From a virus: DNA of 42,323 nucleotides. The stretch spans positions 1 through 42,323 of IMG/VR virus record IMGVR_UViG_3300031933_000299. One strand, given 5' to 3'. The notes beneath the pieces are model-generated. The model made no database searches and was not told where the DNA came from. It was given only the letters and a program-made list of their open reading frames with translations. This document shows positions 1 through 42,323 of this stretch, piece after piece (within the stretch, counting starts at the first letter, position 1; each line of letters begins with the position of its first letter). Both the position numbers and the translations under genes were made by a program.

Positions 1-120
1 AACAGATGCAGCCTCATTATCTAATAGATACTCTCAAATGGTGTTTGCAGAATCCATAAACAAATGGCATGACATTTCATCTAATCTGATAGCTTCTCCT
101 ATAAATTATAATAGAAATAA

Positions 121-2118
121 ATGGAGATGATACTACGCACAAGTGAATCTAAAATAGATTATTATGTATACAGCAATTCAGGAGATTTACTTGGATCATT
201 AACAGATAGAAGCTATGCTTGTGGAAGTGGGCATTCTGGTTTTTCTCATATTGCATTTTATGGCGGTAGTATAGGCAGATATGCACAGGTTGATGTATAT
301 GATATTACTATCAGACAATATGCTAATACATCAGTCATAATAACTAATATGACCGATTATTATAAAATAGAAGTTACAAACAACGAAGAAACAGACCTTT
401 CAAATTATCAAATTCAATTAGATTCATCCGATTTAGGTATAGTTACAAACAATGAATCATGGTTATTTACTGATGTGATAGACCCTTATATAAATATTGA
501 ATTGGTTTCACCTGAAAACAATACCTACACATCAAACAATACGCTATCGTTTTCTGCAGATGGTGCTGGCAATTTATCAGCAGTATTATATATTGATTCT
601 AATCAAACGTGGGACGGTTCTATATCATCCGGGATTAACAATATAACGCCTTCTCTCTCACAAGGTTTGCATTCCTGGTATGTAAATGCATCATCTGTAT
701 ATAATGGAAGTACAGCATCCAATATAACAGGAACATGGACTTTTATATACGACACCATAAACCCCACAACAGCTAGCATAGACATTGATCCAGACTATAA
801 CAACATAGCCAATGGCACTATAGTCCAAACTAACATTGAATGGTCTGATACTAACCTAAAAAATGCATCATTCTATGTAGATTATGGCTCCGGTTACTCT
901 CTGGAAGATAGTACTACTTTCTCTGCCTCTACAGAATGGCTCAACACAAGTATAAACACCACAGGCTACACCGGGGAAACTATCTCATGGTATCAGATAG
1001 CCTACGATGAAGCCGGGAACAGCTACACATACAGCGATTCTTTCAACGTGGTTCTGAATGCTCTTAATATCTATGTCTATGATGAAACAACATCTCAATC
1101 TATTCTACCCTCTAATGTAGTGATCTATAACGAGGATATCAGCAAAGAAGCTACAATATCAGAAGTAACAAACATATCAAGCTTAAGTTATGATGGTCTT
1201 TCATCTGATAAATACATAGTAAGAGTTTCAGCAGACGGCTACTACTCAAGACAATCTATTCTCTATGTAGACATAACAAGCTTGTCTGAGCTTGACGTGT
1301 ACCTACCTTCAGAGGGTGAAACTGTAATCTTTGATCAGTTCGCTCTAACAGACAATACAGGCTCATATGATGAAGGCGACTGCATCATAAGATTAGACAA
1401 GCCTTTGGTAGATGGTACTGATACGGTATTCTCATCATATTTTGATTTTGACGGCGTGGCCTCTACTTACCTCATTGCATCAGATCAGTATATTCTCTAT
1501 GTGGAAACACCAGACAGAACCATAAGCTACGGTTGGCTCTCTCCTGACGCTGACGGCGTAATAGATATCATTATCAGTAATACGCCAGTAGGAGAAATAG
1601 AAGAATGGCTTAATTACTCACTCACTCACGATGACTACGGAGTAATTTCATTCTCTTATGAATCCAATTTAGCAATAGATAATGTAGACTTCTGGGTAAA
1701 TGCCACCAATGGCACAAATCTATACTCTGCATCCAGTGGCTCAGATATTGGCAGCTTCACTTATACAGGCTCAAACGACAGTACTTATTATGCCAGCTTC
1801 TCAGCTCTCAGTGAATCCGGTAAAACAATATCTATTACAAGAGTAATCACATTCACAGGTAGCGGCGTTCAGGATGACATGTTAAACTTCCTTCCTGAAG
1901 ATGCACCCGACTGGCTCTATAATCTCATTGGCGGCTCTATCGTTGTAATCTCTGTTCTTATGTTCGGTCAGTTCAGAATGGACGTAGGCTGCGTAATAGG
2001 CGCATCCTTGGCGGGTCTGTTCTGGTATTGGGGATTGCTGCAAATAGAAGGTATAGTAGTAGCTGTAGGTGCCATTATCGCAGTAGCTGCGGTTCTGAAT
2101 CGCTCCCGGAGGTCCTGA
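121..2118 (+). CDS. Large beta-rich surface/virion protein with C-terminal transmembrane helices (spike/adhesin-like); N-terminus probably lies upstream in another frame
   Basis: 665 aa, S/T/N/D/Y-rich with many N-x-S/T sequons and hydrophobic C-terminal segments ending in NRSRRS. No signal peptide at 121; frame +2 is open from 2 to 130. Confidence 0.75.
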   Translation: MEMILRTSESKIDYYVYSNSGDLLGSLTDRSYACGSGHSGFSHIAFYGGSIGRYAQVDVYDITIRQYANTSVIITNMTDYYKIEVTNNEETDLSNYQIQLDSSDLGIVTNNESWLFTDVIDPYINIELVSPENNTYTSNNTLSFSADGAGNLSAVLYIDSNQTWDGSISSGINNITPSLSQGLHSWYVNASSVYNGSTASNITGTWTFIYDTINPTTASIDIDPDYNNIANGTIVQTNIEWSDTNLKNASFYVDYGSGYSLEDSTTFSASTEWLNTSINTTGYTGETISWYQIAYDEAGNSYTYSDSFNVVLNALNIYVYDETTSQSILPSNVVIYNEDISKEATISEVTNISSLSYDGLSSDKYIVRVSADGYYSRQSILYVDITSLSELDVYLPSEGETVIFDQFALTDNTGSYDEGDCIIRLDKPLVDGTDTVFSSYFDFDGVASTYLIASDQYILYVETPDRTISYGWLSPDADGVIDIIISNTPVGEIEEWLNYSLTHDDYGVISFSYESNLAIDNVDFWVNATNGTNLYSASSGSDIGSFTYTGSNDSTYYASFSALSESGKTISITRVITFTGSGVQDDMLNFLPEDAPDWLYNLIGGSIVVISVLMFGQFRMDVGCVIGASLAGLFWYWGLLQIEGIVVAVGAIIAVAAVLNRSRRS

Positions 2119-2119
2119 C

Positions 2120-2491
2120 ATGGTATCATTTAAATCTGTAATAACTGCTCTATTGTTGATCCAGATTAGTATAGGTGTCATTAACATGACTGGAATATTC
2201 ACAGTCCAGGAAGATGTGAATGTAATTGACAGCGGTCAAATTGCTAATATTACAGATTCCCTTAACTCAAGTGCAAATAAGGACAGTAGCGCTCTCGATT
2301 ATTTCGCAACATTAGGTTCATTCGCATATAATGGTCTCAGATTGGCAATGCAGTTTTTCTGGATGGCTATAACCGGAGTTCCCACGATCTTAAAATTATT
2401 CCTTATGCCTGATGGACTTGCAGATCTGATAGGTTATGCAGTTGAAGTGCTCTTAGTGCTCGGAATAGTCTATAAATTATTCACGAGGTGA
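2120..2491 (+). CDS. Small membrane protein (N-terminal signal/TM plus C-terminal TMs)
   Basis: 123 aa with hydrophobic segments; GGAGGT RBS overlaps the upstream stop. Confidence 0.8.
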   Translation: MVSFKSVITALLLIQISIGVINMTGIFTVQEDVNVIDSGQIANITDSLNSSANKDSSALDYFATLGSFAYNGLRLAMQFFWMAITGVPTILKLFLMPDGLADLIGYAVEVLLVLGIVYKLFTR

Positions 2492-2496
2492 TATGA

Positions 2497-2853
2497 ATGG
2501 CTAACATAACACAGATAGACCCGGAAGCGTTCAATATCACCGCTTACCCCAGTATTATGAAATTCACTAACCTATCCAGCTATGATGCAATTTTCACACC
2601 TTTTACTGATATCTGGATAGGACAGGTTTATGGTCAATGGTGGTGGGTTCTTGTTTTGTTCGTTACGGTAGGAACAACCCTTGTTAAATCAAAAGAAATA
2701 TTCCCTACTGCCTTTGTTCTGTTAATAGTATCCTCAATACTCTCTCAGGCTGTACCTCCTGAGATTCAAACAATAATGTATCTGCTCATGGTATTGGGAT
2801 TCTTCGGAGCTTTGTATGGATGGTTTGAAGATCGTAACGGAGGAATGTACTGA
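2497..2853 (+). CDS. Small multi-pass membrane protein
   Basis: 118 aa, three hydrophobic segments (WWWVLVLFVTVG, FPTAFVLLIVSSIL, IMYLLMVLGFFGALYGWF); GAGGTGA RBS. Confidence 0.8.
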   Translation: MANITQIDPEAFNITAYPSIMKFTNLSSYDAIFTPFTDIWIGQVYGQWWWVLVLFVTVGTTLVKSKEIFPTAFVLLIVSSILSQAVPPEIQTIMYLLMVLGFFGALYGWFEDRNGGMY

Positions 2854-3014
2854 TGTTTGTAATTGATGATAGAGGCAAAGCCCGAAAAATAAGTGATATT
2901 GAAGATATAGAAAAAATCAACAAAAAGACAATGAGAGTCTTTGATGATGACGGCAAGATGTTAGCCAGGAAGATGTCTAAAAGTGCATTAAAAGCTAAAT
3001 TTGGAGGCAGATAA
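2853..3014 (+). CDS. Small hypothetical protein (53 aa, MFVIDDRGKARK...)
   Basis: ATG overlaps the upstream TGA; GGAGG RBS; stop abuts the next ATG. Below the ORF-track length cutoff. Confidence 0.6.
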   Translation: MFVIDDRGKARKISDIEDIEKINKKTMRVFDDDGKMLARKMSKSALKAKFGGR

Positions 3015-3404
3015 ATGAAGTTCTTGAAAAGAAAATATGCTGAGTTCAAAGAGGACAAAGCAAAGGAGAAAGCAATAGACAAGAAGATCAAGCAAGTCCA
3101 GGAAGGCCAGAAGATAGCAGCAGAAAAAAAGAATCTTATAAGCATGGGTCTATCTGATGATGAAGCAGAATTTAAGGCTCGCAAGAATATGAAGAAGGCT
3201 AACCGCAAAGAAAAGATTGATTCCTTGGTATCTGGAGTTGGTGGTGCTGTTGATGCTCTCTCTATGGATATGGGTATAGATTCAGATCTTCCAGCAAAAA
3301 AGAAAAGCTCAGGCTCAAAGAAGAAATCCAAACCCAAAAAAAAGAAAGGTAAAGGTGGAGGCGGTAATCCCTTGAATATGGATTTGCCGGGATTTAAGTT
3401 ATAA
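3015..3404 (+). CDS. Lys-rich basic hypothetical protein (possible DNA-binding)
   Basis: 129 aa with a KKKSSGSKKKSKPKKKKGK tail; GGAGG RBS; last gene of the + strand operon. Confidence 0.75.
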   Translation: MKFLKRKYAEFKEDKAKEKAIDKKIKQVQEGQKIAAEKKNLISMGLSDDEAEFKARKNMKKANRKEKIDSLVSGVGGAVDALSMDMGIDSDLPAKKKSSGSKKKSKPKKKKGKGGGGNPLNMDLPGFKL

Positions 3405-3409
3405 TTAGG

Positions 3410-3802
3410 TTATGTATTTGATGTAAAATATTCTGTCATCACTTTTAATGAGTATATAATAATTACAAAAATCATTATGTAGATATATATCTCAATTTCT
3501 TTTTTATTTATAATGGGTTTCTTTATTCTTTCTGCTTTGCTGTTATCTATAATGTCTGGAGTAATATGCGTGGTAGTTCTGGAGTAATTTGTGTATTTGC
3601 TGTAGGGTTTCTTTATTGGTATTCTGGCACAATTATGAGTTTCAGGTAAACGATGTTTTGAACAGAAAGTTCCACCACAGCCCCGGCATGTAAAAGGAAG
3701 CGGCAAAGTTTTTGATTTTATTCTTTTATTGCCTCCGGTTTCATAAGAATAGGTATCTCCTCCTATCTCCTCTCCGCAAAAATCACATTTCATTTTTACC
3801 AC
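3410..3802 (-). CDS. AN1-type zinc-finger protein with C-terminal TM helix
   Basis: CDFC...LPFTCRGCGGTFCSKHRLPETHNC matches the AN1 pattern; hydrophobic IYIYIMIFVIIIY near the C-terminus. Confidence 0.8.
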   Translation of the reverse strand: MVKMKCDFCGEEIGGDTYSYETGGNKRIKSKTLPLPFTCRGCGGTFCSKHRLPETHNCARIPIKKPYSKYTNYSRTTTHITPDIIDNSKAERIKKPIINKKEIEIYIYIMIFVIIIYSLKVMTEYFTSNT

Positions 3803-4059
3803 TGTACACTATAATATTTTATACAATGGTTATTAATAATCATTAATAGCTTTTTTGCTATGTCTTTAAAGCACTTTGGGAGCACACTTCAAATACATCT
3901 TTTTTGCTTCAGGTGGCTTAATTCTATTATACAACTCCTCTGCATCCCTCGGAGCATCTCCTCTTATCCATCTGCGAAAATCTTTAGGCATTCCGTTTTG
4001 CCTTGCATGAGTGGTCCAGCAATGCCGGAAACAATCATGGTTTAAAAAATCAAAATAAG

Positions 4060-4965
4060 TTAATAATCAATCAGTCGAGGAACACTCCTTAAGTAATCCT
4101 TCCTGACAAGTTCCATGTCTACAGCGAGATAATGTCCTGTCCAGACCTTATCATTAAGGGAGTGGCCTAAAAGTGTCTTAATGTGCTCCTCCTTCATTCC
4201 TGCGCGCCGTAAATGGGTTACCAGAAAGCCACGGAAGCAATGACTTGTAAGCTGTGCTTCAAGTGGTCCTATAGGGTCATGTAGCCCGATGGGTTCCGCA
4301 TATGCCTGAATGAATTGGTTAATATAATCTTTGTGAACTCTGCCGCCAGTGTCAGAAATCCATAAGTAGCCTGTTTTACACTTCCCCAGTCGCGCGCGGG
4401 CATTCCTCCATGCAAGGTACTTTTCAAGAACTACGTGCAATTCATCATCTATGAATCTGATACGGTTCTTTGCTCGTTTCTTCCTGACAATTACAATCGT
4501 GTCTCTGGTAAGGTCAATGTCTTCCGGCTTTAGCTCTAACAGTTCTGACCTTCTGATACCTGTCTTTGCAAGGATCATAACTATGGCAATTTCCCGGATA
4601 AAATCAAGTGAGTTAATTAATTGTCTGGCCTGATCAATTGTCAGTACTTGCCTGCGGTCTGAATCGCATGATGTGTCAAGATATCTTTTTCTAAATCCTG
4701 ATACTGGATTCTTATCAGTGACCTGTTTGTAAATTAGAAATTCATAAAAAGACGAGATAGCAGAAAAGTTAGATTTCAGGGTGCTTACTTTTAATTCCCT
4801 CTCCAGTAAATGCCCTAAGTAGTATTCTAAATCTTCATAGGTTACGTTTTCAGGTTCTGGATTATGCTCTAAAAACTCTTTTACATTGCATGAATAGCTG
4901 CGTATTGTCCTGTGGGTGCGTCTACGCAATGCTAAATCATTCTCAAATTTCTTAAGTATCTCCAC
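4060..4965 (-). CDS. int: Tyrosine recombinase/integrase (XerC/D-like)
   Basis: N-terminal SAM-like core-binding region; catalytic motifs TGIRRSEL (R), KK, HCFR (HxxR), LLGH and C-terminal Y (GHYL). Confidence 0.93.
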   Translation of the reverse strand: MEILKKFENDLALRRRTHRTIRSYSCNVKEFLEHNPEPENVTYEDLEYYLGHLLERELKVSTLKSNFSAISSFYEFLIYKQVTDKNPVSGFRKRYLDTSCDSDRRQVLTIDQARQLINSLDFIREIAIVMILAKTGIRRSELLELKPEDIDLTRDTIVIVRKKRAKNRIRFIDDELHVVLEKYLAWRNARARLGKCKTGYLWISDTGGRVHKDYINQFIQAYAEPIGLHDPIGPLEAQLTSHCFRGFLVTHLRRAGMKEEHIKTLLGHSLNDKVWTGHYLAVDMELVRKDYLRSVPRLIDY

Positions 4966-5095
4966 GTTTTAATCACCTTTTTTTAAGTGTTGCGGCTATA
5001 TGGAGCTTTACATGATTAATATATTATGAAAGAGTGTTTTTAAAAACAATAGGCTATGGCTTTAATCTTTGGAAAAACAAGAAGAAAAGGGTGAA

Positions 5096-5111
5096 TGCGC
5101 CGACCGGGATT
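5096..5111 (-). other. Putative attP core identical to a tRNA 3' end (likely tRNA-Gly; T-loop crossover)
   Basis: Minus strand reads AATCCCGGTCGGCGCA = end of T-loop, 3' T-stem, 3' acceptor strand and discriminator A of a tRNA starting GCGCCGA. It lies about 130 bp upstream of the integrase; the rest of the tRNA is absent. Confidence 0.65.
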
Positions 5112-5410
5112 AGTTCCTCAATTTGAGGTTCCAATCCCGTGGCCTTCATTCACCCGATGATAACAAAGAAACCGTGGGATTAAGCAGAATCACGGTTTTA
5201 ACCTGTTGGCGCAGGCTGCCACATCAGGACAATTAAGTATTGTATTTCGTAGTATTTTAATCTTTTTTCTGATGCTTATATAAATGTCATATATACAGTT
5301 CGTAAAAACACGAACAAACAGTACAATAAACTTTATATATCTTTCTTTCTAATCTTAGTTCAGTAAGAATTTGGCGATTCTTACGGACAAAATCAACGAA
5401 GGATGAAGCA

Positions 5411-5617
5411 ATGAAAGACTTAATAACAAGTAGCGGAAGCTCTATTTTAAAAGCTTGCACAGAAGAAACACACTGTAAAAGGTGTAATAATCTATTCTCA
5501 ATCCAATCCCTACACCAGGGATATTGTTTTACCTGCTCAGTCGAGAACTTCAAAAAAGAGCAGCTTGCAAAATTAGGATTTGACTATATTTTACCAATAC
5601 TTGCAACGGAGGCCTAA
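5411..5617 (+). CDS. Small Cys-containing hypothetical protein (possible Zn finger)
   Basis: CKRC...CFTC motifs; first gene of the rightward operon. Confidence 0.6.
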   Translation: MKDLITSSGSSILKACTEETHCKRCNNLFSIQSLHQGYCFTCSVENFKKEQLAKLGFDYILPILATEA

Positions 5618-5620
5618 ACA

Positions 5621-5821
5621 ATGTCCTCCACACTTACCAATGATGAAGCGGACTCTATTTCTCCATGTACCATCACTCACTCCACAGGGTCCGCAAACAC
5701 TTCCCTTGAAAACAGCGCCTTTGAATCTCTCGGCTCCCAAAGGGCAAGAGATGCAGCCAGAGTAAGAGCAAGGCGCGTATTTTCACAATCAGGCCATACA
5801 GGGGGCCTAAACAATGAATGA
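5621..5821 (+). CDS. Hypothetical protein
   Basis: GGAGG RBS before the ATG; packed within the operon. Confidence 0.5.
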   Translation: MSSTLTNDEADSISPCTITHSTGSANTSLENSAFESLGSQRARDAARVRARRVFSQSGHTGGLNNE

Positions 5822-6059
5822 TATCTTTCATTATCCTGAAGAACTCGAAAGATGGCGCAAGCATAACAATCACTGTAAAAAAGTATCTTCTGCAGTTCGT
5901 AAAAGTGGCAATCAGCACAATCTCACATCAGAAAAAAGAAAGCAACAGGCCATTACACTATATATTAAACATGGTTCATTAGGTCACGTTTGCAGCACCT
6001 TACGTATGGGTCGTAACACCCTTGTTAATATTCTTAAGGAGGCTGGAGTCTATGAGTAA
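5814..6059 (+). CDS. Small HTH DNA-binding protein
   Basis: AITLYIKHGSLGHVCSTLRMGRNTLVNILKEAGV is HTH-like. Confidence 0.65.
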   Translation: MNDIFHYPEELERWRKHNNHCKKVSSAVRKSGNQHNLTSEKRKQQAITLYIKHGSLGHVCSTLRMGRNTLVNILKEAGVYE

Positions 6060-6318
6060 AACATGCGGCTCCTGTGCTCATGCCAAAGATCATGAAGAAA
6101 AAAGAGAGATTCTGCGTCATTGGTGCACTAATAAAAATCAATGGATGCTCTCAGACTGTAAACGCTGCACAGAAGGCATAGACGAATTAATGCATGTTCC
6201 TCACTGCTTACTCTGTACTCATGATAATTCAGGCTGTCTGGTATGTAAAGCAGGAGTTCTCAGAGTTCATACAGACGATGGCATTAAGGCACCTAAGAAC
6301 TGCTCTCGCTATAACTAA
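6052..6318 (+). CDS. Cys-rich zinc-binding protein
   Basis: Several CxxC motifs; start moved from 6022 to ATG 6052 (GGAG RBS, overlaps upstream stop). Confidence 0.65.
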   Translation: MSKTCGSCAHAKDHEEKREILRHWCTNKNQWMLSDCKRCTEGIDELMHVPHCLLCTHDNSGCLVCKAGVLRVHTDDGIKAPKNCSRYN

Positions 6319-6327
6319 GGTGCTCCA

Positions 6328-7794
6328 ATGGCTGATAAGTTCAAATTCGCCGAGCCTGTTACGCATGAGTTTGGTGCATTTTTCCTCTATAAAGAGCTGG
6401 ATCTATATAATTCAGTAATCAACTACTTCATGCACTCTGTAGATGATCCATATAACCACTATCTTACACTCAGCACTCGAAGGTTTAAATTCTTCTCAAA
6501 ACCCGGAGGACTAAAGAACCCAAAGACCGGGAAAATAGCATTTGAGTATATACTTACATGGAAAGATGCATTCGGAGCAAGTAAATGCACATTCACAATT
6601 AAGCCGCTCTTCGGAGCCGGCACCAAAACAAAAACAGGCAAAACCCTGAACCTACCAACAGTAGGCACTCAGATACAGGTTCAATCCAGTTACATAGAAC
6701 TCGATGAGCTACTAACTCTGTTTGAATCTTTCATGGATCAGATAGATGCTGCAAGGTTTGTCTATTCTCTTGACCGTAACAATTCTAAAATATACCAGAT
6801 GGCCCGGCACGTCAGGTATCATGAATCCTATGAGAACACAGTAGCCGGAATGCTCCAAAAAATAGAGCAGGAATCTTCCACCTTAGGAGATGTAAATCTA
6901 ACCAAACAAATGGACTCCGGCAAATACTACATGTACTATCTCTCAAACCCGGACTTCAAAGTATGTAATATTAATACAAAATTCAGTCACTCAGTAAAAA
7001 CATACAGAATCAAGAACTATAAAGAGCGCACTTCTGCAGACCCTCTCAGACATCCAAAGCTCGAAGTATTCTTGCATTCAGATGATAACAACCCTTCAAT
7101 TAATCAGTATCTCGAACTCAAAAGGGATTTAGACGACTTACTTATCAAACTATTAAGCTTTGTACAACCGATTGAATATGTTACAGACGAATACTTTGAC
7201 GGAGAAAGAGTCTTTGAATACAGAAACAAGCTCCCAATATGGGACTATGAAAACCTTCCAAACCCAGACATAGACGGTTTTGATCTCTGGCACCATCCTG
7301 AGAAAACATTATCCGTACTTGCCTACATTGCCACACAGTCAGAAGGCTGTACGGAGTTCAGGCAAATATCAGAAGCTCTTACTATTCCTATTCGTTCATT
7401 ATGGCGTTATATCAATCACTGGAAATGTGAGGGTGTATTAGATACAAAGCGCAAAGAATGCACCTATGTATTTTTCAAATCTAAGAGCCTCTGGCAATCT
7501 ATCAAAGAACCTATTCTACAGGTTTGCTCATTCCTAAAAATCAACTTTAAGAGGGTCTGGGGTCAGACGTTCATAGATTCTGGTGTAATCCGTAATTTCA
7601 GAGAACGCCGTAAAAAGAACTTGAAACCTCACAAAGTAACTGGCGATGATAAAAGAGAATTAGTTGTCGTTGACGATGCCAGGAAAGCAAACGCTCTTAG
7701 GAAGGAACTGAGGGAAGAGGGAGTATCACATTTATTCAAAATTGGGATAGCCTCCACAAAATCAAACATGCGGTATAGTCGGGTAATCAATTAG
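6328..7794 (+). CDS. Putative replication initiator resembling the betapleolipovirus conserved protein (HRPV-3 ORF9-like), with C-terminal winged HTH
   Basis: VKTYRIKNY...DPLRHPKLEV resembles the motif I recall for this family; wHTH-like segment TEFRQISEALTIPIRSLWRYINHWKCEGVL. Recognised from memory only. Confidence 0.55.
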   Translation: MADKFKFAEPVTHEFGAFFLYKELDLYNSVINYFMHSVDDPYNHYLTLSTRRFKFFSKPGGLKNPKTGKIAFEYILTWKDAFGASKCTFTIKPLFGAGTKTKTGKTLNLPTVGTQIQVQSSYIELDELLTLFESFMDQIDAARFVYSLDRNNSKIYQMARHVRYHESYENTVAGMLQKIEQESSTLGDVNLTKQMDSGKYYMYYLSNPDFKVCNINTKFSHSVKTYRIKNYKERTSADPLRHPKLEVFLHSDDNNPSINQYLELKRDLDDLLIKLLSFVQPIEYVTDEYFDGERVFEYRNKLPIWDYENLPNPDIDGFDLWHHPEKTLSVLAYIATQSEGCTEFRQISEALTIPIRSLWRYINHWKCEGVLDTKRKECTYVFFKSKSLWQSIKEPILQVCSFLKINFKRVWGQTFIDSGVIRNFRERRKKNLKPHKVTGDDKRELVVVDDARKANALRKELREEGVSHLFKIGIASTKSNMRYSRVIN

Positions 7795-7925
7795 CGTAAG
7801 CTATGGAGAAATGAAACAATGAAAGAAAATAGAAAACAGGCATTCGTTGCAAGATTGAAAGTAAGACGTGAAATGAAGAAAGGAAAGGATTCCAAGAACC
7901 CATAGATAAGGAAGTGATTAATAAA

Positions 7926-8129
7926 ATGCCAATCGGAGAAATGACAGATTATAGGGGATGTGGTTTCGAAACTGACCACAAAGATGGGAGTAAGTTTTGG
8001 ACTACTTACATCTACAACAGGGTTGCCCCCTACGAGTATGAACTACTAACAATATTACAGTTCCTAGGTGAACCAACACTAGAGAGAATCCAGAAAAATA
8101 TAGACCAAGAGGTTTATGGCGAGTGGTGA
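7926..8129 (+). CDS. Small hypothetical cassette gene
   Basis: Follows the motif copy at 7897-7916; ATG 7926 preferred over GTG 7914. Confidence 0.65.
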   Translation: MPIGEMTDYRGCGFETDHKDGSKFWTTYIYNRVAPYEYELLTILQFLGEPTLERIQKNIDQEVYGEW

Positions 8130-8197
8130 AACTGCCAAATAGAGGAAGTATGAACAATGGATAGATACAAACTACCCATAGAAAAGGAAGTGAAGAG

Positions 8198-8527
8198 ATG
8201 AGTTTCAAACGAGGCCGGGATATTAAGGAAGCAAATCGCAGAATATCAGGTTTAATGAAGAGTATCAAAGAAGTGGAATCTCAAAATATTGAGATCAAAG
8301 AAAGAATTGCAGACAACAACGCCCAGATCTACTCTTTGCAGGACAATGTTTCTGAATTGCGTATTGAAAATGCTGCATATGAGGAATCAATCGAAGATAA
8401 TAATGAATGGATCGAGGAAGCAAAGACTGAGATTAACCAGTTAAAAAATATGTTTGAAGGTGTAGAGATAAGGGCATGTGATAAGCCACGACCTGACAGT
8501 GAGAAGCGGCTTACAGCATTCACATAA
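8198..8527 (+). CDS. Coiled-coil hypothetical cassette gene
   Basis: 109 aa with heptad-like pattern; bounded by motif copies at 8174 and 8526. Confidence 0.75.
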   Translation: MSFKRGRDIKEANRRISGLMKSIKEVESQNIEIKERIADNNAQIYSLQDNVSELRIENAAYEESIEDNNEWIEEAKTEINQLKNMFEGVEIRACDKPRPDSEKRLTAFT

Positions 8528-8582
8528 CCCATAATAAAGGAAGTGGAACGATGGAAGATGAAGATTTTATCATGGAAGAACC
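8528..8582 (+). repeat. 55-bp exact direct repeat of the window end (42269-42323)
   Basis: Base-by-base identity over 55 nt; the preceding bases differ (a8527 vs c42268). Confidence 0.97.
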
Positions 8583-8913
8583 CGAATGGGATAAAATAAA
8601 TGCAGAGATTCATGCAGAAGAGCAAGAGCAAGAGCGCAAAGATAAGGCCATTCTTGAGCAGGTTAAACAACAAGTCTCTCCTACAATTTACCAACAGATT
8701 CAATCAGAAATCGAGGAATCAGGATACACCCACGACTATCGAATTGTCGATGCTCCAAAGGGTGATTTTCAAGACCGTTCAAATGAATATGATGATTATT
8801 TTCTTAATATGTGGGTTGATCAGTACTCCGGGTATTTTGGAGATGATTTTCATGGAACAGTAGATATTGAGCTATCAGAAGGTAAATACCTGCGCTGGTC
8901 ATTTTCAATGTAA
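8551..8913 (+). CDS. Acidic hypothetical cassette gene (its start recurs at 42292)
   Basis: 120 aa flanked by motif copies; the first codons reappear at the window end. Confidence 0.8.
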   Translation: MEDEDFIMEEPEWDKINAEIHAEEQEQERKDKAILEQVKQQVSPTIYQQIQSEIEESGYTHDYRIVDAPKGDFQDRSNEYDDYFLNMWVDQYSGYFGDDFHGTVDIELSEGKYLRWSFSM

Positions 8914-9124
8914 TACCTAAACCCCATAAAGAAGGAAGGATTAACATGTACTTTCGTGGCTTCACCTTTCATTTATTTGTACGTGGAAGCAATGAAACGG
9001 TTAAATCAAGATGAATAAACCACCCAATAAAGGAAAACTTCCAATAGAAAATTGATATTTTCCTTTTTCAGTATTATTATAAGGAAGTTTTTTTCCTATA
9101 CAATGCACAAATCTGAAATTTATA

Positions 9125-9148
9125 TTTCAACTTTCCTTTTTATAGTCA
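9125..9148 (+). promoter_or_regulatory. Putative late promoter TTTCAACTTTCCTTT(T/A)(T/A)ATA upstream of portal
   Basis: Same motif at 11735, 12511 and 19342; TATA-like core; motif start is 42 bp before the ATG here and at 11735. Confidence 0.75.
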
Positions 9149-9166
9149 TCGCCTGAATTTTTCTAC

Positions 9167-10870
9167 ATGTCAATTCTCAACAAACTCTTCTCATCGACTC
9201 CACCACAGCAAAAGAAAACATCACCTGTTGGTGCCTATGTAGGCGATGATCCTTATCAAACCTACATAACAACATTGAAATGGATCAAAGACACGAAAGC
9301 CAAAATGCCAGACGGGTCGGTGTTCGAAGTCACACCGTCCATGAGAGAGGAAGCCTTCGAAACAGATCCTCTACTGAAAGGAACGATCACACCGTTTCTT
9401 AAGAATTCCATTTTAGGAGATTACCAGCTGGCAACAGAAGACAACAAGAAATACGAACCTGCACTCAGGGAGATCAGGCAATATCTTAACGAAATTGGCC
9501 TACTTGATGCATTCAGAGATGACTTCAAGGACCTTACAATTATCCATGGTCATGCATACCGCCGCAAGGATCCTGACAAGGACAGTATAGAATCCCTTGC
9601 ACCTCTCAAAAATGCCACAATCACAACATATCGGGATCCGTGGGATAGCACTACAGTGGCATATCATCAGAAGATATATGTAGATGATTCGTGGACCGAG
9701 AATCCGTCAACATCTGAGTATAATTCCTGGTTCATTCCCAATGGTGGCAGATACATCAAAGGTGAGTATGAAGACCGTGGTGCAAAAGCACAGTTTGATT
9801 TCATCAAAACGAAGTATGGAATCACAGATACTACAAACCTGAGAGTAGATTCATCAGACCGCATTGTTGCCATGCATCGGGTGGATCCGGACGAACCTGC
9901 ACCGATTGATTCTGCAATTCTGGCCATATGGTTAAAGCGTCTACTTCTGACAAACTCACCTAATATCATTTTCAGAGTACTCTCGCCATTCGTTCACATC
10001 AAAAATGGACTTGTCCTTGAGACCACAGGAGCAGATGGTGGAAAGGATCTCATCACCACGGTACCGCAGCAACCACCAGAGGAAATGTCGACAACTGATC
10101 CAGAGAGATATGCAGCCGAGAGTTCAATCTACAATGCATGGGTCACTGCATGCAAGACAGCTGCAAAGAACGTACTTACATCATTGAAAGATGGTGGTAT
10201 CTTCAGTTCAGGTCCTGATACAGAACTCGAGGTCGTTGAATCCGGCAGGTCGGTACCTTCCTCATTCATCAAAACAATGCTGGACCTACTTGATCAGGAA
10301 ATAGGACAGGCATTTGGGTTCCCGGTTGCACTTGTGAAGGCGAATGGTTCTGAATTGGCAACTTCACGTACTATCCTGGAACTTTTCAACACAACCTATG
10401 CAGGTGTGAGAAGAGAATATGAGAAAGTAGCTGACAAACTCATCAGAGAGAGATTTGAGGGCATGTCATGGCAGTATGAGGTACCTACAAAAGATGGCGG
10501 TACCGAAACAGGCACGTTCACATTTGATGATATGGCCTGTCATTTCAAATTGTCTGTTACTGATGTAAGTGACCAGCTGAAGGAAGCCCAGGCCAAGTTG
10601 CAGAAGATGAAGATACTTCAGATAGCCAAGCAGGTCGGAGCTGACAGGTCAGACATTCAGGCGCTCGGAGAAGAATACGGCTTTGGAATGCTCGACCTTG
10701 ACAATTACGACAATGCTCAGGATATCCCACAAACACCCTTCGGGGACGGTGCCGGCATGTCAACCCGGAGTACTGCAGAAGACCTAGAACCCTCTGAAGC
10801 AACTGACCCAGCTGACGAACTATACCAAGTCTACCTCAATGCAAAGGACAAAATCAAGGAGTTAGTATGA
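9167..10870 (+). CDS. Portal protein
   Basis: 567 aa; first gene of the head operon, before the MuF-like gene and after terL on the closed circle. Assigned mainly from size and synteny. Confidence 0.75.
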   Translation: MSILNKLFSSTPPQQKKTSPVGAYVGDDPYQTYITTLKWIKDTKAKMPDGSVFEVTPSMREEAFETDPLLKGTITPFLKNSILGDYQLATEDNKKYEPALREIRQYLNEIGLLDAFRDDFKDLTIIHGHAYRRKDPDKDSIESLAPLKNATITTYRDPWDSTTVAYHQKIYVDDSWTENPSTSEYNSWFIPNGGRYIKGEYEDRGAKAQFDFIKTKYGITDTTNLRVDSSDRIVAMHRVDPDEPAPIDSAILAIWLKRLLLTNSPNIIFRVLSPFVHIKNGLVLETTGADGGKDLITTVPQQPPEEMSTTDPERYAAESSIYNAWVTACKTAAKNVLTSLKDGGIFSSGPDTELEVVESGRSVPSSFIKTMLDLLDQEIGQAFGFPVALVKANGSELATSRTILELFNTTYAGVRREYEKVADKLIRERFEGMSWQYEVPTKDGGTETGTFTFDDMACHFKLSVTDVSDQLKEAQAKLQKMKILQIAKQVGADRSDIQALGEEYGFGMLDLDNYDNAQDIPQTPFGDGAGMSTRSTAEDLEPSEATDPADELYQVYLNAKDKIKELV

Positions 10871-10921
10871 CCGGCCTGATGTGGTTCTGTATTGGTGTTG
10901 TAACCGCTTTCATCTACACAT

Positions 10922-11734
10922 GTGGAGTGCTCACAATTGGCCTCTGAGATTGATCCTGAGACGTTTGACCAGCAGGTAGACCAACTACTCTTAGGTGTCA
11001 CTGCCACTCAGTCAGATGAGCTTGTGAAGTTGATTACAGCCTATTACAAAGCAGGTTCTGATGATGTTCGACCCAATACTCGCCTGACCAATGTTCAGAA
11101 GAATGCTATTAAGAAGCTTTCAGCTGAACACTTCGGCTACATCAGTGAGTTTAATCGCAATGTCGGTGACCAGATCAAGAACAAGGCAAGAGAGCTACTG
11201 AACGAGGGGAAAGGCTATGCTGAAATCTCAGAAGAAATCAGAACCTACGCAGAAGATGTATTTGGCGGGTCAGAGAGGGTTGTTATCGACAATACAGGAA
11301 AGAAGAGAACTGTCTTCAAAGTGGGAAAGGATGGCACAATTCGAAAGACATCAAAGATTATCGAACGTCCGTATGTGACCAACACTCAAGCATATTCTGA
11401 CATGCTTTCGAGGACTGCAACACATACAGCATGGGAGCAGGGCAGAGCAACGGAATACCAACGTATGGGTTTTTCTAAATTCCGGCTGACAGGTCCCGTG
11501 GATGAGAGAGCACGCCCCGATCATGTCGCAGCTTTAGGGTTTGTTTACGAGTATGGAACCGAGCAAGGTAACTATGCACTTTCATTATTAGAAGAACCCA
11601 ATTGCAGACATCGTCAGATTCCTATATTTGGTGACCCGAAGCTCGACACACCGATGTCATTCTTTGAAGAACAAAAAGAGAAAGCTGGCCTGTACTTCGA
11701 TGATGATGCAGGTGAGTGGAAGTTCAGAGAGTGA
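10922..11734 (+). CDS. Minor head protein, SPP1 gp7/Mu gpF-like (start may be TTG 10937)
   Basis: SRTATHTAWEQGR...VDERARPDH...PNCRH pattern; follows portal. Confidence 0.8.
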   Translation: MECSQLASEIDPETFDQQVDQLLLGVTATQSDELVKLITAYYKAGSDDVRPNTRLTNVQKNAIKKLSAEHFGYISEFNRNVGDQIKNKARELLNEGKGYAEISEEIRTYAEDVFGGSERVVIDNTGKKRTVFKVGKDGTIRKTSKIIERPYVTNTQAYSDMLSRTATHTAWEQGRATEYQRMGFSKFRLTGPVDERARPDHVAALGFVYEYGTEQGNYALSLLEEPNCRHRQIPIFGDPKLDTPMSFFEEQKEKAGLYFDDDAGEWKFRE

Positions 11735-11758
11735 TTTCAACTTTCCTTTAAATAGTCA
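11735..11758 (+). promoter_or_regulatory. Putative late promoter upstream of protease
   Basis: tttcaactttcctttaaatagtca; 42 bp to ATG 11777. Confidence 0.75.
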
Positions 11759-11776
11759 CTCTTCAAAGTTCCGAGT

Positions 11777-12988
11777 ATGATTATTTCAACTGTTCTTTCA
11801 GAAAAACCACTCGTCGAAGGTAACAGTGTAACTCTGGCCATCTGCCGAGCAGGCACTAAAGCATATGACGAAAAGGGTAAAGAGTACACCATCACACAAT
11901 CTGCAATCGATTCAAGTGCCGATACATATTCAGGTGGAATCATCACCATCAATCACAAAGTCAAAGAAAATGGCAAGATCACAAAGTCTTGGCAAGACGG
12001 AGAGTTCATCAAAGCCACCGTGGAAGGACTTTCGCAGGCATGTGTGGATGCTATTAATTCAGCTGCTTATCGTGGTGTTTCGCAGGAATCTACTGACGCA
12101 GAGTTCGCTGACAAGAACAGCACCGATATTATCAAACTCAAAGGAACTGGTGTAACTTTTGTGTTCTATCCTGAGAATCCTGCATGTCCTTTGAATAAAG
12201 GATGTGGTGTTCCGATTGCTTCTACCATGGTAACGGCAGATGGGAACTATGAGAGACATTCTTTTGATGTAGCTGTCGAAAACAATGCAGGTACCCTTGT
12301 AAAAGTTAGTGAGATATCGGTGTACTTAGATGGTGATGAAATTGGTGATAAAGATATCCTCAAGAAAAGGATCCTGCAAGAAGCCATGTTCATAGGTGCC
12401 GGTCAGTACAAAATCTTCAATGTTGATACCTCACTCGAAACCGGTGATGTAATTCCTGCAGACAAAGAAGTTGTTCATGATGTGAATATTTCTGTATCAA
12501 TGTTAAAGAGTTTCAACTTTCCTTTAAATACCCATAATGAAAAACTTGAATCAAATACTCCTGGAGGGGTAAACATAACTGAAGCCGACCAAAGCGCAAA
12601 ACTTGAATCAACTGTCTCTGATCTCAAAACAGAGAACAAGGATCTCAAGTCCACTATCACTGAACTCCGTCAGGAGCTCAAAGAGAAGGACGGAAAGATT
12701 GAGAGCACGGTGAATGCAGCCGTGAAAGCTGCTCTGGAATCACACGACAAAGCACTCAAGGAACAGACCGAACGCGACTCTATTCTGACCGAACTCAAGT
12801 CAACCGTTTCTGATGAGACACTCGCTGGGTTCAAAGATGTACCAACATTTGCACTGAAAAGTACACTTGCAGCAATCAAGGAGAGCGCAGGGAAGCGCGT
12901 GGGAGCAAACAGCGGGACCGGTGTACAGAGCACCACAGATGAGGAGGACTATGCCTCACTGGGTGTAACATCAATCGAGGTGGAATAA
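11777..12988 (+). CDS. Prohead protease with C-terminal coiled-coil scaffold domain
   Basis: N-terminal INH and GVSQES candidate catalytic His/Ser; C-terminal heptad-rich region; lies between MuF and cement/MCP. Confidence 0.75.
   Translation: MIISTVLSEKPLVEGNSVTLAICRAGTKAYDEKGKEYTITQSAIDSSADTYSGGIITINHKVKENGKITKSWQDGEFIKATVEGLSQACVDAINSAAYRGVSQESTDAEFADKNSTDIIKLKGTGVTFVFYPENPACPLNKGCGVPIASTMVTADGNYERHSFDVAVENNAGTLVKVSEISVYLDGDEIGDKDILKKRILQEAMFIGAGQYKIFNVDTSLETGDVIPADKEVVHDVNISVSMLKSFNFPLNTHNEKLESNTPGGVNITEADQSAKLESTVSDLKTENKDLKSTITELRQELKEKDGKIESTVNAAVKAALESHDKALKEQTERDSILTELKSTVSDETLAGFKDVPTFALKSTLAAIKESAGKRVGANSGTGVQSTTDEEDYASLGVTSIEVE
12511..12530 (+). promoter_or_regulatory. Putative late promoter inside the protease ORF
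   Basis: 20/20 match (tttcaactttcctttaaata) to the copies at 11735 and 19342, followed by GGAGGGG at 12563-12569. Confidence 0.65.
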
Positions 12989-13425
12989 TGGCAGTTGGAG
13001 ATCTCAAGGGTGAGGAAGCGATTTGTATAAAACTTACACTCGGAGCAACGGCTACTACAGGCCAGGTCATCGCACTCCAGGCAGACGGCAAATGGGACCC
13101 TGTTACAACCGGGATGCCTGGTAAGTTCGCTGTAGCACTGGAGGGTGGAGATGATACAGAAGAAGTGATGGCATGTGTATATGGTCGCGTGGAAGTGCAG
13201 GCAACCGCAGCCACAATTCCAAAAGGTGCTCATGTCATTGCAGGCTCAACCGGGAAGATAGTGAAAGCTACAGCGATGACTGCACTCGATGCACCTGCAT
13301 CATATGTCGAGGCAACAGTACAGACCGAGCTTGACAAAATACAGGATCCACGTCTTCTCGTAGGTACTGTGATGGAAGCATTTGGTTCTGGTGAAACTGG
13401 AACACTCTTTGTAGGAATGGTGTAA
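12988..13425 (+). CDS. Capsid cement/decoration protein (DUF2190-like)
   Basis: 145 aa, G/A/V/T-rich beta protein directly before the MCP. Confidence 0.7.
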   Translation: MAVGDLKGEEAICIKLTLGATATTGQVIALQADGKWDPVTTGMPGKFAVALEGGDDTEEVMACVYGRVEVQATAATIPKGAHVIAGSTGKIVKATAMTALDAPASYVEATVQTELDKIQDPRLLVGTVMEAFGSGETGTLFVGMV

Positions 13426-13427
13426 TC

Positions 13428-14261
13428 ATGGCAGGAACTACAACCCCAACAACTATTGATGGCTCATTAGATGCCAAGAACATTGCAATGCGTGTCCTTA
13501 AGGGCGCAATCGAACTGACCGATCTTGCACCTCTCTGTATGTCCGTACAGGTGCCTGAACTCGTGGCAACCGTGCCAGTGTATTCCGTGCCAGCTGGAAA
13601 CGAAGACCTTGAACCGATGGAAGAGTCTGACATTGAAGGCTCTGAGTTCACCAATGTGGACTTTGACCTCAAGAAAGACCGTGTCAAGGTTGCAGTGACC
13701 GACGAGGCCAGATACAAGAGCAGGGCCGGAGATCCTCTCACACTTCAGATAGGCGGTGCATCAGACAGACTTGCACAGCTCCTGAACAAGAAGATCGTCA
13801 CAGCTGCAAACACCACACCACAGACTTCCGCGGGTGCCGATTGGTCCGGAGCCAACAATCCAATTGCAGACATCGCAACTGCAGTAGCTGCACTCAGACC
13901 ATATAAGGCAGATTACTGTCTCATGGGTTCAACTGCATTTGCCAACTATACCAGCCACTTCGACATTGCCACAACCACCGAGCTTGGTAATGCAATGGCG
14001 GTGGTTCCCGGATACAACATTCCAATAATGGTATCCACGGAGATTGATGATGTCATCGATGAGGCAGCTGCAGTTGTGGTTGCATCAAAGGCCCCCGGCA
14101 TGGTCATTGGTAACGGGCCTGTGAAGGTCAGACGTAAGGACCTCATGAGTGGTGCCGAGGTGTACCAGATCGATGTGTGGAGAGAAGTAGTTTCCAACAT
14201 CCACGATACTGGAAGCTCCACCAACGCAGCAGTGTACAAACTCACCGGACTGGACGGATAA
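13428..14261 (+). CDS. Major capsid protein (HK97 fold)
   Basis: 277 aa at the canonical position after protease and cement; followed by a terminator-like hairpin. Confidence 0.8.
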   Translation: MAGTTTPTTIDGSLDAKNIAMRVLKGAIELTDLAPLCMSVQVPELVATVPVYSVPAGNEDLEPMEESDIEGSEFTNVDFDLKKDRVKVAVTDEARYKSRAGDPLTLQIGGASDRLAQLLNKKIVTAANTTPQTSAGADWSGANNPIADIATAVAALRPYKADYCLMGSTAFANYTSHFDIATTTELGNAMAVVPGYNIPIMVSTEIDDVIDEAAAVVVASKAPGMVIGNGPVKVRRKDLMSGAEVYQIDVWREVVSNIHDTGSSTNAAVYKLTGLDG

Positions 14262-14279
14262 TCCCGTCCTGCACTTTTT
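14252..14279 (+). terminator. Hairpin plus T-run after the MCP
   Basis: GGACGG-ataatc-CCGTCC, then tgcacTTTTT. Confidence 0.5.
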
Positions 14280-14291
14280 CCGGAGGCTATC

Positions 14292-14699
14292 ATGCCATCT
14301 TTGATTTCAAAAGAAGATGTTGAGTTGGAACTTCAGGAGAGTCTACCCACCGGGTACACTGACAGTTTCATCGTATCTCTATCGGACACCGCAGAGAGCA
14401 TCATCCAGAATGAAACCAATCGAACATCATTCACAGGTGGTGCAGCTGATCTCTATTCGCGGGCTGTTCTATGCTGGATTGTCAGCGCTCTGATTTCTCC
14501 AAATCCGTCTCTGATGAAAGGATCTGTCACACAGATCAAAGAAGGCGATTCCCAGATCACGTTTGGTAATGGTCGCGGAGTGGCAACATATGCAACTGAG
14601 TATGGTTCTCTGATAGCATCATTACGAATCCGGAACAGTGGAAGCAATTACACGTACACTAACGAAACGACATTCTATTCTGAGGAGGATTCTGAATGA
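14292..14699 (+). CDS. Head-tail connector/adaptor (gp6/gp15-like)
   Basis: Helical 135-aa protein after the MCP, with QIKEGDSQITF resembling the adaptor C-terminal strand. Confidence 0.65.
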   Translation: MPSLISKEDVELELQESLPTGYTDSFIVSLSDTAESIIQNETNRTSFTGGAADLYSRAVLCWIVSALISPNPSLMKGSVTQIKEGDSQITFGNGRGVATYATEYGSLIASLRIRNSGSNYTYTNETTFYSEEDSE

Positions 14700-15130
14700 A
14701 GTACACTGATGAGTTCAAACAGGAAGTGGGGGACAAACCACGCGGAATCCCCCTGACAGATTCTGGTGGAACCGAACTCACACCAGATACCGATGCACCT
14801 GCTTTCTATGTTCTCGAAGCAACGGGCGCTGAAACTCTCAAATTCTACATTGATGCTGAAAAGTTGAGATACTACAGCATGATGGATGTCAACGTCACAG
14901 CAGATGCAAATGTGACACTTGCACTGTCCCTCAAATGGCGTATTCTCGGAGGAGACAAGGAGAAGTATGCATACTCGATGTCACTGACGGGAACACAGGC
15001 TCTGAATGGATGTAGTACCGCATATCCACTTGTTGAGGATGTTCCTCCTGGTACACAGGCATGGATTGAGGTGGCCACAGGCGGAGCTGCAAATGTGGCT
15101 CTCAATGTCATGGGGAGGTACAAAGCATGA
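14696..15130 (+). CDS. Hypothetical virion-associated protein
   Basis: Coupled ATGA overlaps on both sides; within the structural operon. Confidence 0.7.
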   Translation: MKYTDEFKQEVGDKPRGIPLTDSGGTELTPDTDAPAFYVLEATGAETLKFYIDAEKLRYYSMMDVNVTADANVTLALSLKWRILGGDKEKYAYSMSLTGTQALNGCSTAYPLVEDVPPGTQAWIEVATGGAANVALNVMGRYKA

Positions 15131-15438
15131 ACTACCCAACACATGCATTTGTCAAAGAGCAGATACGTTCAGGCAAGTGGCCAGCTAAAGAAGACGAGAT
15201 CCTTGACATTAGGTCACTCTCTGATAGAGAAGTCAAGATCATTGAACTCTATTACCAGGAAGAGATCATCAAACAGCTTCGCCAGATCAACGAAAAACTG
15301 GACAACAAAATAAATGCAAACAAGGTCATCGATGACCTGAACGAAGACAGTCAGAGTTCATATTTACAGGGTATCAAGGATTTTGCAACTGATTTTCTTG
15401 ATGATGGTCGTGTGAACGGCAGTTCTCGTGAGAGGTGA
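15127..15438 (+). CDS. Hypothetical protein
   Basis: 103 aa, ATGA overlap with the upstream gene. Confidence 0.65.
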   Translation: MNYPTHAFVKEQIRSGKWPAKEDEILDIRSLSDREVKIIELYYQEEIIKQLRQINEKLDNKINANKVIDDLNEDSQSSYLQGIKDFATDFLDDGRVNGSSRER

Positions 15439-15445
15439 CCGTGCT

Positions 15446-17617
15446 ATGAAGTACAGGTCACTTTTTCTTATTTTTCTTGTAATTGGATTGTTGTTTGTTG
15501 GTAGTGCATCTGCAACTAATTATTACGCTTCACCTACATTGGGTTCAGATTCTAATGATGGACTAAGTACAGGTGCACCATTCCTAAGTATTCAAACGGG
15601 TATTGATGCACTTTCGGCTGGAGACACGCTGTATTTGATGGATGGAACGTGGTATGATAACTCTTCATTTTTCAATGAATCTGGTACAGAAGGAAATCCA
15701 ATAACAATAACAAACTATACTGGTGCATTTCCAATACTTCAAGGAGATTACAATAAAATAACCGATTCTGAATATGTAGCATTTGGAGGAATAGGTAAAT
15801 CATACATTTCAATTTCAAATATAGAAATTTACGATTATCGTTCAGGAGTATGGTTTGATTATAATGGAGTTTCACCTTATCATGATATAACAATTGATAA
15901 TTTGAAAATTCATGATATATATAAAGGTGCTATTGTAATAGACCCATTTGGTTATGATGTTCTTATAGATGGATGTGAAGTATATGACAATGATGAAAGT
16001 GGTGATGGTAACATAATAGGTATATATGGTACTTATCCTGACAAAGATTCTGGATTATATACACATGATATAACTTTGAATGATACATGGATACATGGAC
16101 ATGTAGACCACTCTGCAATAGATTTATTTGGAGAAATGGAAAATATTACTGTGACGTATAATAGAATAGATACTGATTCAGGAAGTATATATTATCACAC
16201 CACACCAACGGAAGCTAAAAATGTATTATTGTATTCAAACATAAGTTATAATACTATAAATACAACTTCTAGTTATGGTATAAATGTATTAGCAAGTAAC
16301 AGTACATTCAATAATAATATTATAACAAATACAATGTCAGAGAGTATATATTTACCAACATATGCAAATACAACTACAAGTTTTTATCCTAATTATAATA
16401 CTATAAGTAATAATATTTGTGATGATGGAATCAAAATTACTGGTGATGAAAATACTGTAAACAATAACTCAGCTACATCATATGGATTGTATCCTTTTAA
16501 TGATTCAGTATTGAATCCTGTCGGAACTTCATATTTAGTAAGCAGAAATAGTGAACCAGGAACTACAAATGTAATATACACAAATGGGAAAGTAACGTCT
16601 AATACTCGTAACCTACCAATAACGTTCTACAATACAAATAGTACATTTTCGGTTGGAACACTGTTCGCAACTGTGACTGCATATGATTTGTATTTAGTTC
16701 CAAGCTCTGGATATTTGGATTCCTTCACTGAATTTAACCCATCGGGAGATAAATATAGTTTTTCAATATCGGCATCAGAAGATTCGTTAGATACTACTAT
16801 ATCAGCAACAATGGAAGAAGCAAATACAAATTATACTTTATCAATAGACGATTCTTATATAGAAATTGCAATGTCCGATGCTAATGGTTTTGTAGAATTT
16901 GCACCAACAGCATTGAACATTGCATCACAAACAATTGTAATAGAACAAACTCCAACAAATGAAGTATTAGAATATCAAGTATCACAGTCATCAGATGATG
17001 CATACGAACAAGGTTCTGGGTATTTCTCACTAACAACACCAATTGTAACGAAAACAAGTGATAATACATCTTCAAGTAATTATATTGGTGCGGGTATTCG
17101 ATTCCAAAATATAACAATTCCAGATAATGCAACAATAGAATCAGTGACATTGGATTTGTATTTAACATCAACCACTTATGATAATGCTGATTTGTCTATA
17201 TTCTTCATAAAGGAATTAGATACTGAAACATTTAGCTCTGCATCGTCAGATACAAAGGTATTAAATAGAGCACTTACAACAAATAGTACACTATGGTATG
17301 AACAAGGAATATCTATTGGATGGTCGTCATCTCCTGATATAACAGGTGCATTTAATGAAGTTATAAATCAGGATGGATGGACAAGTGGTAATGACGTTTC
17401 AATAATATTAATGCCAACTGTAAATGCAACAAATAGTGAAATGAGAGCAAATTCATATGATGATGACTCTACATTAGCACCAAAATTAATAATTGAATAT
17501 TCAATTCCTACAGAAGAATCCAGCGATAATACATTTGTAGTTGCTACTTTTGTGGCAAGTTCATTTGCGGGATTGGTTTTTGCTATTAATTCATGGTTAA
17601 ATAGACGGAGGTCTTGA
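15446..17617 (+). CDS. Secreted, membrane-anchored parallel beta-helix (pectin-lyase-like) protein with C-terminal DNRLRE/CBM-like domain
   Basis: Signal peptide MKYRSLFLIFLVIGLLFVGSASA; YYASPTLGSDSNDGLS...PFLSIQTGI start typical of beta-helix enzymes; Asn-ladder repeats; GIRFQNITIPDNATIESVTL...APKLIIEY domain; C-terminal TM; visibly AT-rich relative to flanks. Confidence 0.85.
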   Translation: MKYRSLFLIFLVIGLLFVGSASATNYYASPTLGSDSNDGLSTGAPFLSIQTGIDALSAGDTLYLMDGTWYDNSSFFNESGTEGNPITITNYTGAFPILQGDYNKITDSEYVAFGGIGKSYISISNIEIYDYRSGVWFDYNGVSPYHDITIDNLKIHDIYKGAIVIDPFGYDVLIDGCEVYDNDESGDGNIIGIYGTYPDKDSGLYTHDITLNDTWIHGHVDHSAIDLFGEMENITVTYNRIDTDSGSIYYHTTPTEAKNVLLYSNISYNTINTTSSYGINVLASNSTFNNNIITNTMSESIYLPTYANTTTSFYPNYNTISNNICDDGIKITGDENTVNNNSATSYGLYPFNDSVLNPVGTSYLVSRNSEPGTTNVIYTNGKVTSNTRNLPITFYNTNSTFSVGTLFATVTAYDLYLVPSSGYLDSFTEFNPSGDKYSFSISASEDSLDTTISATMEEANTNYTLSIDDSYIEIAMSDANGFVEFAPTALNIASQTIVIEQTPTNEVLEYQVSQSSDDAYEQGSGYFSLTTPIVTKTSDNTSSSNYIGAGIRFQNITIPDNATIESVTLDLYLTSTTYDNADLSIFFIKELDTETFSSASSDTKVLNRALTTNSTLWYEQGISIGWSSSPDITGAFNEVINQDGWTSGNDVSIILMPTVNATNSEMRANSYDDDSTLAPKLIIEYSIPTEESSDNTFVVATFVASSFAGLVFAINSWLNRRRS

Positions 17618-17618
17618 A

Positions 17619-17913
17619 AATGACTGAAAATGCCGACAACGAAACAACTCTTGAAGTCTCTGAAGACGAAGTAACGACTACGAACCCCACAGCACTTGCT
17701 ATCATAGCAATCATGAATGCTCTTGCAACCATGTTCACTAAGCTTGTTGACGAAGTCCTTGCCGTTCTCATGATGGCGGGTATTCTATACATCATAGTGA
17801 ATCAGGTGGAAATAGGCGAGTGGTTCAATTGGCTGTCAACGGTGGGAACCATGGTGATGACATACTACTTTGTCAAGAAAGCCACTACAAGCACAAGCAC
17901 ATCCAGCGAGTAA
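17619..17913 (+). CDS. Small multi-TM protein, holin-like
   Basis: Acidic N-terminus, then 2-3 hydrophobic helices. Confidence 0.55.
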
Positions 17914-17923
17914 GGAGTGACAA

Positions 17924-18160
17924 ATGGCCGATCAGGACCTACTCAGTGAGATATGCAGGTCCTTGGGAAGAATTGAACAGAAAGTCGATGATGTCAGGGA
18001 TACAAATGCTAAACAATCAACAGCACACGACAAGCTTGATGAGAGAGTTTCTTTCCTTGAGCAGTGTAGGCAACACGACAAAGGAGTAATGGCAGGAATA
18101 TCATTGGCAGTATCTGTATTTGCATGGGTGCTGATGTACTTGGCAGGGAGGGTGGGCTAA
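17924..18160 (+). CDS. Coiled-coil protein with C-terminal TM (XhlA/holin-accessory-like)
   Basis: LGRIEQKVDDV...LDERVSFLE coiled coil, then GISLAVSVFAWVLMYL. Confidence 0.6.
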   Translation: MADQDLLSEICRSLGRIEQKVDDVRDTNAKQSTAHDKLDERVSFLEQCRQHDKGVMAGISLAVSVFAWVLMYLAGRVG

Positions 18161-18519
18161 TGTTCTCGTCCTTTAACTATCCGCGTCCAATCCTCAAGGT
18201 TGATGTCACCGAAGGATACACTGATCAAAGCACAGGAGATTGGATCCCAGAATCCACGTCAGAGACTTCGATAGAAGCACATATCAGTGACATCTCGTGG
18301 AAAGAAAGACAATATCTGGATGACAGTGTGATCGAAAAGGGAACTCGCAAACTCAGCTGCAGTTCAGATATAGCTCTGGCAGTTGGAGATCGTATCAAGA
18401 TCACGGAAGAAGATTCCACTGTAACTGAATGGATTGTAAATCAAAGACTATCTGAAACCAATCTCTTGAATTCTTATTTGAGTGAATCTCGAGAGACGTT
18501 CTTGTTAACAAGGAAATAA
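18160..18519 (+). CDS. Head closure protein (SPP1 gp16-like)
   Basis: GYTDQSTGDW...LAVGDRIKI...WIVNQ beta-barrel pattern; start moved to ATG 18160. Confidence 0.65.
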   Translation: MFSSFNYPRPILKVDVTEGYTDQSTGDWIPESTSETSIEAHISDISWKERQYLDDSVIEKGTRKLSCSSDIALAVGDRIKITEEDSTVTEWIVNQRLSETNLLNSYLSESRETFLLTRK

Positions 18520-18546
18520 TTATATCATGTTAATAACTATATGTAG

Positions 18547-18804
18547 TTGTATAAAATGTTCGTTTGCCGACGTGATGGATTGCTCCGAGTCTGTACATCA
18601 GACTGTCCTTATAGAAGTACCTGTGAACAGCACAGGCTTTCTCTTCTGCTACATTCGAACAATATGTCGTGCGTGTCTCCGAAGCAGACCGTGGACGACA
18701 TTCCCATTACTATTTTTTCAGGTATTGAAATACACCCAGACTCTTACATCAACGAGGTCGCTAACCATGACAAACATAGTTCAGGTATCCTGCAGCAATC
18801 CTGA
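18547..18804 (+). CDS. Small Cys-containing hypothetical protein
   Basis: Open frame with C...C...CPYRSTC; weak support. Confidence 0.4.
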   Translation: MYKMFVCRRDGLLRVCTSDCPYRSTCEQHRLSLLLHSNNMSCVSPKQTVDDIPITIFSGIEIHPDSYINEVANHDKHSSGILQQS

Positions 18805-18958
18805 CTGTAATAATCTAATCCCAATGACAACAACACAGAAGCGGAAGTTCTTCTCAGTGTACTATGTCAAGTACGGTCAGGTTGTTTTGCCGTATTGCTG
18901 TAAGGACTGTCAAAAAAAGCATATGGAGGAACTCAAAGGTGCTAAATGTACATGCTGA
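18767..18958 (+). CDS. Small Zn-binding protein
   Basis: CSNPDC...YCCKDCQ; GAGGT RBS before ATG 18767. Confidence 0.6.
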   Translation: MTNIVQVSCSNPDCNNLIPMTTTQKRKFFSVYYVKYGQVVLPYCCKDCQKKHMEELKGAKCTC

Positions 18959-19337
18959 CACCGATGATGTCCTGAGAGGACTGAAAAAACTACAGGACAA
19001 CCTCAAAGACGATACTTCAAAAAAACTTGAAATTGTCGGTGTGTTCCTGGAATCAAAGATGACTGAAAAGATAGATTCGAGATTAAGACCACCGCTGAAA
19101 TCAAGTACGGTTGCACGCAAGAAAAGTTCACAACCTCTGTTTGATACTGGTGAACTATATGATCAGATAGATCATTTGTTGACAGATGATTCCGTCGAAG
19201 TTGGTGTTTTTGGTTCACGTGCTTCTGTGGCCCGTCATCATGAGTTTGGTGCGCCAAGGGCTAATATTCCGGAGAGGTCATTCATGCGTTCGGCATTTGG
19301 TGAGTCGAAAAGGAAAATTGTTAAGATGATGAAATGA
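18939..19337 (+). CDS. Tail completion/neck protein (HK97 gp10 / Mu gpG-like)
   Basis: PLKSSTVARK...PLFDTGEL...HHEFGAPRANIPERSFMR is typical of this family; GTG 18939 with GGAGG RBS. Confidence 0.8.
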   Translation: MLNVHADTDDVLRGLKKLQDNLKDDTSKKLEIVGVFLESKMTEKIDSRLRPPLKSSTVARKKSSQPLFDTGELYDQIDHLLTDDSVEVGVFGSRASVARHHEFGAPRANIPERSFMRSAFGESKRKIVKMMK

Positions 19338-19341
19338 TGAT

Positions 19342-19361
19342 TTTCAACTTTCCTTTAAATA
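19342..19361 (+). promoter_or_regulatory. Putative late promoter for the tail operon
   Basis: tttcaactttcctttaaata in the intergenic gap before 19424. Confidence 0.7.
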
Positions 19362-19423
19362 CTCAAAAACAAAACTCCACTCTGTAGAGAACCTACATTC
19401 TAATCACAAGTGGAGAACCCACG

Positions 19424-19858
19424 ATGTCAAGAGCAATCAGTAACACTCAGAAGAAAGCAATTTTTACGAATCTACCTGCAACCGTAACAATTGATGAGAC
19501 AGACATCACCGCATCAAAGATATGGTCAAACCAGGTCATCACGTCATATCCTACTATCACTCTCAACATCTCAAATGATGGAGTAACATCCATCCGTGAC
19601 GTAGATGATGGTATTTTGTACTACACCACTATCCTCACAGTCCATATTCTTACTGAAAACGCACAGGGCTTCAACGGTTCTATAATAGCCGAACAATTTG
19701 CATCTGATATTTGTGAGGAAATAGAAACGTGGACTACTCCACTCACATCTGATGTTCGTATTTTCAATCCTGATGAGGACATCAACAGCATTGGCAACAA
19801 TGGATATGAAGATGAGATTTTCGATTATGTTCTTTCAATCACACTCTATCATTCATAA
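19424..19858 (+). CDS. Tail terminator-like protein
   Basis: 144 aa; YPTITLNI and alternating beta/alpha pattern; lies before the tail tube gene. Confidence 0.55.
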   Translation: MSRAISNTQKKAIFTNLPATVTIDETDITASKIWSNQVITSYPTITLNISNDGVTSIRDVDDGILYYTTILTVHILTENAQGFNGSIIAEQFASDICEEIETWTTPLTSDVRIFNPDEDINSIGNNGYEDEIFDYVLSITLYHS

Positions 19859-19869
19859 GAGGAATCACT

Positions 19870-20232
19870 ATGGCAGAAAATGAAGCACCATCGGAAACAA
19901 CCGGACCTACAGAAGTCGAGATTCTAACTTCACAACTGCAAATAGCAGAAGCAACGATCATTGAACAGAAAGCAAAAATCGAAGGACTACAAGCTGAAAG
20001 AAATGAGATACTGATACTCATTAAGGACAACCAGCCGGCACAGGAAATACTTTCCACAGCTGCAGCTGCAATATCCAGTGATATTAACAAGAAGCAGACT
20101 GCAATCGTGGATATCCCTGAAGGACTTTCCAGCAAGGAAGTCCAGGTCCTGAAGGATGCCAGACAAGTGGAGATTGATGAACTGAAGGAAAGACAGGAGA
20201 AACTTAAGATGTACATTAGGAGTGAACTATAA
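19870..20232 (+). CDS. Coiled-coil hypothetical protein
   Basis: GAGG RBS; heptad-like pattern. Confidence 0.65.
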   Translation: MAENEAPSETTGPTEVEILTSQLQIAEATIIEQKAKIEGLQAERNEILILIKDNQPAQEILSTAAAAISSDINKKQTAIVDIPEGLSSKEVQVLKDARQVEIDELKERQEKLKMYIRSEL

Positions 20233-21143
20233 TGACGGTAATCGATGGCCGAACGGTCAAATTCGCAGACTGGGTAGACGAATCCTCATTCGGAACAACA
20301 CCCACCAATCCAACAATGAGTGCATTCCCGGGGGAATTGATCAACATTGAACCCACGTCAGGACCGGAAGTAGACAGCTACAAAGTGTTGCAGGGTGCAT
20401 CCGTGACAGATCCACTATCATGTGGAAAAACCGTCAAAACAGGGGAAACACATGGAATCAAGATTACTATCAAAGCATCTGCGCTCACATGGCTTCCATA
20501 TGCACTCATGGCCACGAACACGACCACGTATGCAACTGGGAAGGTAGAACATCCTATTTCAATTGGTCTGGTTTCTGATTCAGAATACTGTGTCTATTCT
20601 GGTTGTGTTCTGCAGGAAGCAGTGTGGGATTTCCCTGATATGAAAACAGCAAACACCCTGACACTCACGTACATGTGCCAGGATAAGAGCGACTGGTCAG
20701 GCACAGATTACATCGGAACAGGTTCACACGCAACTGCACCAACCGATACGCCGTACACACTTGCTGACCTGACTTCCTTCCAGTATGACAGTGCAGCTCC
20801 ATCCAGTTCGAATCTTATCATCGAATCATTCAAGATGACACTTTCTTATGATATGGAAGGTGTGACTGATCTATCCGAGAGTGCACCATCAAAGATTGCC
20901 GAGTTTTCCTTCAATTCAAGGAGCATACAGGTGGATACAAGTGCAACCGCAATGGCAATGGGTGCACATGATGACCTGATAGCAGGCGATGACCACACTA
21001 TCGATTTCACATGTGACACAAAGAATTTCACATTCAGTGCATTAAAGTGGACCAACAATCCAACTGTAGGAATGGGTCCAGCCGCCAGAGTTGGAATGTC
21101 GTTCACCAGTGACGGAGATGCAACAAGACTAGCAATTGCATGA
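20232..21143 (+). CDS. Major tail tube protein
   Basis: 303 aa, S/T-rich beta protein starting with ESSFGTTP; precedes the chaperone gene. Confidence 0.75.
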   Translation: MTVIDGRTVKFADWVDESSFGTTPTNPTMSAFPGELINIEPTSGPEVDSYKVLQGASVTDPLSCGKTVKTGETHGIKITIKASALTWLPYALMATNTTTYATGKVEHPISIGLVSDSEYCVYSGCVLQEAVWDFPDMKTANTLTLTYMCQDKSDWSGTDYIGTGSHATAPTDTPYTLADLTSFQYDSAAPSSSNLIIESFKMTLSYDMEGVTDLSESAPSKIAEFSFNSRSIQVDTSATAMAMGAHDDLIAGDDHTIDFTCDTKNFTFSALKWTNNPTVGMGPAARVGMSFTSDGDATRLAIA

Positions 21144-21607
21144 GGCTGATTCAAATGCAACTACATGGAATTGAAATCTATTCAGAACCACGCAGAGGTT
21201 CGGTTCGCAGAGTCCAGAATCTCAAAACATCCTGGTACCTGAAGCATTTACCACTCGGTAAACCCTATCAGCAGATGACAATTGACCAGGCATTCAAAGA
21301 GTCAATCAAAAAGGATCCTGCGCTTATGGCAGAGTTCATGACATTCCAGGCAGACGTTGAGACTGTTCAGAATATCATGCTTGCAACTACTCTCACTTAC
21401 GATGGTGTCCTGGAACTTGAGGACCAGCTTAGTGTGAAAGAGTTCAATGAATTTGTTGAAGCTTGTAAGAATGCCACCGGTGGTGGTGTTCAGGATTTTT
21501 CCAAAGAATCCGGTTCAGATATCAACTTGAAGAACCCGGAGAAAGTCACGGAGAACAATTCGTCTACGAACTCACCAGACCAGCATGGTGGTTCCACTCA
21601 AGAGTAG
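21140..21607 (+). CDS. Tail assembly chaperone (gpG-like), with -1 frameshift extension to 21762
   Basis: Follows the tail tube; G GAT TTT T at 21493-21500; the -1 frame is open from 21469 to 21762. Confidence 0.7.
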   Translation: MRLIQMQLHGIEIYSEPRRGSVRRVQNLKTSWYLKHLPLGKPYQQMTIDQAFKESIKKDPALMAEFMTFQADVETVQNIMLATTLTYDGVLELEDQLSVKEFNEFVEACKNATGGGVQDFSKESGSDINLKNPEKVTENNSSTNSPDQHGGSTQE

Positions 21608-21761
21608 ACTACGCTTACGAAGGAAAACGGTGCGAACTGCCTGAACTAGATGATTACATACTCTGCCAGGAATGGAACATGAAACCGGAAGAACTCGAAA
21701 TGGTGCCATATGAGAAATCATTGCAGTGGACTATTTTCATGAGTAGAAGAGGTGGTCCTTA

Positions 21762-22727
21762 ATGGATATAGGTAATGTAACTCTATCGGCAATCAATACA
21801 TTCAAGATAGGAGATATACAGAGTCCTAATGAAGCTGTACAAGGAATGGGTGCCCGTGGCTATATATTGGCCGAGTTCAAACAAAATCTTCCTTCTGTGG
21901 AACTCTCCGGATATCTCCTGCAGTTGTATGGTGGATCCAGAACACTGCAGCAATTCAGAGAAGATGTTCTTGCACTCCAGGAAAGGCGAGCAGCTTACAA
22001 TTATGTAAGCAATGTAAAAGGTAGGTCCGGGTGGATATCCTGCACCAACATTGATGTAGATGATGAAGTCGGTGAACTCTGGCCACTGGCCATACAGGGA
22101 ACGTGGTTTGATGCTTCGCAATACAAAGAAGAGTACACTTCGAATCCTGTCACCATGGCAAATAATTTCTCAATCACCGGGACATATGACCAGGATGCAG
22201 TTGAAGCTGCAGATGATGTTCAGTGCTTCGATGGTTCACCTGAAGTGTTATCAATCCATCATTCCTTCTCAGGCAACTGCACTATCAAAAATGGGCTGTA
22301 CCAGATTATTCTCTCGGAGAACACGATATCCATCTATTACTATGATTCAGGGTATGTCAAGATTGATGATTTTACAGCGGGCACCTTCGATACAATTACA
22401 CTTCTGGAATTGAATGAGGATATCTGCACAGTCAAAACGGATAATTCAATTGAGATCTCACTGGAAAGAGGAAGAATCCCTTATATCAATTCACCAGTTG
22501 ATCTGGAATGTTCTTTGTTGTCTCCTTCTGATCAGAGCACGTCAACTGATAATTATCTGGAATTGGGTACTGGCCTTTACGTTGCATCAAATGTCAGTTT
22601 TTCAATTGCTTCTTCTGTAATTGATGCTGGCAAAATGTGGATATTTTATACTGCATCTGACGTTTCGACTACTGCACATGATGCAATTGTGGAATCTAAT
22701 TTGAAAAGGAGAGTGGTTATCAGATGA
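21762..22727 (+). CDS. Tail tip/distal-tail-like protein
   Basis: N-terminal region (PSVELSGYL) resembles Dit-type folds; beta-rich C-terminus. Inference. Confidence 0.5.
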   Translation: MDIGNVTLSAINTFKIGDIQSPNEAVQGMGARGYILAEFKQNLPSVELSGYLLQLYGGSRTLQQFREDVLALQERRAAYNYVSNVKGRSGWISCTNIDVDDEVGELWPLAIQGTWFDASQYKEEYTSNPVTMANNFSITGTYDQDAVEAADDVQCFDGSPEVLSIHHSFSGNCTIKNGLYQIILSENTISIYYYDSGYVKIDDFTAGTFDTITLLELNEDICTVKTDNSIEISLERGRIPYINSPVDLECSLLSPSDQSTSTDNYLELGTGLYVASNVSFSIASSVIDAGKMWIFYTASDVSTTAHDAIVESNLKRRVVIR

Positions 22728-22984
22728 ACTTTGAAAGTATAGTTCCTACGCCGATCATTCCAACAACGGCAGATATAATTGCTGCGAACACAACTGCAAA
22801 GAATTCAGCACCGCTGTCGATGGTGATCAATCCGGCAGCATTCACAATCAAAAGAAACAGTATAATCGGAACAAACAAAAGAACACTTGAAATTGAGTCA
22901 TCTTCCATATCAGAGACACTGATAACATTGTATAAAAATGTAGGGGTTTGTACATGGCCGGAGAAACAATCGAGAAACTTGTAA
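22724..22984 (+). CDS. Hypothetical protein
   Basis: ATGA overlap; 86 aa. Confidence 0.45.
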   Translation: MNFESIVPTPIIPTTADIIAANTTAKNSAPLSMVINPAAFTIKRNSIIGTNKRTLEIESSSISETLITLYKNVGVCTWPEKQSRNL

Positions 22985-24528
22985 TACAAATACAGGCAGA
23001 CATAGCCAAAGCTCAACATGACCTCAACAAAGTCAAAGGTTCGCTCGGTGATGTTGGGGATGAAGCAGCTGTAGCCGGGAACAAAGTTCAAACATCTGGT
23101 CAAAAAATTAACGCTGTCCTTGCGTCCATGAAAATATATGCCGTGGCTGCTGCAGCTGCCCTTGGTGCAATTGGTGTCAAAGCTATACAAATTGCCGGAG
23201 ATGCGGTAGAAATAGAGAACAAGTTTGAGGCAGTATTCAAAAATACCTCGGACAGCGCAAGGAGATGGGCTGAAGACTTCTCCGACACTGTTGGTCGTTC
23301 TACTCTTGAAACATTGCAGTATCTCTCTACATTCCAGGATACATTTGTTCCGCTGGGATTTGACAGGACAGAAGCAGCACTTTTGTCAGAACAACTCACT
23401 GAGCTGTCTGTCGATCTTGCTTCTTTCAACAATATGGCAGATACTGAAACCATAACTGCATTACAGTCCGCACTGGTCGGAAACCATGAGACGATGAGAC
23501 GATATGGTGTCATAATCACTCAGACTACACTTGATCAAGAGCTCATGAACATGGGTATTGAGAAAGGAATACAGGGTGCAACTGAACAAGAGAAAGTAAT
23601 GGCACGTCTCAATATAATAATGAATTCAACCGAGGATGCGCAGGGCGATGCTGCAAGGACAGCTGATGAATATGCTAACCAGATGAGAGCATTGAAAGGC
23701 AATATACGTGATGTGATGGCAGAGGCCGGTAAGGAGGGAATGGAGGACCTGACTCAAACACTTGTTGAATTCAACGAATGGGGAACATCAGGTGGCTATG
23801 ACAACATCACAATGTTCCTGAGCGATGTTGCTTCGCTGGCCGCGGACGCTGCAAAGGGCGTCGCGATCCTGACACAGACATTTGGTGACCTGTATGGAAC
23901 ATTTGTTTCAGAAGGACCAATGCCGGAAGCAATGGGTACAAGTGGAACAATGCCAGGTGGTAATATCAGCGACTTCGTTGGTTTTTCAGATGAACAAATG
24001 ACAGAAATATACAGACAGTTTGGATACAACGAAGACGAAATCGCGGCAAAGCTGGAACACAGGAGACAGCTCATCGAGGAACAGAACGATGAGATTGATG
24101 ACCAAATCGACAAAACCAACCAGCTGGCAAACGCAACGTCATCTATTCCAGATTGGGCAGGCCATTCCGATTATATCCGTGGACAAATATCCAACAAAAG
24201 AAGTGAACTTGGTATAGAGTTTGATTCTGGCGACAGATCAACTCACATGAGCATTGATGATATCGTGAATACCGGAGTATCATCCGTTCCACAGACACAA
24301 CAGGTACAGGTTACAAGTCCAAGTATTGTATCCTCTCAATCATCACAGAGTGGGCAATCATCCATCATGACAGAAAGGATTCTAACGGATATTCTATCAA
24401 CGCTGCAGCAAGAACCACGTCAGGTTGATGTAGATGCCGATATCGAAATCAGAAACCACACAGACATCAAAGAACTTGCAAAAAAAGTAGCTGAGATTCT
24501 GCAGAGGGATATTACATATACATCATGA
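22954..24528 (+). CDS. Tape measure protein
   Basis: MAGETIEKLVIQIQADI start, Ala-rich helical repeats, LSVDLASFNN...ALQSALVGNHETMRRYGV motif common in TMPs. Confidence 0.85.
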   Translation: MAGETIEKLVIQIQADIAKAQHDLNKVKGSLGDVGDEAAVAGNKVQTSGQKINAVLASMKIYAVAAAAALGAIGVKAIQIAGDAVEIENKFEAVFKNTSDSARRWAEDFSDTVGRSTLETLQYLSTFQDTFVPLGFDRTEAALLSEQLTELSVDLASFNNMADTETITALQSALVGNHETMRRYGVIITQTTLDQELMNMGIEKGIQGATEQEKVMARLNIIMNSTEDAQGDAARTADEYANQMRALKGNIRDVMAEAGKEGMEDLTQTLVEFNEWGTSGGYDNITMFLSDVASLAADAAKGVAILTQTFGDLYGTFVSEGPMPEAMGTSGTMPGGNISDFVGFSDEQMTEIYRQFGYNEDEIAAKLEHRRQLIEEQNDEIDDQIDKTNQLANATSSIPDWAGHSDYIRGQISNKRSELGIEFDSGDRSTHMSIDDIVNTGVSSVPQTQQVQVTSPSIVSSQSSQSGQSSIMTERILTDILSTLQQEPRQVDVDADIEIRNHTDIKELAKKVAEILQRDITYTS

Positions 24529-24529
24529 G

Positions 24530-25120
24530 GTGGACAAAATGGATTTCAGGATAAAATACGATGTGCGTGCACAGAAATTCGGATACAATGCATATTCCCA
24601 TGGTGGTTCAAACTGGACATATTTAGCAGTGCCATCTGACCTCACACTTGGTAGCAACGCGGTTGTCAGTAATAGTTCACAGACAGGGGGTTCCGCGACA
24701 ATGGAACCAGAGTACAAGTTCATTATTCCAAAATCGTTTGATAATGCTGTCATAGATGGTGACATGTTCGTGGCGGCACAGGTTGAGCTACATGGGTACA
24801 CAGGCAGTTACACACACACCCAGACACTCACCCATATCTATGCAAATCTATACAAGGTAGATTCATCCGGAATAGAGACAAGTTTGCTCGAGGATCCGGA
24901 TGGAGTGGATATTCTTGGTGGAACTACCTACAGTGAGAACGACACGACGATTGTCAAGAAAATATTTGGGTGGGTACCAATACAGGACCAGTTGATCAAG
25001 CCGGACGAACGATTGGCATTCAGTATCAAACTCACGGGGTCTGGAGATAGTTTCACTTGGCTGAAATTAGATCATACAAAAGACACTGACGACACCTATG
25101 CCACCATCCCGTTTGTCTGA
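24530..25120 (+). CDS. Minor tail protein
   Basis: 196 aa beta-rich protein after the TMP. Confidence 0.55.
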   Translation: MDKMDFRIKYDVRAQKFGYNAYSHGGSNWTYLAVPSDLTLGSNAVVSNSSQTGGSATMEPEYKFIIPKSFDNAVIDGDMFVAAQVELHGYTGSYTHTQTLTHIYANLYKVDSSGIETSLLEDPDGVDILGGTTYSENDTTIVKKIFGWVPIQDQLIKPDERLAFSIKLTGSGDSFTWLKLDHTKDTDDTYATIPFV

Positions 25121-25129
25121 GGTATCAAT

Positions 25130-25927
25130 ATGACACTATATCCAAATATCATATACCATGCCGACACTGGAATAGAAGTGTTTTTGGACAGCCTGCAGAG
25201 GATAGGGAACGTTCGCTATGCCGACGTCGTGGACTATCATGGGAGTGGAGACGGAAACCTGAAAACGTTCATACGTTCTCAGGGACCAAGGTCAATGACA
25301 CTGGAAGGAAAGATATCGACGGACAATGAGAACACTATCAGAAGACAGTTGAACTACCTTATAGGAGAACAAGTCTATATCATGATGGGAGCCGAGGAAC
25401 TGGCTACGTTGGCAAAGATTAGGTCATGCGCTTTCAACAAAGCGGTCGGAACATATACTCCTCTAACCCTTGATGTCGTATGTGATGGGAGTTCCGAAGG
25501 TCAATTCTGGGACGGAACCGACTACTTCAGCACATCCAACTGTGCAGTTGAATCAGACGATGACTCGGTGAACGGAATCAGTGTAAGATTATACCAGTCT
25601 GGCAGTTATGTTCGTAATTTTGTTAAGCAGAGCGAATGGACATTGCCAGCAGGAGATTATATATTTTTTGCACGTGTGGTTGATCAGTACAATATTACTG
25701 ATGAAATCACCCTGGAAGTGAGGAATTATATCGATGACACGGCCATTGCTTCTGACACATATACTACAACGATGGGTGAAATTTTTCCAGAATACGCATT
25801 TGTGAAACTTGATTTTACAATAGATAGTGCTGATGACGGGGACGATGTACAATTCAAGGTAATCAAGAACACATCAAATGTGAACAATGTGTACCTTGGT
25901 GCATGGGGATTTGTGAGGACAGACTGA
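25130..25927 (+). CDS. Minor tail protein (Dit-like N-terminus plus carbohydrate-binding-like domain)
   Basis: GPRSMTLEGKI segment; beta-sandwich-like C-terminus. Inference. Confidence 0.5.
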   Translation: MTLYPNIIYHADTGIEVFLDSLQRIGNVRYADVVDYHGSGDGNLKTFIRSQGPRSMTLEGKISTDNENTIRRQLNYLIGEQVYIMMGAEELATLAKIRSCAFNKAVGTYTPLTLDVVCDGSSEGQFWDGTDYFSTSNCAVESDDDSVNGISVRLYQSGSYVRNFVKQSEWTLPAGDYIFFARVVDQYNITDEITLEVRNYIDDTAIASDTYTTTMGEIFPEYAFVKLDFTIDSADDGDDVQFKVIKNTSNVNNVYLGAWGFVRTD

Positions 25928-26352
25928 TGCTTGCAGAACTTCTTAATATAGTGTTACCGGTTTCACAGCAGAAATCTGAAACAACAATGTCAAAGATATA
26001 TGTGATGCAGCTGTTCAAATCAGTGGACAATCTTCAGCTGACAGATACAAATTACAAACTTGTAGATGTTGATAAGTTGAAGACATTCCTCGCTCGTAAC
26101 TCAACCAGTTCAAGACAATATGTTTCTGATTCTAATGACTGTGATGATTTTGCGCTCATTCTCCTGGGAGATGTCACGAGATGGGATTCTTCACTTGCTT
26201 TCGGAATTGCATTTGTTGTGAAGGAAGATGGCGACTATCATGCTTTGAATGTATTGATATCCACACAAAAAAAGGTGTACTTGGTGGAACCTCAGTCGGA
26301 TGAAGTATTTGAGGTTCCTGAAGAGTGGGATATCAGATTTGTTTTGATGTGA
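25927..26352 (+). CDS. Papain/transglutaminase-like cysteine protease domain protein
   Basis: DCDDFA (Cys), HALN (His) and VEPQSD motifs; ends the late operon. Confidence 0.65.
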   Translation: MLAELLNIVLPVSQQKSETTMSKIYVMQLFKSVDNLQLTDTNYKLVDVDKLKTFLARNSTSSRQYVSDSNDCDDFALILLGDVTRWDSSLAFGIAFVVKEDGDYHALNVLISTQKKVYLVEPQSDEVFEVPEEWDIRFVLM

Positions 26353-26483
26353 TGTGTTCCGTTTTGTCATGTGTCGAGGAAAATAACTTCCATATAATAT
26401 TGCTAAGTCTGTAAGGTTGGAAACTTGGATATCCGGAAGTAACATGAACTTGGCCACTACGTAGTGCTATTAAAAGAACGAAC

Positions 26484-26714
26484 TTACATAAATTCCTCGA
26501 ATTTCTCCGGATGCTTCTTGACATATTCGGACAGGACCTTCAGCATCTGTTGTTCATCGTCTTCTACTTCAAGAGCTGCTTCTGTTGTCAGGGCCATACT
26601 GCAGGATGAACAGTACTTTGCAGTAGGTCCATTCATGGTATTGCAGCGCGGACACTTTCTCGGCAACAGGTCGGATGCCGTTTCTTCTTTTTCCCTGAGG
26701 CCATAGTGTTCCAA
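26484..26714 (-). pseudogene. C-terminal Zn-ribbon remnant of an archaeal tyrosine integrase
   Basis: LLEHYGL...PRKCPRCNTMNGPTAKYCSSCSMAL..EAALE resembles C-terminal tails of methanogen integrases; no catalytic domain upstream. Confidence 0.6.
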
Positions 26715-26833
26715 TAAGACATTGTGGGAATACCTTCCTCCTGCATTATCTCCTCCGCTTCCCGCTTTAGATTCGGGCTTATCGAAACCCCGATCTTCTC
26801 TTTCTTTGTATGCTGCATAACAGGTAGTATCAT
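26633..26833 (-). CDS. Ribbon-helix-helix repressor-like protein, C-terminus probably scrambled
   Basis: KEKIGVSISPNLKREAEEIMQEEG fits the RHH strand plus helix A; it then runs out of frame across the integrase remnant. Confidence 0.55.
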   Translation of the reverse strand: MILPVMQHTKKEKIGVSISPNLKREAEEIMQEEGIPTMSYWNTMASGKKKKRHPTCCRESVRAAIP

Positions 26834-26921
26834 GGTATAACTATTTAAGGCTGGTTTTAACTATAGTTAAACGTTGGTTTAACTATGGTTAACTATTTAT
26901 ATTGGTATAACCATAGTCATA
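26834..26921. promoter_or_regulatory. Divergent promoter region with palindromic operators
   Basis: Perfect palindrome TTTAACTATAGTTAAA at 26856-26871; related copies at 26878-26893 and 26906-26921; TATA-like elements on both strands. Confidence 0.75.
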
Positions 26922-26934
26922 CTTAGGTCATATC

Positions 26935-27171
26935 ATGGTATCCAAATTTATAGGCGTGAAAATGCCGGAAAACGAAGTCGCGAGAATTGAGCGCCTTGTT
27001 GATCGGGGTGAGTCGATGAATCTTAGCGATTTCATGAGACAGGCCGCACGCGAAAAACTAGCAATATGTGAAATGGAGGAAGAAAATGAGCAAAGTAAGG
27101 ATAGGCGGAACGGTGTCACCACTTGCATACAAGCAGCTTGTGGTGTCAGGAAGATCGCAGGAGTTGACTGA
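26935..27171 (+). CDS. Ribbon-helix-helix (CopG/MetJ-like) regulator
   Basis: KFIGVKMPENEVARIERLVDRGESMNLSDFMRQAAREKL is a typical RHH pattern. Confidence 0.85.
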   Translation: MVSKFIGVKMPENEVARIERLVDRGESMNLSDFMRQAAREKLAICEMEEENEQSKDRRNGVTTCIQAACGVRKIAGVD

Positions 27172-27322
27172 GATGTCCCGGACATACAGTGGAAAACTCG
27201 AAGAGCAGATCGAGAAGTACGACCTCAGATACGACGAATCAATGGAGAACGAGTTTGCCGACGACGTTCAAGGATCCGAGGACTACCTGACAACCGTACA
27301 GAGAATCATAGGAGTGATCTGA
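27086..27322 (+). CDS. Small hypothetical protein (possible second RHH)
   Basis: GGAGG RBS; KVRIGGTVSPLAYKQL. Confidence 0.55.
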   Translation: MSKVRIGGTVSPLAYKQLVVSGRSQELTEMSRTYSGKLEEQIEKYDLRYDESMENEFADDVQGSEDYLTTVQRIIGVI

Positions 27323-27660
27323 TGGCATCCAGACGCAGCAGAGGAAGAGGTGTCACCCCGGGGACAATCCGTGGAAAAGACAAGAACTGGCTATCTGAAG
27401 GAATGGAACAGCGCAGGTACAGGTACGCTATGGATACTGCAAACGGTGCACTGAACAAAACAGAGACGTGCAAGAAGTGCGGTGGTCTTGCAGGATGTAT
27501 CAATGCAGCTGTCCTCAAGAACTTCGGTGTCAGAGCATATTGGAAGTGTACTGACTGTGGAAGAGAGTACACCAAAGAGATCTCATCGGAGAAGATGGAA
27601 CAATACTACCAGGAAGATCTTGCCAAGATGCACAGCAAGCCACAGGAGGCCGAAGCATGA
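27322..27660 (+). CDS. Zn-finger protein
   Basis: CKKC and CTDC pairs. Confidence 0.7.
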   Translation: MASRRSRGRGVTPGTIRGKDKNWLSEGMEQRRYRYAMDTANGALNKTETCKKCGGLAGCINAAVLKNFGVRAYWKCTDCGREYTKEISSEKMEQYYQEDLAKMHSKPQEAEA

Positions 27661-27872
27661 GCACTGCATTACCAGTTCCGGAACTCAATCCGGTAGCTCG
27701 CATGATGTTTCCTCGTGCACAGGACATGATCGACCAGCGCATCTGTCCGCAGTGTGGTGAAAAGATTGACCCTGTAGATGGATTCCGTGACGGATTATCA
27801 ATGAAAGAGTACATGATATCAGGCCTTTGCCAGTCGTGCCTGGACAGCGTCTCCGGAGATGATCAGCCATGA
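27657..27872 (+). CDS. Small Zn-finger protein
   Basis: CPQC...CQSC; ATGA overlap. Confidence 0.7.
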   Translation: MSTALPVPELNPVARMMFPRAQDMIDQRICPQCGEKIDPVDGFRDGLSMKEYMISGLCQSCLDSVSGDDQP

Positions 27873-28012
27873 TCTCCGAGATACCTGAGATCATTGACGG
27901 GATATCCGTTGCCAGGTGTGTCTGTCCTCATGGACACACATTCAATGTAGCATGGGCCTGCCGGCACAACAGTCTGTACTGTCCTAAATGTAACGAAGGG
28001 GTGGAAGCATGA
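27869..28012 (+). CDS. 47-aa Zn-ribbon protein
   Basis: CPHGHTF...CPKC; ATGA overlaps at both ends. Below the ORF-track cutoff. Confidence 0.55.
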   Translation: MISEIPEIIDGISVARCVCPHGHTFNVAWACRHNSLYCPKCNEGVEA

Positions 28013-28170
28013 GTGCAGCACCCTTTGAAATGATTGGTCCCGAGAGAATTGAAGCCATTCGCCAAGCCAAGCACGATAATCCATCTGTCACCTATAAGGA
28101 TCTGAGAATGATCCTTGGTGAGTCAGAGTATGCTATCGCAAAGGCACTGAAAGGCTACACTCCTGAGTGA
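28009..28170 (+). CDS. 53-aa HTH-like protein
   Basis: NPSVTYKDLRMILGESEYAIAKAL; ATGA overlap. Confidence 0.55.
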   Translation: MSAAPFEMIGPERIEAIRQAKHDNPSVTYKDLRMILGESEYAIAKALKGYTPE

Positions 28171-28299
28171 TAACTATGATCGCCCCCGGACAACTCCACT
28201 CCCACATAACCCCAATCCAACCAACATGTCCGGGGGATCTACCTCCAGACACGGAAAAATGAATCCTCCCGCTTGCCAGTGCGATAACTGGCACATTCT

Positions 28300-28375
28300 G
28301 CCACATCACAAAGCGCAATTGGTGCGTACCAACCGCGAAAGCGGCGGGTAACCTGTTCGAATCAGGTATGTGGCT
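28300..28375 (+). ncRNA. tRNA-like RNA with a GAAA tetraloop in place of the anticodon loop
   Basis: Acceptor GCCACAT/ATGTGGC (7 bp); T arm ACCTG-TTCGAAT-CAGGT; D-like arm GCGCA-ATTGG-TGCGT; third arm ACC-aa-CCGC-GAAA-GCGG-cg-GGT; intergenic. Confidence 0.7.
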
Positions 28376-28448
28376 TAGGCATGTGGTGGCTCTTTTCTAT
28401 ACCACCCAACGAAACCCCACTCCCACTGCCACCACATGCCAAAACAAA

Positions 28449-28769
28449 ATGAAAAGAAGTGATAGATTGAAAGATTGTGAAACAACTGTGACAATTGATC
28501 TAGCCAGATTCCCCCGGGAATATTGGACAGGATCACAGAATCCATTTTTGAAAGTAGATGAACACCAGCTCAACGACATAGAGTCGTGGATCAAGAGCAT
28601 GGTCCCAGCCAGTGATGAGTACTGTGTAGAACTAATTGGCAGATGTCCCGGACCTGTCTCACTGTATATCGGTGCACTCCTTCGTGACATGAACTGTCAG
28701 AAGTTGACCTGCATCAATCCAGGAAGAGGAACATTCACGGTATGGGATTACACGGGGGCAGGAGAATGA
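28449..28769 (+). CDS. Small alpha/beta protein, Csx3/Crn3 (ring nuclease)-like
   Basis: VELIGRCP...LYIG.LL...KLTCINPGRGTFTVWDY resembles the Csx3 GRxP...DPxxG pattern. The ORF track labels it '-', but it reads on the + strand. Confidence 0.4.
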   Translation: MKRSDRLKDCETTVTIDLARFPREYWTGSQNPFLKVDEHQLNDIESWIKSMVPASDEYCVELIGRCPGPVSLYIGALLRDMNCQKLTCINPGRGTFTVWDYTGAGE

Positions 28770-29131
28770 GCGAAATGATAGAAGAAATACAAGCCATCAA
28801 GGAACTCAAACTCCAAATGAAACTTGAACTCGGTGATCTGCCTGAACAGCGTGCTCTCCTGGAGGAAAAGATGAGAGACATTATGGATCCATTCATCGTT
28901 CGAATACAGGAACACGAAGATAACATCCGTAATATCACACTGATGAACGGGACGTCCTACAAAGGTGATGATGGAAGTAAGGTCACTTTCCGGAAAGAAC
29001 ATGTCAGAACATCATGGGATACAAAAGCACTCGAAGGATATGCAGCCGGTGGCCATGATGAGATATTGCAGTTCAAGAAGGAGACGGTTGTCAAACCCAA
29101 TGTGAGTATTTCAATTGCTGAGGTAGAATAA
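28766..29131 (+). CDS. Gam/Gp157-like host nuclease inhibitor family protein
   Basis: N-terminal coiled coil, then KVTFRK...SWDTKALEGYA...EILQFKKET; precedes the Bet gene. Confidence 0.5.
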   Translation: MSEMIEEIQAIKELKLQMKLELGDLPEQRALLEEKMRDIMDPFIVRIQEHEDNIRNITLMNGTSYKGDDGSKVTFRKEHVRTSWDTKALEGYAAGGHDEILQFKKETVVKPNVSISIAEVE

Positions 29132-29147
29132 TAAGAGGTGAAAAATA

Positions 29148-30062
29148 ATGAAATTGGATAAGAATGCGATAATTCCAGCACTGGAAAAAAACAAGGCAAT
29201 GAAAGCCAACGATGATGTATATTCACTCATTGTCGATGGTGTCAAATGTGGAATTGATTTCAAGAAAAACGAGTTCTTCTGGATGGACGATCTCACCAGA
29301 ATGTCTGATGATAGTAATTGTGAAGAGCTCAAGAAGTTCAAGGAAATCTGCCTTGGTGCAATGTTTTCTAAGAATAAGAGTAGTGGTGAACCTTCCAAGT
29401 CTGCCCCATCTGATGCAACCGACCAAAGCGCAAGTGTGGAGGAGACTGATGAAGAAGGATACACCAATACAGAATATGACAATCCACCACATGAATCTTT
29501 TGTACCTGCACCAGTCACACAGAGACAAGTTGCAGCCGCACATAGCGTGGACTTCACACCCGACCAGATCGATACGATAAGGAACACTGTTGCCAAAGGT
29601 GCAACTGATGATGAGCTGGCAATGTTCATGCACCTGGCAAATACATATGGCCTTGATCCGTTCCTGAAGGAGATCTTCTATTCCAGCCAGATGAAAACCA
29701 TCATCACATCGAGAGATGGGTACCTGAAGGTTGCACAGAGAGATCCTGAATTCGATGGAATTCAGTCCATGGCAGTATGTGAGAATGATGACTTCTCAAT
29801 TGACATGGTGAACAATGTTGTCAATCACTCGTTTGGAAAGGGTGACCGGGGGTCTGTAATCGGTGCGTGGGCTGTCTGTTACAGGAAAGGACGCAGGCCA
29901 GTTATTGCATATGCTGACTATAATGAGTACAACAAGAACAACCCGATCTGGAAGACTTACAAGAGTGCAATGTGCTGTAAGGTTGCAGAGGTTTTTGCCT
30001 TGAAGAGACAGTTTGGCATTAGTGGTCTGGTGACTCAGGAAGAGATGGGGGTGGAAGCATGA
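29148..30062 (+). CDS. recT: Bet/RecT single-strand annealing protein with N-terminal extension
   Basis: ATDDELAMFMHLANTYGLDPFLKEI...TSRDGYLKVA...GAWAVCYRK...AMCCKVAEVFALKRQF...EEM. Confidence 0.88.
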   Translation: MKLDKNAIIPALEKNKAMKANDDVYSLIVDGVKCGIDFKKNEFFWMDDLTRMSDDSNCEELKKFKEICLGAMFSKNKSSGEPSKSAPSDATDQSASVEETDEEGYTNTEYDNPPHESFVPAPVTQRQVAAAHSVDFTPDQIDTIRNTVAKGATDDELAMFMHLANTYGLDPFLKEIFYSSQMKTIITSRDGYLKVAQRDPEFDGIQSMAVCENDDFSIDMVNNVVNHSFGKGDRGSVIGAWAVCYRKGRRPVIAYADYNEYNKNNPIWKTYKSAMCCKVAEVFALKRQFGISGLVTQEEMGVEA

Positions 30063-30290
30063 CCAAAAAGTCATACCAAATCAAGCGTGAACGCTTCAGC
30101 CCATTCATCCACGATGAAATTGAAGGCATGGTAGAAAAGCGCAGGCAAGCTGCAATTGACAATGGAGTGATAAAAGAGTAATTTTTTGTAAGTTACTCTT
30201 TCTTTTTTGATGTAACGGAGAGTTAAACAATGACAACACAAATAGAAAAACATCAGAACGCAATTGAATATCTGAAGGAGAGATAAATAA

Positions 30291-31028
30291 ATGAAATTAA
30301 TATATGTAGCTGGAGCATACACAAGCAACCCATTAAAAAACATGGAAATTGCAGAAAAAGCAAGCATTGACTTAATACGCAATGGATTTGCTGTTTTTAC
30401 CCCCCATAAGAACTTTTACGATTATCAAAAGTACGAAGATGTAGATTATGAAACATATCTTCAAATCGACTTTGATATTATTTCAAGATGTGATGCCGTT
30501 TACGTTCTTGATAACTGGAATGAATCTCCAGGAACAAAAAGAGAAATAGAGTACTGTATTTCAGTGGGTATTCCGGTTTTGTACCAATCTGTTTTTAATG
30601 CGCGTGATTTGTTGCCAGAAAGTGTTTCTGAAAATAAAGAAGAGGAAATACGCACAGAAGCCATTAAACATTATGGCAAACCTGCTCAGGTTTTGAAGTG
30701 TATTGAAGAACTTGCAGAACTTCAAATTGAACTCATACAGAGCCTCGATACAATGGTAAACGAGGAAAACAAACCATGGTGTCATTTACACCAGATTGAG
30801 CAAGAAGCCCGATGCATATGGCATTGGACACAAGAAATCAATCCAAAGGATATCACCATGTATGATGATATCCAAGCGGACAAAGTTGTTTCTGAACTCG
30901 CCGACGTCTCCATCACAACCTCTCAAATGAAGAAAATATTCACCACCTCGGACGAGTTCGAGAAGGTAAAACAAGCAAAGTTGAGTAGACTTGTTGAGAG
31001 GATGAACGGGGATGGTGATTCTCAATGA
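30291..31028 (+). CDS. Fusion of DUF4406/nucleoside-deoxyribosyltransferase-like and MazG-like NTP pyrophosphatase domains
   Basis: IYVAGAY...TPH...RCDAVYVLDNWNESPGTKREIE, then KCIEELAEL...SELADV. Confidence 0.8.
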   Translation: MKLIYVAGAYTSNPLKNMEIAEKASIDLIRNGFAVFTPHKNFYDYQKYEDVDYETYLQIDFDIISRCDAVYVLDNWNESPGTKREIEYCISVGIPVLYQSVFNARDLLPESVSENKEEEIRTEAIKHYGKPAQVLKCIEELAELQIELIQSLDTMVNEENKPWCHLHQIEQEARCIWHWTQEINPKDITMYDDIQADKVVSELADVSITTSQMKKIFTTSDEFEKVKQAKLSRLVERMNGDGDSQ

Positions 31029-31831
31029 TTGCATGTACCGTTTGCCCCACATGTAGAAGAGAGACCAACACCGACCATATCAGCTACCACGCAAAAACCA
31101 TCAACGGAACACTGAATGAGATAACCACGTGGAGATGCAGTGAATGTGATATTTTTTTCGTGGAACGAGTTGAAAAAATAAGCACAGTGTATCTGTTGTC
31201 ACCCGTGACTACCGCTCTCAGTTCACCTGAAATTCCCACGGAGGAAGAAGTCCAGCAACATATCAAAGAAAACACTTACACCTGCTCGAAGTGTGGCAAA
31301 GAATTCGTTGCCGATGCAGATGTGGAACCATGTGAACTCGAAAACAAAGTCGTTTGTCATGACTGCTACAATGTGGCCTACCAAGAAGACAGGGGTGGAA
31401 CTCAACCAGACGATGATCAATTCCTTTGCGCATACTGTGGCACTCTCAACGATGCTTCTGTCATATACTACAGTGATGATGGCCTGAAAATCTGTGCTGC
31501 GTGCAACGATCAGAAAGACAGATCATGGACAGATGCACCCGTGGAGCAAGAACCACCTGAACCAGAATACGTCCCGCTTCCAGATTCCAGAACAGTATCC
31601 TATTGCATAGACGAGGACACCATCAAACTGCAGTACAAAGGCAGTGACTGTAATGCCTACGCTTCTGATATGATTTGGGATATAGTTGATTCCCCACAAT
31701 CCAAATGGATGTCACGGATTGATGAGATACTGGCAGATGAAAAAAACCGTATCCTGAAAGCAAGTGCATTGAATCAGCTGTGTAAGGCAGTGAGCAAAGG
31801 AATTGTGAAGATTCCGGGAAGTGATGAGTGA
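31025..31831 (+). CDS. Multi-Zn-finger protein
   Basis: Six CxxC pairs. Confidence 0.7.
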   Translation: MIACTVCPTCRRETNTDHISYHAKTINGTLNEITTWRCSECDIFFVERVEKISTVYLLSPVTTALSSPEIPTEEEVQQHIKENTYTCSKCGKEFVADADVEPCELENKVVCHDCYNVAYQEDRGGTQPDDDQFLCAYCGTLNDASVIYYSDDGLKICAACNDQKDRSWTDAPVEQEPPEPEYVPLPDSRTVSYCIDEDTIKLQYKGSDCNAYASDMIWDIVDSPQSKWMSRIDEILADEKNRILKASALNQLCKAVSKGIVKIPGSDE

Positions 31832-32055
31832 TGCCACTTGAAATCACCCTAGAAGAGTCACAGAGACTGCGCGATGTCATCAAAAACAACAGCGGTACAG
31901 GAACATTCAGGACACAATCAAAAGACCCTCGCATCAGAAACAGAGTATTGTTTTCGTACCTTGTGAACCGCAGCATTTCAAAAACGAATCGAAGATGTGG
32001 TCATTCTGTACATGTTGTAAGAGACATTTTGAAAAAGGAGGGTGTGATTAGATGA
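31831..32055 (+). CDS. Small HTH-like protein
   Basis: SISKTNRRCGHSVHVVRDILKKEG. Confidence 0.5.
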   Translation: MPLEITLEESQRLRDVIKNNSGTGTFRTQSKDPRIRNRVLFSYLVNRSISKTNRRCGHSVHVVRDILKKEGVIR

Positions 32056-32206
32056 CCTGTTCAGCAATGTTATGCCGTCAGCATGGCTGTGATAAGCTCA
32101 AGCGTGTCCGTGTTGAGATTGCCGGTGGTATTCGTATGCGTACTTATTGTTCTGTCACTGACAAGGTTCCTGGTGACATGAAAGAATGTCCTTTGGGGGT
32201 GTACTA

Positions 32207-32419
32207 ATGAAGCTCACTCCTGAAGAACAACAGAGATGGAACGAACACCAACTCCGTGCAAGTCGTGCAGGAATGGGACACGGCATTTCACTTGAGAAGG
32301 AACAGGCAATTGTGAATGCCTGGAAAGAAACGCCCACAATAGCAAATGTCACCAGGACTGCGGGGACAGGTGCTGCACAGGCATATCGTGTTTTGAGGAA
32401 GAGGGGGTTGATTCAATGA
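32207..32419 (+). CDS. Small HTH-like protein
   Basis: TPTIANVTRTAGTGAAQAYRVLRKRGL. Confidence 0.55.
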   Translation: MKLTPEEQQRWNEHQLRASRAGMGHGISLEKEQAIVNAWKETPTIANVTRTAGTGAAQAYRVLRKRGLIQ

Positions 32420-32483
32420 CTTCCATTTCTATTTTTTACAGGCACGATTGCAGATGTGTTCAGATACTGGAAGTGCTTGAAGT

Positions 32484-32726
32484 ATGACCTTCAAAGTATA
32501 CGCTGCTTGGTGGAACGGCAAAGAATACGAATGTGTCACGAAAGAAGCAGATACCAAAAAAGCTGCCATCGGTGCAGCGTCTCTTCTTCTGAGAGAATGT
32601 AATCCCAAACAAATATGGATCATTGATCTCGACAACAAAGAACCTATACCAGATGACCTGGGAGCCGTTGCATGTAGTCTGAACAAAACAGATACCGCAC
32701 AAACGACACTGGAGGTCACCGAATGA
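32484..32726 (+). CDS. Hypothetical protein
   Basis: 80 aa; ATGA overlap with the next gene. Confidence 0.6.
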   Translation: MTFKVYAAWWNGKEYECVTKEADTKKAAIGAASLLLRECNPKQIWIIDLDNKEPIPDDLGAVACSLNKTDTAQTTLEVTE

Positions 32727-33094
32727 TTCCGGAATCTAACACTATAGCGTCCCGCAATGGCAGAACAATAGAATCCACAATCTGTGACTATCTGGGAATC
32801 ACCCACAACTATAATGACATTGTTGATGCTGAACTCGATGGCCATCCATTTGAGATCAAGTCATGTCAAGAGTATATCGGTGATTCCAGTCACAACAACG
32901 GCAGAAGATCAGGCAGATTTCAACTGAACGAAGAACAGCATCAATATCTCGTTGAGAACAATGGCATTTATGCTTTTGTTGTTCACTCAGACGGTGAAAT
33001 CAAGAGAACTTGTCTTAAAAGGGCTTCTGCAGTGGGTGAGATTGTTGGGCGGTCTTGTGGTAGGACATGGAGAGGGGTGATGGCAAGTGTCTAA
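32723..33094 (+). CDS. PD-(D/E)xK family nuclease
   Basis: GRTIE...IVDAELDGHPFEIKSC catalytic pattern. Confidence 0.75.
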   Translation: MIPESNTIASRNGRTIESTICDYLGITHNYNDIVDAELDGHPFEIKSCQEYIGDSSHNNGRRSGRFQLNEEQHQYLVENNGIYAFVVHSDGEIKRTCLKRASAVGEIVGRSCGRTWRGVMASV

Positions 33095-33833
33095 CTACAA
33101 GGTCATCTACAAACCCAAAGGCAAAGCCGGGGAATACTGCGACGGATATGCAGCCAATCTCTACAGAGGATGTGGTCACAAATGCACCTACTGTTATGCT
33201 CCACGGGTACTCCATATGAAGAGTGATGAGTTCTTCAATGACCCAAAACCACGCAAGGATATCCTTGAAAACCATTTTGCTGACATCGACAAAATGGTTG
33301 CTGAAGGTGATATTCAGGAAGTATTCCTCTGCTTTACATGTGACCCATTGCAGCCGATAGAAGGTACCGAAGAGATTACCGAGAGAGCTATCAGGCACAT
33401 GGAAAAGATGGGTGTCCCGTACAGGATACTCACAAAGGCGGGATATCAACAGGCCAAGGATTATCTTTTGTACTTCATGTCTCCTGATCTGGCAACCATA
33501 GGTTCAACGTTGGTATTCTGCAAGGATAAGCACTCTGAAAGGTTCGAACCGGGTGCTCCAGTGACATCAGACCGGCTTAATCTTCTCTGGCAGGCACACC
33601 GCCTCAAGTTCAAAACATGGGTATCCCTGGAACCTGTCTGGACTCCCACAGATGCAATTGCACTCATAAAACGAACTCATGAATTTGTTGATGAGTTCAG
33701 GATTGGAAAGTTGAATTACCATCCACAGAGCAAGAATGTCGATTGGGTGAAGTTTGCCCGAGAGATATCTGATTTTTGTGATGATCTTGGTGTGAAGTAT
33801 ACGTTGAAGGAAGATTTGAGGAGGTTGCTCTGA
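33087..33833 (+). CDS. Radical SAM protein (SPL-like family)
   Basis: NLYRGCGHKCTYCYA (CxxxCxxC), CDPLQP, ILTK, WVSLEP. Confidence 0.9.
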   Translation: MSNYKVIYKPKGKAGEYCDGYAANLYRGCGHKCTYCYAPRVLHMKSDEFFNDPKPRKDILENHFADIDKMVAEGDIQEVFLCFTCDPLQPIEGTEEITERAIRHMEKMGVPYRILTKAGYQQAKDYLLYFMSPDLATIGSTLVFCKDKHSERFEPGAPVTSDRLNLLWQAHRLKFKTWVSLEPVWTPTDAIALIKRTHEFVDEFRIGKLNYHPQSKNVDWVKFAREISDFCDDLGVKYTLKEDLRRLL

Positions 33834-34138
33834 TGGGCGAGATTGTATACCTCACTCGAAAAACTCTCGACATACTAGAAGAGTACCAACTCCAATATGG
33901 CGTGGACACTTACAACGATGCTATTCAGGCAATGGAAGACCACATTAATGAAGTTAGCAAAGAGTACAATCGTCCTGCAGATGAGCTTATCGTCTCGTTA
34001 CTTGGACAACTAAGTGACTACGGAAATGCCCCATATGCAATTGACTGTTGTAGTCATGGGTTTCATCTGAGAACAATCAGTGCATGGTCCACTGAGCAAT
34101 TGGTTACAGAACTGAAAAAAAGGAGGTGTTCAAAGTGA
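33833..34138 (+). CDS. Hypothetical protein
   Basis: TGATG coupling. Confidence 0.6.
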   Translation: MGEIVYLTRKTLDILEEYQLQYGVDTYNDAIQAMEDHINEVSKEYNRPADELIVSLLGQLSDYGNAPYAIDCCSHGFHLRTISAWSTEQLVTELKKRRCSK

Positions 34139-34863
34139 GCACCCAACTTACTTTTGATGCTGTCCCACCGTCACCCGTCCACCTGATCGAACAACCACAA
34201 CCAGAAGTCAACTTAAGATCACTCCCAGAAATTAAAAAAGACTTCCACGACACCATTAAGAAACTCTCATATTCCCGTCACACATGGCAAGTGTGGGAAG
34301 ATTTCTGCGAACTTGGTGCCATGGCACTTGCCAACTCCATGTTGTTCTCAGATGAGCGAGAAGCCCGGTATATGGCCACTATTAAGAGATATGAACCAGA
34401 GGAAGTACAACTCTTCCCTCGCCTCCTTGGAATGGTCACAGAAGCTCTTGAGATAGAGTTTCAGGACTTTCTTGGTGAGATGTTCATGGAATTGGAGATG
34501 GGGAACAAGTGGCATGGCCAGTTCTTCACTCCATACCCTCTCTGCAAGGCAATGTCTGCACTTTCAATGAGTGATGAACCGTTTGACAGCAAGGATATTG
34601 TTACAGTCAATGAGCCTGCTTGCGGAGCCGGTGCTATGTGTGTTGCTCTATGTGATCATCTCATCAATGATAGGAAAATCAACTATCAGGACCGTATCAG
34701 GATAGTTGCTCAAGATGTTGACAGGACAGCTGCACACATGTGTTACATTCAGCTTTCCTTGATTGGTGCTCATGCTCGGGTAGTCTGGGGAGATTCACTG
34801 AAGGTTGAAGCGAAGGATGTGTATGTGACTCCATTTGCTGTTATGAAGGGGTGGTTGAATTGA
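34135..34863 (+). CDS. N6-adenine DNA methyltransferase-like protein (HsdM-type SAM-binding part; no NPPY motif seen)
   Basis: GQFFTPY, NEPACGAGAM (motif I), AQDVD, WGDSL. Confidence 0.8.
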   Translation: MSTQLTFDAVPPSPVHLIEQPQPEVNLRSLPEIKKDFHDTIKKLSYSRHTWQVWEDFCELGAMALANSMLFSDEREARYMATIKRYEPEEVQLFPRLLGMVTEALEIEFQDFLGEMFMELEMGNKWHGQFFTPYPLCKAMSALSMSDEPFDSKDIVTVNEPACGAGAMCVALCDHLINDRKINYQDRIRIVAQDVDRTAAHMCYIQLSLIGAHARVVWGDSLKVEAKDVYVTPFAVMKGWLN

Positions 34864-35202
34864 TAGAAATACACAACACCTTCGTACAGACATGTGACAG
34901 CTGCCCGTCGAACTGGGATTTGAAAGCTATCCATGTCTCACCTATCGGGGACAGATCAGAGACTATTCTTGTCCTATGTGGTGGGTGTAGGTATGAACTG
35001 AAAAAGAAGCTGGATAAGGAGGTGGTCTGATGACTACAATTCAACGCCACGACCCGATCACCGTCGGCAAAAACGGAAAGGTCAGGAAAGCAAAGGAAGG
35101 AGACCCGATTATCGGATATGCTTGGATACACGAACGCAGATCAGGCGTTTTGGTGGCAATTCCTGGTACAGCATGGCTCATAAAAATGGAGGTGGAAAGG
35201 TA

Positions 35203-35913
35203 ATGCCACTCCATGACATTGACAAACTGGTTGACCTCGAAACCGAAATCATCCAGTACGACGACCACCTCAGACGCTATCCGGATGATACAAAAACAGA
35301 AGGGAAACTCAAAAGACGTCTATCTAAATGGGTAGACAACCTCGAAATCACAATCTTTGTAGCCAGGAATGAGCAGAAACCATGGTCTGAACTTGAACTG
35401 GGATATCCAACCAGGCCAATGCCAACGAAGGCTATGATAGGGAGAGACCAGGTCGGTGACTATCAATGCTACATTGATCGGGGCGGCAGGATGCAGGACA
35501 ACTTTGCATCTTTTGTAGTTGACCGCAAGGAGTGTTCTGATTTCTATTCGACATTGTTCTCAAAAGGCCAGAGCGGGAAGAACCGGGATAGGTTCTATCG
35601 GGAACTGGACCGGTTTGAGAGAGATCCTCGCTTTGACGAGTTCTACGTCTTCGTTGAATGTGACTTCATCACCTGGTTGAATTATGTTCCACCTGGGAAC
35701 TCTGGTAACCTGATGGTTCCACAGAAACTTGCATCTGTGGCATCATTGGAAGCTCGTGGTGCTCATGTTGTCTGGAATGGTAACAGGAAGATTGCCTGCC
35801 GGATGTACCGGGAACTTTGCAGGCAGTATTGTTTGAAGAATTATCGTAAAATCATCAATGGACATGCTGAAGTTGAACAGGTATGTGATGTTGGGAGGTT
35901 GGGATTTGCATGA
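35203..35913 (+). CDS. ERCC4/XPF-family nuclease
   Basis: VGDYQ...FVVDRKECSDFYSTL...RFYRELDRF...YVFVE; start moved to ATG 35203 (GGAGGTG RBS). Confidence 0.85.
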   Translation: MPLHDIDKLVDLETEIIQYDDHLRRYPDDTKTEGKLKRRLSKWVDNLEITIFVARNEQKPWSELELGYPTRPMPTKAMIGRDQVGDYQCYIDRGGRMQDNFASFVVDRKECSDFYSTLFSKGQSGKNRDRFYRELDRFERDPRFDEFYVFVECDFITWLNYVPPGNSGNLMVPQKLASVASLEARGAHVVWNGNRKIACRMYRELCRQYCLKNYRKIINGHAEVEQVCDVGRLGFA

Positions 35914-36033
35914 GGTGTAAATATCTTGTTTCAAAACGATGTTCCTATGCCTCGCCTGCATCATATGTGTGTATGAACGGCGGTGGATCTTATTGTGGAA
36001 AATGGAGAGAATTTGAAAAGAATGGTGTAAACG

Positions 36034-36246
36034 ATGAGCACAAGTTACGTAGATAAATATCAGATATGTGAGCTAACTCTCAATGAGTGGGAATATGAGT
36101 ATGTCATGGATGCATTATATTATTATCAGTATCATGAAAAGCTTAAGGATTCCAGGCAAAAACAATTCATTGAAGAGATTGATCTTGATAAAGATGTTAG
36201 CAAAAAGGTATTTCAGGAAAAGCTCAAGGAATGCAAACATTCCTGA
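36034..36246 (+). CDS. Small hypothetical protein
   Basis: Stop abuts the motif copy at 36246. Confidence 0.65.
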   Translation: MSTSYVDKYQICELTLNEWEYEYVMDALYYYQYHEKLKDSRQKQFIEEIDLDKDVSKKVFQEKLKECKHS

Positions 36247-36272
36247 CCCCCATAATAAAGGAAGTGATAAAG

Positions 36273-36467
36273 ATGTCATTATTTTTGGAAACAATAAACG
36301 AAGTAGCAGAAGAAATGAAAGAGCAATGTGATGATCTTGAAAAGATTGTCAATCTCTGTACTGAATATCTCAAGAAATATGGACTTGATCAAGACCAGCT
36401 TAAGTTAGACCTTGACTTAATCCTTGAAGGAAAAAGGGATGAGTTAGACGAATTTGTGACAACCTGA
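36273..36467 (+). CDS. Small hypothetical cassette gene
   Basis: Between two motif copies; ATG 36273 lies 6 nt after GGAAGTG. Confidence 0.7.
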   Translation: MSLFLETINEVAEEMKEQCDDLEKIVNLCTEYLKKYGLDQDQLKLDLDLILEGKRDELDEFVTT

Positions 36468-36495
36468 ACCCCATAATAAAGGAAGGTGAAGAACG

Positions 36496-36699
36496 ATGAT
36501 AGATGTCAAAAAAGAATATGTTGAAGATCCTGAAATGCTTAAGTCATGGAACTATAATGAGCCAGTCCTGGCAATATCAACACCATATTCACATTCAGTT
36601 ATTCCGATGAGTCATATTTGCTATCGTGAAATTAAGCGGATTGTCAACGATGCAAAGAGTAAGGTTCAGCGCATAGAAGAGGCTGACAAAAACCCATAA
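36496..36699 (+). CDS. Small hypothetical cassette gene
   Basis: Between two motif copies; the stop codon is supplied by the motif (AAC CCA TAA). Confidence 0.7.
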   Translation: MIDVKKEYVEDPEMLKSWNYNEPVLAISTPYSHSVIPMSHICYREIKRIVNDAKSKVQRIEEADKNP

Positions 36700-36859
36700 T
36701 AGGGGAAGTGTTGAGTAACCCACTGAAACTCCCTTTTTTACTTTTATACAATTTCATTTTTTTTTATGTAACATACTGGTTGCAATACATTTATAATGCA
36801 TATCAATACGGCTACTTTTATATATTATGTGATACATACGTAATGTTTAGGTGTATATA

Positions 36860-37015
36860 ATGGATTACAAATTTCCATCAAGTATAAGGATGGCAGGCAA
36901 TTCTCTTGTTGTTGGTGTTCCTGCGCCGGTGGTGCGGGAGCTTGGTCTGGTGCCGAAAAAGGTCGGTATCGATGTATCTGATGACAGGAAGAGACTGATA
37001 ATAGAGTTGGAGTGA
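36860..37015 (+). CDS. AbrB/MazE/SpoVT-family regulator (51 aa)
   Basis: MDYKFPSSIRMAGNSLVVGVPAPVVRELGL...; GNSLxVxxP is the AbrB signature. Below the ORF-track cutoff. Confidence 0.8.
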   Translation: MDYKFPSSIRMAGNSLVVGVPAPVVRELGLVPKKVGIDVSDDRKRLIIELE

Positions 37016-37021
37016 TACGCG

Positions 37022-38983
37022 GTGGTTGTCGAAGGCGATATCCTCAGTATCAATGATGTGAAGCACTGCAAACTCGCTTTCTGTCCGGAAGGAGACAGCA
37101 TCAGATACACAATTCACTCTCCAATCTTTTACAAGGAAAAACAGCCCGCTACAGACACGTTTCCAAATGGTATCTTGGATAGTAGACTCGTGAACATCAT
37201 TAAATCACGTGTGCTTGACTATTTAATAGACGATAATCGTGATGACATGGACAACAGTGCCCTGCGGGAAGATGTTGCTATTGGGTTGTCTGTTCACAAA
37301 ATATGCGAAGAGGTATGTGAACAGGATTGGTATTACTCGAATAGTCAACGAAAGGGGAAGTGGTTCGGGTACACTGTTCCACCCGGCTATGACATCAATG
37401 CTGGGTGTATCCGTTTGGAAAAGTACTCGGGCGACGAGCCATACTACATCACTTTCTGTAGGACACCCTGTATACCAATTGCCACCGGTCAGAACATCGA
37501 CACCGGTGAATATTGGGTTCAGCTCAGGTTCATGAATATCTACAACAGAGTGCATGATGAGTGGGTATCTCAACAAGATGCACTGAGTAGACGAGGTATC
37601 ATGAAACTTGCGGACCGCGGGATCAATCTAATCGAGAAGGACAGCTCAACGATGAATGCATATCTCAGTACATGTCTACAAGTGAACGGAATGGACATGC
37701 CGCGAAGATTCGTGACGGAGAAAAACGGATGGAAATGTGATAATACCATATTTGCATTCGGAAAACGTGGATTTTCAAATGGTGAGATATTGAACATAGT
37801 TCCACTTAGAAAAGAGGCATACAATGGACTCCGGGTATGTGGTGATATCAATACATGGATTAATGCAGTCAGACCAATCATACACTTGCCACTTGTGCGG
37901 TTGAAGATGTATGCGGTTTTTGCATCTCCTCTGCTGAGATTATTGAACGTACAATCATTCATTCTTGATCATAATGGTGAGTCGTCAATTGGTAAAACGT
38001 TCACAAACGATCTGGCAATGTCGATGATTGGTGATGCTGATACCCTGAGGTTCAATGGTGATACAACCAAGACAGCTGCAGAGATCCTCGCAGAAATGTA
38101 CACAGATCTACCACTCTACCTGGATGAGACGGGTACTCAACAATCTGATGATGTTTTGAAGGCACTCATATACATGCTTGCTAATGAACAGGGGAGGATG
38201 AGAGGCCACAAGGACGGTGGACTGCGTGAAACGGGCAAATGGAAGACCGTGGCACTCACTACAGGGGAAAAGCCACTAACCTCCCACAAGTCGTTCTCTG
38301 GCCAGCAGGTGAGAGTCATTGAGGTCCGGGGTGGACTGTCACAGGGTGTTATTGATGATGTTAAAGTTGCTGCAGATGTTCGAAAGGAGAACTATGGACA
38401 TTTTGCAGAGCTATATTTTGCTAAACTTGCCGAATATGCTCCAAGACTTCGCGACATGTACGACATGACAAGGTCTAGGTACACGACCAAGGACAACGTC
38501 AAAACAAACCGGGTTGCAAGTTCTTTCGCAGCTATGATGGTTGCGGGTATGCTACTTGAGGATATCTTCAGCGACGTGGGTATTGATCCAGCTGAGCCAC
38601 ATACTATTGTTGACAGGTTCTTTGCCAAAACTATAGACAACAGTGTTACAGAGAACTATTCTACAAGAGCACTGCAAACATTGATCGACTGGGTGCAAAC
38701 CAAGAACGCGTGTTTCTATGATGCTGGAAATCCCGAGAACCAGAAAGGAAACGAATTCTATGGATGGATCGAGAACGGATATCTTGATATTATAATCACA
38801 GAAGCAAGAAAGACACTTGAAAAGAACGGATATGATCCCACCCGATCAATCAACGACTGGAAAGACGACGGTATAACAAAAACATCGAAGGGGAGAAACG
38901 ACTACCTTGCCAAACACAATGGCAAAAATCACAGGGTAATTAGATTGTTGTTAGAAGAGGTGAATAATGTACTGCATAGATAA
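37022..38983 (+). CDS. DUF927-containing replicative helicase (Cch-like AAA+)
   Basis: GWK in the DUF927-like region; Walker A GESSIGKT; Walker B LYLDE; LANEQGRMR; TTGEKPL; QQVRVIEV. Confidence 0.85.
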   Translation: MVVEGDILSINDVKHCKLAFCPEGDSIRYTIHSPIFYKEKQPATDTFPNGILDSRLVNIIKSRVLDYLIDDNRDDMDNSALREDVAIGLSVHKICEEVCEQDWYYSNSQRKGKWFGYTVPPGYDINAGCIRLEKYSGDEPYYITFCRTPCIPIATGQNIDTGEYWVQLRFMNIYNRVHDEWVSQQDALSRRGIMKLADRGINLIEKDSSTMNAYLSTCLQVNGMDMPRRFVTEKNGWKCDNTIFAFGKRGFSNGEILNIVPLRKEAYNGLRVCGDINTWINAVRPIIHLPLVRLKMYAVFASPLLRLLNVQSFILDHNGESSIGKTFTNDLAMSMIGDADTLRFNGDTTKTAAEILAEMYTDLPLYLDETGTQQSDDVLKALIYMLANEQGRMRGHKDGGLRETGKWKTVALTTGEKPLTSHKSFSGQQVRVIEVRGGLSQGVIDDVKVAADVRKENYGHFAELYFAKLAEYAPRLRDMYDMTRSRYTTKDNVKTNRVASSFAAMMVAGMLLEDIFSDVGIDPAEPHTIVDRFFAKTIDNSVTENYSTRALQTLIDWVQTKNACFYDAGNPENQKGNEFYGWIENGYLDIIITEARKTLEKNGYDPTRSINDWKDDGITKTSKGRNDYLAKHNGKNHRVIRLLLEEVNNVLHR

Positions 38984-39002
38984 ACAATGTAATAATCATA
39001 TA

Positions 39003-39267
39003 GTAACCTACGGTAACCATATAGTAACCTATAATAATAATAATAAAAACAATAACAGTAGACATATAGTAACCAAGGTAACCAAGGTAACCAATATATT
39101 ACATAATGTGTGTAAAATCCACATACTACTAGTAACAATTTATAAAGTATTAAATTCCCATATATACACACAAAAACTTGGTTACAGTGGTTACTTTGGT
39201 TACCTATGCCTTTTGATATCGTTTTTTGTAAAATTTGCTTGGTTACCTGTAAAAATAGGGTGGTTAC
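39003..39267. repeat. Putative replication origin with convergent GTAACC/GGTTAC iterons
   Basis: GTAACC at 39003, 39013, 39024, 39069, 39078, 39087; GGTTAC at 39180, 39189, 39198, 39241, 39262; AT-rich spacers; directly after the helicase. Confidence 0.75.
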
Positions 39268-39268
39268 T

Positions 39269-39541
39269 ATGAGCAAGTTTCTTGACGACTACTTGACAAG
39301 GTTCCCAGATTTGCCAAAACCGAAGTTGGAAATTAGGACAGACGGGAAGGAAATAAAAAACGTAAGAGGCGAACTTGCATGTTTAGATCAGGCAATTATC
39401 AATCATGTGAGGAAAAAGTATCCTTCAATGTTTGTTCCTGATCTTAACGAGTTTGTTCTTGAATTCTGCAATGAACATCCTTACAGAGGATCAATTGTTC
39501 AGAGTCGTGCTGAAAAGCTAAGGTCTAGAGGGTGGAAATGA
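39269..39541 (+). CDS. Hypothetical protein
   Basis: ATG 39269; 90 aa. Confidence 0.55.
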   Translation: MSKFLDDYLTRFPDLPKPKLEIRTDGKEIKNVRGELACLDQAIINHVRKKYPSMFVPDLNEFVLEFCNEHPYRGSIVQSRAEKLRSRGWK

Positions 39542-39714
39542 AACCATATTTCAAACCCTTCCACACCCGGTGTCCTTCCTGCCGAAAACACATCTACATC
39601 ATGTCAGAAGATCAGAAGACAGTGTTCTGTGCAAATTGTGGTGATAAGTGGAACATCACGTTCACGATTCGCAAGAAAGTGAAGTTATCGAAGATAACAT
39701 CCGGAGGAAAATAA
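39538..39714 (+). CDS. Zn-ribbon protein
   Basis: CPSC...CANC. Confidence 0.65.
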   Translation: MKPYFKPFHTRCPSCRKHIYIMSEDQKTVFCANCGDKWNITFTIRKKVKLSKITSGGK

Positions 39715-40169
39715 TGTCCACACAAAAACTAACAAAATGGAATTGGACCCATCAAAGGATGAAAGCAGCTAAACTGATGGCAACCACCAGCATGACACAT
39801 GAAGAAATTTCAAAAGAATGTGGGGTCAGAAGAGAGACTGTCACCGTTTGGAACCAACATCCCGATTTTAAAGAGAAGGTTACAGAGTTGATTCTCCTCG
39901 ATGAGAGAGCAACAAAGGCAGGCATTCTCAAAAGAGCAATGGATTCGCTTGAAAAGAAGACAGAAAAAGTCGACGATGACAAGACCACCGAATTGGATTA
40001 TCTCAAATTCATCTCAGAGTTCCAGGGCCACACAAAGCAAGGTGGTGATCTCATTATCAATAATGCTACTGCAGTTGTGATGTCACCAGAGGTTTCCGAA
40101 AAGGCGAACGAGTTGTCAAGGATTTTGACATTGAATGCGATTGAGCAGGAGGAAGCTGATGAGCAGTGA
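39714..40169 (+). CDS. terS: Terminase small subunit
   Basis: N-terminal HTH (THEEISKECGVRRETVTVW); directly upstream of terL. Confidence 0.75.
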   Translation: MSTQKLTKWNWTHQRMKAAKLMATTSMTHEEISKECGVRRETVTVWNQHPDFKEKVTELILLDERATKAGILKRAMDSLEKKTEKVDDDKTTELDYLKFISEFQGHTKQGGDLIINNATAVVMSPEVSEKANELSRILTLNAIEQEEADEQ

Positions 40170-41574
40170 AATACCTCCCGAAATGTATACAGTCACACCG
40201 GCACTCTTTGCACAGTACTGCAGCCGGTTCAAGTGGTTTGCTTATGAATATCTTCTTGTGCTGTCAGATGCTCTTATCAAAGTTGCAACCGGGGAAACAA
40301 AGCACCTCATGATATTCATGCCACCAAGACATGGGAAATCCGAGCTTGCATCAAAGTATTTCCCTGCCTGGTTCCTTGGACACAACCCTGACAAAAGAGT
40401 CATGTTGACTTCATATGAAGCAGACTTTGCAGCTTCTTGGGGATACAAGGCCAGAAACATCCTTGATGAAAATGGTCACCTGTTTGGCCTGAAAGTATCC
40501 GGTGCATCTGCCGCAAGAAACAGGTGGGACATTGAAGGACACAACGGTGGAATGGTCACTGCTGGTGTAGGTGGCCCAATCACAGGAAAGGGAGCTCACC
40601 TTCTAATCATTGATGATCCTGTCAAGAACTCCGAGGATGCCAATTCAAAGACCATGCGAGACAAGGCAGCCGAATGGTACAAGTCAACTGCATATACCAG
40701 ACTTGAACCAGGTGGAGCTGTTATCATCATTCAAACAAGGTGGCATGAAGATGATCTGTCAGGCAGACTACTTGAAGAAGAACCTGACAAATGGACCGTT
40801 ATCAATCTACCTGCGATTGCAGAGGAAGAAGATCCTTTGGGCAGGATGCCTGGTGAAGCACTATCACCTCATCGTTACACCGTTGAAGATCTCACAGAGA
40901 TTAAGAACACACTTGGTCCACATTGGTTCAGTGCTCTTTATCAGCAGCATCCACAGCCACTTGAAGGAGCTATCTTCAAACAACCACATTTCAAATACTG
41001 GAAACCTATCTCAGACGGATATGATCTCGGTGGGAAGAGAGTTCCTGCTTCAACATGCAGGGTATTTCAGACATGTGATCCAGCGGCTTCTACCAAATCC
41101 ACTGCTGATTATTTTGTACTTGGAACATGGGCACAGACAAAAGATAACGACTTGATTCTGCTTGATCTGTTGAGGAACAGGCTCGAAGGACCTGACCAGG
41201 TCAACCTCTTCAAATCTCAATATCAAAAGTACAGTCCAGCATTCCAGGCAGTTGAATCAAACGGTGCTGGTAAGGTTCTCTATCAGATGCTTGTGAGGGA
41301 AGGACTGCCAGTGAGGGAACTCAAAGCTGACAAAGACAAGGTCACAAGGGCTTTACCTGCAGCTGCACGAATGGAAGCCGGTACAATATATTTTCCCGCA
41401 AAAGCTCCATGGTTGGGTGATTTTGAGAACGAGCTTTTATCGTTCCCGTCTGGTGTGCATGATGACCAGGTTGATGTTTTGAGTTATGCAGTTCAGCTTG
41501 TGATTCAGAAGAGAGAGTCAAAGGTTCCAAAATTCAATACAGGTTTTGGAATTTCAGGTGGGATGAGAATATGA
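40159..41574 (+). CDS. terL: Terminase large subunit
   Basis: Walker A MPPRHGKS; Walker B LLIIDDP; IQTRWHEDDL; nuclease domain CDPA...DY; HDDQVD. Confidence 0.96.
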   Translation: MSSEIPPEMYTVTPALFAQYCSRFKWFAYEYLLVLSDALIKVATGETKHLMIFMPPRHGKSELASKYFPAWFLGHNPDKRVMLTSYEADFAASWGYKARNILDENGHLFGLKVSGASAARNRWDIEGHNGGMVTAGVGGPITGKGAHLLIIDDPVKNSEDANSKTMRDKAAEWYKSTAYTRLEPGGAVIIIQTRWHEDDLSGRLLEEEPDKWTVINLPAIAEEEDPLGRMPGEALSPHRYTVEDLTEIKNTLGPHWFSALYQQHPQPLEGAIFKQPHFKYWKPISDGYDLGGKRVPASTCRVFQTCDPAASTKSTADYFVLGTWAQTKDNDLILLDLLRNRLEGPDQVNLFKSQYQKYSPAFQAVESNGAGKVLYQMLVREGLPVRELKADKDKVTRALPAAARMEAGTIYFPAKAPWLGDFENELLSFPSGVHDDQVDVLSYAVQLVIQKRESKVPKFNTGFGISGGMRI

Positions 41575-41597
41575 ATACGTTTTTTGGGTTCCGCTCT

Positions 41598-42288
41598 CCC
41601 ATAGTATAGGAAGTTTTGAACATGAAAGTTTTGATAGCTTGTGAGTTTAGCGGAATTGTCAGAACTGCATTTGAGGAAGCCGGACACGATGCTATGTCAT
41701 GCGATCTTTTGCCTTCGGAGATTCCAGGTAATCACTATCAAGGTGATGTTAGAGAGGTTCTTAATAATGGTTGGGATATGATGGTTTGTCATCCTCCGTG
41801 TACTCATCTGGCTGTGTCTGGTGCTAGATGGTTCAAAGGCAAGCAGGAAGAACAAAAGGAAGCTCTGGAGTTTGTCAGGATTCTAATGTCTGCTCCTATT
41901 GAAAAGATAGCTCTGGAGAATCCTGTGAGCATAATTAGTTCACATATCAGGAAACCAGATCAATATATTCAACCGTGGCAATTCGGACACCCAGAAACCA
42001 AAAAAACAGGATTGTGGTTAAAGGGTTTGCCTTGTCTGAAACCTACTAAAATAGTAGAAGGCAGAGAAAACAGAGTGCATAGAATGCCACCATCAGAGGA
42101 TAGATGGAAGGAACGAAGCCGGACTTATACGGGTATTGCTAAAGCTATGGCTGAACAGTGGACTACCTAAACCACCCAATAAAGGAAAACAGAATGAAGA
42201 TAACCCATAAAGAAGGAAAACATGAACAGAAAACTACGTGAGTGGATAGATCAGAAGTATTCAGAAACCCCATAATAAAGGAAGTGGA
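41598..42288 (+). repeat. Intergenic repeat CCCATA-N5-GGAA, cluster 3 (41598; variant 42169; 42202; 42266)
   Basis: cccatagtataggaagt; taaaccacccaataaaggaaaac (23/23 identical to 9016-9038); aacccataaagaaggaaaac; aaccccataataaaggaagtg. Confidence 0.88.
41622..42170 (+). CDS. C5-cytosine DNA methyltransferase-like protein
   Basis: MKVLIACEFSG (motif I variant), HPPC (motif IV), LENP (motif VI). Confidence 0.85.
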   Translation: MKVLIACEFSGIVRTAFEEAGHDAMSCDLLPSEIPGNHYQGDVREVLNNGWDMMVCHPPCTHLAVSGARWFKGKQEEQKEALEFVRILMSAPIEKIALENPVSIISSHIRKPDQYIQPWQFGHPETKKTGLWLKGLPCLKPTKIVEGRENRVHRMPPSEDRWKERSRTYTGIAKAMAEQWTT

Positions 42289-42323
42289 ACGATGGAAGAT
42301 GAAGATTTTATCATGGAAGAACC

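Follow-up and report, generated by a model that had tools for sequence, protein, structure and literature searches.

Short conserved motifs at gene boundaries have been described in several tailed viruses. The promoter-early stem-loops (PeSLs) of T4-type phages are short conserved regulatory motifs that flank small non-essential ORFan genes in hyperplastic regions. Where closely related phages differ by an insertion, deletion or replacement, the change is bounded by a PeSL, and recombination of one copy with its neighbour has been proposed as the cause (Arbiol et al., 2010, PMC2839356, PMC4122927). The start-associated sequences (SAS/ESAS) of cluster K mycobacteriophages are asymmetric 13-16 nt motifs with a Shine-Dalgarno (SD) core, found in a single orientation a few nt before starts, mostly ATG (Pope et al., 2011, PMC3203893). 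They are confined to non-structural genes, the host genome is virtually free of them, the upstream stop is sometimes within the motif and their function is still unproven. In the haloarchaeal myovirus HGTV-1, an archaeal tailed virus, one conserved motif precedes many ORFs of one genome arm; according to the account in PMC3950731, its authors compared it to PeSLs and suggested a shuffling role (Sencilo et al., 2013).

The motif CCCATA-N5-GGAAG resembles the known phage boundary motifs PeSL and SAS in the features given above, and is likewise carried by an archaeal tailed virus. It was analysed in a 42,323 nt stretch of viral DNA (the window) and in related genomes.

Motif copies in the window

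Exact matches to CCCATA-N5-GGAAG were found at nine positions on the + strand of the window (7899, 8175, 8528, 8923, 36249, 36470, 36693, 41598 and 42269) and at none on the - strand. Letter shuffles of the window gave a mean of 0.03 exact matches, with a maximum of 1. Tolerating one mismatch added one copy at 42204, ending GGAAA. Two degenerate copies, identical in sequence, were located at 9020-9038 and 42172-42190. All copies are on the + strand at gene junctions and are grouped in three small-gene arrays. The sequence-only reading had listed twelve such copies, the two degenerate ones as variants; all twelve sites are real, with positions given 0-3 nt too far left, an AA/AC prefix included. 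The observation is confirmed for the window. An ATG was found 22-27 nt past the first C at 8 copies, including that of the methyltransferase (MTase) at 41598. The upstream stop is inside the motif at 7903-7905, 36697-36699 and 42273-42275, no more than 13 nt before it at four other copies and 26-48 nt before it at 8175 and 41598. The motif precedes variable accessory genes, as had been proposed, and is absent from core structural and replication gene junctions, which carry GGAGG or GAGGTG-type sites, or leaderless promoters.

Array 1 (7819-9014, +) contains five small ORFs of 28, 67, 109, 120 and 22 aa, lies 3' of the DUF7845/Rep-Arvir gene (6328-7794) and has a G+C content below that of the virus body. 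The TAG (7903-7905) of copy 1 (7899-7914, spacer GATAA) ends the 28-aa ORF (7819-7905), and the copy and its 67-aa downstream gene (ATG 7926) recur in the related array L273 at 98.5% identity behind a different upstream cassette. Copy 2 (8175-8190, spacer GAAAA) leads a 109-aa coiled-coil gene (ATG 8198). Copy 3 (8528-8543, spacer ATAAA) abuts the upstream stop (8525-8527), leads the 120-aa 'MEDEDF' gene (ATG 8551) and is the left edge of a 55-nt repeat shared with 42269-42323. Copy 4 (8923-8938, spacer AAGAA), followed by a 22-aa ORF (ATG 8946), is kept in G001, a complete relative of the tailed virus, and in all terL-portal alleles. The degenerate terminal copy (9020-9038) has no downstream gene; between it and the leaderless portal promoter at 9124 are an inverted repeat (GGAAAA/TTTTCC) and a T run, in that order.

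Array 2 (36034-36740, +, G+C 0.36) closes the early/recombination operon with ORFs of 70, 64 and 67 aa. Copy 5 (36249-36264, spacer ATAAA) has the stop of the 70-aa gene 3 nt upstream and leads the 64-aa gene (ATG 36273). Copy 6 (36470-36485, spacer ATAAA, with GT after the motif) leads the 67-aa gene (ATG 36496), which is ended by the TAA (36697-36699) of copy 7 (36693-36708, spacer ATAGG). Copy 7 is a terminal 'empty' copy with no credible downstream gene; a T run comes next, and then the AT-rich region that holds the promoter of an AbrB-like gene at 36851.

Array 3 (41598-42323, +) consists of the MTase gene, an empty slot, a 17-aa ORF and the MEDEDF start, and lies 3' of terL (40135-41574) and, with the circle closed, 5' of the portal gene (9167). 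Copy 8 (41598-41613, spacer GTATA), with the terL stop 24 nt before it, leads the 182-aa DNA MTase gene (ATG 41622) and is the left boundary of an insertion (41615-42268) that is missing from G001. The degenerate copy at 42172-42190 is the first half of a ∼55-nt unit (42166-42220) recurring at array ends in Methanolobus elements. Copy 9 (42204-42219, spacer AAGAA, GGAAA form) leads the 17-aa ORF (ATG 42222), a mini-cassette also present in L273 with a different neighbour upstream. Copy 10 (42269-42284, spacer ATAAA) ends the 17-aa ORF with its TAA (42273-42275) and opens a second copy of the MEDEDF gene 5' end, where the contig ends.

The motif is common to both elements of the window, an integrase + DUF7845 Rep element (1-8527) and a tailed-virus circle (8528-42268), which join at a 55-nt exact repeat starting at the motif. 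It had been placed in both elements and at their junction; this holds, but the junction most probably reflects a cassette common to both, at which the assembly graph branches, and not a cointegrate. The only site-specific recombinase in the window is the tyrosine integrase of the small element (4060-4965, - strand), which adjoins no array. The tailed virus encodes a RecT-family single-strand annealing protein (29148-30062, +; PF03837, E = 1.9e-30).

Anatomy and distribution of the motif

Copies from the window and its relatives were pooled to give 79 distinct copies. The spacer varies in sequence and is fixed at 5 nt, as first proposed (86 pooled matches, against 2 or fewer when the spacer was set to any other length between 0 and 11 nt). 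A start codon was present 18-29 nt downstream in 60/79 copies (76%), with a peak at +23/+24, and the in-motif TAA/TAG ended the upstream ORF in 37/79 (47%). About 24% were empty end-of-array copies with no start after them. The host 16S rRNA 3' end is CCUCCU, with which GGAAGUGA pairs at 7/8 positions. The half-sites are ∼10.5 nt apart, one helical turn. No stable RNA fold was found at the motif (z-scores -0.8 to +0.95), nor an attC-like fold, a hairpin or extended inverted repeat (a suggested TTCC arm occurs in just 21/79 copies) or a matching Rfam family. The original description of a stop-to-RBS module is correct; the translational signal, which had been set up as a competing alternative, is part of the same element.

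A scan with a position weight matrix had been suggested; with the exact 16-mer, the motif was found in 19/151 Methanosarcinaceae genomes (46 matches against 0 control matches). Methanolobus sp. ZRKC3 carries 22 copies, against 3 control matches. Copies occur in scattered clusters, mostly 1-25 kb from an integrase or Rep gene. The motif is not host-wide but restricted to mobile elements, both viruses and integrated ones, of Methanolobus-type methanogens. A 50%-identical MEDEDF homologue in another genome lies in an array with a different standard junction, and the junction therefore belongs to the exchange community and not to the gene.

Cassette turnover and its explanation

Turnover of cassettes at the motif, by gain, loss and swap of whole genes, is real among related genomes. 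The terL-to-MEDEDF part of the terL-to-portal gap has three alleles differing by motif-bounded insertions, each found in 3-5 independent assemblies. Five different sequences were found upstream of the MEDEDF gene, and they all diverge at the gene's own motif copy (8528). The L273 array has at least 15 motif copies and includes, with different neighbours, the window block 7899-8527, the 17-aa cassette, the L186 cassette and one L238 cassette. Alignment ends fell within 25 nt of the motif in 34/245 cases against 2.9 expected, and 15 of the 47 ends at gene starts were at motif-led starts, which number only 21/382 (∼6x enrichment over other gene starts). Motif-positioned mosaic boundaries were also found within one closed isolate chromosome and thus are not assembly artefacts. 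The breakpoint comparison among relatives that the sequence-only reading had called for thus places gene gain, loss and replacement at the motif, and its shared accessory pool is borne out by motif-bounded cassettes, 98-100% identical, in different arrays and unrelated element types.

In flank pairs with the same downstream and different upstream sequence, spacer and SD were unchanged in 13/14; with the same upstream and different downstream sequence, the spacer differed in 10/13. The spacer and GGAAG stay with the gene that follows them, which places the junctions at CCCATA or just to its left. Only for the MTase cassette can the left boundary be resolved to the base, and there it is 4 nt to the left of CCCATA; other cassettes break at CCCATA, and one (L273/L186) breaks right of the spacer. 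The difference between the MTase cassette and those that break at CCCATA agrees better with short-homology recombination than with cleavage at a fixed point.

The reading preferred here, with moderate confidence, is that the motif is a junction module combining a stop with a ribosome site, and that recombination uses its copies as short homology. The anatomy, the confinement to mobile elements and the motif-bounded cassette polymorphism are observed, whereas the role in translation and the mechanism of recombination are inferred. The motif would be the standard oriented junction module of a mobile-element gene pool in Methanolobus and related Methanosarcinaceae, found where small accessory genes without their own promoters follow one another at operon ends, in the gap that is transcribed between them. 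Its TAA/TAG would often terminate the upstream ORF, and GGAAG(TG), one mismatch from full pairing to the host 16S 3' end, would be an SD site that puts the ATG 23-24 nt past the first C, in A-rich RNA predicted to be unstructured. As every cassette has the same 16-30 nt junction, copies in co-resident elements would act as portable short homology. Recombination between two copies would insert, delete or swap cassettes, with an empty copy remaining at the array end. Participants would include a rolling-circle Rep element, the tailed virus and others, and recombination may proceed by RecT-type annealing, for which the RecT protein of the tailed virus is a candidate catalyst, or by host recombination.

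Several observations weigh against plain homology. The invariant hexamer, variable spacer, invariant GGAA and helical-turn half-sites look like recognition by a specific factor, and plain homology would not maintain so sharp a motif profile. GGAAG is retained although GGAGG pairs better. Junctions are far commoner on the CCCATA side than on the GGAAG side, despite identical tracts of similar length, and 16-30 nt is marginal homology for RecT-type annealing. Against the junction module, there is nothing to translate after about one copy in four, and a lone empty copy is kept in L126/L129.

A dedicated integron-like cassette system is possible but unlikely. Here the bipartite site would be bound by a recombinase or nicking enzyme, and the strand exchange would take place inside the invariant CCCATA; the small elements offer a tyrosine recombinase and a rolling-circle Rep as candidates, and an enzyme of the host is another. 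Cassettes would leave as circles with a single site and could enter at any copy, typically at the empty one that serves as a dock where an operon ends. The invariant hexamer, the fixed spacing, the 13/14 pairs in which spacer and SD go with the downstream gene and the junctions at or next to CCCATA are as expected for such a system. So are the arrays, in which n genes come with n copies, the terminal copy is empty and the first gene has no 5' copy, and the lone empty copy at the terL operon end in L126/L129, a relative with only 79% terL identity. Arrays are directly 3' of Rep in 6/7 DUF7845 elements, G065 has an array with a different junction directly 3' of an RCR Rep and a 219-aa tyrosine recombinase, and ZRKC3 clusters are mostly near integrases. 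However, no recombinase was consistently next to the motif arrays; the tailed virus and G001 carry arrays and lack an integrase near them, as does L273. The absent hairpin or inverted repeat, the scarce TTCC arm and the offset MTase and L273/L186 breaks also count against an enzyme. In the DUF7845 virus that has been characterised, a hairpin 3' of rep is the origin used by Rep (PMC13107129), and the motif resembles neither this nor the different conserved small hairpin that overlaps the rep stop in the DUF7845 elements here. Of the 'cassette-exchange system' first proposed, motif-bounded exchange is supported and a dedicated system is not shown, and that interpretation overall is partly supported.

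It is also improbable that the motif is purely an expression signal like SAS or stoperators, bound on mRNA or DNA by a host or element protein or RNA factor that controls the accessory genes as a set through translation or transcription. Cassette boundaries would then coincide with it only because selection favours intergenic positions for the mosaic joints of phages. The gene-wise orientation, SD core, fixed ATG distance, half-site spacing and limitation to accessory genes, with host core genes free of the motif, are consistent with a signal, and a related element elsewhere has its own lineage-specific junction, as the SAS consensus varies by subcluster (PMC3203893). The copies with no following start, the ∼6x enrichment of alignment ends at motif-led over other gene starts and the near-identical cassettes in unrelated element types argue against it, and no candidate binding protein was identified.

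An antisense archaeal promoter, or an endonucleolytic RNA-processing site making single-gene messages, is very improbable: on the - strand the motif gives CTTCC and then a TATA-like box, which resembles the repeated leaderless late promoter of the window (9124, 11734, 12510, 19341), with whose reverse complement this strand shares ∼8-10 nt, and the motif is in every intercistronic gap of the arrays, but no - strand ORF starts at the expected distance, the + strand genes are backed by homology (MTase E = 8e-73), only a + strand role explains the SD-to-ATG spacing, a TATA box read on the + strand would start RNA 7-11 nt inside the gene, and neither an Rfam match nor structure was found.

Comparison with known systems

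The preferred junction module shares features with several plasmid and phage systems. The pdif modules of Acinetobacter plasmids are likewise bounded by short recombination sites and common to different plasmids, but these are 28-bp XerC/D sites in alternating orientation, which was not seen for the present motif. The stoperators of cluster A mycobacteriophages, which are 13-14 bp long, are also asymmetric, all point the same way and are found where genes meet; they differ in being spread genome-wide and repressor-specific, neither of which was seen here. Integrons (IntI, attI, attC) also form one-way arrays of promoterless single-gene cassettes from a shared pool, with a repeat after every cassette, the last included, and a junction that maps to a short invariant core. 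The present arrays, in contrast, have no adjacent IntI, attI or Pc, the site has no attC-type folded structure of 57-141 nt, and the conserved part remains 5' of the gene, for which it also provides the ribosome site.

The HGTV-1 motif contains a TATA-like box and inverted repeat and is thus promoter-type; it is reported from a single virus, with no cassette sharing across elements shown. SAS are unrelated in sequence to the present motif, are limited to one phage cluster and have no reported role in cassette exchange, whereas the present motif bounds cassettes with documented turnover and has no start after a quarter of its copies. PeSLs combine a sigma-70 promoter with a terminator stem-loop, and their mini-circles have been shown physically. 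The present motif is neither promoter nor terminator but an intra-operon stop/RBS junction, its cassettes are known from sequence, and it is common to unrelated element types in an archaeon.

Motif copies and their anatomy

The pattern CCCATA-N5-GGAAG was matched nine times in the window, on the + strand only; shuffled sequences gave 0.03 matches. An extra copy at 42204 ends in GGAAA in place of GGAAG, and two degenerate copies at 9020-9038 and 42172-42190 are identical to each other. The copies fall into three clusters (7899-9038, 36249-36708 and 41598-42284) of small same-strand ORFs, each lower in G+C than the rest of the window. Each gene of these arrays has a copy 3' of it, the last gene included, and the first gene of each array has no copy 5' of it. 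Outside the arrays, GGAGG or GAGGTG-type sites are used instead, except at the portal gene and gene 11777 (see below). The sequence-only reading had described the motif accurately, including its absence from core gene junctions; its copies are real and its coordinates were off by 0-3 nt because an AA or AC prefix had been counted in.

Motif anatomy was analyzed in 79 distinct copies. The spacing is fixed at 5 nt, as first reported, with 86 matches compared to at most 2 at any other spacing, and the spacer is purine- and A-rich with ATAAA as its commonest form. An ATG, counted only if it opened an ORF of at least 15 codons, was located at +18 to +29 in 52/79 copies (+23 or +24 in 31 of these), and 8 further copies are followed by GTG or TTG starts instead. 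The 16S rRNA of the host has the 3' end CCUCCU, against which GGAAGUGA forms a Shine-Dalgarno site with one mismatch inside it. The upstream ORF is ended in 37/79 copies by a TAA or TAG that the end of CCCATA forms together with the base after it, and in 13 further copies by a stop 3-5 nt 5' of the motif. No start follows 19 copies (about 24%); these close their arrays, and the DNA beyond them is AT-rich and non-coding. T runs are not enriched after these empty copies (4/19 against 9/60). By this anatomy the motif is a compact stop-plus-ribosome-site junction within operons, and the proposal of a stop-to-RBS module was borne out by the in-motif stops and the ATG peak.

No stable RNA structure was predicted for 10 copies folded with their flanks, the energies being no better than those of shuffles (z −0.8 to +0.95), and an Rfam search of the window gave no family matches. 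A TTCC arm 5 nt left of the motif was common in the first 44 copies and is present in 21/79. Were it general, this arm would make the site symmetric; a symmetric recombinase core site (arm, 6-bp overlap, arm) seemed to fit the first 44 copies and failed in the 79. An RNA hairpin masking the Shine-Dalgarno site through TTCC/GGAA pairing was also discarded, given the scarcity of TTCC and folding like that of shuffles. Further pairing of the CCCATA half with 16S rRNA gave at best a single 8-mer, about chance level.

Two elements in the window

The window is the entire IMG/VR record. G001 is a relative of 31.9 kb, complete and bearing terminal repeats. It matches window 8525-42268 colinearly once that stretch is circularised, and in G001 terL is followed directly by the 120-aa MEDEDF gene (ATG at 8551 in the window) and then the portal gene. 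The circle 8525-42268 is a tailed virus, with genes for terminase, portal, Mu-F-like protein, RecT (29148-30062), methylases and a DUF927 primase. Window 1-8527 belongs to another, small element, which encodes a tyrosine integrase and, at 6328-7794, a DUF7845 protein. DUF7845 was shown recently to be the rolling-circle replication initiator Rep-Arvir of betapleolipovirus SNJ2, in which the origin is a hairpin downstream of rep (PMC13107129). The two elements join at a 55-nt exact repeat (8528-8582 = 42269-42323) whose first bases are a motif copy, and the MEDEDF gene lies in tailed-virus context in all 8 other contigs carrying it. Because an exact repeat at the motif resembles a de Bruijn graph branch, the join is read as an assembly path through a cassette common to both elements, not as a cointegrate. 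The claim that the motif occurs in both elements stands; the junction between them is most likely a product of assembly.

IMG/VR relatives of the DUF7845 Rep and of the DUF927 primase were sought and none were found. The window has a single integrase gene (4060-4965, − strand), at a distance of 3 kb from array 1, and no integrase is close to arrays 2 (36034-36740) and 3 (41598-42323), or to the motif copies of G001 and the related contig L273.

A palindrome of AGC, four bases and GCT with arms of up to 5 bp (7792-7803) lies at or just after the DUF7845 Rep stop codon and is kept in loci L276, L277, L160 and L142 despite their unlike flanks. Its possible roles are those of a terminator or of a piece of the rolling-circle origin. 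The motif itself was rejected as the origin of this Rep, being without a hairpin, unlike the described origin. A promoter-like repeat of ~25 nt, TTTCAACTTTCC followed by a TATA box, is present at 9124-9148, 11734-11758, 12510-12534 and 19341-19365, at the end of locus L142 and at about 6160 in L175, and is shared with proviruses of Methanolobus ZRKC3. The portal gene (9167) and gene 11777 are both without a Shine-Dalgarno site and have their ATG 22-23 nt past the end of the TATA box, which suggests leaderless late messages. The motif was tried as a + strand promoter for leaderless mRNAs and rejected: its geometry is wrong by about 10 nt, so that the RNA start would fall inside the gene, whereas the promoters at 9124 and 11734 fit.

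Distribution and turnover of cassettes

A 19-base version of the motif was scanned over one genome per prokaryotic species. Matches were found mainly in Methanolobus, with others in Methanosarcina, Methanomethylovorans and one further Methanosarcinaceae genome; single matches in other taxa were at chance level, and an earlier collection scan with a 14-base pattern gave single chance matches only. Among Methanosarcinaceae genomes, the exact 16-mer was found 46 times in 19/151, with 0 control matches. The closed 2.75-Mb chromosome of Methanolobus sp. ZRKC3 holds 22 copies of the relaxed pattern, compared to 3 for a reversed control, in about 14 scattered clusters. Most of these lie within 1-25 kb of one of 10 integrase genes or 2 DUF7845 genes, and several contain genes related to the tail genes, Rep, integrase or terL of the window. 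From this proximity and the 19/151 genomes, the motif marks the group's mobile elements and is not a general host signal. A host-wide ribosome-binding or 5'-UTR signal was rejected, with only these scattered copies in the chromosome and 132/151 family genomes without an exact copy.

The gap between terL and the MEDEDF gene exists as three alleles, each in several independent assemblies. It contains one motif copy in G001 and 4 other contigs; about 650 bp between two copies in the window and 2 other contigs, with a DNA methyltransferase (phrog_757, E = 8e-73), an empty slot and a 17-aa ORF; and about 300 bp between two copies in L186 and 2 metagenome contigs, with a small membrane protein. The MEDEDF gene has 5 different upstream neighbours, and in each case identity starts 0-4 nt from CCCATA. 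The longest array found is that of L273, a contig assembled at k = 31, in which the 3.3 kb following a giant SNF2/methylase gene contain at least 15 motif copies. It holds window block 7899-8527 at 98.5% identity beside different neighbours, and also the 17-aa cassette, the L186 membrane-protein cassette and a cassette of locus L238, each again with different neighbours. The cassette proteins of 67 and 64 aa were looked up by exact match and nothing was found, probably owing to longer called starts. The giant gene (L273 1-2808) encodes more than 1050 aa and combines SNF2 helicase and N6-methylase domains.

Among related loci, which were chosen for carrying the motif, 34/245 alignment ends fell within 25 nt of a motif copy, against 2.9 at random (maximum 10 in 2000 trials). 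With crude gene calls, 15/47 alignment ends at called gene starts lay at motif-led starts, whereas 21/382 of all starts are motif-led. The expectation that gain and loss breakpoints fall at the motif was upheld by these ends and by the motif-bounded gap alleles. Mosaic joints at the motif were also found between elements within the closed ZRKC3 chromosome. The comparative data show that cassettes are exchanged at the motif, as one-way arrays of promoterless genes from a shared pool with the repeat as boundary. Not all mosaicism is caused by it: the replication-module swap at 36016-39549 relative to G001 is not motif-bounded, so the motif accounts for cassette-scale changes only. This module comprises small genes, an AbrB-like gene and the DUF927 primase-helicase in the window, and a MerR-like gene and a 1011-aa DnaG/D5-type primase in G001.

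The position of the joint was obtained from pairs of loci. Where the same downstream gene follows unrelated upstream DNA, the spacer and GGAAG are identical in 13/14 pairs; where the same upstream DNA precedes different downstream genes, the spacer differs in 10/13 pairs, and the 3 pairs with an unchanged spacer all carry the commonest one. The joint is therefore at or just left of CCCATA, and the spacer and ribosome site move with the downstream gene. Two exceptions were noted: the methyltransferase cassette carries 4 nt from left of CCCATA, and the L186/L273 cassette breaks right of the spacer.

A MEDEDF homologue, 50% identical, is found in another Methanosarcinaceae genome (G065), in an array 3' of a rolling-circle Rep (PF23343) and a 219-aa tyrosine recombinase. 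The junctions of this array are standardised on a different sequence with canonical GGAGG, so that the type of junction goes with the array or exchange community and not with the gene. This second family of standard junctions was seen in a small-gene array at about 8170-9700 of L281 (G065:C1:250000-268000); the stop-codon-initial 11-mer TAACCGAATCC occurs 9 times in the G065 genome, with 0 control matches, and a CGACAATAGGAGG-type site precedes starts in the L281 array. Distant relatives of the tailed virus have no terL-portal array, or have ordinary junctions and then a single empty copy at the operon end (L126/L129).

A unit of ~55 nt is present at or near array ends in many elements (window 42166-42220; L140 6283; L142 5215 and 6280; L148 4976; L175 6110 and 6525; L169 about 5300; L275 about 4790). 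It contains a degenerate copy (GCCAAR-TAAAGGAAA type) and, ~20 nt on, a canonical copy with GGAAA at its end, after which there is mostly no gene. Arrays may commonly have this unit as their terminal or docking module. At three ZRKC3 loci (L142 5248-5374, L170 6375-6501, L175 7199-7300) a motif copy lies a few bases 5' of a terL-like end comprising only the last ~38 residues of terminase (a 33-aa ORF in L175). Apparently a remnant of terminase is carried here in the manner of a 'cassette', in which case the joint on its left would not be a motif-to-motif exchange.

Interpretation and comparison with known systems

Small ORFan accessory genes are the seat of most host-manipulation and counter-defence functions of viruses and plasmids. 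To our knowledge, little is understood of how they pass from one element to an unrelated one, above all in archaea. In the methanogen elements studied here, genes of this kind carry a common 16-nt tag, whether they lie in a rolling-circle Rep element, in a tailed virus or in other integrated elements, and in natural variants whole genes have come and gone at this tag. The tag is a sequence handle for the accessory gene pool of Methanosarcinaceae mobile elements, and may serve as a stop-plus-ribosome-site junction for building operons in Methanosarcina genetics.

We give about an even chance to a dual-purpose junction with homology-driven exchange. Most economically, motif copies would act as short homology and recombination would take place between them, with RecT supplied by the tailed virus and small elements replicating via single-stranded intermediates. 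Recombination between copies is the mechanism proposed for the PeSL boundary motifs of T4-type phages (PMC2839356).

A dedicated recombination system is rather improbable. A site-specific mechanism or binding factor would be consistent with four features: conservation is very sharply profiled, GGAAG is kept although GGAGG would be the better-pairing sequence, joints fall preferentially on the CCCATA side, and empty copies are conserved. In a specific and similarly doubtful form, the motif would be the recombination site of a hitherto undescribed cassette-capture system in archaeal mobile elements, cut in CCCATA, possibly by a rolling-circle Rep or a small tyrosine recombinase of Rep-bearing elements. 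If so, single-gene cassettes with their own ribosome site would move between viruses, plasmids and integrated elements that have a Methanolobus host in common, and different lineages would have junction sequences of their own, that of G065 being one example. It is equally unlikely that the motif is purely an expression signal with which boundaries coincide by selection. An antisense promoter or RNA-processing signal is very improbable.

Whether boundary motifs of the PeSL type, or the start-associated SAS type, act in expression, in recombination or in both can be asked of this motif as a natural test case; the cultured Methanolobus sp. ZRKC3, with a closed genome and more than 20 copies, makes this question accessible to experiment.

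The open-access text searched gave no description of this motif, nor of cassette arrays in elements from Methanolobus or Methanosarcina. The Rep-Arvir/DUF7845 nick site is marked by a conserved hairpin with an upstream inverted repeat just after rep, whereas the motif is not a hairpin and the conserved element at the end of rep here is the different small palindrome at 7792-7803. An integron needs an IntI-type tyrosine integrase beside the array, attI and the promoter Pc, a set not found here, and its attC sites are imperfect inverted repeats forming single-strand hairpins, whereas TTCC/GGAA complementarity is confined to a minority of the motif copies. The likeness to integrons is in the one-way promoterless array from a shared pool, with boundaries at a repeat. 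SAS of cluster K mycobacteriophages is, like the motif, an asymmetric, conserved Shine-Dalgarno-core sequence in one orientation, a few nt before the start codons of non-structural genes only. However, about a quarter of the copies here are without a start, the consensus is unrelated in sequence and the carriers are Methanosarcinaceae elements, not mycobacteriophages. SAS has the same anatomy and no known shuffling role, its function being still untested in 2025 (PMC3203893, PMC12699233). PeSL is a promoter plus terminator stem-loop unit, whereas the motif is without a stem-loop and its arrays are internal to operons. The motif shares with PeSL the motif-bounded indels and replacements among close relatives, seen here between the window and G001, L186 and L273. 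In PeSL, exchange between neighbouring copies also yields mini-circles. Together with PeSL and SAS, the PeSL-like motif of halovirus HGTV-1 (PMC3950731) is the nearest thing described so far.

Follow-up and report, generated by a model that had tools for sequence, protein, structure and literature searches.

Virus record IMGVR_UViG_3300031933_000299 in IMG/VR raises the question of whether its single contig describes one genome or two. The window analysed here is the entire record, since the assembly has only this one contig of 42,323 bases, and the question arises from a repeat on the plus strand: positions 8528-8582 recur as positions 42269-42323, the final 55 bases of the record. A first-pass annotation of the sequence had reported this repeat as exact, and we confirmed identity over all 55 bases; the chance that the last 55 bases match any internal site is negligible (~4e4 x 4^-55). 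On the left, the repeat is limited by A at 8527 versus C at 42268, and on the right the 55-nt match stops at 42323 only because the record ends there. Weaker similarity extends over another 13 bases to the left (68 nt at 94% in total); these bases make up the 5′ half of the recurrent motif ATTC-N5/6-CCCATAATAAAGGAAGTG and add no homology. Each copy holds the motif CCCATAATAAAGGAAG (8528-8543 in the first copy), a spacer of 7 nt and the opening 32 nt of a 120-aa gene (8551-8913), in agreement with the annotation, which had read the repeat as the motif plus the start of a gene whose product begins MEDEDFIM. The first copy is preceded by positions 1-8527 (the tail), and the second by a 17-aa ORF of the sequence between them (8528-42268; the loop).

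Paths that SPAdes and metaSPAdes trace around circular molecules end in a repeat of length k, with a default top k of 55 for reads of up to 150 nt. The repeat is like such an overlap in being exact, in having a standard k length and in that one of its copies forms the very 3′ terminus of the contig. The ordinary form is seen in G001, a circular IMG/VR relative of the loop with a 127-nt end-to-end overlap (direct terminal repeats). The present record differs in that the other copy is internal and in that the contig appears to hold two replicons instead of one circle. Because this other copy lies at 8528 and not at the 5′ end, the path takes the form of a tail plus a cycle (a ‘lollipop’). A figure-of-eight graph containing a complete second element was rejected: the opening 55 nt of the record do not recur anywhere in it, so the remainder of the element represented by the tail is absent from the record and this element does not close on the loop.

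The circular head-tail virus

Closing position 42268 onto 8528 yields a circular, complete head-tail virus genome of 33,741 bp (8528-42268, plus strand), in which the gene for the large terminase subunit (40135-41574, plus strand; Pfam Terminase_6N and Terminase_6C) precedes the 120-aa gene, the putative portal gene, a prohead protease-like gene and a major-head-like gene. That this segment forms a coherent circle had been proposed by the annotation and was borne out by G001 (31,907 bp), which shows the same order of terminase, small cassettes and putative portal, is collinear with window positions 8525-41614 at 75-99% identity and contains the exact 55-mer. In G001, 19 nt separate the stop codon of the terminase gene from the motif, after which comes the 120-aa gene. 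The annotation had also treated positions 1-8527 as foreign to the circle, and indeed they gave no match to G001. Genes of the tail were found between terminase and portal in none of the four relatives for which both genes were found (G001/L015, L017, L021/L023 and the G089 provirus), nor did they match any of the head-tail-relative loci that we retrieved.

The 567-aa product of 9167-10870 (plus strand) had no match in Pfam, PHROG, NCBIfam or PDB sequence searches; we call it a putative portal protein from the position of its gene, which directly follows the terminase gene in relatives, and from the UniRef names of its homologues, those of Methanosarcina being called portal. The loop further encodes a RecT-family protein and an ERCC4-like nuclease, and has no integrase. 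A megablast search of the whole window against GenBank phages returned no match. An integrated relative of the virus was found in a Methanosarcinaceae chromosome, G089, with a portal homologue that is 85-86% identical. The NCBI protein at this level of identity comes from Methanolobus sp. WCC5, which is probably the organism that carries the G089 chromosome. The G089 provirus extends from L053:9856 to L054:17983 (G089:C1, about 881.8-910.0 kb) and its ends correspond to window positions 26.4-27.3 kb and not to the terminase-portal junction. We recognised an integrase at neither of these ends, and the 80 kb at this provirus contained no copy of the motif.

Two further features of the loop were observed. 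Four copies of a ATTTCAACTTTCCTTTAAATAGTCA-like box (9124-9148, 11734-11758, 12510-12534 and 19341-19365) occur in the loop only, ahead of structural gene blocks, and are candidate late promoters. A 76-aa ORF on the minus strand (26484-26714) has homologues that adjoin DUF7845 elements (see below) at five chromosomal loci; judged by this homology, its family is a second gene family common to the head-tail virus and integrating elements.

The tRNA-Gly-integrating element in the tail

The tail (1-8527, plus strand) covers part of the genome of an excised tRNA-Gly-integrating element; homologues occur in chromosomal integrated elements. Its relatives sit integrated in Methanosarcinaceae chromosomes, and its tetranucleotide composition correlates with that of Methanolobus loci at r = 0.93-0.94 versus 0.66-0.75 with the loop, the quarters of which correlate among themselves at r = 0.91-0.94. 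By composition and gene content, the tail is thus most likely a replicon separate from the loop and an element of Methanolobus-type methanogens. A tyrosine integrase is encoded on the minus strand at 4060-4965 (Pfam Phage_integrase, PF00589, 1.3e-19, plus a SAM-like N-domain), and shares 84% identity with its counterpart in a ~16-kb provirus of G071. Beside it lies an attachment site, also on the minus strand (5073-5111), with a 17-nt core (5095-5111) that equals the 3′ end of tRNA-Gly(TCC) and a remaining part (5073-5094) that resembles the flank downstream of tRNA-Gly(TCC). A 491-nt query matched 45 of 177 Methanosarcinaceae genomes, with most matches on query positions 134-172, i.e. window positions 5073-5111, and tRNA-Gly genes are present at the chromosomal sites that match. 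In G071 the core is found at both provirus ends (attL and attR), with the arms 16 kb apart; since these arms are contiguous in the window, the tail carries attP and hence the excised form.

The largest tail gene (121-2118, plus strand) encodes a 665-aa protein with a hydrophobic C-terminal anchor and is followed by three small conserved genes (2120-2491, 2497-2853 and 3015-3404). The same four-gene module is found in the chromosomes G086 (65% amino acid identity) and G053 (45%), while G091 has the large protein alone (49%). The 665-aa protein and its neighbours matched no family in Pfam or PHROG; the large protein is a candidate virion or envelope protein. Apart from a zf-AN1 protein and small regulators, the tail also encodes a DUF7845 protein (6328-7794, plus strand; Pfam DUF7845, 1.9e-27), the product of a core gene of the integrated-element family. 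Homologues that are 40-62% identical occur in Methanolobus, Methanomethylovorans, Methanococcoides and Methanohalophilus chromosomes, and a distant match links the protein to a winged-helix protein of Pyrococcus abyssi virus 1. The annotation had referred to a ‘Rep’ gene in the tail. A gene is present there, but Pfam makes 6328-7794 a DUF7845 protein, with at most a putative role in replication. A provirus in G053 that is related to the tail encodes an RCR Rep and a Zot-like P-loop protein.

At its right end, the tail carries an array of small genes (7899-8527, plus strand) with motif copies at 7899 and 8175, each ahead of a gene: 7914-8129 (71 aa) and 8198-8527 (109 aa, coiled coil). Matches of the 109-aa protein in PADLOC were discarded as coiled-coil noise. 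Positions 7807-7914 show 87% nucleotide identity to the G071 provirus, and one Methanolobus chromosomal element has the order host genes, small regulators, DUF7845, motif-preceded small genes, unknown genes and integrase. Peptide-pattern scans of IMG/VR with the DUF7845 and 665-aa proteins of the tail, as single queries or as an alignment, returned nothing, as did a scan of JGI metagenomes for DUF7845; no second copy of the tail with downstream sequence was therefore found, and the continuation of the element after 8582 did not appear in any collection searched.

Elements and proviruses that target tRNA genes are known in archaea, e.g. temperate pleolipoviruses such as SNJ2 (PMC5861418) and PAV1-like elements. 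The tail is like them in having a tyrosine integrase beside an attP that carries a tRNA 3′ end, a large protein anchored in the membrane with small membrane proteins after it, and a replication module that varies. It is unlike them in that no sequence match to the conserved pleolipovirus core, made up of VP3-like and VP4-like proteins and a VP8-like NTPase, was obtained, and in that an NTPase gene (none in 1-8527) and the rest of the element are absent from the record.

The shared block and its recurring motif

The sequence that begins at the repeat is also shared among head-tail viruses. A block of 776 bp (8525-9300, plus strand) has no mismatch to G001 and one mismatch to each of the JGI contigs L021 and L023, and four head-tail virus contigs carry it with complete or almost complete identity. 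From 9301 onward the sequences diverge by ~12%, mainly at third codon positions, and the JGI contig L021 ends exactly at the equivalent of 9300. The annotation had set apart 8528-9040 as the shared stretch; sharing among head-tail relatives holds, but its real extent is 8525-9300 and reaches into the portal gene. The block comprises the 120-aa gene (8551-8913), a motif copy at 8923, a 22-aa ORF, a variant motif (9016-9038), one of the late-promoter-like boxes (9124-9148) and the portal gene up to its nucleotide 134.

Its first 55-84 nt were found after five unrelated upstream sequences, each of which breaks at TAA/CCCATAATAAAGG. In the window these are the 109-aa gene of the tail and the 17-aa ORF of the loop; elsewhere they are the G001 terminase plus 19 nt, a hairpin that follows ~250 nt of small ORFs (L021 and L023), and a 109-aa ORF in L022. 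This last contig ends 83 nt inside the block, and L023 from the same sample reads through: the end of L022 is the same branch in an independent assembly. L022 also carries a gene whose homologue directly follows DUF7845 in a Methanolobus element.

The 120-aa gene (plus strand) encodes an acidic protein of PHROG 33960, a family of unknown function. The family is widespread, with 236 representative relatives (clusters) at E ≤ 0.001. An AlphaFold model (pLDDT 87.5) has two helices and a five-stranded sheet; the protein had no match in Pfam or PADLOC, and fold matches from Foldseek and VIA-align did not rise above noise. The G053 provirus, which lies beside tRNA-Glu, contains homologues of the 665-aa module and integrase of the tail together with a full-length homologue of the 120-aa gene, 47-50% identical, with one in-frame TAG and a similar ribosome-binding region. 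Such a homologue within a tail-type element was found in one (G053) of the 177 Methanosarcinaceae genomes; because G053 holds both tail-type genes and this homologue, the 120-aa gene is at home in tail-type elements. The in-frame TAG (L025:18270-18713, G053:C1, about 258.3 kb) replaces a Glu codon of the window, and in Methanosarcinaceae it could mark a decayed gene or serve as a pyrrolysine or read-through codon.

The motif CCCATAATAAAGGAAG occurs 10 times in the window (7899-42284), all on the plus strand, versus 0.59 copies expected. As an exact 16-mer it gave 22 matches in one Methanolobus chromosome, compared with 3 for a control, and it clusters ahead of small ORFs in the Methanolobus chromosomes G002, G003 and G071. 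It is not a general ribosome-binding site of host genes. Motif arrays also follow the DUF7845 gene in the chromosomal elements L004, L008 (4 copies) and L010. The motif looks like TAA stops combined with a Shine-Dalgarno-like GGAAGTG 7-9 nt before an ATG, and no hairpin was evident on reading its 16-28 nt.

In the loop, a cassette array lies between the terminase gene and the block (41598-42268, plus strand): a motif copy at 41598, a 184-aa ORF (41616-42170), a variant motif (42168-42190), a further motif copy at 42204 and the 17-aa ORF (42222-42275). G001 lacks this array and has its terminase-proximal motif fused to the block; in L021, ~250 nt take the place of the array. Relatives thus have 0, ~250 or ~650 nt of cassettes at this position, a series that shows, to judge from these alignments, gain and loss between motif copies.

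Some side observations concern the same region. An exact 23-nt direct repeat, TAAACCACCCAATAAAGGAAAAC, at 9016-9038 and 42168-42190 brackets three mini-cassettes across the loop junction, as though a block had entered between two copies. Positions 41470-41613, which comprise the final 34-38 terminase codons and the next motif, behave like a mobile piece. In one Methanolobus chromosome, small ORFs located right after motif copies (L047:9224-9322, L048:8585-8686 and L049:9265-9375) resemble the terminase tail at ~50% of amino acids, and at L021:6735-6834, where the terminase is otherwise 35% identical, 78% nucleotide identity is kept only at the terminase tail. At L049:8083-9375 (G002:C1, about 1.012 Mb), a C-terminal fragment of DUF7845 is found, between motif copies, within 1 kb of a terminase-tail-like ORF; these neighbours may be a relic of earlier contact between both element types.

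Mosaic tailed-phage genomes, as described in the lambdoid and mycobacteriophage literature, have module boundaries formed by homologous recombination at short conserved boundary sequences. The present case is like these in its sharp shifts from 100% identity to unrelated or ~12% divergent sequence, which occur at gene boundaries and inside the conserved portal gene (9300); it is unlike them in that one exchange partner is a non-head-tail integrating element. A second comparison is with the PeSL mobile regulatory cassettes of T4-type phages (Arbiol et al., 2010, PMC2839356; Comeau et al., 2014, PMC4122927). In both systems, hyperplastic regions hold small ORFs of unknown function that are bordered by a short intergenic motif conserved in sequence, and insertions, deletions and replacements among close relatives break at the motif. 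The PeSL motif combines an early promoter with a terminator stem-loop, whereas the motif described here has the stop and Shine-Dalgarno-like appearance given above and is archaeal. In addition, the motif described here is common to unrelated kinds of mobile element (the head-tail virus, DUF7845 integrating elements and other chromosomal loci) and not just to a single phage lineage.

Origin of the joined record

Our preferred explanation, to which we assign a probability of roughly 0.7, is that the record is an assembly-graph walk that joined two replicons over a truly shared cassette, and not one molecule. Replicon A would be the 33,741-bp head-tail virus, and replicon B the tRNA-Gly-integrating element of Methanolobus-type methanogens, of which 8.5 kb (1-8527) are present. 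The two would co-occur in the sample, each natively carrying the same small cassette behind the motif CCCATAATAAAGGAAG. If the graph was of the de Bruijn type with k = 55, a common cassette start would make the edge of B run into the cycle of A at the first 55-mer that they share; the assembler would follow the edge of B, make one lap of A and stop on re-entering the shared 55-mer. The outcome would be a tail-plus-loop contig with its last 55 bases repeating an internal site, and B would leave the path of A after 8582. The sharing would itself arise by homologous recombination with the motif as its boundary, at which small genes would be gained, lost and swapped among mobile elements of the same hosts.

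The branch at k = 55 had been suspected by the annotation and fits an ENA contig that encodes the identical tail integrase (in a form starting with M) and has a length of 8,582 bp, i.e. 8,527 + 55. This suggests that the tail is a separate graph edge ending in the shared 55-mer, the identity of the contig with 1-8582 being judged from its length and the one identical protein. A 35,263-bp ENA contig differs from the 33,796 bp expected for the loop alone. Of the two origins that the annotation had offered, a cassette carried by both elements or a true cointegrate, the former is favoured by the five upstream contexts of the block and by the homologue of the 120-aa gene in a tail-type provirus. 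Moreover, every 56-mer over 8473-8582 has to come from reads and the motif falls far short of 55 nt, so some molecule in the sample must read from the tail through the motif into the gene start, most simply element B carrying a cassette copy of its own.

That A and B form one molecule in at least part of the population, by a crossover at the shared cassette or motif, seems unlikely, yet it has several points in its favour. The contig is exactly what such a cointegrate would yield, an identical shared sequence of at least 55 nt is available as substrate, the loop encodes RecT and the ERCC4-like nuclease, and motif-to-motif recombination clearly occurs in the group. Such a molecule could be free or reside in the host chromosome at the tRNA-Gly site of B, and relatives of the loop, which has no integrase of its own, are indeed found integrated. 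However, a cointegrate demands one event more than the graph walk does. The tail is in the attP and not in an integrated configuration, the record, whose first 55 nt have no copy in the loop, lacks the second junction (between the end of the loop and the remainder of B), and the 8,582-bp contig suggests that the tail was left unjoined in another assembly. At least 47 kb for A plus B would probably not be packaged whole by a capsid type with genomes of 31.8-33.7 kb, and the provirus in G089 ends at the equivalent of 26.4-27.3 kb instead of at the terminase-portal junction.

Two other readings appear far less probable. If B lacked the cassette, chimeric reads or a misjoin at the short motif might have created the contig: the motif alone (16-28 nt) is present in both elements, and chimeras at contig ends are common in short-read assemblies. 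We consider this very improbable, since a join at k = 55 needs overlapping 56-mers that unite tail bases with up to 52-55 nt of the block, far more than the motif provides. In addition, the tail edge ends at the same 55-mer in the 8,582-bp contig, if that contig is a separate assembly, the analogous edge in L022 joins the same block in another sample, and the gene is native to a B-type provirus. It is scarcely conceivable, finally, that the record represents one larger temperate head-tail virus, with 1-8527 as its own integration and regulation module between terminase and portal. The lack of an integrase in the loop, the occurrence of its relatives as proviruses, and the presence of the motif and the 76-aa regulator family in both parts or their relatives would be in line with such a genome; but the loop end continues to 8528 and not to position 1, the composition of the tail is clearly different, and tail genes accompany non-head-tail elements in chromosomes. 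Relatives that lack the module at that position, together with the composition and G089, led us to reject the tail as an integration module of the virus.

Given the graph walk as the preferred reading, the public virus record probably contains two genomes in one, with 8528-42268 (circular, complete) and 1-8582 (partial) as the clean units. The merged record inflates genome size and credits the head-tail virus with a foreign integrase and attP, which would mislead calls on host, lifestyle and taxonomy. A repeat of length k between a contig end and an internal site is a useful flag for such tail-plus-cycle contigs, which checks for terminal repeats miss.

The graph merge nevertheless reflects real biology, since unrelated archaeal mobile elements have an identical cassette start behind the same motif, with base-exact breakpoints. 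On a wider reading, which we offer tentatively and would not yet call probable, the conserved 16-28-nt motif is a common recombination boundary restricted to the mobile DNA of Methanolobus-type methanogens, head-tail viruses, DUF7845 elements and other chromosomal islands trade small genes, and the 776-bp block has lately spread, without any change, through several virus lineages that circulate together. In a bolder form of this reading, B would recombine with the head-tail virus via the shared block and ride in it like a satellite. The shared cassette provides a concrete, testable case of gene flow between different types of viruses and plasmids that share a methanogen host.

Follow-up and report, generated by a model that had tools for sequence, protein, structure and literature searches.

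The locus and the virus that carries it

The window, meaning the whole 42,323-nt stretch of DNA analyzed here, is a virus record from IMG/VR that CheckV rates as 55% complete. The virus originates from deep-subsurface brines, and the sequence is found in public gas-well, shale-rock, oil-field, subsurface, sediment and wastewater metagenomes; no RNA run is listed among the public runs that hold the element described below. The genes of the window include those for a tail tape-measure protein, a large terminase, RecT (29148-30062) and a DUF927 primase-helicase. A single tyrosine integrase gene is present at 4114-4647 on the minus strand, approximately 23.6 kb from the element. Four genes of the early region (30291-31028, 33087-33833, 34126-34863 and 35122-35913) encode a DUF4406/nucleoside 2-deoxyribosyltransferase-like protein fused to an NTP-pyrophosphohydrolase-like part, a radical SAM-like protein (weak matches), an N6 DNA methylase-like protein and an ERCC4-like nuclease, and their sequences suggest functions in DNA modification and repair.

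The motif TTTCAACTTTCC-TTTAAATA occurs in three exact copies (11735-11754, 12511-12530 and 19342-19361), the first of which ends 22 nt before ATG 11777. This geometry looks like that of an archaeal BRE/TATA promoter with a leaderless message, apparently of a late type. The three copies of this promoter-like motif, and the 22-nt distance of one of them from a start codon, make an archaeal host probable. In similarity searches, TerL and the primase-helicase matched phages that infect many different bacteria, and one Methanomicrobiales virus, at identities of 25-43% that do not decide the host, and an atlas search with a capsid-region protein returned only "Viruses".

The element lies within a non-coding block of 278 nt (28171-28448), whose flanking genes encode 53 and 106 aa. 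The neighboring genes are all on the plus strand, in the same sense as the element. Coordinates of the features are given in the table.

Table. Features of the non-coding block and alleles found in the slot. Positions are those of the window unless a contig (L number) is named; HP, hairpin.
Feature	Position	Strand	Basis or remarks
Anticodon-less tRNA-shaped element, allele A1 (76 nt, discriminator U28375 included)	28300..28375	+	Sequence, MFE cloverleaf, covariance model R1
Acceptor stem, 5' strand	28300..28306	+	Partner is 28368-28374; same as in the tRNA-Thr(UGU) allele of L023
Linker after acceptor 5' strand, 6 nt	28307-28312	+	Sequence
D arm: GCGC / 7-nt loop with GG / GCGU, 4-bp stem	28313..28327	+	Stem invariant in A1, A2, B and D
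Extended hairpin with GNRA tetraloop GAAA (28337-28340), replacing anticodon arm and variable loop	28328..28349	+	Sequence, MFE fold
T arm: ACCUG / UUCGAAU / CAGGU, 5-bp stem	28351..28367	+	Sequence
Acceptor stem, 3' strand	28368..28374	+	Sequence, MFE fold
HP1: 10-bp stem, 34-nt loop without G	28183..28236	+	Upstream end of the structured block
Small 7-bp hairpin	28276..28295	+	Stem sequence and 3' flank CAUU as in element C1 of L021 (1261-1335)
HP2: 13-bp stem, 37-nt C/A-rich loop with one G	28378..28440	+	
106-aa gene, 3' of the slot in all contigs	28449..28769	+	Start uncertain, TTG 28467 possible
Allele A1	Window; L020, L031-L034, L043-L050		All copies identical
Allele A2	L036-L038		Five differences from A1
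Allele B	L023 (1355-1428), L025, L051 (2355-2428)		Bona fide tRNA-Thr(UGU)
Allele C1	L021 1261-1335 (relatives of the L021 group: L022, L024, L026-L030)		Aberrant tRNA-like element
Allele C2	L021 1348-1427 (same group)		Aberrant tRNA-like element
Allele D	L035		Tetraloop AACA replacing the 7-nt loop
Allele E	L051 2804-2926, 123 nt		Acceptor and T arm both perfect; further arm reads ACCGG-UGUA-CCGGU; acceptor 5' strand followed by about 55 extra nt

HP2 begins 2 nt past the discriminator of the element and ends 8 nt ahead of ATG 28449. It is present after every allele, and its variants consist only of C to U changes in the 3' arm, which turn G-C pairs into G.U pairs; the HP2 that follows allele D is unrelated in sequence and has the same architecture. 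Since the G.U variants pair only in plus-strand RNA, they indicate a constraint at the RNA level and imply transcription through the region. A coding reading of HP2 was rejected: in the window an open frame leads from ATG 28368 into the 106-aa gene, but changes in loop length close or shift this frame in L043 and L023.

HP1 and HP2 bracket the tRNA-like region; both loops are C/A-rich (G at 0/34 and 1/37 positions), and both contain CCACUCCCAC. A TATA-like stretch is located within the HP2 loop. The motif CUACCUCC, which resembles the 16S rRNA 3' end, is found upstream of the element: at 28241-28248 in the window, and immediately before the element in L023, L037 and L035. The small hairpin between HP1 and the element resembles what would remain of a second tRNA-shaped element collapsed to its acceptor stem; in L021 this second element is present at full length.

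The start of the 106-aa gene may be at 28467, as the corresponding gene downstream of allele D begins at the position aligned with TTG 28467. Its product has no match to a Pfam or PHROG family. A weak NCBIfam match to a SAVED domain (E 0.0038) falls below the cut-off, and the AF2 model is an alpha/beta fold (pLDDT 70.6) with no PDB fold match at E<=0.001.

A cloverleaf with a tetraloop-capped arm

An earlier note on this DNA, made from the letters alone, had described a cloverleaf at 28300-28375 with a 7-bp acceptor stem, a canonical T arm, a D arm carrying GG, a 6-nt linker and no encoded CCA, and both the sequence and the minimum free energy (MFE) fold bear this description out. On direct reading, the acceptor stem consists of 7/7 Watson-Crick pairs followed by the discriminator U28375, after which no CCA is encoded. 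The MFE structure of the 76 nt is itself the cloverleaf, at -33.5 kcal/mol compared with a mean of -20.8 for shuffled sequences (z -4.18), and 0/200 shuffles were as good. Covariance model R1, whose E-values are rough, gave A1 a score of 109.8 bits, and a search of the window with it found no second copy of the element.

The CCGC-GAAA-GCGG hairpin that the note had placed in the anticodon position is present, in an arm longer than it had stated. The capped arm of A1 comprises 22 nt, in which a 3-bp outer helix (ACC with GGU) is separated by a 2x2 internal loop from the 4-bp inner helix that carries the GAAA cap. No nucleotide separates this arm from the D stem and a single A precedes the T stem, so A1 has no variable loop. 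The top half of the molecule is that of a canonical tRNA, with the 7-bp acceptor stem on a 5-bp T stem, a T loop of the UUCRAAU type and GG in the D loop; the 5-bp anticodon stem and the 7-nt loop with U33 and an anticodon are absent. The element is therefore tRNA-shaped and incapable of decoding, its arm being closed by GAAA, as had been claimed.

Standard tools pass over the element; for ARAGORN, the note had expected a failure or a pseudogene call. ARAGORN called 0 tRNAs and no tmRNA over the whole window. Rfam cmscan with 4227 families gave nothing at gathering score, and at E<=10 there were only three chance-level snoRNA/snRNA rows, with no relevant match over 27900-28800. The canonical tRNA family RF00005 (cut-off 29 bits) left A1 unmatched even at E<=10, as did the Rfam covariance models of mascRNA/menRNA, plant-virus TLS, tmRNA and YrlA. 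These results agree with the earlier view that the element stands outside the described families.

Two other readings of the capped arm were considered. A bulge-helix-bulge or intron was rejected, as the 2x2 internal loop is not the staggered 3-nt bulge-helix-bulge and excision would leave no anticodon. A type II tRNA without an anticodon arm was dropped because the tRNA-Thr allele described below shows the capped arm to be a reworked anticodon arm.

An allelic series in one slot

Direct sequence and pattern searches with the element found only near-identical copies. Against phage GenBank records, megablast with 27500-29500 as the query found nothing, and blastn with the element returned only chance matches of 29 nt. 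Pattern scans of IMG/VR recovered one near-identical relative together with ordinary tRNA-Ser and tRNA-Phe genes, and the resemblance of CCGC-GAAA-GCGG to tRNA-Ser variable arms is a by-product of the search pattern. Scans for the element pattern gave 0 matches in genome contigs, where a RecT scan also found no relative, and 0 matches in metagenome contigs. Relatives were reached through the 90%-identity cluster of the downstream 106-aa protein, by comparing the contigs that encode its members. In all of the fetched contigs, a tRNA-shaped sequence lies directly 5' of HP2 and the 106-aa gene, and this sequence varies between viruses; only about five distinct alleles were found, and they all belong to a single small group of viruses.

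ARAGORN recognizes allele B as a tRNA, and its RF00005 score is 55.1 bits. The acceptor stem, D stem, T loop and U73 of A1 are all identical to those of B. The segment between the D stem and the T stem is 23 nt in both, with 12/23 positions identical, and this equal length and partial identity make A1 look like a tRNA whose anticodon arm and variable loop were re-zipped by point changes, not one that received a foreign insertion. Judged by sequence, and because sister viruses carry a bona fide tRNA-Thr(UGU) in this slot, A1 is a remodelled viral tRNA gene, by descent from or kinship with the tRNA-Thr allele, and not a mimic that arose de novo. Alleles A2 and B share the same upstream flank and come from the same samples (3300036940 and 3300035102). 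In allele D, the anticodon stem is homologous to that of B, with one compensatory pair, and the loop is reduced from 7 to 4 nt. The 7-nt anticodon loop is missing from at least three further alleles (D, E and C1), all of which have a perfect T arm and keep a 7-bp acceptor stem that in D and E is perfect as well.

Several lines of evidence suggest that the fold has been under selection. The five positions at which A1 and A2 differ change the tetraloop-closing pair from C-G to U.G, the tetraloop from GAAA to GCAA, a T-stem pair from C-G to U-A and the discriminator from U to G, and all five differences are compatible with the structure. When five random substitutions were simulated, all pairs and the GNRA loop were kept in 2.3% of trials, or 6.6% with transition bias; with a compensatory pair also required, the figure was 0.45-0.8%. 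In an alignment of A1, A2, B and D, four sequences fitted to model R1, 97.8% of cells pair, compared with 27-47% in a control in which the 3' partners were slid. Both sides have changed in 7/23 pairs, of which three are in the T stem (of 5 pairs), one is in the acceptor stem (pair 2-71, C-G in A1 and U-A in D) and three are in the capped arm.

Conservation of the block points the same way. L033 differs from the window at 1 of 279 non-coding nt, compared with 16/170 and 15/321 in the flanking genes. A 121-nt unitig covering 28270-28390 in a wastewater run is identical to the window, with flanks that differ by 5-16% or diverge from it. We consider it probable, from these sequence comparisons, that the element is a selected, structured, non-decoding derivative of a tRNA.

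Other members of the slot show further departures from a standard tRNA. Allele B has C33 and an A27.A43 mismatch; U is near-universal at tRNA position 33. Either feature could be a change in the anticodon loop like those proposed to help evade tRNA-targeting defences, or the beginning of a loss of decoding. In a 34.5-kb Logan contig (L051, SRR23823805), three tRNA-shaped elements lie on one strand between 2355 and 2926. The first (2355-2428) is the tRNA-Thr(UGU), the second (2556-2656) is 101 nt long and has a good acceptor stem and T arm, and the third is the 123-nt element at 2804-2926. In C2 only 3/5 T-stem pairs form, yet this version was seen in more samples than any other; its 3' half, from the T loop onward, is common to E. 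C2 looks like a chimera formed by crossover inside the conserved T loop, which would explain the mismatched T stem.

Candidate roles and known tRNA-like RNAs

Across the alleles, the acceptor stem, T arm and D arm are kept, and the anticodon arm varies and is closed in most. The acceptor stem, T arm and D arm are the parts of a tRNA that RNase P, tRNase Z and the CCA enzyme read. Because the features used by processing enzymes are conserved, the element lies in sense orientation and a hairpin constrained at the RNA level follows immediately 3', the reading that fits best is that of a t-element (tRNA punctuation) in an early transcript, to be cut by RNase P and tRNase Z; we put its probability at roughly 45%. 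As expected of a t-element, A1 combines a non-decoding tRNA-like fold with sense orientation and a position beside the end of another RNA, given the transcription unit that we infer here.

Under the t-element reading, a viral gene of the tRNA-Thr type would have had its anticodon arm and variable loop re-zipped into a tetraloop-capped hairpin, with the acceptor, T and D arms retained. The element would be transcribed in sense within a leader between two early gene blocks of this tailed virus. Host RNase P would then cut 5' of G28300 and tRNase Z after U28375. The upstream message would end shortly past the 28276-28295 hairpin, its last structure, with HP1 further upstream; the downstream message would start 2 nt before HP2, which may shield and so stabilize its 5' end. 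The freed 76-nt RNA may gain CCA. Recognition by the processing enzymes is uncertain, since the tRNA core may be distorted by the 6-nt linker and the missing variable loop. The TATA-like stretch in the HP2 loop could give the downstream gene its own promoter, which would count against a t-element, as do the decay and shuffling seen in the slot, namely the collapsed partner at 28276-28295 and the chimeric C2, which is common despite its mismatched T stem.

The same decay is the starting point of a second explanation, in which a viral tRNA-Thr gene was recently stripped of decoding and the resulting young pseudogene is pending deletion, its conservation reflecting recency and hitch-hiking with functional hairpins. 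The element is allelic with an intact tRNA-Thr, the slot holds both a collapsed remnant and a chimera with a broken T stem, A1 and A2 are only 5 positions apart, the A1 copies are identical, and even the intact allele B has C33 and the A27.A43 mismatch. The earlier note had listed a degenerate host tRNA among the outcomes that would undo its reading; with the real viral tRNA-Thr(UGU) in sister viruses, a degenerate tRNA is a weakened rival. The note had also held that a lack of compensatory changes in homologues, together with the lack of a discrete transcript, would speak against it; the homologous alleles do show such changes, with the fold kept. Every A1/A2 difference is structure-preserving, with a compensatory pair and one GNRA loop exchanged for another. 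D, E and C1 also have no normal anticodon loop, their acceptor stems being intact and their T arms perfect, and the changes that led to this state differ between A and D. Moreover, the block is better conserved than the genes beside it, and decay would be expected to break stems, not to build a stable 4-bp GNRA hairpin at unchanged total length. We therefore regard a pseudogene as unlikely. A decoy or chargeable mimic is harder still to credit. The freed RNA would here occupy a host protein that reads the acceptor or elbow, such as ThrRS, the CCA enzyme, a modification enzyme or an acceptor-targeting defence nuclease. G1-C72, C2-G71, C3-G70 and U73 are the same as in the tRNA-Thr allele, and the U73 that is kept is a threonine identity determinant in Haloferax volcanii (PMC9976931); the weak SAVED-domain match of the next gene (E 0.0038) would suit an early anti-defence block. 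However, with G73 in A2 and U2-A71 in D, the putative identity set is not conserved, and an anticodon nuclease would require the loop that is absent. It seems improbable that the element is a dedicated threonine-acceptor mimic, which after release and CCA addition would be recognized and perhaps charged by an archaeal ThrRS or another acceptor reader, would never decode, and would titrate or redirect a host tRNA-handling or defence factor.

A site acting at the DNA level would account for the mosaic breakpoints on both sides of the element; it could be a hotspot of recombination where two modules meet, or an attachment site of the past that was copied from a host tRNA gene. L043 and L050 are 100% identical to the window over the upstream block and element and 71-78% identical downstream, L037 has the downstream block in common and an unrelated upstream flank, and C2 looks like a T-loop crossover. 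tRNA genes are also classic integration targets. An attachment site would be expected as a partial 3' tRNA copy beside an integrase and repeated at the other end, but the cloverleaf is full length, with both acceptor strands and not a 3' fragment, it is single-copy in the window, and the sole integrase (4114-4647(-)) lies about 23.6 kb off. The compensatory and G.U-only changes are in addition RNA-level signals, and we give a DNA site slim odds. The weakest rival is a Y-RNA-like scaffold binding a Ro/Rsr-type protein, a role suggested in the earlier note. YrlA, a Y RNA of bacteria and phages, has an anticodon-less tRNA-like domain, and the element, too, is flanked by stems. A1 differs in having no Rfam match at E<=10, to YrlA or otherwise, no extension of its acceptor stem into a Ro-binding helix and no Ro/Rsr gene nearby, a search for a TROVE-domain gene (PF05731) having given no match at E<=1 in the window. 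The suggestion is thus unsupported and very improbable.

The t-element reading has precedents in cellular systems. In Haloferax volcanii, a natural tRNA-like element lies upstream of 5S rRNA, and RNase P and tRNase Z cut such elements when they are placed around other RNAs (PMC4326828, PMC4946936); t-elements likewise occur in plant mitochondria (PMC1920247). A1 shares with these a non-decoding tRNA-shaped fold next to another RNA in a longer transcript, the archaeal case being a direct precedent. Unlike the Haloferax and plant elements, it is viral, lies between protein genes, forms a cloverleaf of full size that includes a D arm and a GNRA-capped arm, and is allelic with a tRNA-Thr; its cleavage is predicted. 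From the canonical tRNA-Thr(UGU) allele itself, A1 differs in having no 7-nt anticodon loop or variable loop, a linker of 6 instead of 2 nt, and no RF00005 match compared with 55.1 bits.

Other RNAs resemble A1 in part. Like mascRNA/MEN-beta (RF01684), it has a tRNA-like fold without a working anticodon, and mascRNA is freed by RNase P and RNase Z and receives CCA; those RNAs are the 3' ends of vertebrate nuclear lncRNAs, whereas A1 has neither an Rfam match nor sequence kinship with them. The vtRNAs/TMERs of murid gammaherpesvirus 68 are viral, non-aminoacylated tRNA-like RNAs with hairpins directly after them, the two being separated by tRNase Z. A1 is similarly a tRNA-like RNA of a virus with a hairpin directly after it, but the TMERs are Pol III units of a eukaryotic herpesvirus with pre-miRNA hairpins, whereas HP2 precedes a protein gene. 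The brome mosaic virus TLS-Tyr has a four-nucleotide pseudo-anticodon loop (PMC9976931) and so parallels A1 as a viral tRNA mimic with a 4-nt loop at the place of the anticodon loop; it is, however, the 3'-terminal, pseudoknotted and aminoacylated end of a plant RNA virus, unrelated in sequence and context. None of the papers searched describes tRNA-like processing elements, or tRNA mimics without an anticodon, in viruses of archaea.

To these systems the locus adds an allelic series, from a working tRNA-Thr to several codon-blind derivatives in one slot. If the processing role is true, tailed archaeal viruses would punctuate early messages with domesticated tRNA genes, as mitochondria do, and the series would trace how that domestication came about. 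The locus also offers a concrete substrate for asking what archaeal RNase P and tRNase Z require of the tRNA core. Such elements are missed by tRNA finders and Rfam, and viral annotation pipelines consequently show empty spacers in their place.

A comparable sequence was observed in a 291-kb IMG/VR contig (L008) with an array of 35 tRNAs and a tmRNA. The stretch at 6967-7029 scores 37.7 bits on RF00005 and receives no ARAGORN call; its anticodon arm reads as a 6-bp stem with a GAAA cap, combined with a weak acceptor stem. This sequence may represent a further codon-blind tRNA, in a jumbo phage.
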